Part shown: positions 1-64,000 of the stretch, piece by piece | Layout of the letters: the number at the start of each line of letters is the position of its first letter | Position numbering within the stretch: position 1 is the stretch's first letter | Source: an uncultured Alphaproteobacteria bacterium | GTDB taxonomy: Bacteria > Pseudomonadota > Alphaproteobacteria > Acetobacterales > Acetobacteraceae | Direction of reading: 5' to 3' | Length of the DNA: 64,000 nt | Assembly (NCBI GenBank): GCA_963832895.1 | Contig: CAWHVQ010000004.1 | Coordinates: forward strand, 89,507 to 153,506 | Notes under the pieces: model-generated | What the model saw: only the letters and a program-made list of their open reading frames with translations | What the model was told of the DNA's origin: nothing | Database searches by the model: none | Program-made: the position numbers and the translations under genes

Positions 1-419
1 TCTCCTTCAGCAGGGCCGGCGCGATCACGTCATGCACGTAGTCGTAGCCGGAGGGCGGAACTGCGTGGAGCTGAAAGACATCGATGCAGTCGATGCCGAG
101 TTCTCGCAGCGAGTTGTCGAGGCTGGCGATGACACGTTCCGGGGGCCAGCGTTCGCCGCCGCGGATGATGGAGGATTTGGTGGCGATCACCACGCGATCG
201 CGCGGGACGGTCTTGATCGCCTTGCCGACCACGCCCTCGGTGTCATAGGGCGCAGCGGTATCGAGCAGGTTGACGCCTTGGTCGAGCGCGGCATGGATGA
301 TCGCGATGGCGCTGGCCTCGGTGCCGCCGGTGTTCAGCCCCAGCCGGCTGAATCCGCCGCAGCCGAGACCGGCGACGCTGACCTTGAGTTCCGTCCTGCC
401 CAGCGTGGTGTATTCCATG
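1..419 (-). CDS. aldo/keto reductase (N-terminal part; gene runs off the left window edge)
   Basis: Minus-strand translation from ATG (419-417): MEYTTLGRTELKVSVAGLGCGGFSRLGLNTGG...LLDTAAPYDTEGVVGKAI...IDVFQLHAV, a typical AKR N-terminus. It is absent from the supplied ORF track because it has no stop inside the window. Confidence 0.85.
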
Positions 420-518
420 CACGTACCTGCTCCGTGAAGGGGAGCAGGCTAGCGAGCTGGCGGGGGGACGCAACTCGAACCCGGTTATCCTTGTCTGCGC
501 GTCGCCGGCGCGCTCCAG

Positions 519-1073
519 TCAACCACGAACACGACGATCGTTGCCGCCCAGCCGAGCGCCGTCACGTCGCTCGCTGTCGCTGCGTCTCTCGTTGAAGTAG
601 GTTCGATCCATCTGCCGCGCTCCGCACGTCTCGTACAACTTGCGCGCCGCGGCGTTGGACGAATTGGTGGTCCACTCCAGCGACGAGAAGCCTTCGGCGG
701 CTCTCAGTCGCTGCGCAGCCTTCACCAGCAAGCGTCCCACACCGCTGCGTCGCGCCGCCTGCGCCACATAGAGGTCGCGGATGTAGAGCGACAGGGTCAA
801 CTCGGCCGCAGGGAAGGTGACATTCATGACCAGTGAGCCGACGACGGTCTCGCCTGCCACGGCAATGAGGACATGCGGATCGAATGTACTGAGCGGCGGC
901 TTGCACGCCAGGGCCGCCGCCTTGATGGCATCGGCATCCGACACCGGGCGTTTGTAGTGCGTCTGCATTTCCGAGAAGTGGCCGGCGAGGCCCTGAACGT
1001 CGGCCTCGGTCGGGCGGCGGACAATTATGTCCAGCGTGGACTCCTGGTCAGGGGAACTCATTACTTCCGACAT
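519..1073 (-). CDS. GNAT-family N-acetyltransferase
   Basis: 184-aa ORF. Acetyl-CoA binding-type segment ...LYVAQAARRSGVGRLLVKAA...LEWTTNSSNAAARKLYE. Confidence 0.8.
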   Translation of the reverse strand: MSEVMSSPDQESTLDIIVRRPTEADVQGLAGHFSEMQTHYKRPVSDADAIKAAALACKPPLSTFDPHVLIAVAGETVVGSLVMNVTFPAAELTLSLYIRDLYVAQAARRSGVGRLLVKAAQRLRAAEGFSSLEWTTNSSNAAARKLYETCGARQMDRTYFNERRSDSERRDGARLGGNDRRVRG

Positions 1074-1161
1074 TATGAACCTCTGGCCGAGTACTGCGAT
1101 GCGCCGGTGGTAGATCGATCGGCCTTACACGGAGGTGTCGGTTCGGGCTCCGGGGGCGATC

Positions 1162-2559
1162 TCACGCCCGGGAGATCGCCTCCAGCGCCAGTCCCGTGGT
1201 TCGCGGACCGAAGCCGCCGATCGAGATCACCACGATCAGCATGGCAAAGGCGATGAAGCTGAACACCGCGTTCACCCCGCCGAGGTTCAGCAGATAGGCC
1301 ACCGCCAGGCCGGACAGCGCGGCCGACAGCCGGCTCCACGAATACACAAAGCCTATGGCACGTGAGCGGATGCGGGTGGGGAACAACTCGGCCTGGTAGC
1401 TGTGAAAGCTGTAAGACATCCAGTTGTTGCACAGCGTCACCAGCACGCCGAGTACGATCAGCATGGCGCCATCCGTGGCATTGGCGAACAGCATGCCGAA
1501 CACGCCGATGCCGACCGCGCCGCCGCACACCTGCCACTTCCGCTCCATCTTGTCGGCGATCAGCGTGCCGATCAGGGGGCCAACCGGATTGGCGATGGCG
1601 ATGACGAACGAATAGAACAGGCTGGTGGTGATGGTGATGCCCTTGGCGATCAGCAGCGTCGGCACCCAGGCGGCAAAGCCGTAATAGCCGAAGGTCTGGA
1701 AGAAGTTGAACACGGACAGGATGATGGCGCGCTTGTCGTAAGGCGGCTGCCACATCTCGGCGAAGCTGCCGGCGCCTTCGTCCTGAGCCATGGCTGGACC
1801 AGGCGCCGGGAGTGTCCCGACCTCAGCCGCGACCTTTGCCTCGATCGCCGCGGTGATTGCCTCGGCCTGTGCGAGGCGGCCGTGCCGCGCCAGCCAGCGC
1901 GGGGATTCCGGCAGGCCGAGACGGATGAACCAGATCACGACGGCGCCAGCCGAGCCGATCAGCACCACCCAGCGCCAGCCGTCGAAGCCGAACGGGGCAT
2001 TCGGCACCAGCAGGTAGGCGATGAACGCCACAATCGGCACGGCGAGGAACTGGAAGAACTGGCTGTAGGCGAAGGCACGGCCGCGATGGGTTAGCGGGAC
2101 CAGCTCCGCGACATAGGTGTCGATCGTCACGAGTTCGACGCCGATGCCGATGCCGGCGATGAAGCGCCAGAGATCGACGGCGAAACCCGAGCTCTGGAAG
2201 GCCATGATGGCGGTGGTGATCGAGTACCAGATCAGGGAGAAGGTGAACACGGTGCGGCGGCCGTACTGGTCGGCCACGTGGCCCAGGCAGATCGCGCCGA
2301 CGAAGAGGCCGGCGAACAGGGCGAAGACGAACGTGCCGATACCGGCCACGTGGTACGGGCCCAGGGCGTTGAAGACGCCGAGTGATTCTGGCGTGAAATA
2401 GCCGGCCCGGTTCAACCCTGGAGCAATATAGGCGGTGAGGAACAGGTCGTAGAGCTCGAAGCAACCGCCGAGGGAGATCAGCGTGACCAGGTACCAGATG
2501 TGCCGGGCCATCGGCAGCCGATCCAGTCTGGCTGCGAGCTGTGCGGCGCTGCTTTCCAT
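1162..2559 (-). CDS. MFS transporter (sugar-porter/metabolite:H+ symporter-like)
   Basis: 465-aa ORF with about 12 hydrophobic segments. MFS motifs GHVADQYGRR and PESPRWL. Confidence 0.85.
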   Translation of the reverse strand: MESSAAQLAARLDRLPMARHIWYLVTLISLGGCFELYDLFLTAYIAPGLNRAGYFTPESLGVFNALGPYHVAGIGTFVFALFAGLFVGAICLGHVADQYGRRTVFTFSLIWYSITTAIMAFQSSGFAVDLWRFIAGIGIGVELVTIDTYVAELVPLTHRGRAFAYSQFFQFLAVPIVAFIAYLLVPNAPFGFDGWRWVVLIGSAGAVVIWFIRLGLPESPRWLARHGRLAQAEAITAAIEAKVAAEVGTLPAPGPAMAQDEGAGSFAEMWQPPYDKRAIILSVFNFFQTFGYYGFAAWVPTLLIAKGITITTSLFYSFVIAIANPVGPLIGTLIADKMERKWQVCGGAVGIGVFGMLFANATDGAMLIVLGVLVTLCNNWMSYSFHSYQAELFPTRIRSRAIGFVYSWSRLSAALSGLAVAYLLNLGGVNAVFSFIAFAMLIVVISIGGFGPRTTGLALEAISRA

Positions 2560-2660
2560 GTGTCCCTCGTTGGTAGCTTCAACCCGATGGAGGGCCTAGG
2601 CTGGCATGCGTCAAGGCGCAACCTTGTGAACGGCGACCGGCCACGCCATCTAGCGCCGTC

Positions 2661-3227
2661 ATGCAGAACATCATGAACGCCGCCGCCGACCCGACCGGGT
2701 GGCACGGCACCACCATCCTGTGCGTCAGGCGGGATGGACACGTAACGATGGCCGGAGACGGCCAGGTCTCCATGGGTCAGACGATCGTAAAGGGGAACGC
2801 CCGCAAGGTGCGCCGGATCGGCGTCGACGGGGCGGTTCTGGCAGGCTTCGCAGGCGCGACCGCCGACGCGTTCACCCTGCTCGAACGGCTGGAGAGCAAG
2901 CTGGAGCGGTTTCCCGGTCAGCTCGAACGCGCCTGCGTCGATCTGGCCAAGGACTGGCGGACCGATCGCTACCTGCGCCGGCTGGAGGCGATGATGGCGG
3001 TGGCCGACAAGGACCGCAGCTTCACGCTGACCGGCACGGGCGACGTGCTGGAGCCGGAGGACGGCGTGATCGGCATCGGCTCCGGCGGCAACTACGCATT
3101 GTCGGCCGCACGTGCGCTGATGGCGGTGGACGGGCTGTCAGCCGAGGAGATTGCTCGGCGTGCCCTGAAGATTGCCGCCGACATCTGCGTCTACACCAAC
3201 AACAACGTCATATTCGAGACCATATAA
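2661..3227 (+). CDS. hslV: ATP-dependent protease subunit HslV
   Basis: [13 protein letters not shown]...MAGDGQVS...[10 protein letters not shown] is the canonical HslV N-terminal Thr protease. It lies directly upstream of hslU. Confidence 0.95.
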
Positions 3228-4553
3228 ATGGAAGTTCCCACCTATTCGCCGCGCGAGATCGTCTCTGAACTCGACCGCTTCATCGTCGGGCAGACCGACG
3301 CCAAGCGCGCGGTCGCGATCGCGCTGCGCAATCGTTGGCGCCGGCAGCAACTGCCGGAGGAAATGCGCGAGGAAGTTGTTCCCAAGAACATCCTGATGAT
3401 CGGCCCCACCGGCTGCGGCAAGACCGAGATCGCGCGCCGGCTGGCCAAGCTGGCGCAGGCGCCGTTTCTGAAGGTTGAGGCGACGAAGTTCACCGAGGTG
3501 GGCTATGTCGGCCGCGACGTCGAAAGCATCGCGCGCGATCTGGTCGAGGCCAGCATCACCATGCTGCGCGAGGCGTCTCGCAAGGAGGTGCAGGCGCAGG
3601 CCGAGCTGGCGGCGGAGGAGCGGCTGATCACAGCGCTGGTCGGCGAAGGTGCGGCGGCCGACACGCGCTCGAAATTCCGCCGCATGCTGCGCAACGGCGA
3701 ATTCGAGCAGAAGGAGATCGAGATCGAGGTCTCCCAGTCGGGTGGCATGCCGATCGGCCAGCTCGATATTCCGGGCATGCCGCCGGGGCAGGTTATCAAC
3801 ATCGGCGAGATGATGAAGGGCATGTTCGGCGGCGGCCGACCGACGCAGAAGCGGAAGCTTACCGTGGAGGCGGCGCGCCGCCTGCTGCAGGAGGAGGAAG
3901 CCGACCGGCTGCTCGACAACGACCGGCTGACCAAGGATGCGGTGTCACATGCCGAGAACAACGGCATCGTGTTCATCGACGAGATCGACAAGGTGGCGGC
4001 GCGCACGATGGAGGGCGGCTTCCGCGGCGGCGACGTCTCCCGAGAGGGCGTGCAGCGCGACCTGCTGCCGCTGATCGAGGGCACCACGGTCAGCACGAAG
4101 TATGGCACGGTGAGGACCGACCACGTGCTGTTCATCGCCTCGGGTGCGTTCCATCTGTCGAAGCCGTCCGACCTGCTGCCGGAGTTGCAGGGGCGGCTGC
4201 CGATCCGCGTGGAGCTGGCGCCGCTGTCGCGCGACGATCTGCGGCGAATTCTGACCGAGCCGGAGCACTCGCTGCTGAAGCAGTCCGCCGCACTGCTGGG
4301 AACCGAGAAGGTCACTCTGGTGTTCACCGATGACGCGGTGGATGCGCTGGCGGAGCTGGCCGCCGACATCAACGACCGCGTGGAGAATATCGGCGCGCGG
4401 CGGCTGCACACGGTGCTGGAGCGGCTGCTGGAGGAGATCAGCTTCACCGCCACCGACAAGGCGGGCGAGAGGATCACGGTTGACGCCGCCTATGTGAACG
4501 AGCGGGTGGCGCCGCTGGCCCAGAAGGGGGATCTGAGCCGGTTCATTTTGTAG
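3228..4553 (+). CDS. hslU: ATP-dependent protease ATPase subunit HslU
   Basis: 441 aa. [16 protein letters not shown], Walker [16 protein letters not shown], and C-terminal ...DLSRFIL. The start abuts the hslV stop. Confidence 0.95.
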
Positions 4554-4598
4554 GCTGCGCTCAGCCTGTAAGGTTCGCATCACGCGCATGTCAGGATC

Positions 4599-4643
4599 GG
4601 ATCAGAGGCAGGTACGGCTATAGGCTGACCTGCCGCCTGATCC
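4599..4643. other. long imperfect hairpin between hslU and the crp-like gene (terminator/REP-like, no U-tract)
   Basis: GGATCAGAGGCAGGT-(14-nt loop)-ACCTGCCGCCTGATCC. Roughly 15 of 16 stem positions pair. It lies 46 nt after the hslU stop. Confidence 0.3.
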
Positions 4644-4684
4644 GTCCGGGCAAACCGTCCCGTCAACATCAGAGGGGAGCGGCC

Positions 4685-5476
4685 ATGACAACGGAGTCGC
4701 CGAGCGCGAAGGCCGTCGTCAGGTCGTCGCTTGTACAGAGGCTGTCGCGGTTCGTCAGTCTGTCGTCCGCTGAGACCGCGGTCCTGGAAGATCTCCAGTC
4801 GACCACCCGCGTGGTTCGGCACAACCGGGAAATCATCACCCAGGGCCGCCGATACGGTGGGCTGCTGGTGACGGTCGAGGGTATCTCGGTACGCTATCGG
4901 ATCCTGCGTGACGGTCGGCGTCAGGTGCTGGACGTCGCACTCCCGGGGGACCTGATCGGCTTTCCCGCGTGTTTCTTCGAAAGCGCACCGTACTCGATCA
5001 GCGCTCTCACCGATACGGTGCTGGCCTGCATCCCGTTGCCGGTGCTCGGCGGACTGTTCAAGACACAACCGCGGCTGGCGGCTGCGATCTTCTGGTCGTT
5101 CGCGTCGGAGGCTGCGATATACATCGAGCATCTGACGGATGTCGGGCGGCGCTCGGCACTCGAGCGCGTTGCCCACTTCCTGCTCGAATTGCTGGTGCGA
5201 TTTCAGAGCATCGGCCGCGGCGACGAATGTTCGTTCCCGATGCCGCTGACCCAGGAGCTGCTGGCCGACGCGCTGGGTCTGAGCGTACCGCACGTCAACC
5301 GCACGCTGCGGCAATTACGCGACGACGACCTGGTGCGCATCGACGCGCACCGGGTGATCGTGAAGGACGTCGAGGCACTGTCGGCGCTGGCCGACTTCGA
5401 TCGATCGTATCTCGGTCGATTTCGTCCGGTCGATCTGTTCGATGCGGCCGCCGCCGGGCCGCCTGTGCTGCAGTAG
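4685..5476 (+). CDS. Crp/Fnr-family transcriptional regulator
   Basis: 263 aa with an N-terminal cNMP-binding-like beta-barrel and a C-terminal HTH (LTQELLADALGLSVPHVNRTLRQLRDDDLV). Confidence 0.85.
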   Translation: MTTESPSAKAVVRSSLVQRLSRFVSLSSAETAVLEDLQSTTRVVRHNREIITQGRRYGGLLVTVEGISVRYRILRDGRRQVLDVALPGDLIGFPACFFESAPYSISALTDTVLACIPLPVLGGLFKTQPRLAAAIFWSFASEAAIYIEHLTDVGRRSALERVAHFLLELLVRFQSIGRGDECSFPMPLTQELLADALGLSVPHVNRTLRQLRDDDLVRIDAHRVIVKDVEALSALADFDRSYLGRFRPVDLFDAAAAGPPVLQ

Positions 5477-5479
5477 GTG

Positions 5480-6895
5480 TCAGGCCAGTTCGGGCACTCG
5501 CTCGGTGAAGGTCTCGAGGTTGCCGAGTGTCTCGCGGCCGAACATCAGAGGGATGCAGGCACCGACCGCGACCACGCCGACCATCGAGCCGAAGAATATC
5601 GCCGGTGAACCGGTGTGCGATGCCATCACGAACGGTGCAATCACTCCGGCGAATATTCGCCCGAATGACTTGCCGAAGAAATGCCCACGTCCACGCAATG
5701 CGGTTGGGAACTGCTCCGACAGGTACATGCGCACCGCCGGGAATGCGGAGAGCACGGTGAAGCCGGTGATCAGCGTTCCCACCTCGAAGACGATTGTCGA
5801 GGCGGAACCCATCTGGTGCGCCGTCATCATCATGATCAGGCCGGGGATTGCCAGCACGAACGAACCGGTGATTGTCCAACGGCGACCCACGATCTCCATC
5901 ATGTAGCCGTTGAAGAGCTTGCCTGGGATGCTCGCCGCGAACACCAGCGAGCTTAGGCCAAAGCTCACCGCGACAGCGGCACCCTGATCGACCAGAGCTT
6001 TCGGCAACAGGATCGCGATCAGGTAGTATGCGGTGCCGGCGGCAATGCCGCACAGGATGCCGACAGTTGTCCAGCGGATCTGGCCAGGCGCGAACAGCTT
6101 CCAGAATGAAGGCAGCGCCTCCGGCTGAAGTTCAGGGTGCGACCCAAGCTCGGCCGCCGTCATTGGCGCGACGCGGTTGCCACATCGCCGGATCAAAAGA
6201 TTGACCGTGTCGACCGCATCCTGAACCCGGCCGCGCCGCAGCAGCCAGCGCGGGCTTTCGGGGATCAGGAACCAGATCAGCACCGGTGCGATGAACAACG
6301 TGACGCCACCGGGCAATCCAACCAGACGGAAACCGTTCGGATGATCAGCGAGGATGAAGCCGACAAACGGCAGCAACGTGAAGGCGCTGGCGAGCAGCAC
6401 TTCGTAGATCCCGGCGTAGGTGCGCCTGTGTTGCGCCGGCATCAGCTCGGCTGCGATCGGAAATGGCGCCGAGATTGCGAATCCGAGCCCGATGCCAGTG
6501 ACCAGGCGCAGCGCCAGCAGTTGCGTGAAATCCTGCGCCACAAGGATCAGCAGCGTGCACAACGTACTGATGATGACGCCGACCTGCATCACAGCCACCC
6601 GGCTGATGCGGTCTGACATCGCCGCGGCCGCGAAGCCACCGAGCACGACGACAAGGGTCGGCCACACGGCGAGGGCACGGATCTGGTCGGGGTCCAGGTT
6701 GAGGGGCTGCCTGGCGAGCACCAGCAGAGAGCCGCTGAGCGCCAGGTCGTAGCCCTCGATGAAGCCAACGAACCCGAGCACCAGGATAAGCAGAACGTGG
6801 TATCCGCTGAACGGGATGCTATCGAGCTTACGTCCCAGAAGATGGCTGGCCGGTACAGCCGACCACACCATGGCAGGTGCTGCTGACATGGGCAT
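5480..6895 (-). CDS. MFS transporter
   Basis: 471 aa, multiple TM segments, PESPRWLLRRGR motif. Convergent with the crp-like gene. Confidence 0.85.
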   Translation of the reverse strand: MPMSAAPAMVWSAVPASHLLGRKLDSIPFSGYHVLLILVLGFVGFIEGYDLALSGSLLVLARQPLNLDPDQIRALAVWPTLVVVLGGFAAAAMSDRISRVAVMQVGVIISTLCTLLILVAQDFTQLLALRLVTGIGLGFAISAPFPIAAELMPAQHRRTYAGIYEVLLASAFTLLPFVGFILADHPNGFRLVGLPGGVTLFIAPVLIWFLIPESPRWLLRRGRVQDAVDTVNLLIRRCGNRVAPMTAAELGSHPELQPEALPSFWKLFAPGQIRWTTVGILCGIAAGTAYYLIAILLPKALVDQGAAVAVSFGLSSLVFAASIPGKLFNGYMMEIVGRRWTITGSFVLAIPGLIMMMTAHQMGSASTIVFEVGTLITGFTVLSAFPAVRMYLSEQFPTALRGRGHFFGKSFGRIFAGVIAPFVMASHTGSPAIFFGSMVGVVAVGACIPLMFGRETLGNLETFTERVPELA

Positions 6896-7040
6896 TCACT
6901 CCCTTTGGGACTGGCCGGCGATACGTCTGCACAACGCGACGCATCCGCGCGGGCTTGGCTTGGCCAGTCCGATTGAGGTTCCCGCTTGTCGAAGGCGGAG
7001 CTTATGCGCCGTGAGTTGGCCGCGTCTTTGATGCAGGCGA

Positions 7041-7054
7041 TTGATCTAGATTAA
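7041..7054. promoter_or_regulatory. FNR/FixK-like box (one mismatch) upstream of the MFS gene
   Basis: TTGAT-CTAG-ATTAA versus consensus TTGAT-N4-ATCAA (9/10 half-site positions). About 150 nt upstream of the MFS start at 6895. Confidence 0.3.
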
Positions 7055-7117
7055 CATTCCAGCTCATAGAGGCGTCCGCAGCATGGAACGAGCCTGGCGA
7101 GCGGCTCCCTGCTGTCG

Positions 7118-9143
7118 TCAATGAAATCCCGCTTTCTTCAGGCCTTCGAGCATCCGGTCCTGCGCCTCCTGCGTGCCGAATTGCGCGACGAACGTGCCGG
7201 CATCGAGCAACGGCCACAAGCGCGCGGTGACGGCGCGCTCGCGCTCCGCATCCTGCTGTCGGCCCTCCTCGGCGTAGGCAGCCGCCATCATCGGGTGCGT
7301 GATCATCTGGGTATTGCGCCCAGGGTTGCGGGAAAGTGCACGGTCGCCGGCATCGACGGCCTCGCGATATCGGCCAAGCAGATAATACGTCATGCAGAGC
7401 CGCGCGGCTGCGAAGCCATTGGCTCGGTCGAAGCGGAGCGCACCCTCCAGCCACGGCAATGCTTCCGCGGCTTTGCCCGCCCATACCAGGATGGAGCCAC
7501 GGGCGGCGTAGTTGTCCGCATCGCTCGGATTGATCTCGAGCGCATGGTCGACCTGAGCAAGCGCGAGATCGTAGCGTTTTCTGAACAGATTGATCTGGGC
7601 GAGGAGGCGGTAGGCGCGTGTCGTTGCCGGATCAAGCGCCAGCGCCTTGAGGGCAAGCGCTTCCGCGCGTTCGAGCTCGTCCGTGCGGAATTCGGACCAG
7701 CCTGATATCACGGCTTCGTAATGGGCGAAGCCCAGTGCGGCGTAGGCGTCGGCGTAGTTCGGGTCGAGATCGATGGCCCGTTGAAACAGGTCGCTCGCCC
7801 TGTCGTTCTCATCGCGCGTCTCTTGCGAGAACGCATCACGGCCGCGTAGAACGTACTGGTACGCCGCGAGGTTGCTGGTGGGTTTGGCCAGCACGCGCTC
7901 TTGCTCGAAGCGGGTGAGCTCCACGGCTGCTGCGCCGACGACCCGCTTGGTGATCTTGTCCTGCACGGCGAAGATATCGTCGACTTCGGCATCATATGTC
8001 TCGGACCAGACGAGCCGTCCCGTCGTCGAATTCGGTCAGTTCAACGCTGACCCGAACGCGACTGCCGGCGCGACGAATGCTGCCCGTGACCAAATACCGC
8101 GCATTCAGCAGGCGTCCGATATCAGCCGGTGCCGCGTTTGAGTCCTTGAACGGAAAACTGGCCGACTTCGAGATGACGAGCAGATTGGAGAAACGGCCCA
8201 GCGCCGTGATGATGTCCTCTGTGATCCCGTCGCTGAAGAAGTCATGGCCGTCGTCGGCCGACAGGTTCTTAAATGGCAAAATCGCGACCGAAGGACGCTC
8301 GGCGAGGCGAGCCGGTGCGGCGAGGGCCGCCACTTCGACCGGCTTCACCGCAGTGCCGGGACCGAATGGGGCGAGTCTCCCACCTGCGTGCAACGCCCAG
8401 GCAATAAAACCCGCCGATATGAACACGGCGGCTCCCGCAACAGCAATCAGAGCCCGGCGCTTTCTCTTTCGCACTATCGCGGCGACATTCTTGACACCGT
8501 CATCGCCGGGCAGGTGGTGATCAGAATCAGGTTTCAAAATGAATGCCTGGACAGGTCGCGCAATGTTCTTCAGCTTTAGCGACCCCAGTTCCTCAAAAGC
8601 GAGATCGAGCCGGCCGTGCACATGGTCCCGGACCGCTCGGGAGACACATATGCCGCCAGGCGGGCACTCAGCTTCGAGCCTGACCGCGACATTGACCACG
8701 TCACCGTGCAGATCGGTGCCATCCGCGATCGCATCGCCGATGTTGATCCCGATCCGAAAGCGGATAGCCCGATCAGGCAGTTGGTCACCATCGAAGATAG
8801 GAACATCCTGCTGCACCTTGACCGCAAAGCGTACCGCCCCATCGATACTGTTGAATACCATCAGCAGGGAGTCGCCCCCGGTCTGAACAATTCTACCGCC
8901 ATGCCCGTCGAGGCCGGGATCGATGACCTCGCTCCGGAGTTTGCGCAGCCGTTCGAGCGTTTGCAGGTCATCCAGCCCGATCAGGCGGCTGTAGCCGACC
9001 ATGTCGGCATAGACGACCGCGATAAGTCGCCGTGGATCCGGAAGCCCACCCGTCATGTTCGATGTACTGGTCATCGGCATGGTGGACGCCTTACCGGCAA
9101 TGCGGCAGGCCAAAACGCCATTCAGAAGCCTCCTGAACGACAC
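7118..9143 (-). pseudogene. adenylate/guanylate cyclase-TPR protein, split by a +1 frameshift near 7995-8030
   Basis: ORF 7992-9143 carries the class III cyclase domain (VVYADMVGYSRL...GDSLLMVF...GINIGD), a TM segment and a TolB-like segment. ORF 7118-7966 carries the TPR repeats. The conserved linker LVWSETYDAEVDDIFAVQDKIT reads through in the second frame across the first ORF's stop. Confidence 0.75.
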
Positions 9144-9274
9144 CCTAGCACCCGCCGCCCTTCTGCCGATACTTGGATTGGCGCCAAGCGGATTTGTTTG
9201 ACCCGGGCAATAGACAGTGCGCAGTATCTCGCCATCAGGGACTGGTCATTGAAGCCCTGGAGGGGGAAAAGGCC

Positions 9275-10120
9275 ATGTCGAGAGCTGCTTTTCTTTCACC
9301 GGTGTGGGCGGCTGCATTGGTCGCTCTGCTCTGCGTGACACCTTTCGGGTCTACCGCCCGGGGCGACGAGCCGCGGCTGTCGATTAGCGGCTACGATCCG
9401 GTCGCCTATTTCACCGATGGGAAACCCGCGCCGGGCAAACCGGATCTTGAATATCTGTGGCATAAACTCCGCTGGCGCTTTGCCAGCGCTGAGCATCGCG
9501 ATCTGTTCAGCAAGGATCCGGAGCACTACGCGCCGCAATACGACGGCTACTGTGCGATGGGCGCATCGGGCGACGCCGCAGCGCATAAGGACACCGTCGA
9601 TCCGGAGGCTTGGGCCATCGTCGACGGCAAGCTTTATCTGGTTCACAACGGCTATTGGCTTGCCAAATGGCAAGAACAGGCCAAGGAGTACATAAAGCGG
9701 GCCGACGCGAACTGGCAGGTCGTCGCGGACCTGCCGGCCCCGACCATCGTCGGACCACCCTGCGCTGCCTCCCCGCCCACGACCCTGGTCGCACTGCGCG
9801 ATGGCGGGAAATGGCTGGTGGTCGGCGGGCAGGTCGCGCGCGATGCGGCCGGGAATGCCGTCGGGAAGGGCGATATGCGGGCGCAGATCGAACAGGTCGG
9901 CGAAAATGTCGGAGCGTGCCTCAAGGTCGCCGGTGCAACCGTCAACAACATTGTATTTACGGTAAGCCATGTCGCGGCGCCCGCAGAACTCGACAAATAC
10001 GCCGACCTGCTGCCGCGCTATTTCGGCCCCCCCTCACCGGAGAGCACCACCGTCACCATGCCGCAGCTATCCGATCCGGACTTGCTGCTGGAGGTCCAGG
10101 CCATTGCGGCGATCAAGTGA
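9275..10120 (+). CDS. secreted YHS-like domain protein fused to a RidA/YjgF-like domain
   Basis: Signal peptide MSRAAFLSPVWAAALVALLCV. YHS-type segment GYDPVAYF...YDGYCAMG...KADANW. Pro-rich linker, then a RidA-like C-terminus (...VFTVSHV...LLLEVQAIAAIK). Confidence 0.75.
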   Translation: MSRAAFLSPVWAAALVALLCVTPFGSTARGDEPRLSISGYDPVAYFTDGKPAPGKPDLEYLWHKLRWRFASAEHRDLFSKDPEHYAPQYDGYCAMGASGDAAAHKDTVDPEAWAIVDGKLYLVHNGYWLAKWQEQAKEYIKRADANWQVVADLPAPTIVGPPCAASPPTTLVALRDGGKWLVVGGQVARDAAGNAVGKGDMRAQIEQVGENVGACLKVAGATVNNIVFTVSHVAAPAELDKYADLLPRYFGPPSPESTTVTMPQLSDPDLLLEVQAIAAIK

Positions 10121-10296
10121 GCCCGGGAGGCTCGTGTGAAGTCTCAGCGCCCCCGGGACTGCCGCACGGGCGCCAGCGATCACTGCCGTCGCGTTGGAGA
10201 TCTGCCACGAATTGGCGAAGCGACGGCGACCGGCTGACGGATTGACGGGGCAATCGGCATCGCATTAGGGTGCGCCCCGCCGGGATCGCCCCGGCC

Positions 10297-10352
10297 CTCG
10301 CGATTTGTCCGGCCGGATTGCGGCGAGGTGAAACAAGCGCGCTAAAGAGGCC
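10297..10352 (+). promoter_or_regulatory. candidate SAM-II (metA-element) riboswitch in the metZ leader
   Basis: CUCGCGAUUUGUCCGGCCGGAUUGCGGCGAGGUGAAACAAGCGCGCUAAAGAGGCC. It shows the remembered SAM-II landmarks in order: CGAUUU, GGC..UUGC..GCC, AAAC and CGCUAAAG-AGC. The 3' tail can pair with the loop (GGCC/GGCC) to form a pseudoknot. It lies 70 nt upstream of the metZ ATG. Confidence 0.5.
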
Positions 10353-10421
10353 AGCGGACAGCCCATCAGACGGGCTCAAGCTGCTCCACCGGTCGGGCCA
10401 AATGTTCAGAGGGCCCAGACG

Positions 10422-11633
10422 ATGTCCACCAATCCCGCCAGCTACCGTATCGCCACACAGCTCGTGCAAGGCGGTGTGCAGCGCAGCTCGTTCGGCGAGA
10501 CAGCCGAGGCGCTGTACCTGACCTCGGGCTACGTCTATGACAGCGCCGAGCAGGCCGAGGGCACGTTCGCCGGCACAGTCGATCACTACCAGTATTCGCG
10601 TTTCGCCAACCCGACGCTGTCGATGCTGGAGGAGCGGCTCTGCCTGATCGAGGGCGCCGAAGCCTGCCGCACGACGGCGACCGGCATGGCGGCGGTCAAT
10701 GCGGCGCTGCTCGCGCATCTGAAGTCTGGCGACCGCGTGGTGGCTTCGCGTGCGCTGTTCGGTTCGTGTCACTGGATCGTCTCGACGCTGCTGCCGAAAT
10801 TCGGCATCGCCACCGAGTTCGTCGATTGCGCCAACCTCGGGCAATGGCGCGCGGCGCTGTCGCGACCTGCGCAACTCGTGCTGCTGGAGACGCCGTCAAA
10901 CCCGATGCTCGAGCTGGTGGATCTGTGCGCGATCGCCGGTCTCGCGCATGCGGCGGGCGCGATCGTGGTGGTGGACAATGTGTTCGCGACACCTTTGCTG
11001 CAGCAGCCGCTGAAGTTCGGGGCGGACGTGGTGGTGTATTCGTGCACCAAGCATATCGACGGTCAGGGGCGTGTGCTTGGCGGCGCGGTGCTGGGCAGCC
11101 GCAAGTGGATCAACGAGACGCTGCAGCCGTTCATCCGCAACACCGGGCCGGCGATGTCGCCGTTCAATGCCTGGGTGCTGCTGAAGGGTTTGGAGACGTT
11201 GGGGCTGCGTGTGGATGCTGCCTGCCGAGGTGCCGTGACGATCGCCGAGTTCCTCGCCGCACGATCGGAGGTGACGCGCGTTTGGTATCCGACGCGCGCC
11301 GATCATCCGCAGCAGGAATTGGCATTGCAGCAGATGACGGCGGGCGGGACAGTCGTGACCTTCGAGGTGGCGGGTGGCAAGGACGCTGCGTTCAGCGTGA
11401 TGAATGCGTTTGGACTGATCGCGGTGTCGAACAATCTGGGTGATTCGAAGTCGCTGGCGACGCACCCCGCGACCACCACTCACATGCGCATCGGTCCCGA
11501 GGAGCGTGCGAAACTCGGCATCACCGATGGGGTGATCCGGCTCTCCATTGGGCTCGAGGATGTCGAGGACATCAAGGATGATCTGGCACAGGCGCTGACC
11601 ACGATCAGCGTTACCGCGCAGGCCGCCGACTGA
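10422..11633 (+). CDS. metZ: O-succinylhomoserine sulfhydrylase
   Basis: 403 aa. N-terminus YRIATQLVQGGVQRSSFGETAEALYLTSGYVY and PLP-lysine region VVYSCTKHIDGQGR (Cys/Met-metabolism PLP family). Confidence 0.9.
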   Translation: MSTNPASYRIATQLVQGGVQRSSFGETAEALYLTSGYVYDSAEQAEGTFAGTVDHYQYSRFANPTLSMLEERLCLIEGAEACRTTATGMAAVNAALLAHLKSGDRVVASRALFGSCHWIVSTLLPKFGIATEFVDCANLGQWRAALSRPAQLVLLETPSNPMLELVDLCAIAGLAHAAGAIVVVDNVFATPLLQQPLKFGADVVVYSCTKHIDGQGRVLGGAVLGSRKWINETLQPFIRNTGPAMSPFNAWVLLKGLETLGLRVDAACRGAVTIAEFLAARSEVTRVWYPTRADHPQQELALQQMTAGGTVVTFEVAGGKDAAFSVMNAFGLIAVSNNLGDSKSLATHPATTTHMRIGPEERAKLGITDGVIRLSIGLEDVEDIKDDLAQALTTISVTAQAAD

Positions 11634-12036
11634 CGCGACGGGCGGGCGGAACTCTGCGAACAGGTCCAGGGTACTGCGCCACCACGGAATCTCCCGTGAG
11701 GAGCGTAATACCTTCAATGGTTGCCTGTGCGATCAGGATACGATCGAACGGGTCCTTGTGGATCGGTGGGAGTAAATCGATCGCAACGACGTGCTCGCTG
11801 GTGATCGCGAGCTCGCCATAGTTGTTGTCGAACAACGCACGCCGCAGCAGTCTCGGATCGACCTGAAAGTCAACACGACCGAGCCCACGCTTGATCGCGA
11901 TCTCCCACAAACTCGCCGCACTGAACAGGAGCGTGTTTTCCGGGTCGTCAAGCAGGTTCCGGGTAGCCGCCTCAATGCGATCTGGCTTGCCGGCCGCCCA
12001 CAGCAGCAGATGTGTGTCGAGCAGCAGCTTCACGTG
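11611..12036 (-). CDS. vapC: PIN-domain toxin VapC
   Basis: GTG start overlapping the reconstructed antitoxin stop (GTGA). VKLLLDTHLLLWAA...SAASLWEIAIK...DPFDRILIAQA...YPGPVRRV. The C-terminus has a ~14-aa tail that overlaps the metZ 3' end. Confidence 0.8.
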   Translation of the reverse strand, partial: HVKLLLDTHLLLWAAGKPDRIEAATRNLLDDPENTLLFSAASLWEIAIKRGLGRVDFQVDPRLLRRALFDNNYGELAITSEHVVAIDLLPPIHKDPFDRILIAQATIEGITLLTGDSVVAQYPGPVRRVPPARRVSRRPAR

Positions 12037-12306
12037 GTGTCGCAGCGGAACAGGCGCGCGATTTCGGCCCTGCCCATCAGGTCGAAATCGTCCGGGTACT
12101 GCGATCTGTCCTGTCATGAACCCCAGGCGCCTGACCTGCCTTGGCAACGGCGCATCGACTGGCACGACCCGCACCAGCGGCCTGCCCGCCTTGGCGATCA
12201 CGAACGGCTCGCCCTTGGCAGCCTGGTCGACGAGGCGCGACAGATGCGTCTTCGCTTCGTGTATGTTCACCGTGCGCACATCCGCCCCCAACTGGACTAA
12301 GTCCAT
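12033..12306 (-). pseudogene. vapB: Phd/YefM- or VapB-type antitoxin, fused in-frame to vapC by a +1 frameshift at GTAC 12096-12099
   Basis: N-terminus (M/V)RTVNIHEAKTHLSRLVDQAAKGEPFVIAKAGRPL. Removing one C from the sense string GCAGTACCCGGA restores ...IAVPDDFDLMGRAEIARLFRCDTT-stop, which overlaps the vapC GTG. Confidence 0.7.
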
Positions 12307-12434
12307 TTAGTCTAGTTCACCGATGATTACAACGCACCCAACCGAACCGACGCGTGCACGACCACAACTCCACTCTACTGGACAACGCCCGTTCTCTCGC
12401 CTTGAATCACCTCACCCAGCGAACCGGTCGTGCC

Positions 12435-12839
12435 ATGGCGGAAGCCTATTCCAAGGTCACTCGCAGAGTCCGCGTCACCGTGCGGTCCTTCTACCTGGAG
12501 GACCAGTCGGAGCCGGACGACAGCCACTTCGTCTGGGCGTATCGCGTGAAGATCGAGAACCAGGGACGCGAGCCGGTGCAGTTGCTCCGGCGCACCTGGC
12601 AGATCACCGACGCGCGTGGACGCACGCAGCACGTGCACGGCGCCGGCGTGGTTGGCGAGCAGCCGCTGCTCGAGCCGGGCGAGAGCTTCGAGTATACGTC
12701 GGGGACGCCACTCGACACGCCGTCCGGCTTCATGGTCGGCGCCTACCACATGGTGGTGCCATCCTCCGGCGAGAACTTCGATGTGGCCATCCCGGCGTTC
12801 AGTCTGGACAGCCCCCACCAGAGCGGTAGGGTGCATTAG
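12435..12839 (+). CDS. apaG: ApaG (DUF525) protein
   Basis: [44 protein letters not shown]...[10 protein letters not shown] is the canonical ApaG sequence. Confidence 0.9.
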
Positions 12840-12940
12840 CCGCCAAACGGGTTGTGCGCCCGCTGGCTCGCCTTATATGCCGACCAGTGGCGTGTGGTAC
12901 GCGCGCCGCTTCCCTCACACCCTCCTGGGAGGATTGCGCG

Positions 12941-13579
12941 GTGAACATCGTCACGCCTGTCGCCCGCGCGACAACCGAAGCCTCGACCGACCGACCGACG
13001 CGCGAGGAGACCGAAGCGGCCGTTCGCACTCTGCTCCGCTGGGCGGGCGATGACCCGTCGCGTGAGGGACTGATTGACACACCCGCCCGGGTCGCGCGCG
13101 CCTATGAGGAGTTCTTCGCCGGCTACGCGATCGATCCGGTCGCGCTGCTCGAGCGCACCTTCGAGGAGACCGACGGTTACGACGAGATCGTGCTGCTGCG
13201 GGATATCCACCTGGAGAGCCATTGCGAGCACCACATGGTGCCGATCATCGGTCGTGCGCACGTTGCCTATCTGCCGCACCGCCGCGTGGTGGGGATCAGC
13301 AAACTGGCGCGCGTGGTGGATGCCTATGCGAGGCGGTTGCAGATCCAGGAGAAGCTGACCGCGCAGATCGCCAACACGATCCAACAGGTGCTGGAGCCGC
13401 GCGGCGTCGCAGTGGTGATCGAAGCGGCGCACCAGTGCATGACTACGCGCGGTGTGCACAAGCCTGGCGTGACCATGGTTACCAGCCGCATGCTGGGTGC
13501 GTTTCGCGACGACCCGACGACGCGGCGCGAGGTCCTTGCGATGATCGGCAATGGCAAGGGGATGGGCGGCGAGCACTGA
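12941..13579 (+). CDS. folE: GTP cyclohydrolase I
   Basis: GTG start 8 nt after GGGAGGA. ...[22 protein letters not shown]...[20 protein letters not shown]...RLQIQEKLT.... Confidence 0.9.
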
Positions 13580-13597
13580 ACCCGCCGCCCATGATCA

Positions 13598-14437
13598 TCA
13601 GGCCTCGTGGAAGACCAGAGTCCTGATCTCGATGCTCTCGCGCGGCAGGACATCCGCCGGCGCGGTCGGATCTTCGAACGCCGTGTGCGGCGCGAAGCGG
13701 GCCCGGCCATCTGTCTCTGAATCGAAGCACTTCAACAGCAGGGCTTCGTCCGGCTGCATCTCGGGCACGTAGAACCAGCGATGGGCGGGATTGTAGTTGA
13801 CACCATAGGTCTCGCCGACGCGGTTCTGATACACCAGATCGGATGGCACGAGGTCACCAGGTGCAACCGAGCCGGCGTCGCACACAGCAAGCGGCGCGTC
13901 GCGCAGCGGCCCACGGATCGGCCGCCACAGGTTGATCACCTGCACGCGGCCACGTAGCAGCTGCTCGGCCTCATCGCCGAAGAAGTCGCGCACACGCTGC
14001 GGTCCGGACGTCGCCGTATGGTCGACATGCACACCCGTCGCGGGCTGGCGTGGCGTCCCAGGAACCCGATCGGCCGCGCCGCGCACACGCCGGCGCAGCG
14101 TATGGTCGAAGATGAACACCTTGCTGGCGCCGGTCGCCTCGGCAATCGCCCGCTGCACTTCCGGATAATAGACCCGACGCACCTCGTCCTCGTCCCAGAA
14201 GTCGTGGACCGCACTTGCGTTGCGCAGCACCGCGAAGCCTTCGCGGTCGAGCGTCACATCGTCGATGACCGGACGCATGTCGTGGATCGCCACGGTGTGG
14301 GTTTCGCGTTCCGAGTTTGAACGCGGCACGCCGGGCGGCGGATCGAAGGTGTAGTTGCGCGGGCGCTCGGTTATCGGAGCCAGATAGTTCAATGTCGCCT
14401 CGACATGAGGCAGGTGGTCAAACCGGTCACCATTCAT
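13598..14437 (-). CDS. conserved hypothetical protein (CmcJ/NvfI-like oxidoreductase fold suspected)
   Basis: 279-aa ORF with good coding appearance. ATLNYLAP...RPRNYTFDPPPGVPRSN...VFIFDHTLRR resembles that family from memory only. Confidence 0.65.
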   Translation of the reverse strand: MNGDRFDHLPHVEATLNYLAPITERPRNYTFDPPPGVPRSNSERETHTVAIHDMRPVIDDVTLDREGFAVLRNASAVHDFWDEDEVRRVYYPEVQRAIAEATGASKVFIFDHTLRRRVRGAADRVPGTPRQPATGVHVDHTATSGPQRVRDFFGDEAEQLLRGRVQVINLWRPIRGPLRDAPLAVCDAGSVAPGDLVPSDLVYQNRVGETYGVNYNPAHRWFYVPEMQPDEALLLKCFDSETDGRARFAPHTAFEDPTAPADVLPRESIEIRTLVFHEA

Positions 14438-14473
14438 GTGTCTGTCCTCCTGGGGGTGAGATTGGCAGCAGCC

Positions 14474-14719
14474 TCAGCACGGCGGCAGTGCGCGCCAGAA
14501 CGGGGTGGCAAGCTCGCGGTACACATCGGCGGTCGAGGCACCGAAATCCGCCAGCTCACGCTCGGTCAGACCCGCCAGTGCGCGCCTCTCGCGGCTCCGC
14601 TGGCGCCAATGCCGCACCGTCGAGGCAATCCGCGCCAAAAGGCCCCGGCGCCCGTCGCGCCACGGTCTGGCCGCGAGCGGCTGAGAATTTATCAGGGATG
14701 TAGTGGCAAGCCCGGCCAT
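14474..14719 (-). CDS. DUF1127-like small protein
   Basis: C-terminal segment WRQRSRERRALAGLTERELADFGASTADV matches the DUF1127 pattern (R-rich, then L..L.D..L.D.G). Confidence 0.6.
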   Translation of the reverse strand: MAGLATTSLINSQPLAARPWRDGRRGLLARIASTVRHWRQRSRERRALAGLTERELADFGASTADVYRELATPFWRALPPC

Positions 14720-14831
14720 GGCCGTCGCTCCTATCAGTGAGAACTGAGCAGGAAATGGCCCTGCGCCGCGGGCGCGACAAAGGATAGTTTGTCAGCCTTC
14801 GCATGACACCAGCTCATGCTAAACTGCTGTC

Positions 14832-15743
14832 ATGGCAACCCTCCCCTCGCTTAGCGGACTGCGCGCCTTCGAGGCGGCGGCGCGTCACCTGAGCTTCACC
14901 CGCGCCGCGGAAGAGCTGAACGTCACCCAGACTGCGATCAGCCACCTGATCAGGCGACTGGAGGAGCAACTCGGAATCCCGCTCTTCGTGCGCCGCAACC
15001 GCGCGTTGGAGCTGACGCGCGAGGCGGAATCCTATCTGCCTGCGGTGCGCGGTGCGTTCGAGGACCTGCGACGTGCGACGGAACGATTGCGCCGACCGGA
15101 GCGCGAAGGGCTGCTCACTGTCAGCACCACGGCCTCGCTCGCCGCCAAATGGCTGGTGACACGCGTGGCCGCGTTCCAGGACGCCAATCCCGGGATCGAG
15201 GTGCGCATCACCACATCGTCGCACCTGGTGGATTTTCAGCGCGACGAGGTGGACATGGCGGTGCGCTACGGCCGGGGCATCTGGCCGGGACTGCGCACTG
15301 ACTGGCTGATGGCCGAGGACATGTTCCCGGTGTGCAGCCCCGCGCTGGTCACGGGCGAGAAGCCGCTGCGCACGCCCGAGGACCTCGCAGACCACACCCT
15401 GCTGCACGCGACGGCGTCACGCGAGGACTGGCAGCTCTGGCTGACCGCCGCCGGCCTGCCGGTCTCGCTCGCGACGCGACGCGGCCTGAGCTTCGACCAG
15501 AGCTTCATGGCAATTCAGGCGGCGGTGGATGGGCTGGGCGTCGCACTCGGCCGCACCCGTTTTGTCGAGGCCGATATTGCCGCTGGTCGGCTCGTGGTGC
15601 CGTTCAATGTCGTGCTGCCGGCGGATGCCGGGTTTTACATCGTGGCCCCCGAGGGGATCGCCGACACGCCGAAGGTTGCGCTGTTCCGCGATTGGCTGAT
15701 CGGCTCGGTGGCGCCAGGCGCCGTCGCGCCGCCACCGGTTTGA
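14832..15743 (+). CDS. LysR-family transcriptional regulator (GcvA-like)
   Basis: LPSLSGLRAFEAAARHLSFTRAAEELNVTQTAISHLIRRLE (wHTH) followed by a LysR substrate-binding domain. 303 aa. Confidence 0.9.
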   Translation: MATLPSLSGLRAFEAAARHLSFTRAAEELNVTQTAISHLIRRLEEQLGIPLFVRRNRALELTREAESYLPAVRGAFEDLRRATERLRRPEREGLLTVSTTASLAAKWLVTRVAAFQDANPGIEVRITTSSHLVDFQRDEVDMAVRYGRGIWPGLRTDWLMAEDMFPVCSPALVTGEKPLRTPEDLADHTLLHATASREDWQLWLTAAGLPVSLATRRGLSFDQSFMAIQAAVDGLGVALGRTRFVEADIAAGRLVVPFNVVLPADAGFYIVAPEGIADTPKVALFRDWLIGSVAPGAVAPPPV

Positions 15744-15752
15744 GCAGAAAGG

Positions 15753-15864
15753 ATTAAACGCAGATGTAGAAGCAGATGCACGTAAAACACGCAAATGGTT
15801 TTGTATCTTTATCGGCGTGTTTTGCGTGCATCTGCTTCTTATCTGCGTTTGAATCTGTCTCCCT
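15753..15864. repeat. palindromic intergenic repeat, copy 1 (40-bp arms, ~32-nt loop)
   Basis: Left arm ATTAAACGCAGATGTAGAAGCAGATGCACGTAAAACACGC. The reverse complement of the right arm is ATTCAAACGCAGATAAGAAGCAGATGCACGCAAAACACGC. AT-richer than its surroundings. It fills the gap between convergent genes and could act as a bidirectional terminator. Confidence 0.8.
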
Positions 15865-15870
15865 TTCTAT

Positions 15871-16632
15871 CTACTCCGCAGCCGTCACGGGCGCATGTTC
15901 GCGAAGGAAGGTGTGTACGTGGCGCAGTGCTTCGGCGGTCTGCTCCTTGGTCTCCTTCCACGGGTAGATACTGACTTCAGCGTTCGGTGCGAGGCGCGCT
16001 GACTCGATGGCGACCGCGTAGGGATGCGCCGGCACGTCATCCGGCAATACCAGGATCGGCGTGTTGCAGGAGCGTACGAAATCGCGCGTCACGGTGAAGA
16101 CGAAATCGGGATTGGAGCGATACATCTTGTTCAGGAAAGCGTCGACCGTCGCCATGGTGATATCGGGCCTGCGCTCGCAGAGCTGCGGGCCCCAGCCCTT
16201 GATGTTGTTCTGATAGAACAGGTCGGGGATCTCCGGACGGAACCCGCTGGGCTGCGCCAGGACGGCGGCGACGATGCGATCCGGTGCACGCTTCAAAAGG
16301 TTCCAGATGAACGGGCCGCCAATGCAGAAGCCCATCACCATGAACTCCCTGATGCCCAGATGGTCCATCAGGCCGAGCTGGTCATCGGCGTAGGCATCCC
16401 ACGGCCGGTCGATCTCGAGCGGACCCGATGACTGGCCGCCGTTGGCGTTGCGCAGGTCCATCGTGATGCAGCGGTACTCGCCCCTGAACTCCTCCATCGC
16501 ATTGAACGGCCCGAAGCCGGTGAGGGAGGAGATGTTCGAATTCAACCCGCCGCCGGGGATGAACAGAACCGGGAAGCCGGACCCGGCCTCTTCGTAGTGA
16601 ATGCGGACGTCGCCTCTTTGATAGAACGGCAT
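15871..16632 (-). CDS. alpha/beta-fold hydrolase
   Basis: 253 aa. Nucleophile elbow MGFCIGG. N-terminus HYEEAGSGFPVLFIPGGG. Confidence 0.85.
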   Translation of the reverse strand: MPFYQRGDVRIHYEEAGSGFPVLFIPGGGLNSNISSLTGFGPFNAMEEFRGEYRCITMDLRNANGGQSSGPLEIDRPWDAYADDQLGLMDHLGIREFMVMGFCIGGPFIWNLLKRAPDRIVAAVLAQPSGFRPEIPDLFYQNNIKGWGPQLCERRPDITMATVDAFLNKMYRSNPDFVFTVTRDFVRSCNTPILVLPDDVPAHPYAVAIESARLAPNAEVSIYPWKETKEQTAEALRHVHTFLREHAPVTAAE

Positions 16633-16656
16633 GACAGTTCCTCCTTTCGGTTGCGC

Positions 16657-17532
16657 TCAGGCTGTTCGCACGAACTTGTCCACGCTGCGGTCTACGGTCA
16701 ATCCGGCGTAGATGTCGCCGCGCGAGTCCACGCCCACGCCGTGCACGTGGCGGCTTTCCATGCGCGCAAGTACGTTGCCTGCCGCGTCGCGCACGCAGAC
16801 ATACGCCGGCTTGCCGCCGTCCTCCTGCTCGGCGATGTAGTAGTTGCCGTCTTTGCCCCGTGTGATGTCGTTCGGGCCGCCCATGCCGGTCCACGCGCCA
16901 AGATAGTCGCCGTCGGGTGAAAAGATCTGGATGCGCTTGTTCGACCGATCCGCGACATACAGCTTGCCGTCGGAATCGAACGCGATGCTGTGCGGCAGGT
17001 GGAATTCTCCTGGCGCATGGCCCGGCGAACCCCATGACGTCACGAGTTCTCCGTCGCTGGTGAAGCGGTGCACACGCGCATTGCGATAGCCGTCGGTCAC
17101 GTAGATATCGCCGTTGGGATGCGGCATCATCTCAGTCGGGTGATTAAACGGTCCCGCCGCACGTTCCGCGAGCCATGGAGACCCTGTGCAGCCGGTGTCG
17201 GAGTGCACGCCGCGCTCGCCCAGTTCCAGCAGGGTCTTGCCGTCCAGCGTGAACGACTTCGCGACCGAGTCCGACCGGTCGGTTGTATATACGACGTCGT
17301 TGACTATCTTCAGGCCATGCGGGTCGGTGACCTCGCCGCTGCCCCAGGCGCCCAGGTACTTGCCGTCGCGATCGAACACCACGACGGGAGGATCCCTGCG
17401 CTGGAAGACATAGACGCGATCCTGTGAATCGGTCGCCACCCGGCTGACCAGCCCGAACCTTTCTCCGCCGGGCAATTTGAGGAAATCGCGTACCAATTCG
17501 TAGGTGTATTCGCCTGTGCCGACTTGTGCCAT
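16657..17532 (-). CDS. NHL-repeat beta-propeller protein (peptidyl-alpha-hydroxyglycine lyase-like)
   Basis: 291 aa. Repeated ...G.F..P..IA.D..G..YV.D... units (GEFHLPHSIAFDSDGKLYVADRSNKRIQIF). Confidence 0.85.
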   Translation of the reverse strand: MAQVGTGEYTYELVRDFLKLPGGERFGLVSRVATDSQDRVYVFQRRDPPVVVFDRDGKYLGAWGSGEVTDPHGLKIVNDVVYTTDRSDSVAKSFTLDGKTLLELGERGVHSDTGCTGSPWLAERAAGPFNHPTEMMPHPNGDIYVTDGYRNARVHRFTSDGELVTSWGSPGHAPGEFHLPHSIAFDSDGKLYVADRSNKRIQIFSPDGDYLGAWTGMGGPNDITRGKDGNYYIAEQEDGGKPAYVCVRDAAGNVLARMESRHVHGVGVDSRGDIYAGLTVDRSVDKFVRTA

Positions 17533-17590
17533 TGCTGTCCTCCTCCCGTGGCCCGCGCGTCGGATGCCGCGCGCACTTCACTGGGCGAGC

Positions 17591-17962
17591 TTACTCCGGC
17601 AGCGCCGTTTGAGATAGCGCACCGGCCAGCATGGCCATGCGTTCCGGGGTAGTGATATTACCGGAAGCCAATCCGCTGATGGTAAAGCCGGCCTGCAGTT
17701 CGAGTACAACGGCGGCCACCGACCGTGCTTCGTCGAGTCGGCCGAGGCGGACCAAAGCCGCCGCGTGCAGGTAGCGCGGCACGCTGAACCGGGGATTCGC
17801 CGCAGACGCCCGGCTCGCGGCACTGACCGCCTCGATGAAATTTCCGACGAAGAAATTCGCATAGGCGAGCCCGACATAGGGCAGATAGATCAGCGGATCG
17901 TACGGACTGAGGCGAATACCGATCCTGGCGTGCTCGATCGCGGTCGCATCCTCGCCCATCCA
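17591..17962 (-). pseudogene. 3' remnant of a TPR-domain (cyclase-associated type) gene
   Basis: Only the last ~120 aa look like protein: ...IEHARIGIRLSPYDPLIYL...NFIEAVSAASRASAANPRFSVPRYLHAAALVRLGRLDEARSVAAVVLELQAGFTISG. Upstream of 17962 the frame is Arg-rich nonsense. Confidence 0.5.
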
Positions 17963-18232
17963 GGCGCGAATGGCACCACAACCGAGAACTGCTGCCACGC
18001 GACGGCGCGCGACGCGATGTTCCGTAATTATCGCGTGGTGTTTCTGTCCGATGCGACGGCCACCTACGATTACCCGGATCGCGGCTACGGACCGATGCCG
18101 AATGCCGACGTTCACCACGCGACTTTGGTCGTACTCGCCGCCTCGACGGCGCATGTGATGTCGGTCGCTGATTTGGGTGCAGGGCTGCCAACTGGCCGCA
18201 TCTCGAGGAACGCGCCTTCACGAGCGGCTTGA
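17963..18232 (+). pseudogene. 3' remnant of an isochorismatase-family hydrolase gene
   Basis: Protein-like only from G-TTTENCCHATARDAMFRNYRVVFLSDATATYD (catalytic-Cys region) to the stop. The N-terminal ~120 aa of the family are missing. It overlaps the 3' end of the decarboxylase gene on the other strand. Confidence 0.55.
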
Positions 18233-19446
18233 GTCCCGGCTGCCGGGAACGGACCGTCGCGCACCTCGACGAGGCGCGCGCGGTCGAAGCCGTTGAACGC
18301 GGTGCGCAGACAGCCGCCATAGGCGCCGAGCTGACCGATCTCGATCCAGTCGCCTTCGGCCACGTCGGCAGGCAGATGGAACGGGCCGCGCATCGCATCG
18401 GCACTGTCGCAGGTCGGCCCGAAGAACGAGAAGCCGATCAACGCATTGGGCGGCGGCGGCCCATTGGGGCGGACAAGCCGCGCCGGATAGCGAAAACCGA
18501 GAGGACCGGCATCCGCCAGAGCGCCATAGATGCCGTCGCTGACATACAGCGAATTGCCGCGCCGATGCTGCACCTGCACGACCACAGACGCGCCACCGGC
18601 GACGAGAGCGCGGCCGGGCTCGGCCCAAAGCCGCGCGTCGGAAAGGCCCAGGCGCTCGAAGCCTGCGTCGATTTCCGCGAGGTATGCGCCGAGCGGAGGT
18701 ACTTCTACGTCCGGATAGCGTACAGGAAAACCACCGCCGACATCGATCACCTCGATCGTCGCGCCGGCATCTCGGATCACGTCGCCGACCAAAGCCAGCG
18801 CTTGGCGCCAGGCGAGCGGCTCGAGGCATTGCGAACCGACATGGAAGCTCAGCCCGAGACGCACCGCATGCGGGCGCGCCGCGCGCAGCAACTCCGCAGC
18901 CGGCCCCGGCTCTGCGCCGAACTTGCCTGACAGATCCAACACCGCCGGGCCCTTCGGCATGGCAAGGCGGACGATCAGGCCGAGCTCACCGGCAGTACCC
19001 GTCGCGGCTGTTTCATGCCGGATCTTCGCCAGCTCCTCCGTGCTGTCGAGCACGAAGTCACGCACACCGTGCCGCTGCCACGCCTCGCGGATGGCGCCAC
19101 GCGACTTGACCGGGTGCATGAAATGGATCGAGGCATTGGGAAACATCTGGCGCACCAGCGCGATCTCGCCGATCGACGCGCAGTCAAAATGCGTGACGCC
19201 GCCGGCGTGGACGGCACGCAGCATCGCGGGCTCTGGGTTGGCTTTCACCGCGTAGAGCACATCGCCCGGAAACACCTCGGAGAAATCGCGCACGGCCGCC
19301 TCAACCGTTGCCGGACGCAGGCAATGCATCGGCTCTTCGGGCCGCTCTATGGCGATCAGTTCATCGACCGAAGGCAACGGCGTTGCGGCGCCGGGGAAGC
19401 GGCGGCGCAGAGGCGACACGGCAGTGCGGACGCGCACATGGTTCAT
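18112..19446 (-). CDS. type III PLP-dependent ornithine/lysine/arginine decarboxylase
   Basis: ...VLYAVKANPEPAMLRAV..., HVGSQC, GGGFPV, EPGRALV and CDSAD motifs. It has an unusual ~40-aa C-terminal tail that overlaps the isochorismatase remnant. Confidence 0.85.
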   Translation of the reverse strand: MNHVRVRTAVSPLRRRFPGAATPLPSVDELIAIERPEEPMHCLRPATVEAAVRDFSEVFPGDVLYAVKANPEPAMLRAVHAGGVTHFDCASIGEIALVRQMFPNASIHFMHPVKSRGAIREAWQRHGVRDFVLDSTEELAKIRHETAATGTAGELGLIVRLAMPKGPAVLDLSGKFGAEPGPAAELLRAARPHAVRLGLSFHVGSQCLEPLAWRQALALVGDVIRDAGATIEVIDVGGGFPVRYPDVEVPPLGAYLAEIDAGFERLGLSDARLWAEPGRALVAGGASVVVQVQHRRGNSLYVSDGIYGALADAGPLGFRYPARLVRPNGPPPPNALIGFSFFGPTCDSADAMRGPFHLPADVAEGDWIEIGQLGAYGGCLRTAFNGFDRARLVEVRDGPFPAAGTQAAREGAFLEMRPVGSPAPKSATDITCAVEAASTTKVAW

Positions 19447-19787
19447 TCCAGGAAACCTCGCAGGCAGGAGGAACACAGACGGCGCCGCCGCGCGACAATG
19501 CCGCGGCGACGGACTCAGATGGTGCTGCGAGGACTTCGCATCGCCGCAAACCGGTCAGCAAACATAGGCAACTCCCTAACGACCCCGGCCCCACCATTGG
19601 ACCGGCCAGACGAAAAGGACGCGTTACGTCGTTGCTGTGCCCCTCAGATGCTCAGCGCGGGGCTCGCGGCACGTGCGATGCGTCAGGCGTCGCTCAACCA
19701 CGCGGGTCGAGCAGCGAACGCATATGGGGACTGCGACGGTGGAAGAGGTATGCGATGATCGATGGTGTGGCGACTGCTGTGGTCATA

Positions 19788-20703
19788 TCATCGACGCTGC
19801 GCGGAGCCGGCCAGCGCGAGATATTCCCACGCAACGGTCGCCGCTGCCAGCGCGGTGATTTCGGCAACGTCATAGGCCGGAGCGACCTCAACGACATCCA
19901 TGCCGGCGAACGCCACGCCACGCAGCCGGCGCAGGATCGCCTGCACCTGCCATGACGCCAGGCCACCGATCTCCGGCGTGCCGGTGCCGGGCGCGAAGGC
20001 CGGGTCCAGCGCATCGACGTCGAAGCTGAGATAGGCCGGCGCCTCTCCGACCACATCGCGGATGCGTCGCGCCACCGCATCGGGACCTAGCGCGTGCACG
20101 TCCTGCGCGGTCAGTACCGGTGACCCCGTGACCGATGGTCCAGTCCCACACCTCGCGCTGCACCGGCGAGCGGATGCCGATCTGGATCATGCGCCGCGGC
20201 TCGACCAGCCGCTCCTCGATCGCATGATAAAATACCGATCCGTGCGCGTAGGGCTGACCGAAATTGTCCGGCCAGGTGTCCACGTGCGCGTCGAAATGCA
20301 CCAGCCCGAGGCTGCCGCCGATCCGGCGCGACAGCGCTCGCAGCAGCGGCAGGGTGATGCCGTGCTCGCCGCCCAGGGCAATCAGATGGCCAAGCCCGGC
20401 CGCCTGCTGCTCAATCAACTGCAGGCTGGCTGGTATGTCGCCGAGGGCAAGCCGGAGATCGCCGATGTCGGCGACGTTCAGTGCCGCGGGCTCGATCCAG
20501 AATTCGGGATGCGCGCCATCGGTCAGCATCCGGCTGGCCCGCCGGATCGCGTGCGGGCCGTCGCGCGCGCCGGCACGGTTGGTGGTGCCGATGTCCAGCG
20601 GCACGCCCGCGACGATAAACTCCGTGGCCGGATCGCTGCAGGCGATCCCGAGAAACCCCGGGGCCGTGGCGAAAGTGGGAACCGCAGCGGGGATCAGCGT
20701 CAT
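19788..20703 (-). pseudogene. speB: agmatinase (ureohydrolase), +1 frameshift at GTAC 20114-20117
   Basis: The N-terminal ORF has GGEHGITLPLL and HFDAHVDTW. The C-terminal ORF has LSFDVDALDPAFAPGTGTPEIGG. Deleting one C from plus-strand CAGTACCGGT joins ...IGHGVT|VLTAQDVHALGPDAV.... Confidence 0.85.
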
Positions 20704-20706
20704 TGT

Positions 20707-21855
20707 CTACGGCCGCACCAGGGCGATAACGATCTCGGCCAGGATCAGGACAATGATCAGGAACTCCATCAGTTCCGTCCGGCTGGCCAAACTCTCATCG
20801 TACAGCGCCGAATACGTGTCGCGGATGATCGCAAGCTTGCGCTCCACCGCGGCATTCACCTCCGGCACGCGGAACAGTTCCAGCGCCGCCGCGTAGATCC
20901 GCGCGAGATACACGTCCTCGGTCACCTGCAATGCATTGTCCACGCGCTCGGTCAGTTCGGTGACTTCGGCGACCAATGTGTGCAGCCGGCGCGCGAGGCC
21001 GGCAAATCGACGCGAAGCCAGCAACGTGCGCGCGCGTCGCGCCTTCGCCACCAGGTCGTACATGCGCGGCAGTTCATCGTCCAGCAGCTCGTCGTAGTAA
21101 CGCATCTCCAGAAGCTGGGCATTGGCCACCTCGAGCACGTCCAGGACGTCGGAGTCACCGCGCGGCTCATAGACGAATGCGCGGTCCCAGGTCAGCACCA
21201 CCAGATCGTCGGTGTAATATGAGAAGCGCTGGCGCAACAGCTCATGGCGCGCGCCATCCGAGAGCGGACGCTGCTCACCGGACAGCAACGGCACCAGATC
21301 GACGCTGTCGCGCAATGCCGCCGCGGTCAGCTTCGGCTCAAACGTATGCACGACACCGATCAGGTAATCCTCCTGGACCCTCGAGTCCTCGGCGCGGTTC
21401 ATTGCCGGCCCGAGCAGCTCGCGCACCCGCCTCAGCAGGCGATCCCACATGTCGTCGGCCGCCGTGACGCTGCGATCGACCGCATTCAACTGTCGGACAA
21501 AATCAGCCCAGGTCACATTCACGATCGGAACGCGCAACGCAATCGTGACTGCGCCGAAGTCATAGAGCCGGACCGTCGCGACCGCCGCCACATCCTCGCC
21601 TTCCAGCGCCAGCACGACCGGTTCGAGTTCAAGCGCCAGCGGCGGCACACCAAAGGCCATCGCTTTCGGCGGAGTCGCACTGAGCCGGATGCGACGTGAC
21701 GTCCGTGCCTGGTCGGCGAGCAGCCCCTCGGCACGTGCGAGGTCTATCGCGTAGGCCACGTCGAACAGCCGCAGCGCCACCACGGCACCAACCGCCACCG
21801 TCGGCTCCGATTGGCGTAGCTGCCCGGACAGATAGCTGTCGGCTTCGTTGCCCAT
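20707..21855 (-). CDS. conserved hypothetical protein with C-terminal membrane anchor
   Basis: Long ORF with good coding appearance and coiled-coil-like middle. The last 22 aa are hydrophobic (LMEFLIIVLILAEIVIALV). The start was chosen at MGNEADSY (21855) so that it does not overlap nudC. The stop is 3 nt from the agmatinase start. Confidence 0.65.
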   Translation of the reverse strand: MGNEADSYLSGQLRQSEPTVAVGAVVALRLFDVAYAIDLARAEGLLADQARTSRRIRLSATPPKAMAFGVPPLALELEPVVLALEGEDVAAVATVRLYDFGAVTIALRVPIVNVTWADFVRQLNAVDRSVTAADDMWDRLLRRVRELLGPAMNRAEDSRVQEDYLIGVVHTFEPKLTAAALRDSVDLVPLLSGEQRPLSDGARHELLRQRFSYYTDDLVVLTWDRAFVYEPRGDSDVLDVLEVANAQLLEMRYYDELLDDELPRMYDLVAKARRARTLLASRRFAGLARRLHTLVAEVTELTERVDNALQVTEDVYLARIYAAALELFRVPEVNAAVERKLAIIRDTYSALYDESLASRTELMEFLIIVLILAEIVIALVRP

Positions 21856-21935
21856 GGCCGGTGTGTAGCACGGCGGTTGCCGCTCCGCCCGCCACATGGC
21901 ACCGTCCGCCGGACCCCAAGCAGCGAGCGCTTTCC

Positions 21936-22863
21936 GTGACATTCATCCTTGCCAGCCGCCCGAACGTCTATTCATCGAGCCCGCTCGACCGCGTCGGGAC
22001 CCGGCGCGAAGACGCGGCGTGGATCGAACAGCGGCTGCATGACCCCGACACGCTGTTTGTGCCGGTGTGGCGCAATCGCAACCTGGTGCGCGGGATGAAC
22101 GATGGCGCACCAGAAGCTGTGTTCATCTCCGGCGAGATGGCACAGACATTGCGCATGCAGGGCGGCCCCTGGGCATTTCTCGGGCTGCACGACGAGCTGG
22201 CGATCTTCGCGATGGATATCAGCACGGCGGAAGACCCGGTGCCGTTGCTGTCGGAGGACCTGGGAACGTTCGTCGATCTGCGTTCGGTGGGCTGGGGGGT
22301 GGCGCGGCCGGAGGCCTCGATCCTGGCGCACGCGCGCGGGTTGCTGCACTGGCGTGCGCGCCATCGATTCTGCGGCGTCTGCGGCAGCGTGTGCGAGGCG
22401 CGCAGTGCGGGCCACGTGATGGTCTGCACCGCCTGCGAGGTGCAGCACTTCCCGCGCACCGATCCCGCCGTGATCATGCTGGTGACGCGCGACGATCACG
22501 CGCTGCTCGGCCATTCGCAGCGCTTCCCGCGCTCCAGCATGTACCTCCACCCTGGCCGGCTTCGTGGAGCCGGGAGAAACACTGGAAGAGGCGGTCCGCC
22601 GCGAGGTGTTCGAGGAATCCGGCATCAAAGTGGGCGACGTGCAATACCACTCAAGTCAGCCCTGGCCGTTTCCCGGCAACATCATGCTCGGCTTCTATGG
22701 CGAAGGACTGAGCGAGGCCATCACCATCGATCCGGAAGAGATGCTGGATGTGCGCTGGTTCTCGCGCGAGCAGATCCGCGACAGCGAGGCGAACGGCTTC
22801 CTGCTTCCGCGTGCCGACAGCATCGCACGGCGGCTGATCGAGGACTGGATGGCGACGGAGTGA
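21936..22863 (+). pseudogene. nudC: NADH pyrophosphatase (Nudix), +1 frameshift at GTAC 22541-22544
   Basis: Zn-ribbon CGVCGS...CTAC in the first frame. Nudix box GFVEPGETLEEAVRREVFEESGI in the second. Deleting C22545 from ATGTACCTCC gives ...SSMY|STLAGFVEPGE.... Confidence 0.85.
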
Positions 22864-23123
22864 AATTCTGGTTGTTTATTGCGCTCATGCTCACCGCCTG
22901 CGCCGCCAAGGACAACAGCCCGCAGGCACAGTGCGAGCTGCAGGCAGATCAGGATCCCACTGTGCGGTCGATCTATCGCGGCGATCAGGGGGACTACACG
23001 CAGCTCGGTCCGGCCCGTTCGAACCTGATGTGGGCGAAGCGCCAGGCAACATTGAAGTGCATGCAGCAGAAGGGTCTGGCGCCGCCGGGCGGTGTGGAGC
23101 CGATCCGCCCGCCGGTCTATTAA
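22860..23123 (+). CDS. small lipoprotein
   Basis: GTG start overlapping the nudC stop (GTGA). VKFWLFIALMLTAC has a lipobox L-T-A-C. 87 aa. The stop lies 3 nt before the next gene. Confidence 0.6.
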   Translation: MKFWLFIALMLTACAAKDNSPQAQCELQADQDPTVRSIYRGDQGDYTQLGPARSNLMWAKRQATLKCMQQKGLAPPGGVEPIRPPVY

Positions 23124-23126
23124 CCG

Positions 23127-23573
23127 ATGCCTGACCTGCTCACCATCGGCTATGAGGGATGCACGATCGACGACGTGCTGGCCGAGCTGAAGGCGGCTGG
23201 CGTGAAGCTGCTGGTGGATGTCCGCGCCGTGCCGCAGTCGCGCAAGCCAGGCTTCTCCAAGCGCCAGCTCGCGGCCGGGCTTGACGCAAGCGGCATCGCC
23301 TATGTGCATCTCCAGGGTCTGGGGACGCCAAAGCCTGGGCGCGACGCCGTGCGCGCCGGCCATCCGGAGCGGATGGAGCCGATCTTCCGCGAGCACATGC
23401 GCTCGGACCGGGCGCAGGCCGAGCTGGCGCAGGCGAAGGTTCTGGCGCGGGAGCGGCGCGTATGCCTGCTTTGCTTTGAGCAGGACCCGATGACATGCCA
23501 TCGCCGCTTCGTCGCCGAGATGATCGCCGACGAGACCGCGCAGCCGATCGTTCATCTGCACGCGCGCCGGTGA
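23127..23573 (+). CDS. DUF488-family protein
   Basis: LLTIGYEG...LLVDVRAVPQSRKPGFSK...CLLCFEQDPMTCHRRFVAE matches the DUF488 pattern. Confidence 0.85.
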   Translation: MPDLLTIGYEGCTIDDVLAELKAAGVKLLVDVRAVPQSRKPGFSKRQLAAGLDASGIAYVHLQGLGTPKPGRDAVRAGHPERMEPIFREHMRSDRAQAELAQAKVLARERRVCLLCFEQDPMTCHRRFVAEMIADETAQPIVHLHARR

Positions 23574-23574
23574 C

Positions 23575-24096
23575 CTACTTCGCTGCGGCGATCGCCTTGC
23601 GGATGTTGTCTTCGGCCTCTGCCTTGCCGGCCCAGCCGTTGATCTTCACCCATTTGCCGGGCTCGAGATCCTTGTAGCGCTCGAAGAAGTGCTCGATTGC
23701 CGAGCGAGTGATGGCGGGCAGGTCTTCGATGCTGTCAATACCGCTGTATTGCGGATGCACCCGCTCATGCGGCACGCAGATGATCTTCTCGTCGGGCCCC
23801 TTCTCGTCGTCCATGCGAAGCATGCCGATCGGCCGTGCCCGGATCACCGCGCCGGGCACCACCTGGGTCGGGATCAGCACCAGTGCATCGGCCGGATCGC
23901 CATCCTCGGCGAGCGTGCCGGGAATGAAGCCGTAAGCCGATGGATAGGCCGTTGCCGTGAACAGAAATCGATCGACGAAGATCGCGCCCGACTCCTTGTC
24001 CACTTCGTATTTCACCGCTGATCCCTGCGGGATCTCGACCACCACGAAGATGTCGCCTGGCGGTGCACGACCGGTCGGGATCTTGCTGACATCCAT
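23575..24096 (-). CDS. ppa: inorganic pyrophosphatase
   Basis: MDVSKIPTG...[19 protein letters not shown]...[19 protein letters not shown]...DEKII is a family I PPase. Confidence 0.95.
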
Positions 24097-24254
24097 CAGG
24101 CTCTCTCCAAAGAACGTCACACCGTAGCATTCATCATGGCGCACCGGCCACAACACACGTCAGTCCGCGTCGGCAACATAATTGCAAGCTTCGTCTGTTA
24201 GGCGTTGGCCACCAACGATGGGGTCAGGCGGCCATTCGTCAACTATGGCGCAAA

Positions 24255-24476
24255 GTGGACGAATCCTTGTACGCGGCCGTTATCGGCGGACGCGGCGGCG
24301 CGCGATATCATTTGATCGTGGAGCGGTTGCCCGGCGGTGACGGCTGGGATTGGACCGTCTGGCGTCCCGGCGACCCACCCGAGACCGCACGCCACGGCGT
24401 CGCACCATCCGTTGTTCGAGCGATGCGGGCTGCCGAGGCTGCTGTCCGCAGTTGGGATAACAGCACGTCGCCATGA
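24255..24476 (+). CDS. hypothetical small protein
   Basis: 73-aa ORF in an otherwise empty 360-bp gap. No recognisable motif. Confidence 0.35.
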   Translation: MDESLYAAVIGGRGGARYHLIVERLPGGDGWDWTVWRPGDPPETARHGVAPSVVRAMRAAEAAVRSWDNSTSP

Positions 24477-24523
24477 GCCCACAGGTTCGGCGAATGGCGC
24501 GCCGAACCTGATTTGCTCGCGGG

Positions 24524-25255
24524 CTACACCGTGGCACCGCCATCGATCGCAATCTCGGCGCCGGTGATGTAGCCGCTCTCGTCGGAGAGCAGGAACAACA
24601 CGAGGTGCGCAACCTCACCGGCGGTCCCCATGCGTTTCATCGGCACCAGTTGCAGCCGCTGCTGGTTCTGTTCCGCGGTGCGGACCTTCAGCATCTCGGT
24701 GTCGATCGGACCGGGATGCACGGAGTTCACCCGGATCCTGCGCGGCGCCAGGTCGACGGCGGCTGCCTTGGTCATGCCACGTAACGCCCACTTGGTCGCG
24801 CTGTACGCGATCGCGCCGGGCGATCCACGGAGGCCGGCAACGGACGATATATTGGCGATCGAGCCGCCGCCCGACCGCTCCATTGCCGGCACCACAGCCT
24901 TCATGCCGAGAAAGCAACCGAGCTGATTGACACGCATGTGGCGCTCGAACAGTTCGGCGTCGGTTTCCATCAGGCTGCGCGGCTGAAAGATGCCGGCATT
25001 GTTGACCAGGCCATGCAGGCCGCCCAACTTCTCGGCGGCATCTACCGCCGTCTGCCAGTCTGCTTCCTGCGTCACATCCTGCCGCACGAAAACTGCAGCA
25101 CTGCCGAGTTCAGATGCAAGTCGACGACCTTCGGACTCAAGCACGTCGCCGATCACGACGCGCGCTCCTTCCGCGGAGAACAAGCGCGCTTCGGCCGCTC
25201 CCTGTCCGCGAGCTCCGCCGCTGATCAATATGACTTTCCCTTTCAGGCGTTCCAT
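24524..25255 (-). CDS. SDR-family oxidoreductase (3-alpha/20-beta-hydroxysteroid dehydrogenase-like)
   Basis: MERLKGKVILISGGARGQG (TGxxxGxG), NNAG, and YSATKWA (YxxxK). Confidence 0.9.
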   Translation of the reverse strand: MERLKGKVILISGGARGQGAAEARLFSAEGARVVIGDVLESEGRRLASELGSAAVFVRQDVTQEADWQTAVDAAEKLGGLHGLVNNAGIFQPRSLMETDAELFERHMRVNQLGCFLGMKAVVPAMERSGGGSIANISSVAGLRGSPGAIAYSATKWALRGMTKAAAVDLAPRRIRVNSVHPGPIDTEMLKVRTAEQNQQRLQLVPMKRMGTAGEVAHLVLFLLSDESGYITGAEIAIDGGATV

Positions 25256-25512
25256 GCGTTTCCTCCTCATCGAGTGGCCGCGCGGCCGGCATCGAGAACC
25301 GAAGACCCGGCTTCAGGTGCCTCGCGGCAGACATCAGTTCAACACGGAGAAGGCAAAGCGAGAACCACCCCGGCAGCAGGTCGGACCTACTCCGCAATGA
25401 AAAAGCCGGGCGCAAGCGAGGCGGAACAACTCCCCGGCAGGCTGGAACCGGCCGCGCAGGCAATCGTTCGACCTGGATACGTTGAATCGGGCCGGGGATT
25501 GGCGGTGCAGAA

Positions 25513-25707
25513 ATGCAGGAAACAGCAAAAAACCCGTCAATGATGAGGAAGTTGGCCGCCCACTGGCGCCGGGTGGCTCAACTGGTGACCGACGCGTTCG
25601 TGGAGAAGGCCCTATGCGCCCGCGCCAGCGACCTGGAAGTGCAGGCCGAGGAGATCGAACGACGCGCGAGGTCAGCAGACAAGTCGCGTCCGACGAAGGC
25701 TGGATGA
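25513..25707 (+). CDS. hypothetical small protein
   Basis: 64-aa ORF (alternative start MMRKL at 25540). Helical and charged. No motif. Confidence 0.35.
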   Translation: MQETAKNPSMMRKLAAHWRRVAQLVTDAFVEKALCARASDLEVQAEEIERRARSADKSRPTKAG

Positions 25708-25899
25708 GCAGCGAGCGCCGGAATCCGCCATTATCACACCATTGTGCGCGGACCCGCCGGGGCCGGGCTTCTCCGAAGCAAGAGTTTGGCGAGTCAAGGC
25801 GTTTATGGCCACAACTTGATATACATTGGCAGAACGAGTCGCGCGCCGCTCTCGTTGCAATGTCTTCCCAGCCCGGGTGACTTTGCCCAAAGTCGGTGA

Positions 25900-26181
25900 A
25901 TGCACAACCAAAATGTTGTTCCTGATAAGTTCACTTTGAGCGGCGACCAACTGGATCGCCTCCGGCAGGCCCTGAAGGTCGCCGGGCATCAGGCCCGGGT
26001 CGCGCAGCATGGCGGCTACGGCCGCAATCTCGAGGATACACTGGCCGAGATCGAGGAAACGATCGGCGCCCAACTCGCCCGGATCGAAACGGCGCTCGAT
26101 GACGACAAGGCTGAAGCCGAGGATACCGCCGAGGCACTGCGTGCGCGGCGGTCCTGGTTCCCGCGCTACCGGGCGGCCTAG
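25900..26181 (+). CDS. hypothetical coiled-coil protein translationally coupled to ku
   Basis: 93-aa ORF. Its stop TAG (26179-26181) lies 2 nt before the ku ATG at 26184. Predicted helical with an acidic tail. Confidence 0.45.
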   Translation: MHNQNVVPDKFTLSGDQLDRLRQALKVAGHQARVAQHGGYGRNLEDTLAEIEETIGAQLARIETALDDDKAEAEDTAEALRARRSWFPRYRAA

Positions 26182-26183
26182 CC

Positions 26184-27062
26184 ATGCCAGCGCGTCCAAT
26201 CTGGCGTGGTCATCTTCGGCTGGCACTGGTGTCGTGCCCGGTCGCGCTCTGGAACGCCAAGCACGATCGCGCGGCGATCAGGTTCAACATGATCAATCCA
26301 AAGACCGGACATCGGATCAAGATGATGACGGTGGATTCCGATACCGAAGAGGAAGTGCAGCGGCGCGACACGGTGAAGGGCTACGAGTTCCGGAAGGGCC
26401 AGTACCTGCTGCTGGAAGACACGGACTTCGAGAGCGTCAAGGTCGAGAGTTCCTCCGTGATGGCGATCGACAAGTTCGTCGAGGTGAATTCGATCGACCC
26501 GATCTACTACGCCGGGAGCTACTACCTGGCCCCAGACGGTGACGCCGGGCGCGACGTCTACGCCGTGCTTCTGGAATCCATCGCCGAGACCGGACGCATT
26601 GCGCTGGCGCGCGTCGTGATCGGGCAGCGCGAACGCACCATAGCGCTGCGCGCGATGCCCGGCGGTCTCGTTGCCCATACCCTGGACGAACAGCGCGACA
26701 TCAACGATGCGCGCGCGGTCTTCGGTGACGTTTCCGACATCAAGACCGAACCCGAGATGGTGCAACTCGCCAAGCAGTTGATCGATCGCCAGACCACGGA
26801 CTACGATCCATCCGACCTTGAGGACCACTACGAGACGCGGCTACGGGCGATGATCGAGGCGAAGCTGAAGGGCGAGGGCATCGATGTGAGCGAGCCGGAA
26901 GAACCGGATCGGAGCAACGTGATCGACCTGATGGCAGCGCTGAAGAAGAGCCTGGGCGAGTCAGCCGAGACGAAGGCGGCGCCGGCGAAGAAGCCGGCCA
27001 AGGAACCCAAGGAGAAGGCAGTCGCTCGGCCTGCCGCCAAGGCGTCCCGCAAGCGCGCCTGA
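26184..27062 (+). CDS. ku: non-homologous end joining protein Ku
   Basis: RPIWRGHLRLALVSCPVALWNA...IRFNMINPKTGHRIK...YYLAPDG plus a Lys/Ala/Pro-rich C-terminal tail, as in canonical bacterial Ku. Confidence 0.9.
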   Translation: MPARPIWRGHLRLALVSCPVALWNAKHDRAAIRFNMINPKTGHRIKMMTVDSDTEEEVQRRDTVKGYEFRKGQYLLLEDTDFESVKVESSSVMAIDKFVEVNSIDPIYYAGSYYLAPDGDAGRDVYAVLLESIAETGRIALARVVIGQRERTIALRAMPGGLVAHTLDEQRDINDARAVFGDVSDIKTEPEMVQLAKQLIDRQTTDYDPSDLEDHYETRLRAMIEAKLKGEGIDVSEPEEPDRSNVIDLMAALKKSLGESAETKAAPAKKPAKEPKEKAVARPAAKASRKRA

Positions 27063-27396
27063 TGCGGGGCGCCACGCTGCGCAGGAGAACCGCTTGCCAA
27101 CGCATTCGTCCAAGTCTCGCGCGCATCGGGCCCTGGTCTTGCAGAACCAGGCCAGGGTCGCCGCCGAGGCCGGCGCTTCAAGTGCAGACCGGCCGGATTG
27201 CCAGTTGAAAATGCCGCTGCTCGTAGAAGTCAAACGCAACGCCGCGACGAAGTCACGGACGCGGCGAGGCCGTCAGAAGTCCGCGGGCGATCAGCCCGAT
27301 CTCGGAGAGCTGTAAAAGCCGGCAGTCCGATTGCCCTGTCGGCAGGCCATCCGTATCCTCCCGTCCAAGCAAAACCGAAGAACAACGGGAGGGTTC

Positions 27397-28575
27397 ATGT
27401 TGCGCTCGATCACCCTGTGCGTCGGTCTCCTGGCGCTGCTTGCCGGACCTTCCGGCGCGCATGCACAGGAGACGGTGAAGATCGGCGTCATCCTGCCGCT
27501 TTCCGGACAGTTCGCCGATACCGGGGTGCAGCTCGACGACGGCATCAAGCTGTATATGCAGCAGCACGGCGACACGGCGGCCGGCAAGAAGATCGAGGTT
27601 ATCCGCAAGGACGTCGGCGGCATCGCCCCCGAGGTGGCCAAGCGGCTCGCACAGGAACTGATCGTGCGCAACGGGGCGGACATCCTTGCCGGCTTCGCGC
27701 TGACGCCGAACGCCCTCGCTGCGGCGGAAGTGTCGGCGCAGGCGAAGAAGTTCATGGTGGTGATGAACGCTGCCACCTCGAGCATCACGACCAAATCGCC
27801 GTATCTGGCGCGGACGTCGGTCACGGTGCCGGAGATCGACGAAACATTCGGCAGCTGGGCTGCCAAGAGCGGCATCAAGACGGCGTACACGCTGGTCTCC
27901 GACTATGGACCTGGATTGGACGCCGAGACCGCCTTCCAGCGCGCATTCCAGGAGGGCGGGGGCAAGATCGTGGGATCGGTGAGAATGCCCGTGGCGAATG
28001 CGGACTTCTCCGCCTTCGTGCAGCGCGCCAAGGACGCCAATCCCGAAGCCATCTTCATCTTCGTGCCCGGCGGCACACAGCCGGCCGCGATCGGCAAGGC
28101 GCTGGCCAGCCGTGGCATCACGCCCCAGAACACCAAAATCCTCGGCGGGGGCGAGATCACCTTCGAGGACGCGCTGAAGAGTATGGGCGATGACGCCCTC
28201 GGCATCATCACGGCGTTCCATTACGACTACAACCACGCCTCGCCGCTAAACAAGGAATTCGTCGCGGCCTACAACAAAGCGTTCGGACGCAATCCCGACA
28301 TCTATTCGATCGGCGGCTACGACGGCATGCGGCTGATCTACGCGGCGCTGGAGAAGACCGGCGGCAAGGCCGACGGTCAGGACCTGATCGATGCCGCCAA
28401 GGGCATGGCGTGGGAGAGCCCACGGGGCCCTATCTCGATCGATCCGGAGACGCGCGACATTGTCCAGACGGTCTATATCCGCAGGGTGGAGAAGGTGGAT
28501 GGCCACCTGGTGAATGTCGAATTCGACAAGGTCGAGAACGTCAAGGACCCGCTGAAGGCGCGCATGCCGAAGTGA
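27397..28575 (+). CDS. ABC transporter substrate-binding protein (LivK/branched-chain amino-acid type)
   Basis: Signal peptide MLRSITLCVGLLALLAGPSGAHA, then ETVKIGVILPLSGQFADTG... (type I periplasmic binding fold). Confidence 0.9.
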   Translation: MLRSITLCVGLLALLAGPSGAHAQETVKIGVILPLSGQFADTGVQLDDGIKLYMQQHGDTAAGKKIEVIRKDVGGIAPEVAKRLAQELIVRNGADILAGFALTPNALAAAEVSAQAKKFMVVMNAATSSITTKSPYLARTSVTVPEIDETFGSWAAKSGIKTAYTLVSDYGPGLDAETAFQRAFQEGGGKIVGSVRMPVANADFSAFVQRAKDANPEAIFIFVPGGTQPAAIGKALASRGITPQNTKILGGGEITFEDALKSMGDDALGIITAFHYDYNHASPLNKEFVAAYNKAFGRNPDIYSIGGYDGMRLIYAALEKTGGKADGQDLIDAAKGMAWESPRGPISIDPETRDIVQTVYIRRVEKVDGHLVNVEFDKVENVKDPLKARMPK

Positions 28576-28630
28576 GCCCCCCGCGTACCCTCTCCCGCCT
28601 TTCGCGGGATCGGGTCGGGGGGAGGCGGCG

Positions 28631-29491
28631 GTGATTGCCCCAGCCTTCGGCGTCCTGTTCGACGGCTTCGCCTACGGCATGCTGCTGTTCCTGCTGTCGG
28701 TGGGGCTGTCGGTGACATTGGGCTTGATGAACTTCGTCAACCTGGCGCACGGCAGCTTCGCAATGCTCGGCGCCTATGTGACCGTGACCTTGATGGAGCG
28801 CGGCTGGCCGTTCTTCGCAACGTTGCCGTGCGCGTTCCTGGCGGCCGCCGTGGTCAGCGTGGCGCTCGAGCGCACGCTGTTCCGCCGGCTGTACCGCGCG
28901 AGCGATCTCCAGCAGGTGCTGCTGACGCTGGGCGTGGTGTTCGTCTCGGTGGCCGCCGCCGCGTGGTTCTACGGCACGATGCAGCAGCCGGTGCGTCTGC
29001 CGGCGTACCTGCGCAGCTATACGACCGTCATGGGGGTCAATTTCAGCACCTACAGGCTGTTCCTGATCGGGGTCGCGCTAGCAATCACCGTCCTGTTGGT
29101 CGCGACACTGGAATACACCCGATTTGGCGCTCAGGTGCGCGCCGCGGTGGACAACCAGCGCATGGCACTGGGTCTGGGCATCGACGTGGACGGCGTGTTC
29201 GCCATCACCTTCGCGCTCGGCAGCGGTCTGGCGGGCCTGGGAGGCGCGCTGGCGATCGAAATCGTCGGTCTCGACCCGAACTTCGCTTTCACCTACCTGA
29301 TCTACGTGCTGATCGTGGTTGCGGTCGGCGGGCTCGGCTCGATCCGCGGATCGCTGCTGGCGGCGATCGTGCTGGGCGTGAGCGATGCGGCCGGAAAGTA
29401 CTATGTCCCCACCCTGGGCGCCTTTCTCATCTATCTGGTGATGGTCAGCCTGCTGCTGTGGCGGCCTTCGGGTCTGTTCGGGCGGCGGTAG
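28631..29491 (+). CDS. livH: branched-chain amino-acid ABC permease (LivH-type)
   Basis: 286 aa. GLMNFVNLAHGSFAMLGAY motif. GTG start after GGAGG. Confidence 0.9.
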   Translation: MIAPAFGVLFDGFAYGMLLFLLSVGLSVTLGLMNFVNLAHGSFAMLGAYVTVTLMERGWPFFATLPCAFLAAAVVSVALERTLFRRLYRASDLQQVLLTLGVVFVSVAAAAWFYGTMQQPVRLPAYLRSYTTVMGVNFSTYRLFLIGVALAITVLLVATLEYTRFGAQVRAAVDNQRMALGLGIDVDGVFAITFALGSGLAGLGGALAIEIVGLDPNFAFTYLIYVLIVVAVGGLGSIRGSLLAAIVLGVSDAAGKYYVPTLGAFLIYLVMVSLLLWRPSGLFGRR

Positions 29492-29603
29492 TTCGCGCGG
29501 CCATGATCGTTCCTTGACAGCCGGCAATTCCCTGGTGTCATTGCCCGGAAAAGGAAGCAGGCATCATGTTATGGACAGACCCCCCAGCTGCGCCTGGTGG
29601 CCG

Positions 29604-31028
29604 ATGATCGGCGGGGCCCGTGTGAGGCTTCGGATCGGCGGCATTGTTGCTCTCATGGCAATCATGCTGTCCTGTCCAGCGACTTTCGCTGGCGCCGAGG
29701 ATTTTGGCGCCAACCGGTCCGACCTGATCCGCGGCCTGCTTCCAACGGTGGTCAACATCGCCGTTCGCAAGGAAGTGCCATCCGAAGCCCGTATGGCGAG
29801 CACCGCCGTGTCGGTTGACGCCGCGACCGACGTTTCGAAGTCGTATGTCGGCTCCGGCTTTATCATCGATCCCTCGGGACTGATCGTCACGAACTACCAT
29901 GTGGTCGAAGACGCGTATGAGATTTCAGTGACGCTGTCCGACGGCACGGTATTGCCCGGCAAGCTGCTGCACGCCTCACGAACCGCCGACCTGGCTGTCG
30001 TGCAGGTGCAGCCGGATCGCAAGCTGACGCCGGTCGAGTGGGGCGACAGCACCAAGGTGCGCGTGGGCGACCAGGTGTTTGCCATTGGCAATCCGCTGGG
30101 AATTGGCACGTCGGTCTCCGGCGGCATCGTCAGCGGGCTCAATCGCAATGTCGCGGATTCACCGTACGACGACTACATACAGACCGACGCCGCGATCAAT
30201 CACGGCAACTCCGGCGGCCCTCTGTTCGACATGGAAGGCCGAGTTATCGGCATGAACACCGCCTTGGTCTCACCGACCGACGCCTCCGCCGGTCTCGGCC
30301 TCGCCATTCCGTCCGACAGCGCACAATTCGTCGTCGGCCGACTGATGAAATATGGCTGGGTCCGCCCGGGATGGATGGGCGTGAAGGTGCAGCAGGTCAC
30401 GCGGGAGTTGGCGGCGGCGATGGGAACCAAGCCCGAAGGCTCGGTCGTCGCATGGGTTATGCCCGCCAGCCCCGCCCACGAGGCAGGCATCGAGATAGGC
30501 GATGTGATCCTGAAATACGGCGACGCCACGCCTGGCGACGAGCGCGCCCTGCTGCGCGACATCGTCAGGACGCCGGTCGGTGAGACGGTGCCGGTGGTCG
30601 TGCAGCGTGGCAGCGCCGAGCGCACCCTGCCCGTGACGATCGCCTCCTGGCCGCGCAGCCAATGGCAGGAACGCGACGCGCCGATGACGGCGCAACGACC
30701 GAAGCTCACCATCCCGCCTGATCTCGGGCTGTCACTTTCCGCTATTCAGACGAACCAGCGCGCCAAGTTGGGTCTGGAGGACGGTTTGACTGGCGTACTG
30801 GTGAATGGCGTGCTGCCGGGCTCGGACGCCGCGCACCGCGGTGTTGGCGCAGGCGACGTTATACTCCGCGTGCAGGACAAGCCGATGGCGCAGCCGGGCG
30901 ACGTGCAGCACGCGATCGGTGCAGCGCGCGGCGAAAACCGCCCGTTCGTGATGATGCTGATCCTGCCCAAGGTCCGCAAAATGCCTGGCCCGGAATGGGT
31001 CGCCTTGCGGCTGGAGGCTGAGGGATAG
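29604..31028 (+). CDS. periplasmic trypsin-like serine protease with two PDZ domains (DegP/HtrA family)
   Basis: Signal peptide. Catalytic triad contexts TNYHVV, DLAVVQV and GNSGGPLFD. Two PDZ-like segments. Confidence 0.85.
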   Translation: MIGGARVRLRIGGIVALMAIMLSCPATFAGAEDFGANRSDLIRGLLPTVVNIAVRKEVPSEARMASTAVSVDAATDVSKSYVGSGFIIDPSGLIVTNYHVVEDAYEISVTLSDGTVLPGKLLHASRTADLAVVQVQPDRKLTPVEWGDSTKVRVGDQVFAIGNPLGIGTSVSGGIVSGLNRNVADSPYDDYIQTDAAINHGNSGGPLFDMEGRVIGMNTALVSPTDASAGLGLAIPSDSAQFVVGRLMKYGWVRPGWMGVKVQQVTRELAAAMGTKPEGSVVAWVMPASPAHEAGIEIGDVILKYGDATPGDERALLRDIVRTPVGETVPVVVQRGSAERTLPVTIASWPRSQWQERDAPMTAQRPKLTIPPDLGLSLSAIQTNQRAKLGLEDGLTGVLVNGVLPGSDAAHRGVGAGDVILRVQDKPMAQPGDVQHAIGAARGENRPFVMMLILPKVRKMPGPEWVALRLEAEG

Positions 31029-31035
31029 CGCCGCA

Positions 31036-32026
31036 TTGGCTGCCGGTCCGCATCGACACCTGGCGGCAAAGCAGCGCTGGCACCCGATCGAGGTCGCGTT
31101 TTGGCTGGCGACCTTGCTGCCCTTCGTGCTGGTACCCACCTACCTCACGTTGGCAAGCCAGATCGCGATCACCGCGATCTTTGCAGTCTCGCTCGATCTC
31201 ATCATGGGCTATGCCGGGCTGGTCTCGCTCGGTCACGCGGCGTATTTCGGTCTCGGCGCCTACACCGCGGGGCTGATCGCCAAGGCCGGCTGGGGAGAAC
31301 CGTTCTCCGGCTTGGTGCTCGCGGGGCTAGCGGCCGGCTTGTTCGGCTATCTCACCGGCTTCCTGGTGGTGCGCGTCCGCCACCTTGCGCTGATCATGAT
31401 CACACTCGGCATCGGCCTGCTGCTCTACGAGGTGGCGAACCGCGAGGACTGGCTCACCGGCGGCAATGACGGCCTGCAGGGCGTGACGATGTGGCCGCTG
31501 TTCGGACGGTTCGACTTCGATCTCTACGGCTACACCGCCTACGCCTACGCGCTGGCAATTCTGCTGCTGGTCGTGCTGGCGGCGCGACGCCTGGTGCACT
31601 CGCCGTTCGGACTGTCCCTGCGCGCCATCCGCGAGAACGAGCGCCGCATGCCGGCAATCGGCGCGCCGAGCCGCGCCCGGCTGCACGCTATCTATACAAT
31701 CGCCGCTACGGTCGCCGGTCTCGCCGGAGGGCTGCTTGCCCAGACCACGCAGTTCGTCTCGCTCGGGGCGCTCAGTTTCGAGCGGTCTGCGGAACTGGTC
31801 ACCATCCTGGTGATTGGCGGGACAGGACGTCTCTATGGCGGCGTCATCGGCGCCATTGTCTACCTGGTGGCGCGCGACCGGCTCTCCGGCATGAACCCGC
31901 AGTACCTGGTATTTCTGGATCGGGCTGATGCTGATCGGCGTGGTGCTGTTCCTGCCGAACGGCGTCCTGGGCGGACTCGCCAAGGCCACGGCGAAATTTG
32001 TGCCTTCCGCAACCCCCGCCTCATGA
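31036..32026 (+). pseudogene. livM: branched-chain amino-acid ABC permease (LivM-type), +1 frameshift at GTAC 31902-31905 that fuses it to livG in the ORF track
   Basis: Deleting C31906 from CAGTACCTGG restores ...NPQY|WYFWIGLMLIGVVLFLPNGVLGGLAKATAKFVPSATPAS-stop (TGA 32024-32026). That stop overlaps the livG ATG in an ATGA arrangement. Confidence 0.85.
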
Positions 32027-32778
32027 CCGTCCCGGCGCTGCGCACCACCGGCCTGCACAAGAGCTTCGGCTCACTCGTGGTGGCGCAGGACGTCGCGATA
32101 TCTCTGCCGCAAGGCGCCCGCTACGCGCTGATCGGCCCGAACGGCGCCGGGAAGACCACGCTGATCAATCTGATCACCGGAACGCTGCGGCCGGACTCCG
32201 GGCAGATCATCCTCGGCGAGGAGGAGATCACCGCGCTCGAACCACATCGCCGCGTCAAGCGAGGCCTGACGCGCACCTTCCAGATCAACACGCTGTTTCC
32301 TGATCTGGAGCCGCTCGAGGCGGTGGCTCTGGCAATCTGCGAACGCCACGGCGTCGCCGGCATCTGGTGGCGACGCCTCACGGCATACCACGAGGCGGTG
32401 GACGAGGCTTACGAGATCCTGGCATCGCTCAGGCTCGGCCATGTCTGCTATCGCACGACGCGCGAGCTTGCCTACGGCCAGCAACGGCTGCTGGAGATCG
32501 CGCTGGCGCTGGCGACGAAACCGAAGGTGCTGCTGCTCGACGAACCGGCAGCCGGCGTGCCGCGCCAGGAAGGCGGCGAACTGTTCGAGGCGATCGCCAA
32601 CCTGTCGTCCGACATCACGGTGCTGTTCATCGAGCACGACATGGAGGTGGTGTTCCGGTTCGCCAGCCGGGTCATCGTCATGGTGGGCGGACGACTTCTC
32701 CTTGAGGGCACGCCCGCGGAGATCGCCGCTGACCCGCGTGTGCGCGAGGTCTATCTCGGTCGCTCGCGTCATGCCTGA
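32023..32778 (+). CDS. livG: ABC transporter ATP-binding protein (LivG-type)
   Basis: MTVPALRTTGLHKSFG..., Walker A GPNGAGKTT, signature-like YGQQRLLEIA, and Walker B LLLDEP. Confidence 0.9.
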   Translation: MTVPALRTTGLHKSFGSLVVAQDVAISLPQGARYALIGPNGAGKTTLINLITGTLRPDSGQIILGEEEITALEPHRRVKRGLTRTFQINTLFPDLEPLEAVALAICERHGVAGIWWRRLTAYHEAVDEAYEILASLRLGHVCYRTTRELAYGQQRLLEIALALATKPKVLLLDEPAAGVPRQEGGELFEAIANLSSDITVLFIEHDMEVVFRFASRVIVMVGGRLLLEGTPAEIAADPRVREVYLGRSRHA

Positions 32779-33487
32779 GACGCTGCTGGCGCTCGACGCC
32801 GTGCGTGCCGGCTATGGTGAGTCGGTTGTGATCGACGGCGTCTCGCTCGAACTGGCGGAGGGCGGCAGTCTCGCGGTGCTCGGCCGCAACGGTGTCGGCA
32901 AGACGACGCTTCTGCTCACCATCATGGGCTTCACCCGCGTCGCGTCCGGCCGCATGCGCTGGCGTGGTCGCGACATCGCCCGGATCGCGCCGCATCGCCG
33001 GGCACGCCTGGGCATCGGCTGGGTCGCGCAGGAACGTGAGATATTTCCCTCCCTGACGGTCGAGGAAAACCTGACCGTCGCCGCGCGTCCCGGCCGATGG
33101 GATGTCTCGGCCGTATATCAACTGTTCCCGCGCCTGGCGGAGCGGCGGCGCCACATGGGAAGCCATCTGTCCGGCGGCGAGCAGCAGATGCTGGCCATCG
33201 CCCGCGCGCTGATGACCAATCCCGCACTGCTGCTGCTCGACGAGCCGCTGGAGGGACTGGCGCCGGTCATCGTCGATGAACTGGCCGAGGCCATCGGTCG
33301 CATGATGGCGGAGGAAGGCACTGCGATCATTTTGGTCGAACAGCACACGGAGGTCGCCTTGTCGCTGGCGCGCGAGGCCGTGGTGATCGAGCGTGGCACC
33401 ATCGCGCTGCGTGCGCCTACACGGTCGCTCCTGGCGGATCGGGCAAGCCTGGACCGGCTGATCGCTCCAATGCTTCCGGAGAGTTAG
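32771..33487 (+). CDS. livF: ABC transporter ATP-binding protein (LivF-type)
   Basis: Walker A GRNGVGKTT, LSGGEQQMLAIARAL and LLLLDEP. The start overlaps the livG end by 8 nt. Confidence 0.9.
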   Translation: MPETLLALDAVRAGYGESVVIDGVSLELAEGGSLAVLGRNGVGKTTLLLTIMGFTRVASGRMRWRGRDIARIAPHRRARLGIGWVAQEREIFPSLTVEENLTVAARPGRWDVSAVYQLFPRLAERRRHMGSHLSGGEQQMLAIARALMTNPALLLLDEPLEGLAPVIVDELAEAIGRMMAEEGTAIILVEQHTEVALSLAREAVVIERGTIALRAPTRSLLADRASLDRLIAPMLPES

Positions 33488-33599
33488 CAGCCTCCTGGGC
33501 GGAGCGGGGACGGCCGGGCGACCACACAACCGGGTCCAAGGTATGGGTGCCGGGTGCCGGGTGCAGTCGTGCGGCGAACAGGCGCCAATCGCCGTTGGA

Positions 33600-33761
33600 T
33601 CATCGTGGCGTGGCAGCCACGTGGGAAGCGCGGCCCCTGCCGGGCTTTGCCAATCCTGGTCCGCGGCCAAGGCGCACGAAAACGATCCAGAGACCGCCTG
33701 TCACCATACCGAGGCAAAACCAGGCGCCGATAATCTGAAAAATCCACTGCCACCAGTACAT
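33600..33761 (-). CDS. possible small membrane protein (not in ORF track, <60 aa)
   Basis: ATG preceded by AGGTGA-N9. MYWWQWIFQIIGAWFCLGMVTGGLWIVFVRLGRG... is hydrophobic for 30 aa and has a basic tail. No homology is claimed. Confidence 0.25.
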   Translation of the reverse strand: MYWWQWIFQIIGAWFCLGMVTGGLWIVFVRLGRGPGLAKPGRGRASHVAATPR

Positions 33762-33926
33762 GGCAACGCTCACCTGCTCTATCTCGACAGGAGGAACCTA
33801 GTCTCCAATTCGTGTCTATGATGTTGCCCACTTCATACATCGAATACATTCCGGAGGCGTTACCCGCACGGGTAATCACTGCCTCGCGTTCTCCTGAACG
33901 GAGTTCCTGCTCCTTTCGGATAAAAC

Positions 33927-33944
33927 GGCCCGGCGCGCCGGCCC
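33927..33944 (-). terminator. orphan GC-rich hairpin with T-run on the minus strand
   Basis: The minus strand reads GGGCCGGCGCGCCGGGCC followed by GTTTTATCC. No minus-strand gene lies upstream of it, because the next genes to the right are on the plus strand. Confidence 0.3.
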
Positions 33945-34027
33945 AATAAAATGGGATCCGACTTATCCATTAGTTAATCTTTCACCTTTCTCATCCCTTG
34001 TCGCGCGACCCGCGTGGAGAGTGCGAC

Positions 34028-34486
34028 GTGGATGATGTTCACCTCTGGCTGCAGGACCAGCCGCTTCTGCGGTCGCTTGCTCCACAGCATGTCGCGTGCG
34101 TTCGACAAATCACTCGAAGCGCGCAATTCGCGGCCGACGAGTTCGTGTTCCACGCCGCCGAACCGGCAGACCAATTCTATCTGCTGCGCGACGGTCTCGT
34201 CGCACTGCAGATGCAGCCGCGCGACGGACCGATCACGCTCGCCACGATCGGGGCCGGTGAGTTTCTCGGTGTATCATGGCTGCTTACGCCCCGTACCTGG
34301 ACATGGGACGCCCGCGCGCTTCAGGCAGTCAGCGCGCTGGCGATCGACGTGGGACAATTGATCGCGCTCTGCGAGCAGGAGCATTCCCTGGGGTATCGCT
34401 TCATGAAGCAGGTCGGCTCCGTCCTGGAGTGGCGCTTTCTGAACACTGCGCTTCAGGCGGCCGATCTGTATGCGGACTGGTCCTGA
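34028..34486 (+). CDS. stand-alone cyclic-nucleotide-binding-domain protein
   Basis: GTG start 6 nt after GGAGAG. ...FAADEFVFHAAEPADQFYLLRDGLVALQMQ...IGAGEFLGVSWL... is a cNMP-binding beta-barrel with no attached output domain. 152 aa. Confidence 0.75.
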   Translation: MDDVHLWLQDQPLLRSLAPQHVACVRQITRSAQFAADEFVFHAAEPADQFYLLRDGLVALQMQPRDGPITLATIGAGEFLGVSWLLTPRTWTWDARALQAVSALAIDVGQLIALCEQEHSLGYRFMKQVGSVLEWRFLNTALQAADLYADWS

Positions 34487-34558
34487 GTGACTCACCGCGC
34501 TCCTCCTCGTCATGACGGAGTGTCTCGCTCATTGGGCAGTTGGTATGGGGGGTGATCG

Positions 34559-35092
34559 ATGAAGCACGCGCCAGCTCCGGATTCACCGGTCAGCCAGGAC
34601 TTCATCGACAGAGTTCTGGCGAGGCAGGCCGGGCGTCCGGGCGCGCTCCTGGCGATCCTGCAGCAGGTCCAGAACAATCACCCTCGAAAGTATCTGCCGC
34701 TCGAGACGCTGCACTACATCGCAACCAGAACAGCGGTTCCCCTCTCGAGGATTTACAGCGTCGCGACGTTCTTCGCGTTGTTCAACCTCCAACCGCAGGG
34801 CCGCGACACGGTATCGGTCTGCCGCGGCACCGCATGCCACACCAGGGGTTCGCGCGATCTGTTCGAGAACCTGCTTATGAAGTTCGGGTTCCAGTCCTCG
34901 TCGGACGGCGAGACGGAGCAGTTGTCGCTCACCACTCCCGACGGCGGCACGACACTGCGAACCGTGGCCTGCTTCGGTCAGTGCGCGCTCGCTCCAGTCA
35001 TCGAAATCAACCACGCGATCTTCGGCCACATGAATGAAACCACGTTGCAGCGGGAACTGAAAGCGCTCGATCAACGGGGAGCTTCGACATGA
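34559..35092 (+). CDS. hoxE: [NiFe] hydrogenase diaphorase subunit HoxE (NuoE-like, 2Fe-2S)
   Basis: ...LLAILQQVQ...RIYSVATFFALFNLQPQGRDTVSVCRGTACH...VACFGQCALAPV is the NuoE/HoxE Cys pattern. The stop overlaps the hoxF ATG (ATGA). Confidence 0.85.
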   Translation: MKHAPAPDSPVSQDFIDRVLARQAGRPGALLAILQQVQNNHPRKYLPLETLHYIATRTAVPLSRIYSVATFFALFNLQPQGRDTVSVCRGTACHTRGSRDLFENLLMKFGFQSSSDGETEQLSLTTPDGGTTLRTVACFGQCALAPVIEINHAIFGHMNETTLQRELKALDQRGAST

Positions 35093-38000
35093 CGCCGATC
35101 CGCGACGCAAGCGCTTTCAACGCGGTTCGCGATGCCGGGCTGGCCAAGCTGCTGCCGTCGCGGCCACGCATCGCCGTCGGCATGGGCACGTGCGGAACCG
35201 GCAACGGATCGGAGAGTGTCTACCATGCCTTCGCCGATGCCATCGGTAAGCGCGGGCTAGACGTGCAGCTTGTGCAGACCGGGTGCTTTGGTTTCTGCGC
35301 CGAGGAGCCGCTGGTCAACGTGTGGAATCCCGGCGAGCCGCTCATAATGCTGCACCGCGTCAGGCCCGATCACGTCAGCCAGATTCTCGATTGCCTGACT
35401 GGCAATGCATTTCCCCAGGCACTGGTCCTGTGCAAGATCGAGCAGTGGGACCACGTCACGGCGCAGCTCGACTACGGCAGCGGGTTGCCGGATATCCCGG
35501 CCTGGAACGCGGTGCCGTTCTTCTCCGGACAGAAGAAGATTGTCCTGCGCAACTGTGGCCTCATCGATCCCTCCGACATCGAGGAATACATCGGGATTGG
35601 CGGCTATCAATCACTGCACAAGGTGTTGCACGATAACGCGCCCGAGGCGGTGAACGCACAGATCAAGCTGGCCAAACTCCGCGGCCGTGGCGGTGCAGGT
35701 TTCTCGACCGGCGTGAAATTCGAATATCTGCGCAGAGCGACCGGCGAGCGCAAATATCTCGTATGCAACGCCGACGAAGGTGATCCCGGCGCCTACATGA
35801 ATCGCAACGAGCTTGAGAGCGATCCACACTCGCTGCTCGAGGGCATGGCGATCGGCGGCTACGTCACCGGCGCCACGCAGGGCATCATCTATGTCCGCGC
35901 GGAGTACCCGCTGGCAGTGCACCGGCTTGCTGTCGCCATCGAGCAGGCGCGGACCTATGGCCTGCTGGGAGCGAACATCCTGGGTTGCGGCTTCAACTTC
36001 GACATCGAGCTGGTCGAAGGAGCCGGCGCTTTCGTCTGCGGTGAAGAGACGGCGCTGATCAGCTCGCTCGAGGGGATGTCGGGCCGCTCGCGGCCGCGCC
36101 CGCCGTATCCCGCCCAGAAGGGCCTGTGGGGGCATCCGACAAACATCAACAACGTCGAGACCTGGTTCAACATCCCGCCCATCGTCGCAAAGGGGCCGGA
36201 GTGGTTCACCTCGATCGGCAGCGTTGCCAGCCCCGGCACCAAGGTGTTCTCGCTGGTGGGCAAGATCCGGAATACCGGCCTTGTCGAGATGCCTCTCGGC
36301 ACCCCGCTCAGCAAGTTCGTCTATGACGCGGGCGGCGGCACCATGCCCGGCCATAGCGTGAAGGCGGTGCAGACGGGCGGCCCGTCCGGCGGCTGCATAC
36401 CTCACGACATGCTCGACACGCCCGTCGATTTCGAATCACTCGGCAAGCTGGGCTCCATCATGGGTTCCGGCGGCATGGTGGTGATGGACGACGACAACTG
36501 CATGGTCGACGTCGCGCGCTATTTCGTCGAGTTCACCCGCTCCGAATCATGCGGCAAATGCACGCCGTGCCGCGTCGGGTTGGACAAGGCCCTGCGGACC
36601 CTTACGCGCATTACCAAGGGACAAGGGCGCGAGGAGGATCTGGCCGAACTCGACACGCTGGGCCGGATGATCCGCGATACGTCGCTCTGCGGTCTCGGCC
36701 AGTCAGCGCCGAATTCGGTGCTCACCGCGCTGCGTCACTTCCGCCACGAGTTCGAGGACCACATCCGCGCCAAGCGCTGCCGCGCCGGCGTCTGCCAGGA
36801 ACTCGCTGTGGCACCGTGCGAGAACAGTTGCCCGATCCACATGAACATTCCGCGCTTCCTGCAGCTCTACAAGGAGAACCGTCTGGAGGACGCTTTCGAG
36901 GCGGTCATCTTCGACAATCCGCTCCCCGCCACCACCGGTCGCGTCTGCCAGCATCCCTGCGAACATCGCTGCCGCCGTCAGACGGTGGACGAGCCGATCA
37001 ACATGCGCGAGGTCCACCGCGTCATCGCCGATACCATCCTGCTGTCGGACAGGTTTGACGCGATGGTGGACCGTATCGTCGCCAGACGTCACCCCTCGAC
37101 CGGAAAGAAGGTCGCCATCGTCGGCGCCGGGCCGGCCGGACTGACGACCGCCTTCTACCTCGCCTTGCTGGGGCACGAGGTCGTGGTCTTCAACTCGCAC
37201 GCCGAACCTGGCGGCATGTTGCGCTTTGCTCTGCCGGCATACCGGCTGCCGCGCGAAGTGCTGGACCGCGAAATCGAAATCATCCGTCGCCTCGGGGTGA
37301 ACTTCGTGCTGAACTCCAGCATCGGTTCCGACATCTCGTTGAGCGACCTGGAGGCGAAATCCGACGCGGTCTTCCTGTCTCTCGGAACCTGGCAGGAAAC
37401 CGATGTGCGCGTGCCCGGCAACGAGCTCACCGGCGTCTTCGGCGCGCTGCACTTCCTGGAGGCCGAGGCCCGCGGCGAGGCGGTGCAACTTGGTCAGCGC
37501 GTGGTCATCATCGGCGGCGGCAACGCTGCCATCGATTGCGCCCGCACGGTGATCCGCATGGGCGCGTCGGCGACCGTTATTTACCGGCGCGAGCGCAAGG
37601 ACATGCCGGCAATTTCCGAGGAGGTCGAGGCCGCCGAGGACGAAGGTGTGCGCATCATCTTCCTCGCCTCGCCGCACCGCATCGTGGGTGAAGCGGGCGC
37701 GGTCAAGTCGATCGAGGTGACCAAGACGCTGCTCGGCGCGTTCGACACATCCGGACGGCGACGCCCCATCGACACCGGCGAGGTGCTCAACGTCAGCTGC
37801 GACAGCGTCATCCTGGCGGTCGGCGAAAGCGTCGACCGGGACTTCTGCCGCGGGACCGGCCTCGAGGTCACCCGCAACGGCATGCTCGAGGTCGACCGCT
37901 ACGCACCGACGACCAGCCGCGAAAGCATCTTCGCCGGTGGCGACTTCGTCACCGGCGCATCCAACGTCACGACCGCCATGGGCTGGGGCAAGGATGCCGC

Positions 38001-38256
38001 CAGGAACATCGACCGTCATCTCATGGGCACGTCCCGCTACGACACTGTCATGCCGGGCTTCCAGTACGACCAGGCGCAGCCGCAGCCCAGCCCCTGCGGA
38101 CGCCACCACGCGCATTTCCTCCCCGCCGCCGCCCGCGCCAAAACCTTCGATGAGGCCGTGTCGGCGCTGCGGGCGGACGAGGCCCACGAGGAGTCCAGCC
38201 GCTGTCTGCGCTGTGACATCCGAGAAATGACGGCGCTTGCCGTCTCCCGTCGTTAA
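35089..38256 (+). CDS. hoxF: HoxF-type diaphorase (Trx-like 2Fe-2S + NuoF FMN/NADH/4Fe-4S core) fused to a GltD/NfnB-like FAD/NAD(P)H oxidoreductase module
   Basis: NuoF motifs are RGRGGAGFSTGVKF, CNADEGDPGAYMNR and SESCGKCTPCRVG. From about aa 564 (nt ~36775) come the GltD-type clusters CRAGVCQELAVAPCENSCP and GRVCQHPCEHRCRR, a FAD fold VAIVGAGPAGLTTAFYL...EPGGML, and an NAD(P)H fold VVIIGGGNAAIDCART. It is a single uninterrupted 1055-codon frame. Confidence 0.85.
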   Translation: MTPIRDASAFNAVRDAGLAKLLPSRPRIAVGMGTCGTGNGSESVYHAFADAIGKRGLDVQLVQTGCFGFCAEEPLVNVWNPGEPLIMLHRVRPDHVSQILDCLTGNAFPQALVLCKIEQWDHVTAQLDYGSGLPDIPAWNAVPFFSGQKKIVLRNCGLIDPSDIEEYIGIGGYQSLHKVLHDNAPEAVNAQIKLAKLRGRGGAGFSTGVKFEYLRRATGERKYLVCNADEGDPGAYMNRNELESDPHSLLEGMAIGGYVTGATQGIIYVRAEYPLAVHRLAVAIEQARTYGLLGANILGCGFNFDIELVEGAGAFVCGEETALISSLEGMSGRSRPRPPYPAQKGLWGHPTNINNVETWFNIPPIVAKGPEWFTSIGSVASPGTKVFSLVGKIRNTGLVEMPLGTPLSKFVYDAGGGTMPGHSVKAVQTGGPSGGCIPHDMLDTPVDFESLGKLGSIMGSGGMVVMDDDNCMVDVARYFVEFTRSESCGKCTPCRVGLDKALRTLTRITKGQGREEDLAELDTLGRMIRDTSLCGLGQSAPNSVLTALRHFRHEFEDHIRAKRCRAGVCQELAVAPCENSCPIHMNIPRFLQLYKENRLEDAFEAVIFDNPLPATTGRVCQHPCEHRCRRQTVDEPINMREVHRVIADTILLSDRFDAMVDRIVARRHPSTGKKVAIVGAGPAGLTTAFYLALLGHEVVVFNSHAEPGGMLRFALPAYRLPREVLDREIEIIRRLGVNFVLNSSIGSDISLSDLEAKSDAVFLSLGTWQETDVRVPGNELTGVFGALHFLEAEARGEAVQLGQRVVIIGGGNAAIDCARTVIRMGASATVIYRRERKDMPAISEEVEAAEDEGVRIIFLASPHRIVGEAGAVKSIEVTKTLLGAFDTSGRRRPIDTGEVLNVSCDSVILAVGESVDRDFCRGTGLEVTRNGMLEVDRYAPTTSRESIFAGGDFVTGASNVTTAMGWGKDAARNIDRHLMGTSRYDTVMPGFQYDQAQPQPSPCGRHHAHFLPAAARAKTFDEAVSALRADEAHEESSRCLRCDIREMTALAVSRR

Positions 38257-38275
38257 GGAGCCATTCGTGCCTCAG

Positions 38276-38977
38276 CAGGTCTCAATCCGCATCGACAGCC
38301 AGCTCTGTACCGCCACCGAGGGACAGAACATCTTCCAGGTGGCGCATGACAACGGCAAATACATCCCGTCGCTATGTCATCTGGAAGGCCTCAGTTCGCC
38401 TGGGTCCTGCCGTTTGTGCCTAGTGGAGATCGCGGGCGTCGGCCGGCTGCTGCCCGCCTGCACGACACCGGTGCAGAACGGCATGTCGGTCAGCACCACC
38501 TCCGACAGCCTCGCGCACAATCGGCTGATGGCACTCGAGCTGCTGTTCATCGAGCGCAATCACATCTGCGCCGTGTGTGTCTCGAACGGCCACTGCGAAT
38601 TGCAGTCTCTGGCGCAGACCCTTGGGCTCACCCATGTCAACCTGCCGTACAATTTCCCGCGTCTGCCGGTCGACGTCTCGCATCCTCGCTGGGTGCTCGA
38701 CCACAATCGCTGCATCCTCTGCTCACGCTGCGTGCGCGTCTGCGACGAGATCGAGGGCGCGCATGTGTGGGACATCGCCGCGCGCGGAATCAATTCGATG
38801 CTCGTCGCCGAGCTTAACCTGCCATGGGGCGAGGCGCCTTCCTGCACCAACTGCGGCAAATGTGTACAGGTCTGTCCGACCGGCGCGCTGGTGGAGAAAG
38901 GCCTTGCCGTTGAAGAGATGACCAAGCGCAACAGTGTCATCACGGAACTCGCCGCGAAGCGAAGTGCCGGTTCATGA
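38276..38977 (+). CDS. hoxU: diaphorase Fe-S subunit HoxU (NuoG N-terminal-like)
   Basis: GTG start 6 nt after AAGGAG. 2Fe-2S motif CHLEGLSSPGSCRLCLVEI. 4Fe-4S motifs CILCSRCVRVCDE and CTNCGKCVQVCPTGA. Confidence 0.85.
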   Translation, partial: QVSIRIDSQLCTATEGQNIFQVAHDNGKYIPSLCHLEGLSSPGSCRLCLVEIAGVGRLLPACTTPVQNGMSVSTTSDSLAHNRLMALELLFIERNHICAVCVSNGHCELQSLAQTLGLTHVNLPYNFPRLPVDVSHPRWVLDHNRCILCSRCVRVCDEIEGAHVWDIAARGINSMLVAELNLPWGEAPSCTNCGKCVQVCPTGALVEKGLAVEEMTKRNSVITELAAKRSAGS

Positions 38978-39507
38978 CAAAGCCACGACTGGCCACGATG
39001 TGGCTCGACGGCTGTTCGGGCTGCCACATGTCGCTGCTCGATCTGGACGAGGCTCTCATTACCATCTCGCAGCGTGTCGACCTGGTTTACAGCCCGCTGG
39101 TTGACGCTCGCGAATATCCCCACGACGTCGATGTCGCTCTGGTCGAGGGGGCGGTCAGCACCGAGGAGGATCTGGAGAAGATCCGCCAGGTCCGCGAGCG
39201 CACGCGCATCCTGGTGGCACTCGGTGACTGTGCGACCACCGCCAACATCTCGGGCGCACGCAACCCGATCCCACTGAAAGACCTGTTCGAGAGCATCTAC
39301 GTGGCAGGCGCCGACGTGGACAAAGGCATCCCCGCTGACCCCGCACTTCCTGTGCTGTTGAAACACGCCGTTCCGCTGCACGACGTTGTCAAGATAGACC
39401 TGCACGTGCCGGGATGCCCGCCGTCCGCCCCAACGATCCTGTTCGTCCTCAACGAGCTTCTCGAGGGCCGCATCCCCGATCTCAGGGCCAGGACGCGCTT
39501 CGGCTGA
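38974..39507 (+). CDS. hoxY: [NiFe] hydrogenase small subunit HoxY
   Basis: WLDGCSGCHMSLLD, ALGDCA and VPGCPP. The ATG overlaps the hoxU stop (ATGA). Confidence 0.9.
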   Translation: MTKPRLATMWLDGCSGCHMSLLDLDEALITISQRVDLVYSPLVDAREYPHDVDVALVEGAVSTEEDLEKIRQVRERTRILVALGDCATTANISGARNPIPLKDLFESIYVAGADVDKGIPADPALPVLLKHAVPLHDVVKIDLHVPGCPPSAPTILFVLNELLEGRIPDLRARTRFG

Positions 39508-39517
39508 GGAGCCCACC

Positions 39518-40936
39518 ATGACGACCATTGTTATCGACCCGGTCACCCGCATCGAGGGCCACGCAAAGATCACCATTCACCTTGATGACAATGGCAAAGT
39601 CGTGGACACCGCCTTCCATGTCACTCAGCTTCGCGGGTTCGAAAAATTCTGCGAGGGACGGCCGTTCTATGAAATGCCGTCGATCACCGCACGCATCTGC
39701 GGCATCTGCCCGATCAGCCACCTGCTGACCTCGGCCAAGGCCTGTGAAGCCATCATGAGCGTGCGCATCCCGCCAACGGCGGCGAAGCTTCGCGAAATCA
39801 TGCATTGCGGGCAGGTTATCCAGTCCCACGCATTGAGCTTCTTCCATCTCTCGGCCCCCGACCTGCTGCTCGGCTTCAACTCCGATCCGACACGGCGAAA
39901 CCTGGTCGGCGTCATCGAAGACCATCCGCAGCTTGCCAAGGACGGGATCGCGCTGCGCAGATTCGGCCAGCAGGTTATCGCGGGCCTCGCAGGCGAGCGC
40001 ATCCATCCGTCATGGACAGTCCCCGGCGGCGTCAACGCGCCATTGGACCAAGCAGTCCGCGACCGCATCCTGGCCGCCGTGCCGGAGGCAAAGGCTCTGG
40101 CATTGCGCACTTTGGGCTTCTTCAAGGACGTGGTTGACCAGTTCGGCGATGAGATCGCTGTGTTCGGCTCGATGCCCACCATGTACGCCGGACTAGTCGA
40201 TGACCACGACAACATGCAGCTCTACGACGGCGGCCTGCGCTTCGTCGACGCCGAGGGCGAGACTGTGGTCGATCGCATGGCAGCCGAGGACTACCAGCAG
40301 TACATCGGCGAGGCGACGGTGCCACGGTCTTTCCTGAAGGCGCCATACTTCAAGCCGCGCGGCTATCCGGATGGGACGTACCGCGTCGGGCCTCTCGCAC
40401 GGCTGAATGTCGTGGCGCGCTGCGGCACCCAAGCGGCGGATGCCGAGTTCGCGGAGTACCACGAGAGATTCGGCAAGGTCGTGCAGAGCTCCTTCCACTT
40501 CCATTACGCGCGCCTGATCGAGATCCTCTACTGCATCGAGCGGATGGAGGCACTGCTGAACGATGCGGCGATCCTCGATCGCCATGTGCGCGCGCATGCC
40601 GGAGTGAACGCCTTGGAGGGCATCGGCATGGCCGAGGCACCGCGAGGCGTTCTGACGCATCACTACAAGGTTAACGAGGACGGCGCTATCGTCTGGGCAA
40701 ACCTCATCATCGCGACCGGGCACAACAATCTATCCATCGGCCGGAGCATCGGCCAAGTCAGTCGCCACTACATCGATGGCAAGCGGATTACCGACGGGAT
40801 GCTCAACCGCGTGCAGGCGGTGCTGCGGGCTTATGATCCATGCCTGAGTTGTTCAACGCATGCCGGCGGTCAGTATCCCGTGGAACTTCAGCTGCTGGAT
40901 GCCGACGGCACCATGTTGGATTCGGTTCGCACCTGA
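39518..40936 (+). CDS. hoxH: [NiFe] hydrogenase large subunit HoxH (group 3-like)
   Basis: N-terminus VTRIEGHAKI. L1 motif RICGICPISH. C-terminal L2 motif DPCLSCSTHA followed by a 22-aa extension, which is the expected protease substrate. Confidence 0.9.
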   Translation: MTTIVIDPVTRIEGHAKITIHLDDNGKVVDTAFHVTQLRGFEKFCEGRPFYEMPSITARICGICPISHLLTSAKACEAIMSVRIPPTAAKLREIMHCGQVIQSHALSFFHLSAPDLLLGFNSDPTRRNLVGVIEDHPQLAKDGIALRRFGQQVIAGLAGERIHPSWTVPGGVNAPLDQAVRDRILAAVPEAKALALRTLGFFKDVVDQFGDEIAVFGSMPTMYAGLVDDHDNMQLYDGGLRFVDAEGETVVDRMAAEDYQQYIGEATVPRSFLKAPYFKPRGYPDGTYRVGPLARLNVVARCGTQAADAEFAEYHERFGKVVQSSFHFHYARLIEILYCIERMEALLNDAAILDRHVRAHAGVNALEGIGMAEAPRGVLTHHYKVNEDGAIVWANLIIATGHNNLSIGRSIGQVSRHYIDGKRITDGMLNRVQAVLRAYDPCLSCSTHAGGQYPVELQLLDADGTMLDSVRT

Positions 40937-40944
40937 GTTCCCGG

Positions 40945-41388
40945 TCACTCGAGCACCAGTCGCCGCACCGTCGCGACCACCTCCGGCAGCGCGGAAGCGA
41001 CGGCGGCGGACAGTCCCTCTCGCAGCTCGAACGAACCGGCGCCAACTCTGACGAGGAATGCATCCGGAGTTCGACCATAAAGCTTGGTAGTTATGAACAG
41101 GAGCGTTCGCGGGTCAATGTGATGCGCCACGCCGGACGCCAGCGGTGCGGCCGGCACCGTCGCGACCACGATGGCGCCAGGCCGGAGGTCAACCGCGGCG
41201 TCGATGAAGACGACGCGATCCGCAACGCCGATGCGTTCGGCCAATTCCGGGGTGAGCTGGTGACACGCGATCACCTCGGCGCCTGCTATGGCAGCCTCAC
41301 CTGCAAGCGCCTGGGCAGCAGCCTGGCCCACTGCGTCGTCGCCGCGCAGCGTGTTGCCGTAGCCGATGACGAGCGCTTTCCGCGTCAC
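40945..41388 (-). CDS. hoxW: hydrogenase maturation endopeptidase (HoxW/HyaD family)
   Basis: GTG start. ALVIGYGNTLRGDDAVG...ACHQLTPELAE...VVFIDA is the family signature. Convergent with hoxH (8-nt gap) and 11 nt downstream of the SDR gene. Confidence 0.8.
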   Translation of the reverse strand: MTRKALVIGYGNTLRGDDAVGQAAAQALAGEAAIAGAEVIACHQLTPELAERIGVADRVVFIDAAVDLRPGAIVVATVPAAPLASGVAHHIDPRTLLFITTKLYGRTPDAFLVRVGAGSFELREGLSAAVASALPEVVATVRRLVLE

Positions 41389-41399
41389 CGGCGGTAGTC

Positions 41400-42224
41400 T
41401 CAGCTCTTCACCCCATAACGTTCCATGATCGGTGCCAGCAGCCCGCCGCCGCCGTTCATCGCCAGGTTGCCGCCATCCATCGGAATCGCCGCGCCGGTGA
41501 TCCAGTCGGCAGCATCCGACGCCAGCAGCACGGACAAACCCTTGATGTCGTCGGGTTGGCCGAAGCGTCCGGCCGGGATGCCGCGCAGAAACGTATCGCG
41601 CAGCCACGGATCGGCCGCCATGCGCGGCCCCAGCCCGTTGGCGCCGAGTACCTGCGCCGGCAGGATGCAGTTCACCCGCACGCCGCGCCCGACCCATTCG
41701 GTGCTCAGCTCGCGCGTCATCTGGATCACCGCCGCCATCGCCATGCCGTAGACCGATTGCGCCCGACCGAGCGATGACACGCCGGCGATCGAGCCGATGC
41801 TGATGATGCTGCCCTTGCCCTGCGCCAGCATCCGCCGGCCCGCAAGCTGGCAGGTATAGTAGCGACTGATCACCAGGTTGTGGAACGTGGCGTTGATATC
41901 CGCGAGCGTCATGTCCTCGGCCGCACCGGCCTTCGCCTCGCCGGCTACGTTGCCCAGGACGTCCACCCGCTTGAATTCGCGATCTACCGTGGCGAACACA
42001 CGGTCGATTTGATCGGTATCGGTCACGTCGCCGGCGATCGGCAATGCCTTGCGGCCGAGCTGGTGGATGGTGTGCGCTGTCGCATCGATGCCTGTCGCGT
42101 TGCGGTCCAGCAACACGAGGTCGGCGCCGGCCTCGGCCAACGCGAGTGCCATGGCGCGGCCCATGCCTTGCGCACTTCCGGTCACGACGGCGGTCCGGCC
42201 GGTCAGATCAAACAAGTTCGTCAT
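41400..42224 (-). CDS. SDR-family oxidoreductase (FabG-like)
   Basis: MTNLFDLTGRTAVVTGSAQGMGRA and YGMAMAAV (YxxxK-type region). 274 aa. Confidence 0.85.
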   Translation of the reverse strand: MTNLFDLTGRTAVVTGSAQGMGRAMALALAEAGADLVLLDRNATGIDATAHTIHQLGRKALPIAGDVTDTDQIDRVFATVDREFKRVDVLGNVAGEAKAGAAEDMTLADINATFHNLVISRYYTCQLAGRRMLAQGKGSIISIGSIAGVSSLGRAQSVYGMAMAAVIQMTRELSTEWVGRGVRVNCILPAQVLGANGLGPRMAADPWLRDTFLRGIPAGRFGQPDDIKGLSVLLASDAADWITGAAIPMDGGNLAMNGGGGLLAPIMERYGVKS

Positions 42225-42261
42225 TGGGTCATCTTGTTCCGCAGGTTTGCAGGAGAAGGTC

Positions 42262-42367
42262 ATTAAACGCAGATACAAGAAGATGCACGCGGATGCACGC
42301 GGATTGCCCTCGAGCGGGGGTTCGGCCTGCGGCTTGCGACGAACAATCTGCGTGTTTTGCGTGCATC
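42262..42367. repeat. palindromic intergenic repeat, copy 2 (rearranged/degenerate)
   Basis: It shares ATTAAACGCAGAT-(A)CAAGAAGATGCACGC with the copy-1 left arm and GCGTGTTTTGCGTGCATC with the copy-1 right arm. It has an internal tandem GATGCACGCG GATGCACGCG and an unrelated ~55-nt centre. Confidence 0.6.
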
Positions 42368-42396
42368 GGGTGCAAACGAAAAGTTGTCCATTTAGA

Positions 42397-43572
42397 CTAC
42401 GCCAGTGCGGCGACCGCAGCCGCAAAGCGCGTCACCTCGTCTTCGGTGTTGTAGTAGTGCACGGACGCGCGCACGAGATCGGGCAACCGGCGCGCCCGGG
42501 CATCGAGCAGCGTCGAACTCGGCGTCGACGTATGGCAATTCATACGTTGCTGACGCAGCGCGGCGACGAGTTCCCGCGCAGGCTTTCCCTCGGCCGTGAA
42601 GCTGACGATGCCACAGCGGCGGCGCCCGCGGTCGCGGACGCTGACACCAGGGATGTCCGCGAGCAGTCGCCGCAGTTCGCCGGCCAGTGTCTCGATGCGC
42701 ACGTAAATGTCCGCGAGACCCAAGTCGAGTGCGTAGTCGACTGCGGCGCCGAGGCCGAGCTGTGCGGCAACGTTGCGTTCCCAGTTCTCGAAGCGTCGGG
42801 CGTCGGGGCGCATCTCGTAGCGGTCAGGCTCGACCCAGCTCACCGCCTGAAGATCGAGAAACGGCGGCTCAAGGCCCTCGAGCACGGCGCGCCGCACGTA
42901 GAGGAAGCCAGTGCCGCGCGGCCCGCGCAGATACTTTCGCCCGGTCGTGGACAGCATGTCGCAGCCGATGGCGGCGACATCGATCGGCATCTGACCAACG
43001 GATTGGCAGGCGTCGAGCAGATAGAGGATGCGATGAGCGCGGGCGACGCGACCGACCGCCGTCGCCGGATTGACCAGCCCACCATTGGTCGGGACATGCG
43101 TGATGGCGATCAGCTTGACGCGCGGATCGATCATGCGCTCGAGCGCCTCGACATCGATTTCGCCGGCTGCATCGCTAGGCACAACGTCGACGACGGCGCC
43201 CGTGCGCCGGGCGACCTGCTCGAAGGCGATGTAGTTGCTGAGATATTCCGCTTCGGCGGTGAGGATGCGTTCGCCGGGTGCGAAACCGACGGAATAAAAC
43301 GCCATGTCCCAGGCCACGGTGGCGTTCTCGACCAGCGCGATCTCCGTCCGGTCGGCGTTCAGAAGTCGCGCGATCGAATCGTAGACCGCTTCGGCACAAT
43401 CGTCTTCTGTCGCGGCGGCCTCGTAGCCGCCGATCGCGGCCTCGAGCCGTAGGTGACGCAGCTGCGCCTGCAGCACCGGCTCCGGCATCAGTGCCGCGCC
43501 CGCATTGTTGAAATGCAGGATTTTGCCGGTCGCCGGCGTGTCCCGGCGCGCCCGCTCGATGTCGATGGGCAT
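42397..43572 (-). CDS. class V aminotransferase / cysteine-desulfurase-like PLP enzyme
   Basis: 391 aa. ...ITHVPTNGGLVNP..., and the PLP-Lys context STTGRKYLRGPRGTGFL. Confidence 0.85.
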   Translation of the reverse strand: MPIDIERARRDTPATGKILHFNNAGAALMPEPVLQAQLRHLRLEAAIGGYEAAATEDDCAEAVYDSIARLLNADRTEIALVENATVAWDMAFYSVGFAPGERILTAEAEYLSNYIAFEQVARRTGAVVDVVPSDAAGEIDVEALERMIDPRVKLIAITHVPTNGGLVNPATAVGRVARAHRILYLLDACQSVGQMPIDVAAIGCDMLSTTGRKYLRGPRGTGFLYVRRAVLEGLEPPFLDLQAVSWVEPDRYEMRPDARRFENWERNVAAQLGLGAAVDYALDLGLADIYVRIETLAGELRRLLADIPGVSVRDRGRRRCGIVSFTAEGKPARELVAALRQQRMNCHTSTPSSTLLDARARRLPDLVRASVHYYNTEDEVTRFAAAVAALA

Positions 43573-43736
43573 GGAAGGCTTCTCCGCATGCTGGCAGGAA
43601 ATCGCGCCTTGTCACGGTGGGGAGCGCGCGGTCTGGGTGTCAAGCACACTTCGGTCGATTGCTTTCGATGGCTGAGGGGTTACGCTCGTGCCCGCTGGAA
43701 GCGCCACCAGCCCTTCCAACAGCAATTGAGGTTGCC

Positions 43737-44345
43737 ATGCCCGAACCTGAACGCGTCGATCGGCGCCGTGCCGCACTGATTGCTTACGATGTCTGCCGGC
43801 GCGCGCTGACGCCGCCGGACCCTGCACGGAGAGCCACGATGCGCCCCGTGCTCGATGCCTGGGTGCAGATGATCGCGGCCGCGCGTGCGGTTGGCGTGCC
43901 GGTGATCTACACGACCCCCGTAAGCCGCGCCGATGGCGCAGACGTCGTCATGCTGCCGACCGATCTTTCGGCGGAAACCGGTGTGCCGCCACTTACCAAC
44001 GGTATCGAAGGCACGGCGGAGGCCGGTTTTCCCGACGAGATCGCGCCGCGGCCGGAGGACTATGTCTTCCTCAAACGCCGCCCGAGCGCGTTTTACGGAA
44101 CGGGCGTCGCCGAGCTCCTTCACATGCTGCGACGCGACATCATTATCATCGGCGGGGGCGCTACCAATCGCGGTGTCGAGACGAGCGTCCGCGAGGCATT
44201 CAATCTCGACATTGCGTCTGTCGTGGTGCGCGAGTGCTGCTGGGGCAGCGACACTGCCGCCCACGCCTACAGCCTGGACAAGGCGATGAAGATGTACGCG
44301 CGCATCCGGAGCCTCGAGCAGGTCGCGGCGATGCTGCGGGGGTGA
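43737..44345 (+). CDS. isochorismatase-family cysteine hydrolase
   Basis: RAALIAYDVC...PSAFYGTGVAELLHMLRRDIIIIGGGATNRGVETSVREAF. An intact paralogue of the remnant at 17963-18232. Confidence 0.85.
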   Translation: MPEPERVDRRRAALIAYDVCRRALTPPDPARRATMRPVLDAWVQMIAAARAVGVPVIYTTPVSRADGADVVMLPTDLSAETGVPPLTNGIEGTAEAGFPDEIAPRPEDYVFLKRRPSAFYGTGVAELLHMLRRDIIIIGGGATNRGVETSVREAFNLDIASVVVRECCWGSDTAAHAYSLDKAMKMYARIRSLEQVAAMLRG

Positions 44346-44505
44346 GGCGGTCCGGCCTGGCTCCCCGGCCGTCGCCTCTGTCAACCTGCGAAACCCGACG
44401 CGGCGCGGAGCGCTCGTAAGAGACGCTGGCAGAAGCGGCCACCTTCTTGCATGCTGCGGTGCAGCACGCCCGCACCGCAACGTTGCACAAACGAGATCCG
44501 ACACA

Positions 44506-45807
44506 ATGGCCAAGCGTCAGTTCCACCTCTCCTGGTTCCTCTCGCAGGGCTATGGTCCGAAGACCTGGCGAGGAAATTGGCCGGGCAGCGACGTGGCGCG
44601 CTGGATGATGCCCGATCTGTTTCTCGACCTCGCCCGCGGGCTGGAGCGTGCCTGCTTCGATTACCTCATCATCGAGGATTCCTCGATGGTGCCGTGTACG
44701 TTTCGGGACTCGCACGACACCTATCTGCGCTACGCCGCCAGCACGCCCAAGCTCGACCCGGCCGTGCTGGTCCCTTTCCTCGCGCAGGTTACCAGACACC
44801 TTGGGCTGATCCCGACGCTTTCGGTTACCGAGTACCCGCCTTTTCTGCTCGCCAGGCTGGTCAACTCGCTCGACCACGTGACCGAGGGGCGCATCGGCTG
44901 GAACTGCGTCACCAGCAGCAATGACGGCGCGGCGCAGAACTACGGCCATCTGCGCCAGCCGCCGCACGATGAGCGCTACGAACTCGCCGATGAATTCGCG
45001 GACCTGGTTACCAGGCTGTGGGACGCCTGGGAGCCTGAGGCCGTGGTGCTCGACCGTGACACGCCGATGTTCGCCGACGGGGGGAAGGTCCATCCGGTGA
45101 ATTTCGAGGGCAAGTACTTCCGCTGTCGCGGCCCGCTGAATGCACCTCGCTCGCCGCAGGGGCGTCCGCCGATCTGCCAGGCGGGTGGCTCGCAGCGCGG
45201 CCAGGAATTCGCCGCCCGTTGGGCCGATACAATCATCACCGATGCCGGCAGCGTCGAGGCCATGAAGGCCTATCGAGCCAACGTCCGTCGGCGTGCCGTT
45301 GCTGCCGGCCGCGACCCCGACGGGGTGAAGGTGCTTTTCCTGGCCTACCCGCTGGTCGACACGACGATGGAGGCCGCGCATGACCGGCGGCGCCTGATGC
45401 ATGAGGACGCCAACCGGCATCTCGACATGCAGCTCTCAACCATGTCGCGTCTGACCAACATCGACTTCTCGAAATTCGATCCGGACGAGCCGCTTCCCGA
45501 GTTGCACACCGATGGCCATCAGTCGTCGCTGGCCAAGTGGATCGGCAAGACGCCGCGCGAGGTCGCGGTGAGCCAGTCCACCAAAATGGGCATCGACTTC
45601 ACCGGAACGGTCGATCACGTGGCGGGCATGATGCAGGAGATCATGGAGGAAGTCGGCGGCGACGGGTTCCTGTTCTTCAATGCCTATTTCGACCGGCGCT
45701 ATATCATGGAGGTGTGTGACGGGCTGGTGCCGGCGTTGCAGCGCCGCGGACTGACGCGGACGCGCTACGCCCACAAGCACTTCAAGGACAACCTGATGGA
45801 ATTCTAA
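44506..45807 (+). CDS. LLM-class flavin-dependent monooxygenase (NtaA/SnaA/DszA family)
   Basis: MAKRQFHLSWFLSQGYGPKTWRG... is the typical family N-terminus. 433 aa. Confidence 0.9.
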   Translation: MAKRQFHLSWFLSQGYGPKTWRGNWPGSDVARWMMPDLFLDLARGLERACFDYLIIEDSSMVPCTFRDSHDTYLRYAASTPKLDPAVLVPFLAQVTRHLGLIPTLSVTEYPPFLLARLVNSLDHVTEGRIGWNCVTSSNDGAAQNYGHLRQPPHDERYELADEFADLVTRLWDAWEPEAVVLDRDTPMFADGGKVHPVNFEGKYFRCRGPLNAPRSPQGRPPICQAGGSQRGQEFAARWADTIITDAGSVEAMKAYRANVRRRAVAAGRDPDGVKVLFLAYPLVDTTMEAAHDRRRLMHEDANRHLDMQLSTMSRLTNIDFSKFDPDEPLPELHTDGHQSSLAKWIGKTPREVAVSQSTKMGIDFTGTVDHVAGMMQEIMEEVGGDGFLFFNAYFDRRYIMEVCDGLVPALQRRGLTRTRYAHKHFKDNLMEF

Positions 45808-45852
45808 ACCTGCGGGCTCGGCGCGGTTGCGCTGGCAGGGCTACGGGGCCTT

Positions 45853-46201
45853 TCAGTATCCAGGATAGCCATAGCCGTACGGCGCATAGTAGGGCGGAGG
45901 ATAGGTACGGAGGCGGATAGTAGACCGGCGGGGGGACGTAAACCGGCGGTGCCACCCCGACGAAGACTCCGCCGCGCCAGCAACAGCTCCAGCGGCCACC
46001 GTGCCATCCCCAGTTGCCGCCATTCCAGCCGCCGCCATGCCAAGCACCGCCGCCATGCCAAGCACCGCCACCGTGCCAGCCACCTCCACCACCACCATGC
46101 CAGCCGCCATGCCAGTCGGCACGTGCGAGCGGCGCCGTGAGGATCAGCAGGCCGACAACAGCGAAAACGGCACCCGCGATGCGGATCGGATTGCGTCGCA
46201 T
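45853..46201 (-). pseudogene. secreted Gly/His/Trp- and Pro/Tyr-rich repeat protein, +1 frameshift at GTAC 45905-45908
   Basis: AAGGAG-N7-ATG. Signal peptide MRRNPIRIAGAVFAVVGLLILTAPLARA, then (WHGGG[A])n, then PPVYVPPPVYYPPPY. Deleting one C from sense CCGTACCTATCC restores ...PPPY|YPPPYYAPYGYGYPGY-stop. Confidence 0.7.
46017..46110. repeat. degenerate 15-18-bp tandem repeats inside the Gly/His-rich gene
   Basis: GCCGCCATGCCAAGCACC occurs twice perfectly (46031-46048 and 46049-46066), flanked by diverged units (GCCACCGTGCCAGCCACC and others). The units encode WHGGGA. Confidence 0.7.
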
Positions 46202-46334
46202 GACGGACAACTCCTTTGGCGGCGCGGAGTCTTGCCGAACATGGCGGCAGAGTTGTGGCGGAGGTGCCCTTCGCTCGATCGTCAGGCAGCACTCCGGGCC
46301 ATTGGTGAGATGGCGCGGCGCACCGTTCACGGGG

Positions 46335-48074
46335 TCACGAACCAATCTTCGCGAGTTCGGCGCGCTGCCCGGACGTGCTGCTCTCTGACCCGGTGCCTGA
46401 TTGTTGGTCCAGAACCGCGAGGCCCGGTAGCCGCACGGTCACGGTTGTGCCGACACCGGGTTCGCTCGCCAGTGTCAGTGTGCCTCCATGCTGTTCCACC
46501 AGCCCCTTGCTCAACGGTAGCCCGAGGCCGGTGCCTCTGCGCTTCCCGGTCTGGGCGTTTTCCACCTGGGCAAACGGCAGCACGATGCGCGGAAGGTCTT
46601 CCGCGCTGATGCCTATGCCGGTGTCGGCCACGCGGATCATGCAGTCAGTGCCGACCTGTCCCGCGCTGATCGTCACCGTCCCGCCGCGCGGTGTGAACTT
46701 GATGGCGTTCGATAGCAGGTTGAGCAGGATCTGCCGCAGCCGCACCTCGTCGGCATTCAACGGTGGAATGCGCTGATCGATCTGACACTGCACCTCGACG
46801 CCGGCTTGCCCGGCGATGCCTTCCAACAGATCCGCGGAGCCTTGCACCTCGTCCGCAACGTCCAGCGGCCTCTTGTGCAACTTCAGCTCTCCCGCCTCGT
46901 GACGAGCATAACTCTGGATCTGTTCGATGATATCGACGATGTGGTTCACGCTCCCGTCGATGCGCTCGCAATAGTCCAGCACCTTCGTATCCCGGGAACG
47001 AGTGGCGATGCCCTCCGCGCAACCCGACACCGCCATCAGCGGCGTGCGAAGCTCGTGGCTGAGGTAGGCGAAGTAGCTGCCCCGGGCGCGTGCTGCCTCC
47101 TCCACGCCCTGCTGTGCGACACGCGCCGTGGTGCTCTCGATTGTACGCGCCTCCAAGCGCCGGCCGATGGCCGCTGCCATGGCAAGATTGATGACGATCA
47201 TGGCCAGCGTGCAAACTATACTGAGCGCCAGGAAGCGCCACACCCGGTCGGTCAGTTCGGCAGTCGGCACGCCAACCGCGACCGTCCAGCCCGAAAATTC
47301 GGACCGAGCCCAGGCGGTTGAGACGCTGACACCATCATTCGTGCGCTGCGCCAACAGTTTATTGCCGCCGCCAGCCGGATGCTGCGCAATTGCCTGTAAG
47401 AACGCCGGGGTTGCCTTCTGCCCGACGAGTTGGGCTTCGTTCTGTGACCTCGCGATAATGGTGCCCGTGCTGTCGATGACACCGGCGATCCAGCCGGCGG
47501 GCAAATGCTGCTGGCGCAAGATCGCGCTCTTGCGCTCGGGGAACAGGCCAATGGAAAGGTCATAGATAACCGTGCCGTCTCGAATGACCGGCACTTCGAC
47601 ACTGAGCACGGGGCGGTGCATCAGTCCGCCGATGTAAAGATCGGAGATCACCGGCTTGGCAGTGGCAAAGACCACCTGGACTATCTTGGGATTGCCGTGG
47701 CGCGGCAGCGGTTGGCCGAACGGCTGCAAGGTGTTGAGCACCTGCTGACCTGATGCATCGCTCAGGACCACGTTGCTGCCGACGCCGCTGCGCTGAATGG
47801 CACCGCTGGCGCGGACGGTAAATCTGGCAAGGTCGCCCTCGAGCAAGCTCTGGGAGGTCGCCAGGGTCTCCGCAAGCACTATGGCGGCGGCCACATCGCG
47901 ATCGATGGCAACCATCACAGCGCTGGCGGCGGCGGCGGAGTCGCGCTCGACCAGGGCGCGGGCGTCGATCTCCGCATTGTACAGCAGCACGGCCGAGGCC
48001 AGCCAGACCGGCAGGGCGGTGGCGAGCACAACCAGCAGGAATTCCGAGCGAAAGACATCGGCGAGACGGCGCAT
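46335..48074 (-). CDS. sensor histidine kinase with periplasmic Cache-like domain
   Basis: An N-terminal TM segment, a ~270-aa extracytoplasmic region and a second TM segment. HisKA H-box FAYLSHELRTPL. HATPase N and G boxes (LLNLLSNAIKFTP, DTGIGI, GTGLGL). Confidence 0.85.
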   Translation of the reverse strand: MRRLADVFRSEFLLVVLATALPVWLASAVLLYNAEIDARALVERDSAAAASAVMVAIDRDVAAAIVLAETLATSQSLLEGDLARFTVRASGAIQRSGVGSNVVLSDASGQQVLNTLQPFGQPLPRHGNPKIVQVVFATAKPVISDLYIGGLMHRPVLSVEVPVIRDGTVIYDLSIGLFPERKSAILRQQHLPAGWIAGVIDSTGTIIARSQNEAQLVGQKATPAFLQAIAQHPAGGGNKLLAQRTNDGVSVSTAWARSEFSGWTVAVGVPTAELTDRVWRFLALSIVCTLAMIVINLAMAAAIGRRLEARTIESTTARVAQQGVEEAARARGSYFAYLSHELRTPLMAVSGCAEGIATRSRDTKVLDYCERIDGSVNHIVDIIEQIQSYARHEAGELKLHKRPLDVADEVQGSADLLEGIAGQAGVEVQCQIDQRIPPLNADEVRLRQILLNLLSNAIKFTPRGGTVTISAGQVGTDCMIRVADTGIGISAEDLPRIVLPFAQVENAQTGKRRGTGLGLPLSKGLVEQHGGTLTLASEPGVGTTVTVRLPGLAVLDQQSGTGSESSTSGQRAELAKIGS

Positions 48075-48211
48075 GGGGGCCGTCTTAGCGCGGCACACTG
48101 ACCGGTGAGTGACAGGACCGTTAAATAGCCGCAACAATACGTCGAGGTAATGCCGCCGTGGGTAGATACCCGACCGTTACAGGTTGGCGAGCGTCTGGCG
48201 TACGGCTGCGG

Positions 48212-48238
48212 ATCGCCGAAAGGCGGGGGCCCCGACCC
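48212..48238 (-). terminator. possible terminator after the flp gene
   Basis: The minus strand after the TAG stop reads GGGGTCGGGGCCCCCGCCTTTCGG, a GC palindrome (CGGGGCCCCG) followed by a short T-run. Confidence 0.3.
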
Positions 48239-48415
48239 CTAAAGTTTGCCGCCGATGGTCGAGAACAGGGTGGACACCTTCGTCCCAAGCGACGCCGCGG
48301 CTGTGGCGACGACGATGACGATGCCCGCAGCGATCACGCCGTATTCCATGGCAGTCACGCCCTTGCGGTCAATCTTCACGCGCTCCCGGAGAGCAAATAA
48401 ATACGCGAACATCAT
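48239..48415 (-). CDS. flp: Flp/Fap-family type IVb pilin (58 aa; below the ORF-track cutoff)
   Basis: Hand translation: MMFAYLFALRERVKIDRKGVTAMEYGVIAAGIVIVVATAAASLGTKVSTLFSTIGGKL. It has the Flp signature G-x-T-A-[IM]-E-Y-G-[LV]-I-A followed by a hydrophobic helix. Confidence 0.8.
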   Translation of the reverse strand: MMFAYLFALRERVKIDRKGVTAMEYGVIAAGIVIVVATAAASLGTKVSTLFSTIGGKL

Positions 48416-48471
48416 GCAATGGTATCGCAGGAAATTACCTGTGTCACTGTCAGAATAATGGCGCGTCGGAA

Positions 48472-48485
48472 TTGATCTGTATCAA
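48472..48485. promoter_or_regulatory. perfect FNR/FixK box upstream of flp
   Basis: TTGAT-CTGT-ATCAA, both half-sites perfect. The centre lies ~63 nt upstream of the flp ATG, in an AT-rich gap. Confidence 0.6.
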
Positions 48486-48547
48486 TGTCCTTGCCGCCGA
48501 ACGGCTACCAGAGCGGATGTCCGCGCGCTGAGCCGCCTCGGATCCCC

Positions 48548-49435
48548 CTACGCCTGCTTGAGCTCGATGAGACTACGCCTAATCTTGCGCCCCCGTTCCA
48601 CCTTGTCCTCGATGTACTCCGCATCCCCCCAGCGCACCGCGCGCGACATCGCCTGAGCGTCCTCGACGAAACGCGCCAGCATCTCCAGCAGCGCCTCGCG
48701 GTTGTTGAGAAAAATGTCCCGCCACATCACCGGGTCACTCGCGGCGATCCGCGTGAAGTCGCGGAAGCCCGAGGCGGCGAACTGGAGCACCGCCTGCCGG
48801 CTCTCGTCGGCGAGGTCGTCGGCGGTGCCACAGATGGTGAAGGCGAGCAGGTGCGGCAGGTGGGAAACGATCGCCAGCACCCGGTCGTGATGCGCCGGCT
48901 CCATCCGCTGCACCATCGACCCACAACGCCGCCAGAACTCCTCCACCCGCGCGACCGCCGTCTCGTCCGTTCCCGGCGGCGGGGTTAGCAACGTCCAGCG
49001 GCCCTCGAACAACGTGGTGAAACCGGCATCCGGCCCCGAATATTCGGTCCCGGCCACCGGATGCGCCGGCACGAAATGCACCCCCGCCGGCACCAGCGGC
49101 CCCACGTCGCGGATCACCGACTGCTTGGTCGAGCCCACATCCGTCAGCACCGCCCCTGCCTCAAGCCGCGGTGCGATCGCGGCGGCAATATCGGCGAACG
49201 CGCCCACGGGCGCGCACAGCATCACACAGTCGGCGCCGGCCACCGCGCAGGCGGGGTCCGCCTCGATCCGGTCGGCAATACCCAGTTCCCGCACCCGCTC
49301 CAATGTCTTCGGGGTCCGCGCGTTCACCACCACCTCGGCGGCCAGGTCACCGCGCTCGCGCGCGATACGGGCAACGGAACTGCCTATCAGGCCAATGCCG
49401 ATCAGCGCCAGGCGGCGAAACAGCGGTTCAGACAT
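48548..49435 (-). CDS. tyrC: prephenate/arogenate (cyclohexadienyl) dehydrogenase
   Basis: RLALIGIGLIGSSVA (Rossmann fold), ...DVGSTK... and ...FVPAHPVAGTEYSGP.... Confidence 0.9.
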   Translation of the reverse strand: MSEPLFRRLALIGIGLIGSSVARIARERGDLAAEVVVNARTPKTLERVRELGIADRIEADPACAVAGADCVMLCAPVGAFADIAAAIAPRLEAGAVLTDVGSTKQSVIRDVGPLVPAGVHFVPAHPVAGTEYSGPDAGFTTLFEGRWTLLTPPPGTDETAVARVEEFWRRCGSMVQRMEPAHHDRVLAIVSHLPHLLAFTICGTADDLADESRQAVLQFAASGFRDFTRIAASDPVMWRDIFLNNREALLEMLARFVEDAQAMSRAVRWGDAEYIEDKVERGRKIRRSLIELKQA

Positions 49436-49436
49436 A

Positions 49437-50543
49437 CTACGCCTGTCCCCGGGCGCGAGCCGGGGACATGAACTCCGTGACGGTGGCGATGACGATGTCC
49501 ACCTCTTCCGCGGTGCCGACCGTGATGCGCAGACAGTGCGGCAGGCCATAGCCGCCCACCGGGCGGGCAATCACGCCACGCGAGCGCAGGAAGCCATCCG
49601 CCGCCTTGGCGCGTTCGGGTGAGCCAAAGTCGGCGAGCACGAAATTGCCCTCCGACGGCCAAACCTTCACTCCCGCCGCCGTCAGCCCCGCCGCCAGCTT
49701 CGGCCGGTATTCCGCGTTGTGCGCACGGCCCTTCTCCACCCAGCCCGGCTCTGCCAGCGCCGCGACCGCCGCCGCCTGCGATGCGAGCGTGACGTTGAAT
49801 GGCTCGCGCACCCGGTTGAATACATCGATCACCGCCGGCGCCGCATAGGCCCAGCCGATCCGCATTCCGCCCAGGCCAAAGATCTTCGAGAACGTGCGCA
49901 GCATCACGGTATTGTCGCCGGCATCCACCAGTCGGATGCCAGGATCGTAATCCGGCCGCTCGACGTACTCGGCATACGCGGCATCGATCACCAGCAGCAC
50001 CTCCGGCGGCAGGCCTGCGCGCAGCCGCGCTACTTCCGCATACGGCAGCATACTGCCGGTCGGATTGTTCGGGTTCGCGAGGAACACCAGCCGCGTCGAC
50101 GGGGACACTGCCGCGAGCATGGCATCGACATCCGCGGTCAGGTCGCGCTCCGGCGTCTTTATCACCCGGCTGCCAGCATATGTGCCAGCGATGAAGTAGA
50201 TCGCGAAGCCATGCGCGCTCATGACGATGTCGCGGCCGTGGCCGCCATACGCGAGGCAGAGTTGGTAAATCAGGTCATCCGACCCAGCGCCGCACACGAT
50301 CCGCGCCGGGTCCAGCTTGAACCGCGCCCCGATAGCGCGGCGCAGTTCGGTCGCGTCGCCGTCGGGATAGCGATGCAACTCCTCCGCCGCACGCTTGTAC
50401 GCCTCCTGTGCGCCCGGCGGCACGCCGAACGCGCCTTCGTTGGAGGACAGCTTCAACACCCGGTTGATCCCGGGCTCCGTGGACTCGCCGCCGATATACG
50501 GAGAGATGTCGAGGACTTCGGGGCGCGGACGAGGCGCGGTCAT
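49437..50543 (-). CDS. hisC: histidinol-phosphate aminotransferase
   Basis: ...LSSNEGAFG...NPNNPTGS...[16 protein letters not shown].... 368 aa. Confidence 0.9.
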
Positions 50544-51454
50544 GCGGCGGCTCCGGTTTCGGGGATGGCGTAGGCGCCGACGATCATTGGCCGGCGCAGC
50601 ACCCTCTCAAGCGCGTCGAGCCGGGCGTCATCGTCGGACAGGAACCCATCGACCTCGACCAGAGCCTGGGCGATCGGCGCGCCTGGCTCGCGGCGCAGAA
50701 CGACCTTGCTGGGCGCAAGGCCTGCGGAGGTCAGCGTGTCGATGAGGCGGGCGCGACCCACATCGCGATCCAGATCGAGCCCCAGCAGCGAGCGATCGTG
50801 TCCGCTGGCGTCCGGCTCGGTGGCGGCGACGACGAGAGCCTGCACGGCAGGTGAGCCCTCGGGACGCGCCGCCCAGAACGGCAGCCGCGCCACCACGTAG
50901 AGCCGTGCCGCGTCCTTCCGCAGCAGCGCGGTCCACCATGCCTCGTGCGGCTTATCAGTTTCCGACGGCATCGGCAGCACGGCCACCGCCGTGTCGCCGC
51001 GGCTGACATCGGCCAGAGCCAATGCCGGCCTGCCATACGCGTGCAGCGGCGTCAGCCCGCCGAAATGTTCGCGCGCGGCCTGGGTGAAGCCGGCTCCGTT
51101 GTCCGACTCGTACACTGCCACCGCGAAGGGTGCCTGCATCGCCGTGGTGCCCGCCAGCAGCTCGCGCCAGATGCGCACGATAGCCTGCGCCGGCAGCGTG
51201 CCGCTGTGCTGCCGCAGGAGGCGGCGAATCATCGCGGCCTCGCGCCCCGGACGGTACGCGCTGCGCTTGCCGGAGCGCGCCACCTGCTCCACCACTGCGG
51301 CGCGCTGTTTCAGAAGCGTGTGGAGCGCATCGTCGATCCGGTCGAGTTCCGCGCGCAGAGCGGCGAGGCCGCCAGGCCAGCCATCCTGCGGTGGTGGTTC
51401 CTCCGCCACGGGGGCGGGAGCAGACGGCGCGTCGAGACGAGCGGAACTGGGCAT
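50540..51454 (-). CDS. chorismate mutase-family protein (CM domain plus C-terminal prephenate-dehydratase-like/ACT-like region)
   Basis: CM helix [33 protein letters not shown]...REAAMIRRL. The stop overlaps the hisC start. Confidence 0.8.
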
Positions 51455-51563
51455 GATCCTGGGCCGGTCGAGGGCCGGAACAGATAGCCGAAGCAGGCCG
51501 GTGTGCAAACAGGGGCGCCGGCCAGTTGCGACCGGCCGACGCCCGGCCTATGCAAAGGCGCGA

Positions 51564-52724
51564 ATGGATACGTCGATCGCACTCGCCGCCACCGAACATA
51601 GCCCCAGCGTCACTTTCGCCGAGGGGATGGCGCTGGATTGCGGCGCGCGGCTGGCGCGCATGACTGTGGCGTATCGCACCTACGGCACGCTGAACGCCGC
51701 GCGCTCCAATGCCGTGCTGGTCTGTCATGCGCTGACCGGCGATCAGTATGTCGCCGAGACGCATCCGGTCACCGGCAAGGAGGGCTGGTGGGACGTTGTT
51801 GTAGGCCCCGGCCGGCCGATCGACACCGACCGCTACTTCGTCATCTGCTCCAACGTGCTGGGCGGCTGCATGGGCTCGACCGGGCCGCGCAGCCTGCGCG
51901 ACGACGAAGCGGGCCCGTGGGGAACCGACTTCCCGCCGGTCACCATTCAGGACATGGTCCGCGCGCAGAAGATGCTGATCGATCACCTCGGCATCACACG
52001 GCTGTTCGCGGTGCTGGGCGGCTCGATGGGCGCGATGCAGGCGCTGCAATGGGCGGCGAGCTACCCGGACGCCGTATTCGCCGCGCTGCCGATCGCCGGT
52101 GCGGCCTATCACTCGGCGCAGAACATCGCGTTCCACGAGGTTGGGCGTCAGGCGATCTTCGCCGACCCGGACTGGCAAGGCGGCCGCTACTGGACGAACG
52201 GGCGGATCCCGGCGCGCGGCCTCGCCGTGGCGCGCATGTGCGCGCACATCACCTACCTGTCGGAAGAGGCTCTGACCCGCAAATTCGGCCGGCGGCTGCA
52301 GAACGCGCCAAAGGATCCCAGCGAGGCGATCAGCCTGTTCGGCGAGATGTTCGAGGTGGAGAGCTATCTGCGCCACCAGGGCTCCACGTTCGTGCAGCGG
52401 TTCGACGCCAATTCCTATCTGACGATCACCCGCGCGATGGACTACTTCGATCTGGCTGCGGATTACCAAGGCGATGTGGCGAACGCGTTCCGCGGAACGA
52501 AGACGCGGTTCCTGCTCGTGTCGTTCACCTCGGACTGGCTGTTCCCGACAGCCGAGAGCCGCGCGATCGCGCGGGCGCTGAACCGGGCGGGGGCGAATGT
52601 GTCATTCGTGGAAATCCCCACCGACAAAGGGCACGACGCGTTCCTGCTGGACGAGCCGGATTTCCACCGCACGTTGGCGGGCTTCCTGGCGGGATGCGCG
52701 GTGCACGCCGGGCTGGAGGTGTAG
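51564..52724 (+). CDS. metX: homoserine O-acetyltransferase
   Basis: ...[15 protein letters not shown]...[34 protein letters not shown]...[12 protein letters not shown].... Confidence 0.9.
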
Positions 52725-52750
52725 CGTAGGCCTCGCGAGGCCGATCCTCG

Positions 52751-53602
52751 TCAACGTCTGACTTGCGGACCCATATGCTGCCGGTGATGCTCGATGGCAA
52801 ACACGTTGCTGTACAACTGCGCCACCCACAGCCGACCCTCCATGGTCAATTCCAGGTAGCCGATCGCATCGCCGATGTACGGTTCAACCTTGTTCCAGAA
52901 GAACCGCGGATACTGCTCGGCCAGGTCTGCCGGTGTGGCATAACCCAGCTTCTCATTGACCCCGATTTCCGCGAACTCATGGAACAGCGCATTGAGCTTG
53001 CGAGGATACAGCGGGTCCGCCAGTTGTCCGATGAGATCGGCCGCGCGCAACAAACCAGCCTCGGTGTCGGTCTCGGCGTAATCTTCGTCGTTCGGGATCG
53101 GGAAGCGAGTGAGCTCGATCGCCTTGGCGATCCGTTCGCCGTCGATCATCGAATGACCGGCAAAGCGTCTCAGAACCACGCTCTTCGAGCGGTAGACATG
53201 GTAGGGCGCCAGGAACGCGTCCGACGCGCCACGCGGCAGAACCACCGTATTGCCCGCGTCATCGATGACCTGTCGTTCGCCGCTGTCCCCAGCGCAGACG
53301 TCGCGCAGATATCCGACATCGTGCGTCAGCGCCGCGATGATGAAATGCAGCCAGTCCTCCGGGCTGATGTCCTGCCTCAGGCGAATCCCGCGCAGAATAT
53401 CCTGTGCCACCAAGGTTACGAGCGCTGTGTGTTCCGCGCTATGATACAGCGCATCGCTGGTGGCAAGCCGCTCGATGACAAGCCGGCCCGCTTCATCAAG
53501 CTCGGCCGCGATCCGCGGATTGCCTCCGCCGAAGCTGCGCAGGAAGACGCCGGAGAGCCTCTGACCGAGCTCATCTGCCAGGAGCGTCGTCGTATTCAGC
53601 AT
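52751..53602 (-). CDS. HD-domain metal-dependent phosphohydrolase-like protein
   Basis: ...YHSAEHTALV...AALTHDVGY... (H...HD motif). 283 aa. Confidence 0.7.
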   Translation of the reverse strand: MLNTTTLLADELGQRLSGVFLRSFGGGNPRIAAELDEAGRLVIERLATSDALYHSAEHTALVTLVAQDILRGIRLRQDISPEDWLHFIIAALTHDVGYLRDVCAGDSGERQVIDDAGNTVVLPRGASDAFLAPYHVYRSKSVVLRRFAGHSMIDGERIAKAIELTRFPIPNDEDYAETDTEAGLLRAADLIGQLADPLYPRKLNALFHEFAEIGVNEKLGYATPADLAEQYPRFFWNKVEPYIGDAIGYLELTMEGRLWVAQLYSNVFAIEHHRQHMGPQVRR

Positions 53603-53821
53603 GTGCGGCACCTCCAGCCGGATGTTCCCGATTATGGCGCGTGCCGGCCACCAAAGTCTGCAACGATGCGCGCCGTCGCTCAAGCGGCCGCTGGGGCGCG
53701 GCTTCCCATCCAACGCCCGGCGGACTAGCCTGACCGCGCTTAGTTCGCAGCATCGCGAACCCGGGACCGTCGGTCGCTTCCTCCGACGATCTCCACCCTT
53801 GCGGCAACCGAGGAGCGTCCC

Positions 53822-54970
53822 ATGCAGGAAAAGCTTATATCCGCCGATAACCACATCGATCTCACCTATTGTCCGCCCGATCTCTGGTCCGAGCAGGCGC
53901 CACAGCAATGGCGCGACACGGCGCCGCGCACGGAGGAGCGCGACGACGGCCTGCACTGGATCGTCGATGGCCAGGACAAGGGAATGTGGAACGGCGTCGG
54001 TCCGGGCTTCCTGAAGTATCAAAAGGGCACCTTCCACCACGTCGATGAAATGAAGGACGCCGGTTTCGAATGGGACTATCGCCGCGGTGCCAAGCCCCGT
54101 CCGACGACGCCTGAAACCCGCATCACCGATCTCGACAAGGACGGTGTCGCGGCCGAGGTGGTGTATGGCTGCATCATGATCAACGAGATGATCGCCGATA
54201 CCACGATGCGCGACTGGGCAGACGCGGTGTACAATGACTGGGTGGCCGACTTCGCCAGAAAGGCCAATTCCAACCGCGTGTTCCCCCTGGCGATCGTGCC
54301 GAACAGCGATCCAAAGGCAGCGGCAGCCGAGGTGCGGCGCTGCGCGAAGATGGGGCTGCGCGGCGGCGATCTCGCATTTAAGCGCATGGGCATCCCGCTG
54401 TGGCACCACGACTGGTACGCGCTATGGGAGGCAAGTGCCGAATGCCACTTCCCGATCTCGTTCCACTCCACCGGCTTCAAGGCCGCACGTGCGCCTGACA
54501 CACCGGAGATGGAGAAGGAATACGCGATCCAGTATCGCCTGGTGCGTTCGGCGCTGTTCCAGACCGACACGATGGAGGTCCTGGTATCGCTGCTCGCCTC
54601 CGGTGCCTGCGAGAAATACCCCGATTTCAACTTCGTCCTCGGCGAATCGGGCGTGACCTGGCTGCCATACATCTTCGATCGCCTCGACACCGAGTACCAT
54701 GACCGCGCCCGCAGCCTGGGGTTCAAGCTGAAGCCATCCGACTACTTCCGCCGTCAGGGCTACGTCACCTACCAGCAGGACAAGTTCCTGGAACCGATCG
54801 TGCCGCTGATCGGCGAGGACAACATCATGTGGGGTTCTGACTACCCCCATCCCGACTCGCTATGGCCGGACTCGCACAACGTGCTGGCCGAAAATCTCGC
54901 CGCGTTCAGTCCGAGCGTGCGCCGCAAGATTGTCTGCGACAACGTCGCGCGGCTCTATCACCTGAACTAG
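53822..54970 (+). CDS. amidohydrolase-2 family protein (ACMSD-like decarboxylase/hydratase)
   Basis: ISADNHID (metal-binding HxD/H start), ...WGSDYPHPD... (C-terminal signature). 382 aa. Confidence 0.85.
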   Translation: MQEKLISADNHIDLTYCPPDLWSEQAPQQWRDTAPRTEERDDGLHWIVDGQDKGMWNGVGPGFLKYQKGTFHHVDEMKDAGFEWDYRRGAKPRPTTPETRITDLDKDGVAAEVVYGCIMINEMIADTTMRDWADAVYNDWVADFARKANSNRVFPLAIVPNSDPKAAAAEVRRCAKMGLRGGDLAFKRMGIPLWHHDWYALWEASAECHFPISFHSTGFKAARAPDTPEMEKEYAIQYRLVRSALFQTDTMEVLVSLLASGACEKYPDFNFVLGESGVTWLPYIFDRLDTEYHDRARSLGFKLKPSDYFRRQGYVTYQQDKFLEPIVPLIGEDNIMWGSDYPHPDSLWPDSHNVLAENLAAFSPSVRRKIVCDNVARLYHLN

Positions 54971-54971
54971 C

Positions 54972-55358
54972 TCACGTCCCCTCGGCCGCTCGGCGGGCTG
55001 CCATGAATTCCTCCCAGTGCAGCCCGTCGAACAGGCTCGGATGCAGCGCGGCAATATCCACATCATCGAGGCAGCGTGCGTTCACGCTGACCCCGTCAGG
55101 CTTCGAGCGCGGCGTGTAGAACGAGTGGATGCCGCAATGCCGGCAGAACGTATGCTTCGCCACGCCCGTGCCGAACGTATACGTGGCGATCGCGTCCGCG
55201 CCGCGCAGCAGCTCGAACTGCTCGAGCGGCACCACCATGTGCACGATCCCCTTCATCGTGCAGACCGAGCAGTTGCACACCGAGACGTCGTCCAGGTCGC
55301 CCTGGACGCGAAACCTCACCTGGCCGCAGTGGCAGCCGCCCTCGTAGGTTGTGAGCAT
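54972..55358 (-). CDS. GFA-family (glutathione-dependent formaldehyde-activating-like) protein
   Basis: MLTTYEGGCHCGQVRF...CNCSVC...FCRHCG is the GFA zinc-Cys pattern. Confidence 0.85.
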   Translation of the reverse strand: MLTTYEGGCHCGQVRFRVQGDLDDVSVCNCSVCTMKGIVHMVVPLEQFELLRGADAIATYTFGTGVAKHTFCRHCGIHSFYTPRSKPDGVSVNARCLDDVDIAALHPSLFDGLHWEEFMAARRAAEGT

Positions 55359-55381
55359 GTGGTGGCTCCGATTGGTTTCAG

Positions 55382-55927
55382 TTAGACCTTCAGGACTTCG
55401 GCGCCTTCCGCCGGCTCCAGCTCGCAGGCATTCACCGTCATGCACAGCATGGCATAGTAGCCGATCGCCCCGGTGAGCTGAATGAACTCATCGTCGCCGA
55501 GCCGCTTGCGCAGCGCACTCGCCGCCGCCTCGTCGATCCGGTGCTTGCGCAGCAACTGGCGGGTGAAATCAACGATCTGCGCATCCTCGGCCGGGATTCC
55601 GCGCGAGTGGTTTTCGCGGATCGCGGTGATCGTGGACTCCGCCACGCCGAGACGCCGCGCGCCGCCGCTCTGCGCCCCCCAGACGTACATCGCCTCATAT
55701 TCGCGCGCGACCACCATCGCCGCCAGCACGCGCACCCGCATATCGAGCGAGCCTTCGAAGCGGACATATGCGCCGAGATGCGCGACGCGACCGGCGATCT
55801 CTGGCGAGTGCAGGAACATGGTGAACGGCCCGTGCACTGAGCCACGGCTCGCAACGATCGCATCGAACGCGGCGTGATCCTTCGCCGGCACCTGGTCCTT
55901 GCTTGTGATGTAGGAGAGTCTTGCCAT
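55382..55927 (-). CDS. carboxymuconolactone decarboxylase (AhpD-like) family protein
   Basis: AAGGAGG-N5-ATG. 181 aa, helical, family-like ...REYEAMYVWGAQ...LTGAIGYYAM.... Confidence 0.8.
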   Translation of the reverse strand: MARLSYITSKDQVPAKDHAAFDAIVASRGSVHGPFTMFLHSPEIAGRVAHLGAYVRFEGSLDMRVRVLAAMVVAREYEAMYVWGAQSGGARRLGVAESTITAIRENHSRGIPAEDAQIVDFTRQLLRKHRIDEAAASALRKRLGDDEFIQLTGAIGYYAMLCMTVNACELEPAEGAEVLKV

Positions 55928-55981
55928 GATTTCCTCCTTATGAATGTCATTTCGAGGAGCGAAGTGACGAAGCAATCTCCA

Positions 55982-57163
55982 TCACAAGTGAGTCGCCTCG
56001 ACCGAAGCAAAATACAGCTTCGGATCGGCTGCACGCACATGCGCTTCCGGCAGCCCCAGTTCGCGCCTGACGATATTGGTGCCCTCCACCATCGAGACGC
56101 ACTTATAGTGCGCTATCCGGCGGCTCAGCCCCTCGCGGCCGAAACCGCAGTCCGTCGTGATCACCAGCCGTTCCGGCGGGATGAACTCCAACGCGCGGCG
56201 GATCAGCCCCGCCACATATTCCGGCGGCTCAACCACCGTGTTGCAGTGGTTCACCACACCGATACCGATCTTCTTGTCAGTCTTGTACTTGCCGAACAGA
56301 TGCAGATCACGACCGTCGCTGCTGGCACATTCGAAAGTGATCACGTCCCCGTTCAATTGCAGCAGATACGGCATCGCGCGCTCATAACTCGGCACCTCCC
56401 AGTACACCCGCTGCTGGTTCGGATTGCCCCAACACGTGTGCACCCAGATCTCCGCATTGACCCCGACAAGCTGCCGGTTGAACGCCTCGGTGAGAAACTC
56501 CAGTTCCGCCTCGGTGCAATCTGGACGCAGCGAGCGCCCGTGATGCGGCGGCTCCTCCACCTGGATCAGCGGACAGCCCGCATCCGCCATCTCGCGGAAC
56601 TCGGCGTTCATGATGTCGCACAGATCGAGCACAAGCTGCTTATCGTCCGGATAGAATTCGTTCCACAGCATGCTGGCCAGCGCCGGCGCGCAGATCGCGC
56701 CGAACTTCACCGGCCGATCGGACATGCGCTGCGCCACCTGCCAGATCGCCGTGTATTCCAGCAGTCCCCGCTCGAGCTTGTGCTTCACCACACCAGGCTG
56801 ATACGCCTCCTGCACCTCCCACAGGATCTTGCCGGGCCGCAATCCGTGCCGGCTCATCCAGCCGCGCGACGTGTCGCGATGGCCCTCGACGCCCATGATG
56901 CGTTCGATCGGATAGAAGAACCACGACTTTCCCCCGACCGCGAGATCGAACCGGCTGTCGCCATCAGTGACAATGTCGAGGCCGGCCGCTTCCTGCGCGT
57001 TGATGACCGCCGCGACGGCATCCAGGTACTGTTCGCGGAACAGCGATTCTCCCAGCGCCGATTTGAACGATCGACCGTCGAGACTGAGATCGAACCACAG
57101 CGGACGCGGATACGATCCGGTGATCGCCGTGGGCAGCATCAGGTTCTGTGTGACTGACAGCAT
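55982..57163 (-). CDS. cobalamin-independent methionine-synthase-like (MetE C-terminal/URO-D fold) methyltransferase
   Basis: LPTAITGSYPRP.W... N-terminus, ...IQVEEP..., and ...TDCGFGREG... (Zn-Cys region). 393 aa. Confidence 0.8.
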   Translation of the reverse strand: MLSVTQNLMLPTAITGSYPRPLWFDLSLDGRSFKSALGESLFREQYLDAVAAVINAQEAAGLDIVTDGDSRFDLAVGGKSWFFYPIERIMGVEGHRDTSRGWMSRHGLRPGKILWEVQEAYQPGVVKHKLERGLLEYTAIWQVAQRMSDRPVKFGAICAPALASMLWNEFYPDDKQLVLDLCDIMNAEFREMADAGCPLIQVEEPPHHGRSLRPDCTEAELEFLTEAFNRQLVGVNAEIWVHTCWGNPNQQRVYWEVPSYERAMPYLLQLNGDVITFECASSDGRDLHLFGKYKTDKKIGIGVVNHCNTVVEPPEYVAGLIRRALEFIPPERLVITTDCGFGREGLSRRIAHYKCVSMVEGTNIVRRELGLPEAHVRAADPKLYFASVEATHL

Positions 57164-57172
57164 GGCGCCCTC

Positions 57173-58270
57173 TCAATCGAACATCAGCACGGTGCGCGCG
57201 ACCTCGCCGGCCTTCATCGCGCGGAACGCCTCGTTGATATCGCCCAAATGGCCGCGACGGCTGATCATCGAGTCCAGATCCAGCCGCCCCTGCCGATAGA
57301 ATTCCAGATAGTTTGGGATATCGGTGCGGAACTGGTTTGACCCCATGCGCGACGTCTGCACACGGCATTCCGGCCTGATCGCCATCCATGGGAACTCGAT
57401 CGTCGCATCCGGCGGCAGGACGCCGACGATCGTAGCGGTGCCACGCACGGCCAGCAATTCAATCGCCTGGCGACACAGCGACGCGATGCCCACCGCCTCG
57501 AAGGCATGATCGACGCCCAGCCCCTTGGTCAAGGCGCGCACCGCCTTCACCGGATCGTCCTGGGTGCTGTTCACCATGTGTGTCGCGCCGACACCCTTCG
57601 CCATCTCCAGTTTGGCATCGAACATATCGACCGCGATGATCTGTCGCGCGCCACCGATCCGCGCACCCTGAACAATAGACAGCCCGACGCCGCCGCAGCC
57701 GAACACCGCCACTGTCTGTCCCGCCTGCAATCCTGCGCTGCGCAGTGCAGCACCAACGCCGGTCAGCACACCGCAGCCCACCAGCGCCGCACGATCCAGC
57801 GGGATCTCCGGCTCGATCCGCACCAACGAATTCTCGTGCAGCAGCATATGTTCGGCGTAACTGCCGATCGCGGCGAAGGTCCGGAACGGCTGGCCACTCT
57901 GCGATACGCGCGGCGTTACATTTTCACCGCGCGCGACAATACCGCCGGTGCAGACATTCGGATGACCGCTCAGACATTGCGGACAGGTGCCGCAGAAACC
58001 GGACAAGCAAGCCACGACGTGATCGCCCACCCGCATCGTGGCGACATCCGCACCCACCGCCTCCACAACGCCGGCTCCCTCATGGCCCAGGACGAAAGGC
58101 CGATCGAGCGGAAACCGGCCGTTGCCATCCACCACGTGCAAATCGCTGTGGCAGACGCCTGTGGCAACCGTACGCACGAGCACCTCGCGGCCCCAGGGTT
58201 TGTCAATCTCCACCTGTTCGATGGTCAACGGTTCATGCGTCTTGCGGAAGACGGCCGCGGACATTTCCAT
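57173..58270 (-). CDS. zinc-dependent alcohol dehydrogenase
   Basis: GVCHSDLH, GHEGAGVVEAVG, structural-Zn CGTCPQCLSGHPNVC, and GCGGVGLS (Rossmann fold). Confidence 0.9.
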   Translation of the reverse strand: MEMSAAVFRKTHEPLTIEQVEIDKPWGREVLVRTVATGVCHSDLHVVDGNGRFPLDRPFVLGHEGAGVVEAVGADVATMRVGDHVVACLSGFCGTCPQCLSGHPNVCTGGIVARGENVTPRVSQSGQPFRTFAAIGSYAEHMLLHENSLVRIEPEIPLDRAALVGCGVLTGVGAALRSAGLQAGQTVAVFGCGGVGLSIVQGARIGGARQIIAVDMFDAKLEMAKGVGATHMVNSTQDDPVKAVRALTKGLGVDHAFEAVGIASLCRQAIELLAVRGTATIVGVLPPDATIEFPWMAIRPECRVQTSRMGSNQFRTDIPNYLEFYRQGRLDLDSMISRRGHLGDINEAFRAMKAGEVARTVLMFD

Positions 58271-58368
58271 GGCGGTTGCCTCGTCACGTTTCGTGACACA
58301 CTAGCGGGGCACGCCACACGGTGCCAATGGTGCCGATCCGCCCGATCACGGGCCTGAGCGCTGCGACG

Positions 58369-59235
58369 TCAGGTCTTCGCTGGGGTGTCCTTGCGCCGTC
58401 GCTCGTGCCACGCCTCCATAAGCTGGAGCACGGTCGCCGCGGTCTCCTCGATTGAACGTCGTGTCACGTCGATCACCGGCCAGCCGCGCCGATTGCATAG
58501 CCGCCGCGCCCACAGCAACTCTGATTTAACCGCGTCCTCGTCCACGTAGTCAGCGCTGTTCTGCCGAGCGATTGCAGAGGCGTTGCCGGCGGCAATCAGG
58601 CGCAGGCGATGACGGCGGATTTCGATCAGGGCCTCAGCCTCCAGGGTGAGACCGATCGCCGGACACTCCACACTCTCCAGCCCAGGCGGCTCTGGCAGAT
58701 TTGGCACCAACGGCACATTGGCCGCCTTGATGCCGCGGTTCGCAAGATAGAAGCAGGTCGGGGTCTTTGAGCTTCGCGACACCCCTACCAGCACGACATC
58801 CGCCTCGGCCAGGCCCGGCTGAGCCTGGCCATCATCATGCGCCAGCACGTAGTGCATGGCGTCGATGCGGCGGAAATAGTCGGCGTTCAGCGCGTATTGT
58901 CGACCGGGGCGGGCAGCGGCCTCCTCACCGGCATATTCCTGCAGAATGCTCATGACCGGGTCGAGGACGTTCACCAGCGGGACGTTCAGCCGTCTGCAGG
59001 TCGTCTCGAGCTCATCACGCAGAGCCCGATCAACCAAGGTAGACAGCACCGGTCCCGGCTCGTGCTCAACCCCCTCGATCACGCGGTGCAACTGAAACCG
59101 CGTCCGGATCAGGCTCCAGCGATGATAGATGATCTCGGCATGCTCGAATTGCACCGTGGTGGCCCGGGCGATGGCGTTCAACGTCTCGCCGGTGGCATCG
59201 GAGACCAGGTGCAGATTGATGCGATGGTCAGGCAT
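58369..59235 (-). CDS. pyruvate,phosphate dikinase / PEP synthase regulatory protein (DUF299 kinase-pyrophosphorylase)
   Basis: [12 protein letters not shown]..., P-loop-like [13 protein letters not shown], and ...[12 protein letters not shown].... Confidence 0.85.
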
Positions 59236-59514
59236 GGCGCTGAGGATAGCGGGGATAATGGGGACTTTCACCACATTGTCGGGGCTCGGCTCGAAACCCG
59301 GGGAAGACTCATACCTCCGCGAGTACGGTGGAGGAATTCGCACGCCACCTTGGGGAAATGGGGACACCGCCGGATTATGCGATGAAGTCAGTCGCTTTGC
59401 CGGCAATGCTCCGGTGGGCACCAGCACCCAAACTCGCGGAGAATTCCATCCACGCAACTCACAGGCCTAATTACCCCTTCATCCATTTCTTTATCTTTCT
59501 TTTCTGTTTAAGCG

Positions 59515-60567
59515 ATGGCCATGGAACAACCAGCGAAGTCCCTGCTGCGGGCACTGGCCGGGGAAAAGTTGTGGCCACCACCAATCTGGCTGATGCGCCA
59601 GGCGGGCCGCTACCTGCCGGAGTATCGTGCCCTGCGGGCGAAGGTCACGGATTTCGTCGCACTCTGCACGAGGCCCGATCTGGCAGCGGACGTGACGCTG
59701 CAGCCAATCCGCCGCTACCGCTTCGACGCCGCAATCCTGTTCAGCGATATTCTGATGGTTCCCTGGGCGCTCGGCCAGCGCGTCGACTATCGCGAAGGCG
59801 AAGGGCCCGTGCTGCCACCGTTGCGCGACGAGACGGGGGTGGCGGCGCTACAGCCGGAGCGGTTGTCTGCCGCGATCGCGCCGATCCTGGAAACGGTGAG
59901 GCGGGTGCGTTCAGGGTTGGCGACCGAAGGGTTTGCCGACTGCACGCTGATCGGCTTCGCCGGCGCACCGTTCACCGTGGCGTGCTACATGGTCGAGGGT
60001 GGTGGCTCGCGGGATTTCGCCGCGACGCGGACCATGGCGTACGCCCAGCCTGCGCTGTTCGACCGGCTGATCGCTCTGCTCACCGAGGCGACGGTGAATT
60101 ATCTGTCGGCGCAGATCGATGCCGGCGTCGAGACGGTGATGCTGTTCGATACCTGGGCCGGCATTCTCTCGCCCAGCCGGTTCCGCCGCTATGTCATTGA
60201 ACCGGCGCGGACGATCGCCGATGCATTGCGCCGGCGTCATCCCGCGGTGCCGATCATCGGCTTTCCGCGGCTGGCCGGCCAGCTGATTGGCGACTACGTG
60301 ACGGCAACCCTGGTCGACGGCATCGGGTTGGACACTTCGATGGATATTGGCCTCGCCGGCCGATTGATTCCGCCCCGCGTGGCGCTGCAAGGCAATCTCG
60401 ATCCGCTGGCCCTGGTCGCTGGGGGAGCGGCCCTGCGTCAGGAAGCCGCCACTGTGCTCGCCGCTCTGAAGGGGCGGCCGTGCGTGTTCAATCTCGGCCA
60501 TGGCATCGTGCCACAGACGCCGCCCGACCATGTCGCCGCGTTGGTGGAGCAAGTACGTGCGGCCTAG
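59515..60567 (+). CDS. hemE: uroporphyrinogen decarboxylase
   Basis: ...PPIWLMRQAGRYLPEYR... and ...RRYRFDAAILFSDILMVP.... Confidence 0.95.
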   Translation: MAMEQPAKSLLRALAGEKLWPPPIWLMRQAGRYLPEYRALRAKVTDFVALCTRPDLAADVTLQPIRRYRFDAAILFSDILMVPWALGQRVDYREGEGPVLPPLRDETGVAALQPERLSAAIAPILETVRRVRSGLATEGFADCTLIGFAGAPFTVACYMVEGGGSRDFAATRTMAYAQPALFDRLIALLTEATVNYLSAQIDAGVETVMLFDTWAGILSPSRFRRYVIEPARTIADALRRRHPAVPIIGFPRLAGQLIGDYVTATLVDGIGLDTSMDIGLAGRLIPPRVALQGNLDPLALVAGGAALRQEAATVLAALKGRPCVFNLGHGIVPQTPPDHVAALVEQVRAA

Positions 60568-61594
60568 GGTCGCTGTCGTTCTGTTCAACCTGGGCGGACC
60601 GGATCGACCTGAGGCGATCAGGCCTTTTCTCGTCAATCTGTTCAGCGACCCCGCCATTCTCCGCGTTCCGTTCTTTGTCCGGCCGTTTCTTGCGCGCAGG
60701 ATTGCCGCGGCGCGGCTGGCGCCAGCGCGTGCCAGCTACGCCGTGTTGGGGGGCCGCTCGCCGCTCCTCGAGCTGACCCGCGCACAGGCGGGCGCGCTCG
60801 AGGCCGAGATGACGGAGCTGGACGTGAAGTGTTTTATCGCAATGCGGTATTGGCATCCGCTCAGCGATGAGACCGCGCGGGCGGTGCGGGACTGGAAGCC
60901 TGATGAGGTCGTCCTGTTCCCGTTGTATCCGCAATATTCCAGCACAACGGCCGGCAGTTCGTTGACTGCATGGCGTGAGGCGGCCGCACGGGCCGGGCTG
61001 GTGGCAAACACGACGGTGCTGTGCTGCTATCCGACCGACGCAGGCTACATCGGTGCCACCGCCACCCTGGTGCGGCAGGCATGGAAGCAGGCGCGGACCA
61101 AGTTGGATGCATCGATCGGGTTGCGGGTCTTGTTCTCCGCCCACGGCCTGCCGGAGGCGATCGTGCAGGCCGGCGATCCCTACCAATGGCAGATCGAGCA
61201 GACGGTTGCGGCTGTTCTGGCCGAGTGGCAGCGGGCGCCGGATTGGGTCATTTGCTACCAGTCCAGGGCAACGCCGCAGCGGTGGCTTGAGCCGAGTACC
61301 GAGCATGAGATCGAGCGGGCCGCCCGCGACAAGGTTGCGGTGCTGGTCGTGCCGATTGCCTTCGTATCGGAGCATTCGGAGACCCTTGTGGAACTCGACG
61401 CCGACTATCGTGGTCTGGCCGAGCGGCTCGGTGTGCCCGGCTATTTTCGGGTTCCGACCCAGGGCGCGGATACCGCCTTCATCGCGGCGTTGGCGAAGCT
61501 GGTACGCCGAGCGCGCGCGCACGGGCCTGGTCTCTGCAGCCACGCTGGCGGGCGGTTTTGCCCGGCCGATCGCAAACTATGTCCGTTCCAATGA
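60557..61594 (+). CDS. hemH: ferrochelatase
   Basis: GTG start overlapping the hemE end. VAVVLFNLGGPD..., ...LFPLYPQYSSTT..., ...LFSAHGLPE... and ...FVSEHSETLVELD.... Confidence 0.9.
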   Translation: MRPRVAVVLFNLGGPDRPEAIRPFLVNLFSDPAILRVPFFVRPFLARRIAAARLAPARASYAVLGGRSPLLELTRAQAGALEAEMTELDVKCFIAMRYWHPLSDETARAVRDWKPDEVVLFPLYPQYSSTTAGSSLTAWREAAARAGLVANTTVLCCYPTDAGYIGATATLVRQAWKQARTKLDASIGLRVLFSAHGLPEAIVQAGDPYQWQIEQTVAAVLAEWQRAPDWVICYQSRATPQRWLEPSTEHEIERAARDKVAVLVVPIAFVSEHSETLVELDADYRGLAERLGVPGYFRVPTQGADTAFIAALAKLVRRARAHGPGLCSHAGGRFCPADRKLCPFQ

Positions 61595-62043
61595 CAATCG
61601 GATTCCTGACCGCTCTGTATCCCTGGACCAAGGCACTTCACATCATATCGGTGATCGCCTGGATGGCCGGGATGCTATACCTGCCGCGTCTCTACGTGTA
61701 CCACTGTGAGGTGAAGCCGGGTTCAGCGGAAAGCGAACGCTTCAAGGTTATGGAGCGGAGGCTGCTCAGGCAGATCACCAATCCGGCGATGATCGCGGCC
61801 TGGTGCTTCGGCGTGCTGTTGGTGCTGACACCGGGGATAATCAATTGGTCCGCCGGCTGGTGGCACGTGAAGCTCACCCTGGTGCTGTTGATGTCCGGGT
61901 TTCACGGCGCACTGTCGCGTTGGCGGCGGGACTTCCTGGAGGACCGCAACCGGCGGCCTCAGCGTTTCTACCGTATTGCCAACGAGGTGCCGACCTTGCT
62001 GATGGTGGTCATCGTCGTGATGGTGATCGTCCGGCCGTTCTGA
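61591..62043 (+). CDS. hemJ: HemJ-type protoporphyrinogen IX oxidase (UPF0093/CopD-like membrane protein)
   Basis: The ATG overlaps the hemH stop (ATGA). ...[27 protein letters not shown]...HVKL.... Confidence 0.8.
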
Positions 62044-62272
62044 CAACGCCGGACAGGAAACCCTTGACTTTCCCTGTAGTTCATCCCACGTGCCGGTTGA
62101 CGGGGGGCGGCCGTACCGCCTAGATTCGGGTCTCCCTCCGCAAGGTGTCGGCCAACCGCCGCCTGAAAAATCTCCCACCAGACGGGACCGAACCTGCCCA
62201 TCCCAGACGATGGTCGGCAACGATATACCGGGCATTCTGCCCCTGTCCCGCATCATTAATCGGACTACGTCC

Positions 62273-63547
62273 ATGCATCTTGCCGAACTCAAGGCCAAAT
62301 CCCCCTCCGACCTGCTCAGTTACGCCGAATCGCTGCAGATTGAGAACGCATCGTCCCTGCGCAAGCAGGACATGATGTTCGCGATCCTGAAGAACCTGGC
62401 CGAGAACGACCAGGCCATCCATGGCGAAGGCACATTGGAAATCTTACCCGACGGCTTCGGGTTCTTGCGCAGCCCGGAGGCCAACTACCTGCCCGGCCCG
62501 GATGACATCTATGTGAGTCCCAGCCAGGTGCGCCGCTTCGGCCTGCGGACCGGCGATTCTGTCGAGGGGCAGATTCGGGCGCCCAAGGATGGCGAACGCT
62601 ATTTCGCGCTGCTCAAGGTCAACACCATCAATTTCGAACCGCCGGAATCCGTGCGGCACAGGATCAACTTCGACAACCTGACCCCGCTGTATCCGGATGA
62701 GCGGCTGAAGATGGAGGTGGAGAACTTCCAATCGGTCGCGAAGGGTCCGAGCAAGGACTACACGCCCCGAGTGATCGATCTGATCGCGCCGATCGGCAAG
62801 GGGCAGCGCGCCCTGATCGTCTCGCCGCCGCGAACCGGCAAGACCGTGATGCTGCAGAATATCGCCACCGCGATCGCCGCCAACCATCCCGAGGTATTCC
62901 TCATCGTGCTGCTGATCGATGAGCGGCCCGAGGAAGTTACCGACATGGCGCGCTCGGTGAAGGGCGAGGTGATCAGTTCCACCTTCGATGAGCCGGCAAC
63001 GCGGCACGTGCAGGTGACCGAAATGGTGATCGAGAAGGCCAAGCGGCTCGTCGAGCACCGGCGCGACGTGGTCATTCTGCTGGATTCAATCACCCGCCTT
63101 GCGCGGGCCTACAACACGGTGGTGCCGAGCTCCGGCAAGGTGCTGACCGGCGGCGTGGATGCCAATGCGCTGCAACGACCGAAGCGCTTCTTTGGCGCGG
63201 CGCGCAACATCGAGGAAGGCGGGTCGCTGACCATCATCGCAACCGCGCTGATCGACACAGGCAGCCGGATGGACGAGGTGATTTTCGAGGAGTTCAAGGG
63301 CACCGGCAATTCGGAAATCATCCTTGACCGCAAGCTGTCCGACAAGAGGACGTTCCCGGCGATCGACATCACCAAGTCGGGCACGCGCAAGGAAGAGCTG
63401 CTGGTCGAGAAGAGCACGCTGTCGAAGATGTGGGTGCTACGGCGGATACTGAACCCGATGGGGACGGTCGATGCGATGGAGTTCCTGCTTGACAAGCTGA
63501 AGTACAGCAAGACCAACAACGACTTCTTCGATGCGATGAATACCTGA
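62273..63547 (+). CDS. rho: transcription termination factor Rho
   Basis: [15 protein letters not shown]..., RNP-like GFGFLR, Walker A PPRTGKT, ...[10 protein letters not shown].... Confidence 0.95.
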
Positions 63548-63667
63548 GATCTCTCCGAAACGGTCAGCAGCCTCATCCTAACGATATGATTGCAAAACGG
63601 GATATTCGCTCCTAGTATCGAAACGAAGTCTGCAATCACGCGGACGTTTGGTTCGATCGGATACGCG

Positions 63668-64000
63668 ATGAAGCGACTTGCTCCCGGGTTGTTCGGCTCA
63701 CTTTTGCTCGCCGCGATCGCCGTGGCACCTGCGGCCAGTCTCAGGGCAGCGGGACTTTACGACGGGACCTACCATGGCACGCTTACGGGGGCTGGTTCGA
63801 ACGCCATGCCCTGCGCCAAGCAAGCGCCCGTCCAGATCACCGTGACCGACAATAAGCTTGAGTATGTTCACATGGGTCACGCGACGATCTCTGCCGCTGT
63901 AGGGGCTGACGGTTCGTTCAGCGGCTCCGGCCAGAACAGCTACGCCGGCAATCGAACCGGTGTGTTGGTGCAGACCCTCGACGGGAAGATTTCCGCTGGG
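63668..64000 (+). CDS. secreted hypothetical protein (5' part; runs off the right window edge)
   Basis: ATG at 63668. MKRLAPGLFGSLLLAAIAVAPAASLRAA is a signal peptide. The frame stays open to the last base. It is absent from the ORF track because it has no stop. Confidence 0.5.
   Translation, partial: MKRLAPGLFGSLLLAAIAVAPAASLRAAGLYDGTYHGTLTGAGSNAMPCAKQAPVQITVTDNKLEYVHMGHATISAAVGADGSFSGSGQNSYAGNRTGVLVQTLDGKISAG

Follow-up and report, generated by a model that had tools for sequence, protein, structure and literature searches.

GTAC-associated single-base frameshifts in a contig of an uncultured Acetobacteraceae species are very probably long-read consensus errors

Results

Five genes are interrupted by an extra base at GTAC

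The window (the whole 64-kb stretch of DNA that was analysed) comes from an uncultured Acetobacteraceae species of soil and carries five unrelated genes whose reading frames are interrupted by the same lesion, a single extra base at the palindrome GTAC (Table 1). All five lesions were located where the initial annotation had placed them, and each amounts to GTAC+C on either the plus or the minus strand, with the base run growing from C to CC at four sites and from CC to CCC at one. At site 1, the plus strand reads GGTAC at 12095-12099, which is GTACC on the minus strand. The proposal that the extra base is a C 3' of GTAC has to be amended for the agmatinase gene, a minus-strand gene in which the lesion in sense is a G 5' of GTAC. 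The choice of one particular C as the extra base in vapB is likewise ambiguous, as it lies within a CCC run. Codons fall as GTA-CCC in vapB and as G-TAC-C in nudC, livM and the Gly/His-rich gene. In nudC the lesion falls between ...MY and STLAGFVEPGE, immediately 5' of the Nudix box. The agmatinase gene adjoins an Orn/Arg decarboxylase gene, and the Gly/His-rich gene specifies a Gly/His/Pro/Tyr-rich secreted protein. GTAC was counted 99 times across the window, and an extra base is found at about 5% of these sites. A motif longer than GTAC (e.g. AGTACT) was considered by eye and rejected: A is frequent upstream but T, C and G occur there too, leaving GTAC as the core.

Table 1. Frameshift sites, affected genes and window-private substitutions (window coordinates)
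Feature	Position	Strand	Description
Site 1	12094..12099	-	GTAC 12096-12099, then CC in minus sense (single C in relatives); extra base 12094 or 12095, in vapB
vapB	12030..12279	-	PhdYefM antitoxin; 82 aa once restored
Site 2	20114..20118	+	GTACC; extra C is 20117 or 20118; host gene on minus strand
Agmatinase/arginase-family gene	19788..20703	-	304 aa once restored
Site 3	22541..22545	+	GTACC; one extra C in nudC
nudC	21936..22863	+	NUDIX-like, Zn ribbon and NUDIX; 308 aa once restored
Site 4	31902..31906	+	GTACC; one extra C in livM
livM-type ABC permease gene	31036..32026	+	BPD_transp_2; 329 aa once restored
Site 5	45904..45908	-	GGTAC on plus strand, GTACC in minus sense; one extra base
Gly/His-rich small protein gene	45853..46201	-	115 aa once restored; without Pfam family
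Sixth private frameshift	8028..8033	-	GA[A]TTC; GATTC in all relatives (GANTC/CcrM-type site)
Private G-to-A, G of GATTC (GANTC)	33807	+	G in 10/10 other assemblies
Private G-to-A, G of GACTC (GANTC)	37192	+	Within 1055-aa HoxF-like gene; G in 8/8 others
Private G-to-A, G of GACTC (GANTC)	39878	+	In [NiFe]-hydrogenase large-subunit (HoxH) gene span; G in 7/7 others

Removal of one base restores conserved proteins

Six-frame translation placed a frame switch exactly at each of the five sites. When intact orthologues from GCA_049792535.1, a 99.7%-identical genome, were aligned by tblastn, each gave two HSPs in different frames abutting at the site, except for the Gly/His-rich gene, for which an N-terminal HSP alone was reported (residues 1-100, ending at 45902). 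Deletion of a single base produced one full-length HSP per gene with 96% identity for VapB and 100% for agmatinase, NudC, LivM and the Gly/His-rich protein, in agreement with the claim that such a deletion recovers conserved proteins. Pfam architectures are complete in the relatives' orthologues. Left unrepaired, vapB runs in frame into vapC (11614-12033) as a 231-aa ORF (11611-12306), livM is fused to livG in a 580-aa ORF (31036-32778), and nudC is read through into an ORF of 475 aa. The expectation that these genes are probably functional and are miscalled by annotation is borne out. In vivo, vapB and the agmatinase, nudC, livM and Gly/His-rich genes are almost certainly undamaged.

Genes of this kind could also be expressed despite a real extra base, through a programmed +1 shift of the ribosome, or slippage during transcription, at a TAC-C or CCC-G signal. 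The proline codon context CCC-G, well known to be prone to +1 shifts, is present in vapB, and the extra C is on the sense strand at four of the five sites. We nevertheless consider this reading almost beyond belief and rejected programmed +1 frameshifting on the evidence of orthologues without the extra base, which is conserved neither within the species nor in its sister species. The codon phase in vapB is inconsistent with the xxG-TAC-C phase elsewhere, the agmatinase lesion is G+GTAC in sense, and slippage would need a longer homopolymer than any found at the sites.

The extra bases are private to the assembly

For comparison with the window, 27 stretches, later extended to 37, were taken from 12-15 assemblies made independently for this species. 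At 99.7-99.97% identity, the extra base was missing from all same-species assemblies covering site 1 (5/5), site 3 (7/7), site 4 (8/8) and site 5 (2/2: GCA_049792535.1 and Logan SRR28023564), and from 6/7 of those covering site 2, where it also occurs in ENA ERZ25039497, an error-prone assembly. Apart from this one shared site, the extra bases are private to the assembly; they are bound to the motif and are not heritable. In total, the window has six private 1-bp indels, five of which are at GTAC. The probability of at least five of six falling at GTAC by chance is 1.7e-10 to 1.7e-15, a spread that reflects how strictly "at GTAC" is defined. In a DNA alignment with a 99.7%-identical contig, sites 1-4 are the sole 1-bp indels in 10705-31944, and site 5 is the sole one in the aligned interval 34496-55808. 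Only two 1-bp differences were found in longer runs, neither of them private to the window: A4 versus A5 at 9266 is common to two assemblies, and a G-run difference at 62107 is in ERZ25039497.

These distributions bear on a genuine sequence-specific mutational process, raised as an option in the initial annotation. On this reading, the lesions would be strain-specific mutations from a GTAC-targeted process (e.g. damage by a PabI-type restriction glycosylase with error-prone repair) and would have created real pseudogenes. The recurrence of one lesion in unrelated genes could be read in this way, as could site 2 if it were taken alone as a variant common to two assemblies, and a GTAC-specific base-excision restriction enzyme family is known (PMC10273834). 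However, PabI-type enzymes excise adenine, and this does not predict that a C would be gained on the 3' side. Moreover, the interval 15752-31944 has only 2 SNPs yet 3 indels at GTAC, and the broken genes have undergone no further decay. The absence of the lesions from relatives, together with the 96-100% identity of the restored proteins to intact orthologues, led us to reject pseudogenisation. The lesion class is, furthermore, restricted to assemblies with 'contig_N' names and absent from JGI, NCBI and Logan contigs, and the resulting density of frameshifts would inactivate about one gene in ten. Taken together, these observations make a real mutational process very improbable.

Errors at GANTC accompany those at GTAC

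The sixth private indel, which the initial annotation overlooked, is an extra A at 8029, outside GTAC. It interrupts a cyclase/TPR gene of 653 aa (7118-9080) and leaves two ORFs, 7118-7966 and 7992-9143. The site is a GANTC, and CcrM methylates GANTC in Alphaproteobacteria. Of the eight substitutions private to the window, three turn the G of GANTC into A (P = 1.2e-6; Table 1). GANTC, a motif methylated in the taxon, displays in this window the documented G-to-A signature plus a +A insertion, and it serves as a positive control. Counting both motifs, frameshifting errors reach about 94 per Mb in the window and are concentrated at these two motifs of 4-5 bp.

The same error class recurs in other assemblies

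Assemblies of the same species from ENA with 'contig_N' (Flye-style) names have 1-bp insertions too, located at GTAC and GANTC sites other than those hit in the window. At positions where the window itself is clean, insertions at GTAC were found at window positions 1093, 1454, 54695, 59322, 59324 and 62112; those at GANTC were found at 17428, 19512, 25136, 54854, 55916, 59310 and 62127. Among five high-identity ENA assemblies, 12 of 17 1-bp events are at GTAC or GANTC (P = 6e-17). Four assemblies that might have inflated or blurred this enrichment were left out of it: ERZ25039525 (98.5-99.4% identity, with many scattered indels) and the more divergent ERZ25039493 (95.4%), ERZ25039552 and ERZ25039572 (both 87.6% in the listed segment). 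No private 1-bp indels were seen in three JGI samples, the NCBI genome and two Logan assemblies, in which the only indels are repeat-unit polymorphisms of 3, 7, 10 and 27 bp. Insertions at GTAC are stochastic, in that the affected sites vary by assembly, and some recur (1093 and 20117, in two assemblies each).

Within GTDB, the closest genomes are MAGs of Microflora Danica (MFD), for which Nanopore reads alone were assembled with metaFlye and polished in a single Medaka round (PMC12313526). In four sister-species MAGs the frame is kept at sites 2 and 3, and at the site 2 position GTAC itself is missing. In the sister-species MFD MAG L029, both frame breaks are at GTAC. Across 80 loci in related GTDB genomes, GTAC-linked frame breaks were seen in this closest sister species alone. 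Several assemblies made independently for the species thus share this error class with a sister species.

If the basecaller or polisher mishandled GTAC because of sequence context and independently of methylation, the result would also be artefacts, and these would then be uninformative on DNA modification. Such a bias would fit with our finding no DNA methyltransferase in the window among the Pfam families of genes called across it in relatives, and with our finding nothing specific on GTAC errors or on insertion-type methylation errors in the literature on Nanopore methylation errors. On the other hand, GTAC is a common 4-mer, and insertion at about 5% of sites as a general property would leave hundreds of indels per genome, while R10.4.1-only assemblies of other bacteria are reported to have indels comparable to those of short-read-polished ones (PMC11610603). 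The restriction of GTAC frame breaks to the closest sister species and their co-occurrence with errors at a motif methylated in Alphaproteobacteria also argue against such a bias, and we regard it as unlikely.

Discussion

A motif-bound consensus error as the best explanation

The absence of the extra bases from other assemblies, the same lesion elsewhere in ENA and the G-to-A changes at GANTC within the window strongly favour the other option of the initial annotation, a systematic base-calling or consensus error. We conclude with high confidence that all five +1 frameshifts arose in the consensus of a long-read metagenome assembly and do not belong to the organism's DNA. The window assembly was most likely produced from Oxford Nanopore R10.4.1 reads of native DNA with Flye and Medaka and without short reads.

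How such errors might arise can be outlined as follows. In this species, both strands of the GTAC palindrome probably carry a modification. Following the read direction, the basecaller would often render such a site as GTAC with one C too many. Reads of opposite strands would then put the extra base on opposite sides, giving GTAC+C or G+GTAC in plus-strand coordinates. Through what we infer to be a vote between strands, the insertion would prevail in the consensus only where coverage or the balance of strands happens to tip in its favour, which is the case at a minority of sites, and affected GTAC sites would differ between assemblies. Modification of GTAC in this lineage, to which the error pattern points, is probable, and it is the sole biological inference from the data, an indirect one. 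That modification in a clade of soil Acetobacteraceae comprising the window species and at least one sister (L029) gives a Nanopore +1 insertion in place of the usual substitution is a more specific proposal, and one we hold to be unlikely. If it were true, the error map would be a footprint of a clade-wide epigenetic mark, and an insertion-type error might mean that this mark is unusual or bulky and not ordinary 6mA, 4mC or 5mC.

The frequency of GTAC was also considered, with avoidance of the motif as a proxy for a restriction-modification system of the RsaI, PabI or HpyAXII kind. Its Markov observed/expected ratio in the window is 0.83, the third lowest among the 16 four-base palindromes and a mild depletion (0.40 for CTAG).

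Consequences for annotation

The vapB, agmatinase, nudC, livM, Gly/His-rich and cyclase/TPR genes should not be annotated as pseudogenes or fusions. At the error density of this window, about one in ten genes would be broken, pseudogene counts would be inflated, and chimeras like the vapB-vapC and livM-livG ORFs would be produced. Affected genes would be recovered by polishing that takes motifs into account, or by annotation that tolerates frameshifts wherever a candidate methylation motif occurs. Although their biological novelty is low, these results are a data-quality warning for users of Nanopore-only MAG catalogues.

Comparison with known systems

The lesions resemble long-read homopolymer indels in being single-base events that disrupt frames and leave ORFs fused or split; they differ in that they follow GTAC and not run length. 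Systems modifying GTAC are known in M.PabI and M.HpyAXII, which generate GTm6AC (PMC10273834). Neither a methyltransferase nor a restriction gene of such a system lies within the 64-kb window. An enzyme of this type would provide the symmetric GTAC modification that the error pattern implies.

For GANTC, the counterpart is the CcrM system: the source organism is alphaproteobacterial, and this motif holds the sixth frameshift, the three G-to-A changes and many errors of sister assemblies. The ccrM gene itself is absent from the window, and the motif is used here as an internal positive control.

A close precedent is provided by methylation-induced errors of R10.4.1 data (Liu et al. 2024, PMC11610603; Lohde et al. 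2024, PMC11610573). These too affect a subset of instances of short, specific motifs, survive Medaka polishing and are missing from short-read data; strand-specific G-to-A errors persist after polishing with both Medaka and Racon (PMC11610603), and the window has G-to-A changes typical of them at methylated GANTC. The errors described there are, however, mainly C-to-T and G-to-A substitutions, and GTAC is not mentioned among the motifs (PMC11610603, PMC11610573), whereas a frameshifting insertion of 1 nt dominates in the window.

Reading frames switch at five GTAC sites

We located an extra base at each of the five GTAC sites listed in the initial annotation, among 99 such sites in the window (G+C content 64.6%), and six-frame translation placed the frame switches exactly there (see table). 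When one base was removed per site, every gene gave a single full-length tblastn match. The repaired agmatinase, NudC, LivM and Gly/His-rich proteins were 100% identical to orthologues and VapB 96%, confirming the claim that a single-base deletion restores conserved proteins. Two details of that annotation needed amendment: the agmatinase site stood but its orientation did not, the gene being on the minus strand, and the vapB lesion held but which C is extra is ambiguous within a CCC run. At the chimeric ORFs, adjacent genes share 4 bp (GTGA/ATGA), and +1 errors therefore yield plausible-looking chimeras, in which vapB is joined in frame with vapC, livM with livG, and nudC runs through its downstream neighbour.

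The Gly/His-rich gene encodes a small, secreted-looking protein (115 aa). Its N-terminus is signal-like, its tail reads PPPYY, and it contains WHGGG repeats. It matches no Pfam family and is 100% conserved in the NCBI relative.

Positions of lesions, affected reading frames and other features in the window
Feature	Position	Sequence or structure	Frame switch	Other assemblies of the species
Site 1, vapB	12095-12099	plus strand GGTAC (GTACC in minus sense)	...GQIAVP / DDFDLMGRAEIARLF	extra base missing from 5/5
Site 2, agmatinase	20114-20118	GTACC on plus strand; gene on minus strand		extra base missing from 6/7
Site 3, nudC	22541-22545	GTACC on plus strand	...RSSMY / STLAGFVEPGETLEEAVRREVFEESG	extra base missing from 7/7
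Site 4, livM	31902-31906	GTACC on plus strand	...GMNPQY / WYFWIGLMLIGVVLFLPNGV	extra base missing from 8/8
Site 5, Gly/His-rich gene	45904-45908	plus strand GGTAC (GTACC in minus sense)	...YYPPPY / YPPPYYAPYGYGYPGY (stop)	extra base missing from 2/2
Sixth indel, extra A	8029 (8028-8033)	GA[A]TTC		GATTC (GANTC) in 5/5 relatives
Cyclase + TPR gene	7118-9080 (-)	split into ORFs 7118-7966 and 7992-9143
vapB-vapC chimera	11611-12306 (-)	231 aa
nudC chimera	21696-23123 (+)	475 aa
livM-livG chimera	31036-32778 (+)	580 aa
Gly/His-rich gene	45853-46201 (-)
G-to-A at G of GANTC	33807	TC just before		G in all others
G-to-A at G of GANTC	37192	TC just before; in HoxF-like gene span		G in all others
G-to-A at G of GANTC	39878	TC just before; in HoxH gene span		G in all others
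GTAC insertions	1093, 1454, 54695, 59322, 59324, 62112			ENA (1093 in two assemblies)
GANTC insertions	17428, 19512, 25136, 54854, 55916, 59310, 62127			ENA
10-bp repeat unit	42282-42301	GATGCACGCG x2		x1 in two
7-bp repeat unit	33545-33558	GGGTGCC x2		x1 in three
27-bp insertion	27559			one JGI contig
CCA unit, Gly/His-rich gene	46085			one JGI contig
[NiFe]-hydrogenase cluster	34559-40936 (+)

The extra bases are private to the window's assembly

The comparison set comprised 37 stretches from about 15 assemblies: ENA ERZ2503xxxx assemblies with contigs named 'contig_N', three JGI metagenomes, two Logan assemblies and an NCBI genome. Private indels were counted against high-identity assemblies only; for private substitutions, a position had to be covered in two or more other assemblies. 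We found six private 1-bp indels in the 64-kb window, five of them at GTAC sites; six random 1-bp insertions would place at least five at GTAC with a probability of 1.7e-10 to 1.7e-15, according to how 'at GTAC' is defined. The sixth, absent from the otherwise correct initial tally, is an extra A at a GANTC motif that splits a 653-aa adenylate/guanylate-cyclase + TPR gene. Three of the eight private substitutions are G-to-A changes at the G of GANTC (P = 1.2e-6).

A 123-kb contig of NCBI GCA_049792535.1, found by exact-protein look-up, spans the entire window and is about 99.7% identical to it. It carries intact genes for PhdYefM (82 aa) and PIN (140 aa), Arginase (304 aa), NUDIX (308 aa), BPD_transp_2 (329 aa) and an unnamed 115-aa protein. 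In a MAFFT alignment of positions 10705-31944 to this contig there were 61 substitutions, and 1-bp indels occurred only at the four claimed sites; within 15752-31944 there were only 2 substitutions but 3 GTAC-site indels. Site 5 is the sole 1-bp indel in 34496-55808. These intact copies, and the full-length products obtained after one-base removal, agree with the proposal that the genes are probably functional in vivo. Programmed frameshifting at the GTAC sites is excluded, as the extra base is unconserved, codon phase varies between sites and the agmatinase lesion is antisense.

The soluble [NiFe]-hydrogenase cluster has an unusually large diaphorase subunit (1055 aa), which combines NuoF-like domains (Complex1_51K, SLBB, NADH_4Fe-4S) with Fer4_20 and Pyr_redox_2 (GltD-like); its gene is followed by HoxU-, HoxY- and HoxH-like genes.

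The same lesion class recurs at other motif instances

In same-species ENA 'contig_N' assemblies, 1-bp insertions occur at other GTAC sites, ones at which the window has no extra base, and also at GANTC, where several are of the GA[A]NTC type seen at 8029. Of 17 such events in the five ENA assemblies of high identity, 12 are at GTAC or GANTC (P = 6e-17). ERZ25039497 has the extra base of site 2 and none of the window's other sites, and the fraction of GTAC sites with an insertion is similar in both (5/99 in the window, 6/99 in ERZ25039497). JGI, NCBI and Logan contigs contained zero private 1-bp indels, only 3-, 7-, 10- and 27-bp repeat-unit polymorphisms, and the repeat-unit differences in the table are probably real within-species length polymorphisms. 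That the motif instances differ per assembly, with some recurrence, and belong to one assembly style indicates a systematic near-threshold consensus error, not descent; by these comparisons the GTAC lesion is not inherited.

The initial annotation had offered systematic error at a modified motif and a genuine sequence-specific mutational process as alternative causes. The former is supported by lesions that are private and motif-bound, with other motif instances affected in other 'contig_N' assemblies. A GTAC-targeted mutational process is not supported: apart from site 2, also present in ERZ25039497, the lesions are private to the window's assembly, the broken genes show no additional decay, the lesion class is missing from assemblies not of the 'contig_N' style, and the implied load would be about 94 frameshifts per Mb.

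ERZ25039525 contig_240798 (loci L009 and L019) and ERZ25039493 (locus L116), from the same or a closely related population, display many scattered, motif-independent 1-bp indels and many split genes, and look like low-coverage long-read consensus. Gene fragmentation thus differs widely between samples in these metagenome assemblies.

Possible origin of the GTAC insertions

GANTC is methylated by CcrM in Alphaproteobacteria, and the miscalls at GANTC therefore serve as an internal positive control, indicating that modified motifs are miscalled in the window's assembly. Native methylation causes strand-specific R10.4.1 miscalls, mainly C-to-T and G-to-A (PMC11610603; see also a 2026 preprint), with read accuracy of only 54-65% at such sites; these errors persist after Medaka and Racon polishing and vanish in amplified DNA (PMC11610603). 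GTm6AC is the product of known enzymes, among them M.PabI and M.HpyAXII (PMC10273834). The 64-kb window contains no methyltransferase gene, and GTAC is only weakly avoided in it (O/E = 0.83). We infer that GTAC may also be modified in this species, and that, in the direction of the read, the basecaller may be prone to follow GTAC with an additional C. As GTAC is palindromic, plus- and minus-strand reads would put the extra base on opposite sides of it. Such strand-dependent placement would explain both orientations (on the plus strand, three GTAC+C and two G+GTAC) and why only about 5% of GTAC sites have the insertion in the consensus. A context bias at GTAC that is independent of modification is improbable and hard to square with how accurate for indels R10.4.1 assemblies are reported to be in other bacteria, and with the co-occurring GANTC errors.

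The closest GTDB species representatives are Microflora Danica (MFD) MAGs of uncultured Alphaproteobacteria, and farther relatives are labelled Acetobacteraceae. MFD MAGs derive from Nanopore-only data assembled with metaFlye, followed by a single Medaka round, and the paper's binning-workflow comparison names an r1041 (R10.4.1) model (PMC12313526). Their contigs are named 'contig_N', as are those of the ENA assemblies compared here, and the window's own platform was presumably Nanopore. In four sister-species MAGs, with nucleotide identity of about 89-90%, the reading frame is intact at sites 2 and 3, and site 2 reads GCAC, not GTAC. Six conserved genes compared over 80 related GTDB loci gave 11 frame-switch junctions, of which 10 occur in MFD MAGs, and both junctions in one sister species (L029, MFD05521.bin.1.2) are at GTAC. 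Extra bases beside their own GTAC were seen in sister-species MFD MAGs, in L029 near window-equivalent positions 18479 and 22646 and in L038 at 18484, inside ornithine decarboxylase and nudC genes. This suggests that the GTAC-linked error, and perhaps with it the modification, is common to the clade.

Taken together, these sequence comparisons support the following: 1) the five GTAC frameshifts are a sequencing artefact whose general type is known; and 2) the genes are almost certainly intact in vivo. GTAC itself is probably modified. The practical value lies in caution when annotating Nanopore-only MAGs. Within this type of artefact, insertions at GTAC have been documented less, and the biological novelty is low.

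Follow-up and report, generated by a model that had tools for sequence, protein, structure and literature searches.

Known related hydrogenases and transhydrogenases

BfuB-type flavin cores and GltD/NfnA modules are known already, and a 2024 study modelled an archaeal HydB that has a glutamate-synthase domain (PMC11216029). The mechanistic template for the core is a B1-FMN-C1 site, from which C1 shuttles to the BfuB C-terminal domain (PMC11829005, PMC12018979). In the electron-bifurcating NiFe-Bfu hydrogenase of Acetomicrobium mobile, NiFe-HydABCSL (PDB 7t2r; PMC8880783), HydB terminates in a 2x[4Fe-4S] domain by which ferredoxin is reduced. The Nfn-Bfu/Stn transhydrogenases, represented by NfnABC of C. 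saccharolyticus and T. sibiricus and StnABC of S. ovata (PDB 9bov, 9n5u, 8oh5), use NADPH at FAD and NAD at FMN within a single complex; their GltD module belongs to BfuA and feeds a mid-potential path into B1, BfuB retains the ferredoxin domain, and no hydrogenase is present. The cyanobacterial HoxEFUYH enzymes are bidirectional group 3d [NiFe] hydrogenases, and bifurcation has not been demonstrated for cyanobacterial HoxF (PMC7363133). Finally, the archaeal group F hybrid [FeFe]/[NiFe] hydrogenases (Greening et al. 2024) combine a group-3 [NiFe] large subunit, HydC and a NuoG-like subunit with the glutamate-synthase-domain HydB, which was modelled on 7E5Z_B plus 7MFM_I and for which the authors proposed ferredoxin, not NADP(H), as the partner (PMC11216029).

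The operon and its neighbours

The locus lies in a window of 64,000 nucleotides from a soil alphaproteobacterium, the whole stretch of DNA analysed (Table 1). Inspection of the open reading frames recovered the five-gene [NiFe] hydrogenase operon that had been proposed, including the ATGA overlaps at hoxE/hoxF and hoxU/hoxY; the start codon of hoxU is uncertain, the first in-frame start being TTG 38237. A hoxW-like gene that the original prediction did not mention is convergent with hoxH, starts at GTG 41388 and is found beside hoxH in about 30 related loci. Its product carries a GYGNTLRGDDAVG motif and scores 78.8 bits against the TIGR00072 cut-off of 47.45 (residues 109-247 of the long ORF). 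Directly 5' of hoxE is a gene for a cyclic-nucleotide-binding-domain (cNMP-domain) protein. It shares 21% identity (pairwise E 2e-8) with the cNMP-domain protein whose gene follows hoxW in the SH operon of C. necator. The latter, recorded in the database as 'cyclic nucleotide-binding domain-containing protein', we take to be HoxI, which the window protein presumably resembles in size and domain type. The upstream gene is kept in just 7 related loci, and only tentatively can it be viewed as part of the hydrogenase system.

Table 1. Features of the hydrogenase locus, in positions of the window
Feature	Position	Strand	Evidence
Stand-alone cyclic-nucleotide-binding-domain protein	33998..34486	+	PF00027 E 1e-14
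hoxE / BfuC-like NuoE-type subunit, 177 aa, one [2Fe-2S] site	34559..35092	+	PF01257 E 4e-35
hoxF, 1055 aa, stop included	35089..38256	+	ORF and Pfam
HoxF residues 1-159, N-terminal thioredoxin-like domain (BfuB 'B5' position)	35089..35565	+	alignments
HoxF residues 160-572, NuoF/BfuB core	35566..36804	+	PDB matches, residue alignment
HoxF residues 573-650, GltD-type Fer4_20 domain, two [4Fe-4S] sites	36805..37038	+	PF14691 E 2e-20
HoxF residues 673-980, FAD and NAD(P)H Rossmann folds	37105..38028	+	PF07992 E 3e-32
HoxF residues 981-1055 and stop, tail ending EESSRCLRCD	38029..38256	+	alignment with 9bov_A 501-568, 8oh5_C 501-569
hoxU, 246 aa	38237..38977	+	NCBIfam HoxU equivalog
hoxY small subunit, 177 aa, one [4Fe-4S] site	38974..39507	+	PF01058 E 1e-27
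hoxH [NiFe] large subunit, 472 aa	39518..40936	+	PF00374
hoxW-like hydrogenase maturation endopeptidase, ~147 aa	40945..41388	-	TIGR00072

A hydrogenase with two sets of relatives

The designation 'Hox-type' describes part of the complex: by sequence, HoxU, HoxY and HoxH resemble the cyanobacterial group 3d Hox proteins, but the nearest relatives of HoxE and of HoxF's front half are the HydC/HydB (BfuC/BfuB) core subunits of electron-bifurcating hydrogenases. The former three are 51-54% identical to the Acaryochloris proteins (HoxU and HoxH 54%, HoxY 51%). HoxU passes the NCBIfam HoxU equivalog cut-off (345 bits, cut-off 333), has 16 Cys and sites for one [2Fe-2S], one His-ligated [4Fe-4S] and two further [4Fe-4S] clusters, and finds its top PDB match in 7t2r_A (residues 3-213). 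HoxY has cluster ligands C14, C17, C86 and C148. HoxH, which is 40% identical to its C. necator counterpart and matches 7t2r_D with 515 bits and 5xf9_D with 418 bits, has the L1 and L2 motifs RICGICPISH and DPCLSCSTH and a cleavable C-terminal extension of 24 aa. HoxE ([2Fe-2S] ligands C88, C93, C138 and C142) has the bifurcating HydC chains 8a6t_C and 7t2r_C as its best solved relatives and falls below the NCBIfam HoxE equivalog cut-off (117.6 bits, cut-off 224). Its identity is 51% to the HydC of an Omnitrophota system with a fused HydB and 30% to cyanobacterial HoxE; the corresponding values for HoxF are 62% to [FeFe]-system fused HydB and 52% to cyanobacterial HoxF.

Domain searches upheld the claim that the 1055-aa HoxF joins a NuoF-type FMN/NADH module in frame to a complete GltD-type module. 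Pfam places Complex1_51K at 192-363 (E 1e-40), NADH_4Fe-4S at 474-558, Fer4_20 at 560-650 and Pyr_redox_2 at 673-965, and the NCBIfam models cover 161-559 (nuoF) and 527-1047 (PRK12771 and PRK12814, both GltD-like). The thioredoxin-like domain keeps three of the four canonical Cys (C35, C66, C70) and has in addition C115, which is invariant in the family; its metal could be Zn, as in Csac NfnB (PMC11829005), or a [2Fe-2S] cluster that uses an alternative ligand. The core, whose best PDB matches are 7t2r_B (633 bits), 9n5u_B, 9bov_B and 8oh5_B, could be aligned residue by residue with A. mobile HydB at a numbering offset of +33. It contains a predicted FMN/NAD(H) site (RGRGGAGF, DEGDPGAYM, F315, GGPSG), the B1 [4Fe-4S] site (C488, C491, C494, C534) and the Zn/'B2' hinge site (C471, T509, H558, C564, C569), and its cofactor residues are invariant in 67 aligned family members. 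Family-invariant too are the Bfu signature A235-Y-M237, F315 and GGPSG 430-434, as defined in PMC9304861 and PMC12018979, and the Zn/B2 ligands C471/H558/C564/C569. C. necator HoxF lacks both signature and ligands; cyanobacterial HoxF lacks the Zn/B2 ligands, although its AFM/F/GGPSG residues are present.

A GltD-type module in place of the ferredoxin domain

The GltD-type module had been described as fused to HoxF. It is indeed there, but more exactly it sits where BfuB has its ferredoxin domain: BfuB's C-terminal, ferredoxin-binding 2x[4Fe-4S] domain is absent, and a GltD-like module of the NfnA/StnC type stands in its place. The two halves meet at nt ~36775 (residues 563-564) with no linker between them, the last BfuB ligand (C569) and the first GltD cluster Cys (C577) being 8 residues apart, and Pfam found no Fer4 family besides Fer4_20 on the 1055 aa.

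The two Cys clusters, the FAD fold and the NAD(P)H fold claimed for the module were all located, and alignment confirmed that the nucleotide-binding residues are retained across the family. The cluster ligands C577, C581, C620, C624, C628 and candidate H643 are completed by C1039 and C1042. Upon alignment of the GltD half to 9bov_A, 9n5u_A, 8oh5_C and 5jca_L, H643 falls on StnC K170 and the NfnB Glu, the position from which the FAD-proximal cluster takes its fourth ligand (PMC10482914). The FAD fold is marked by GAGPAG 679-684, GGMLR 708-712 and GGD 950-952, and the NAD(P)H fold by GGGNAAID 809-816 and an NADPH-type YRR 832-834; GAGPAG, GGGNAAID and YRR are conserved throughout the family. The C-terminal EESSRCLRCD is the circularly permuted cluster motif 'EAxRCLxC', which NfnA and StnC also have, and C1039 and C1042 are invariant even in fusions of 31-50% identity. 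Its closest alignments are with the NADPH modules of Csac NfnA, Tsi NfnA and StnC, permuted CxxC included. The homologous NfnL and GltD-type chains 5jca_L and 2vdc_G score 303 and 224 bits, and all NCBIfam GltD and GltA models stay under their cut-offs on HoxF. The two halves of the AF2 model of HoxF resemble solved folds of BfuB (TM 0.77-0.85) and NfnL (5jca_L, TM 0.80, rmsd 2.7 A) respectively, but with a pTM of 0.50 and pLDDT <50 across the junction (residues 532-580) the model fixes no relative position of the GltD clusters, the FMN and the HoxE cluster.

Distribution of the fusion

The fused HoxF operon is real, and the design is widespread. HoxF shares 68-94% identity with over 120 clusters of proteins of ~1050 aa, and a full-length match was found in each of the 80 retained related genome loci, which belong to soil and peat hosts of three phyla (Alphaproteobacteria, Acidobacteriota and Chloroflexota). 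Wherever the contig is long enough, the gene order E-F::GltD-U-Y-H is the same. An assembly or annotation artefact, or a pseudogene, arising from a lost stop or an indel is rejected with near certainty by these clusters and 80 independent genomes. On either side of the junction the cofactor ligands do not vary, and nothing was found that favours two artificially joined genes.

More distant fusions (31-50% identity) occur in other phyla, and the fused subunit is common beside [FeFe] hydrogenase genes in Clostridia, Bacteroidota, Omnitrophota and Ignavibacteriota. The E-F::GltD pair has [FeFe] HydA as its partner in four other phyla, and HoxE and HoxF::GltD travel together. Neither solved structures nor full-text literature searches yielded a characterised enzyme of E-F::GltD-U-Y-H composition, in line with the original prediction, yet the architecture is not unique, given its spread beside [FeFe] hydrogenases.

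Proposed function and alternatives

The observed gene content, domain order, cofactor-ligand conservation and family relationships would fit a soluble [NiFe] hydrogenase that is linked to both the NAD(H) and the NADP(H) pools and needs no ferredoxin, and we regard this as rather likely. The five subunits would form two modules. The group-3d-type H2 module would consist of HoxH (NiFe site), HoxY (one cluster) and HoxU (four clusters), and the Bfu-type flavin module of HoxE (the mobile [2Fe-2S] 'C1') and HoxF (FMN, B1 cluster and Zn hinge), in which the GltD/NfnA-type module (two [4Fe-4S], FAD and NADPH site) would replace the ferredoxin-reducing BfuB domain. H2 would be split at the NiFe site, and electrons would pass from HoxY through the HoxU clusters and B1 to FMN, for hydride exchange with NAD+/NADH. 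A second branch would leave the FMN region, most likely through the HoxE cluster as in Bfu enzymes, and reach the FAD by way of the two GltD clusters, where hydride would be exchanged with NADP+/NADPH. The route via HoxE is drawn by analogy, and NADP(H) is the probable ligand of the second site, its specificity being read from motif similarity only.

The two nucleotides may be coupled by confurcation or bifurcation, with NADP(H) replacing ferredoxin. Obligatory coupling (2 H2 + NAD+ + NADP+ <-> NADH + NADPH + 2 H+) is a tentative proposal, and independent NAD(H) and NADP(H) reactions are an equally tentative one, the two sharing between them the likelihood of the overall reading. The Bfu motifs are no proof of coupling, since cyanobacterial HoxF carries AFM/F/GGPSG without demonstrated bifurcation, nor is coupling thermodynamically required, as reduction of NAD+ and of NADP+ are both exergonic at high H2. 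Two physiological directions seem about equally likely: H2-driven formation of NAD(P)H, and the release of H2 from NAD(P)H when facultative anaerobes of peat and soil ferment or become hypoxic. If the proposal is true, one enzyme connects H2 with both pyridine-nucleotide pools independently of ferredoxin.

Since the GltD-like domain sits where BfuB reduces ferredoxin, and NfnB-type modules reduce ferredoxin through two clusters in NfnAB (PMC10482914), it might instead be a dock and reduction site for a low-potential acceptor (ferredoxin or flavodoxin) with no catalytic NADP(H) site, making the enzyme an ordinary NAD/ferredoxin-bifurcating NiFe-Bfu hydrogenase whose ferredoxin-binding domain is unusual. 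This is unlikely, as strong purifying selection acts on both full Rossmann folds, on GGGNAAID and on YRR, for which a mere dock has no need, and all characterised GltD-type relatives found use NAD(P)H.

The original prediction raised bifurcation by analogy with NfnAB, whose GltD-like subunit holds the bifurcating FAD. In such a mechanism the FAD of the GltD module would itself bifurcate, with NADPH as mid-potential donor, sending one electron uphill to the NiFe site, where H2 is evolved, and the other downhill to FMN/NAD+. The homology to NfnB/NfnL (5jca_L, 303 bits, TM 0.80), the conservation of the Arg equivalent to NfnB R201 as R712, and a thermodynamically sensible stoichiometry (2 NADPH + NAD+ -> H2 + NADH) speak for it. 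However, the module belongs to the permuted NfnA/StnC type, in which the corresponding Arg makes no contact with N5 and the FAD has been demonstrated not to bifurcate (PMC10482914), and because the operon encodes no NfnA/NfnS-like subunit ([2Fe-2S] + FAD) the FAD has one evident electron exit; this has become the weaker reading and is improbable.

We give still less credence to the view that the NADPH module is mainly regulatory or protective, electrons from NADPH re-reducing and reactivating an O2-inactivated NiFe site and clusters in facultative aerobes, as for the C. necator SH via HoxI, and is not the main catalytic exit. The soil and peat Alphaproteobacteria, Acidobacteriota and Chloroflexota that host the operon and the cNMP-domain protein encoded upstream of hoxE would suit it, and NADPH-specific activation of SH is established according to reference 12, as cited in PMC7363133; but the fused subunit is common in strict anaerobes beside [FeFe] hydrogenases, where O2 reactivation is no issue, and a module of ~480 aa and three cofactors is costly for repair.

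Comparison with known systems

A. mobile NiFe-HydABCSL is the best solved relative, or nearly so, of all five subunits (B 633 bits, L 515, A 205, C 97.7), and the non-bifurcating SH 5xf9 ranks behind it and the bifurcating HydB/HydC chains. Both enzymes lead from NiFe large and small subunits through a NuoG-like subunit to a BfuBC flavin core, with the same Zn/B2 ligands and Bfu motifs in HydB and HoxF. They differ in the terminal domain of that subunit, in the NuoG-like protein (HydA of 692 aa with a degenerate H-cluster domain versus a Hox-like HoxU of 246 aa), and in host, Synergistota versus soil bacteria. The cyanobacterial HoxEFUYH enzymes have the same five-gene composition, but their HoxF, of ~550 aa, lacks C471 and the GltD module and ends before H558/C564/C569.

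The [FeFe] HydC-HydB::GltD-HydA trimers are uncharacterised, and full-text searches found no paper describing them. They have the same fused subunit, with a NuoE-like partner likewise encoded upstream, and in a rough NJ tree HoxF groups with their HydB (N-part 59-62% and GltD part 44-46% identity to the Bacteroidota and Omnitrophota proteins); their catalytic partner is a ~600-aa [FeFe] HydA, not HoxU+HoxY+HoxH. Hydrogenase classification rules, as given in PMC5037454 and the bioRxiv methods, key on a NuoF domain in the adjoining gene and would presumably file such systems under [FeFe] group A3. The archaeal group F hybrids, compared here by their published description, differ in a HydA-HyhS fusion with a true H-cluster and in the ferredoxin proposed at the GltA domain. 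NfnAB (NfnSL) and the glutamate synthase small subunit GltD have the homologous 2x[4Fe-4S]/FAD/NADPH module, whereas here no NfnA/NfnS or GltB partner is encoded and the cluster motif is circularly permuted. The Nfn-Bfu/Stn complexes share the BfuB + BfuC core, the type of GltD module and its permuted C-terminal CxxC; unlike in those complexes, the module here is carried on the BfuB-type HoxF, and H2 enters via HoxUYH.

The hydrogenase operon and its surroundings

The five hox genes of the operon lie exactly where the original prediction placed them, and the ATGA overlaps it claimed at E/F and U/Y are both seen in the sequence. HoxH carries the motifs RICGICPISH and DPCLSCSTH and a 24-residue C-terminal extension, and the accessory subunits contain four (HoxY), 16 (HoxU) and four (HoxE; C88, C93, C138, C142) cysteines. 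A hoxW-like gene, missing from the original prediction, is convergent with hoxH and ends 9 nt past it; such a gene adjoins hoxH in about 30 related loci, and in the Acidobacteriota loci matched the homologue is on the same strand as hoxH. Apart from hoxW, no conserved neighbour was found outside the operon in the related loci compared, no hyp genes were found in the window, and a promoter and terminator scan of positions 33400-41800 returned nothing above shuffled expectation.

Features of the hydrogenase locus and of other parts of the window
Feature	Position	Strand	Basis or remark
hoxE	34559-35092	+	ORF call, Pfam/NCBIfam assignment
hoxF, 1055 codons	35089-38256	+	ORF call, Pfam/NCBIfam assignment
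N-terminal Cys region of hoxF	35191-35433		
hoxU	38237-38977	+	ORF call, Pfam/NCBIfam assignment
hoxY, 177 aa	38974-39507	+	ORF call, Pfam/NCBIfam assignment
hoxH	39518-40936	+	ORF call, Pfam/NCBIfam assignment
hoxW-like hydrogenase maturation endopeptidase	likely 40945-41388	-	TIGR00072, 78.8 bits against a cut-off of 47.45
Stand-alone cyclic-nucleotide-binding-domain protein, 162 aa	33998-34486	+	Directly upstream of hoxE
SAM-alpha riboswitch	10287-10366	+	Rfam RF00521, 63.9 bits
Cys/Met-metabolism PLP enzyme gene	10422-11633		Riboswitch lies upstream
Ku-domain gene	26184-27062	+	Non-homologous end joining
Proteasome-family (PF00227) gene and adjacent AAA+ ATPase gene	2661-4553	+	Read as HslV/HslU-like

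The cyclic-nucleotide-binding-domain protein encoded upstream of hoxE matches, in size and domain type, a protein of the C. necator SH operon that we take to be HoxI, the NADPH-binding subunit. With only 21% identity, and the gene kept in only seven related loci, orthology with HoxI was not adopted and remains a loose lead. The window itself is alphaproteobacterial, an origin that the SAM-alpha riboswitch fits; the Ku-domain gene and the PF00227/AAA+ pair are unrelated to the hydrogenase locus.

A genuine and widespread fusion

The claim that a NuoF core runs in frame into a complete GltD-type module was confirmed by HMM annotation of HoxF. Pfam places Complex1_51K at residues 192-363, NADH_4Fe-4S at 474-558, Fer4_20 at 560-650 and Pyr_redox_2 at 673-965, and the NCBIfam model PRK12771 spans 527-1042, the GltD part directly following the NuoF core with no linker at the junction. 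A search of 5.8 billion proteins recovered more than 120 clusters of full-length homologues of about 1050 aa at 68-94% identity. A scan that took one genome for each GTDB species yielded 402 candidate loci, and among the best 80, for which the match was verified, all 80 encode a full-length HoxF. These loci are from MAGs, many of them from bog, fen and soil, and the taxon labels in the deposited record titles assign them to Alphaproteobacteria (Roseiarcus, Acetobacteraceae, Hyphomicrobiales), Acidobacteriota (Terriglobia, Bryobacterales, Solibacteraceae, Paludibaculum) and Chloroflexota. The order hoxE, fused hoxF, hoxU, hoxY, hoxH is kept in every locus of this set with sufficient contig reach, the closest being 92% identical to the window, and in an alignment of 67 family members the cofactor ligands on either side of the junction are all invariant. 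The full-length clusters, the 80 loci, the conserved gene order and the invariant ligands together rule out a missing stop or indel as the source of the fusion. The FAD/NAD(P)H-binding motifs, on which the original prediction also hinged, are likewise kept in this alignment.

In several of the Acidobacteriota loci (L015, L021, L023, L025, L027), hoxU, hoxY and hoxH are spaced 0.1-1.2 kb apart. In locus L027 (4872-6182, 13377-13814) hoxY and hoxH are separated by an inserted gene, whose product is a four-helix protein of the 23S-rRNA-intervening-sequence type, and a second gene for a [NiFe] large subunit lies upstream.

The two halves of HoxF

When the N-terminal part of HoxF (residues 25-572) was compared with all solved structures, BfuB chains, the NuoF-like subunits of the electron-bifurcating Bfu family, ranked first: HydB of the A. 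mobile NiFe-HydABCSL hydrogenase (7t2r_B, 633 bits), NfnB of T. sibiricus (9n5u_B, 625 bits) and C. saccharolyticus (9bov_B, 602 bits), and StnB of S. ovata (8oh5_B, 593 bits), with several [FeFe] HydB chains ranking behind the last. HoxF numbering runs 33 ahead of that of A. mobile HydB in the alignment, in which the A. mobile residues C438, C476, H525, C531 and C536, first modelled as ligands of a [2Fe-2S] cluster, B2 (PMC9304861), match HoxF C471, T509, H558, C564 and C569. Threonine occupies the second of these positions in two thirds of BfuB sequences (PMC9304861), and Zn is now taken to be the metal at this site (PMC11829005). The B1 [4Fe-4S] ligands are C488, C491, C494 and C534. The residues described as specific to bifurcating BfuB, namely A-F-M, the Phe of GAGAF, and GGPSG (PMC12018979), have their equivalents in A235-Y236-M237, F315 and G430-G434, which are invariant in the 67 sequences. 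The FMN/NAD motifs, B1, the Zn/B2 site and a BfuC subunit (HoxE) with its C1 [2Fe-2S] cluster are all represented.

Hox diaphorases differ at some of these positions. In HoxF of C. necator and Lichenicola, A-F-M, the GAGAF Phe and the ligands of the Zn site are missing and the Pro of GGPSG is kept; the cyanobacterial protein keeps the residues of the FMN site, lacks C471 and ends before H558; and neither the Zn/B2 ligands nor the GltD module is found in HoxF of Acaryochloris or C. necator. At the B5 position, the N-terminal thioredoxin-like domain of HoxF retains three of the four canonical [2Fe-2S] cysteines (C35, C66, C70). A further cysteine, C115, is shared by all members of the NiFe-linked clade and missing in the FeFe-linked P0142, a fused BfuB::GltD protein of 50% identity.

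In true BfuB a mobile domain with two [4Fe-4S] clusters, B3/B4, lies past the last Zn ligand and passes low-potential electrons from C1 of BfuC to ferredoxin (PMC11829005, PMC12018979). No Fer4-type B3/B4 domain was detected in HoxF by Pfam, and its alignment to HydB chains ends at about residue 572; the Fer4_20 region of the GltD module starts eight residues past C569, in place of B3/B4.

The GltD-like half, with Fer4_20 cysteines C577, C581, C620, C624 and C628, scores highest against the NADPH modules of the Bfu-type transhydrogenases (9bov_A, 366 bits; 9n5u_A, 349 bits; StnC, 8oh5_C, 326 bits), with NfnL (5jca_L, 304 bits) and GltD (224 bits) behind. Canonical NfnL and GltD open with an 'EAxRCLxC' motif; the HoxF half shares with NfnA and StnC a circular permutation that places this cluster motif after the flavin domain, and in HoxF it is found at the extreme C-terminus as EESSRCLRCD, with C1039 and C1042 invariant. 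GAGPAG, GGMLR, GGGNAAID, YRR and GGD are conserved in the family alignment, the YRR position being presumably that which binds the 2'-phosphate in NADPH-dependent relatives. The FAD-proximal cluster has an unusual fourth ligand in related enzymes, K170 in StnC and a Glu in NfnB (PMC10482914), and it is with this position that the invariant H643 of HoxF aligns. An AF2 model of HoxF (pLDDT 75, pTM 0.50, and pLDDT below 50 across the junction at 532-580), used for fold matching of the halves only, paired the first half with BfuB chains (TM 0.77-0.85) and the second with NfnL (TM 0.80, rmsd 2.7 Å); no solved chain spanning both halves was found in this search.

In archaeal hybrid hydrogenases, HydB has a glutamate-synthase domain for which a role as ferredoxin dock has been suggested (PMC11216029), and the GltD-type domain of HoxF might be viewed in the same way, but such a role is hard to reconcile with the strong conservation of both Rossmann folds. 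The suggestion, made in the original prediction, that the module houses an NfnAB-like bifurcating FAD is disfavoured, as the module is of the StnC/NfnA type, in which the FAD is non-bifurcating (PMC10482914), and a second exit subunit is not encoded: no NfnA/NfnS-like partner came up in the operon or in a Pfam or NCBIfam scan of nearly all ORFs of the window.

A chimeric operon and its relatives

The remaining subunits point in two directions. HoxH is closer to A. mobile HydL (515 bits) than to the H. thermoluteolus SH (418 bits), HoxE finds its best PDB matches in HydC chains, and HoxU scores 205 bits against the first 213 residues of A. mobile HydA, versus 131 bits for SH HoxU. Compared with the plasmid-borne Acaryochloris Hox, HoxU, HoxY and HoxH reach 51-54% identity, and compared with the C. 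necator SH about 40% (54% and 40%, respectively, for HoxH).

Pairwise identity of the window subunits to two kinds of hydrogenase
Subunit	Fused [FeFe] system (Omnitrophota or Bacteroidota)	Cyanobacterial Hox
HoxE	51%	30%
HoxF, N-terminal part	62%	52%
HoxF, GltD part	44-46%	no counterpart
HoxU	36% (HydA N-terminus)	54%

Since HoxE and HoxF are closer to the fused [FeFe] systems and HoxU to cyanobacterial Hox, the operon is, as far as sequence comparison can tell, a chimera, in which a HydC-HydB::GltD flavin module typical of [FeFe] systems is combined with a group-3d HoxUYH hydrogen module. The simpler view of a canonical Hox diaphorase with an appended domain is displaced, by the alignments, PDB matches and identities, in favour of a Bfu-type core whose C-terminal domain has been replaced.

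Further full-length fusions, with 31-50% identity, came from a search of 1.84 billion cluster representatives. The FMN and B1 motifs are degenerate in several of the remotest ones, and the full set of sites is kept in two large clades, one of Clostridia and the other of Omnitrophota, Bacteroidota, Ignavibacteriota and Deltaproteobacteria. Six loci from these two clades (Clostridia, Bacteroidota, Omnitrophota, Ignavibacteriota and one taxonless metagenome contig) combine the fused hydB with hydC and a [FeFe] hydA of about 600 aa. The abundance of the same fused subunit in strict anaerobes does not fit a purely regulatory or reactivating role for the GltD module. A rough neighbour-joining tree of the BfuB core, without support values, groups the NiFe-linked fusions with the FeFe-linked fusions of Bacteroidota, Omnitrophota and Ignavibacteriota, and is compatible with one or two origins for the Clostridial as against the Bacteroidota/Omnitrophota/NiFe fusions.

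The gene for P0142 (L090, 506-5697 of DAOWLF010000102.1) is grouped with a NuoE-like gene, an ORF of 132 aa and a gene for a NuoG-like Fe-S protein of 403 aa. None of the adjacent genes encodes a hydrogenase catalytic subunit, and the set may specify an NAD(H)/NADP(H) oxidoreductase that uses the same core without a hydrogenase. In one genome of the clostridial clade, a gene for a sigma54 activator with a [FeFe]-hydrogenase-like sensory domain precedes hydC, fused hydB and hydA (L085/L086, 3601-11940), and in an Omnitrophota MAG a second, canonical HydC/HydB/HydA set directly follows the fused one (L088, 5456-15147).

A possible route for electrons

All cofactor sites needed for an uninterrupted chain from the NiFe centre through the HoxY cluster, four HoxU clusters and B1 to FMN are conserved, and further conserved sites comprise the HoxE [2Fe-2S] cluster, the two GltD [4Fe-4S] clusters, the FAD and the second dinucleotide fold. 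Judging from these motifs, NAD(H) would react at the FMN and NADP(H) at the FAD, which would link H2 to both nucleotide pools without ferredoxin. By analogy with B3/B4 in the Bfu enzymes, the FAD branch would be reached from the FMN region by way of the HoxE cluster.

One further possibility, which we regard as tentative and less likely than not, is that the enzyme is a ferredoxin-independent confurcating/bifurcating hydrogenase, in which NADP(H) replaces ferredoxin on the gated, HoxE-mediated Bfu branch, with the obligatory 1:1 stoichiometry 2 H2 + NAD+ + NADP+ <-> NADH + NADPH + 2 H+. Obligatory coupling is favoured by the apparent retention of the entire Bfu signature, by the position of the GltD module on the gated branch, and by what an ungated NADPH:NAD+ short circuit would cost the cell. 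It is disfavoured by the small potential gap between the NAD and NADP couples and the presence of the same FMN-site motifs in cyanobacterial HoxF, for which bifurcation has not been demonstrated (PMC7363133). Our own Nernst estimates, with assumed in-vivo E' values of about -280 mV (NAD) and about -380 mV (NADP), set the ceiling for H2 evolution at about 3 Pa for NADH alone, about 7 kPa for NADPH alone and about 150 Pa for 1:1 confurcation. Coupling would thus raise the H2 pressure that allows NADH re-oxidation from the first to the last of these values; in the uptake direction, H2 above that pressure could charge the NADPH pool, and the enzyme would also be a gated transhydrogenase.

Implications

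The architecture is widespread and conserved, and its mechanism is directly testable. Group 3d Hox genes in soil and peat metagenomes are routinely taken to encode simple NAD-linked bidirectional hydrogenases, and trimeric [FeFe] enzymes are likewise taken as NAD/ferredoxin bifurcators; a large conserved subset, comprising at least 80 genomes for the NiFe form (Acidobacteriota, Alphaproteobacteria, Chloroflexota) and many more for the FeFe form, carries a full NADPH/FAD module exactly at the ferredoxin-handling position. If the module works as its sequence suggests, H2 would be vented from, or taken up to, NADH and NADPH directly, with no need for low-potential ferredoxin, and models of fermentative H2 production and H2-driven biosynthesis in peat and soil would be altered. 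Were the coupled reading to hold as well, this would be the first Bfu-type enzyme without a ferredoxin substrate, and many hydrogenases of soils, peat, guts and sediments that classification rules would place in 'group 3d' or '[FeFe] A3' would be NADP-coupled. The family also offers a natural test case for the unresolved Bfu mechanism, as its low-potential branch ends in an easily assayed two-electron hydride acceptor of known potential, and for cofactor regeneration a soluble [NiFe] enzyme with H2:NADP+ activity would be attractive.

Comparison with known systems

The original prediction knew of no characterised Hox enzyme of this architecture, and searches of the full-text literature open without subscription and of the PDB likewise found no characterised or described bacterial enzyme of this composition. 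No description of a bacterial HoxF/HydB-GltD fusion came up in these literature searches either, the only related statement there concerning HydB of the archaeal hybrid hydrogenase (PMC11216029). The nearest published statements are a 2024 AlphaFold model of that archaeal complex (PMC11216029) and hydrogenase classification rules that handle GltD and NuoF domains separately (PMC5037454). The archaeal group F hybrid hydrogenase has a HydA([FeFe])-HyhS fusion, whereas the window operon lacks Fe_hyd_lg_C and its HoxY is a plain subunit.

The earlier description of the enzyme as Hox-type survives only in part. HoxH, with its L1/L2 motifs and its identity to the HoxH proteins of Acaryochloris and C. 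necator, would fall into group 3d, and the short NuoG-like HoxU (345 bits against a cut-off of 333 for the NCBIfam HoxU equivalog NF005745) and the single-proximal-cluster HoxY agree with this; HoxF, which has Zn/B2 ligands and a GltD module where a canonical protein of about 530-600 aa ends after N3/B1, does not, and neither does HoxE (117.6 bits against an equivalog cut-off of 224).

The locus is neither Nfn-Bfu, NfnAB nor glutamate synthase. The GltD family models score below their cut-offs (TIGR01318, 297.6 against 482.95; TIGR01317, 214.9 against 447.7) and the window has no gltB-sized ORF, so that a genuine glutamate synthase subunit was rejected. NfnAB has an FNR-like [2Fe-2S]/FAD small subunit as the second exit from its bifurcating FAD, a partner found neither in the operon nor among the ORFs scanned. 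The Nfn-Bfu and Stn enzymes carry the GltD-type module in BfuA, use ferredoxin as third substrate and have no hydrogenase; in the window it is the BfuB homologue that bears the module, HoxU lacks any GltD part, and HoxYH is present. Most hallmarks of the Bfu family are found, but the B3/B4 domain, which defines the ferredoxin chemistry of that family, is missing. The relation between FeFe-HydABC and NiFe-HydABCSL offers a parallel to the combination of modules seen in the window operon.
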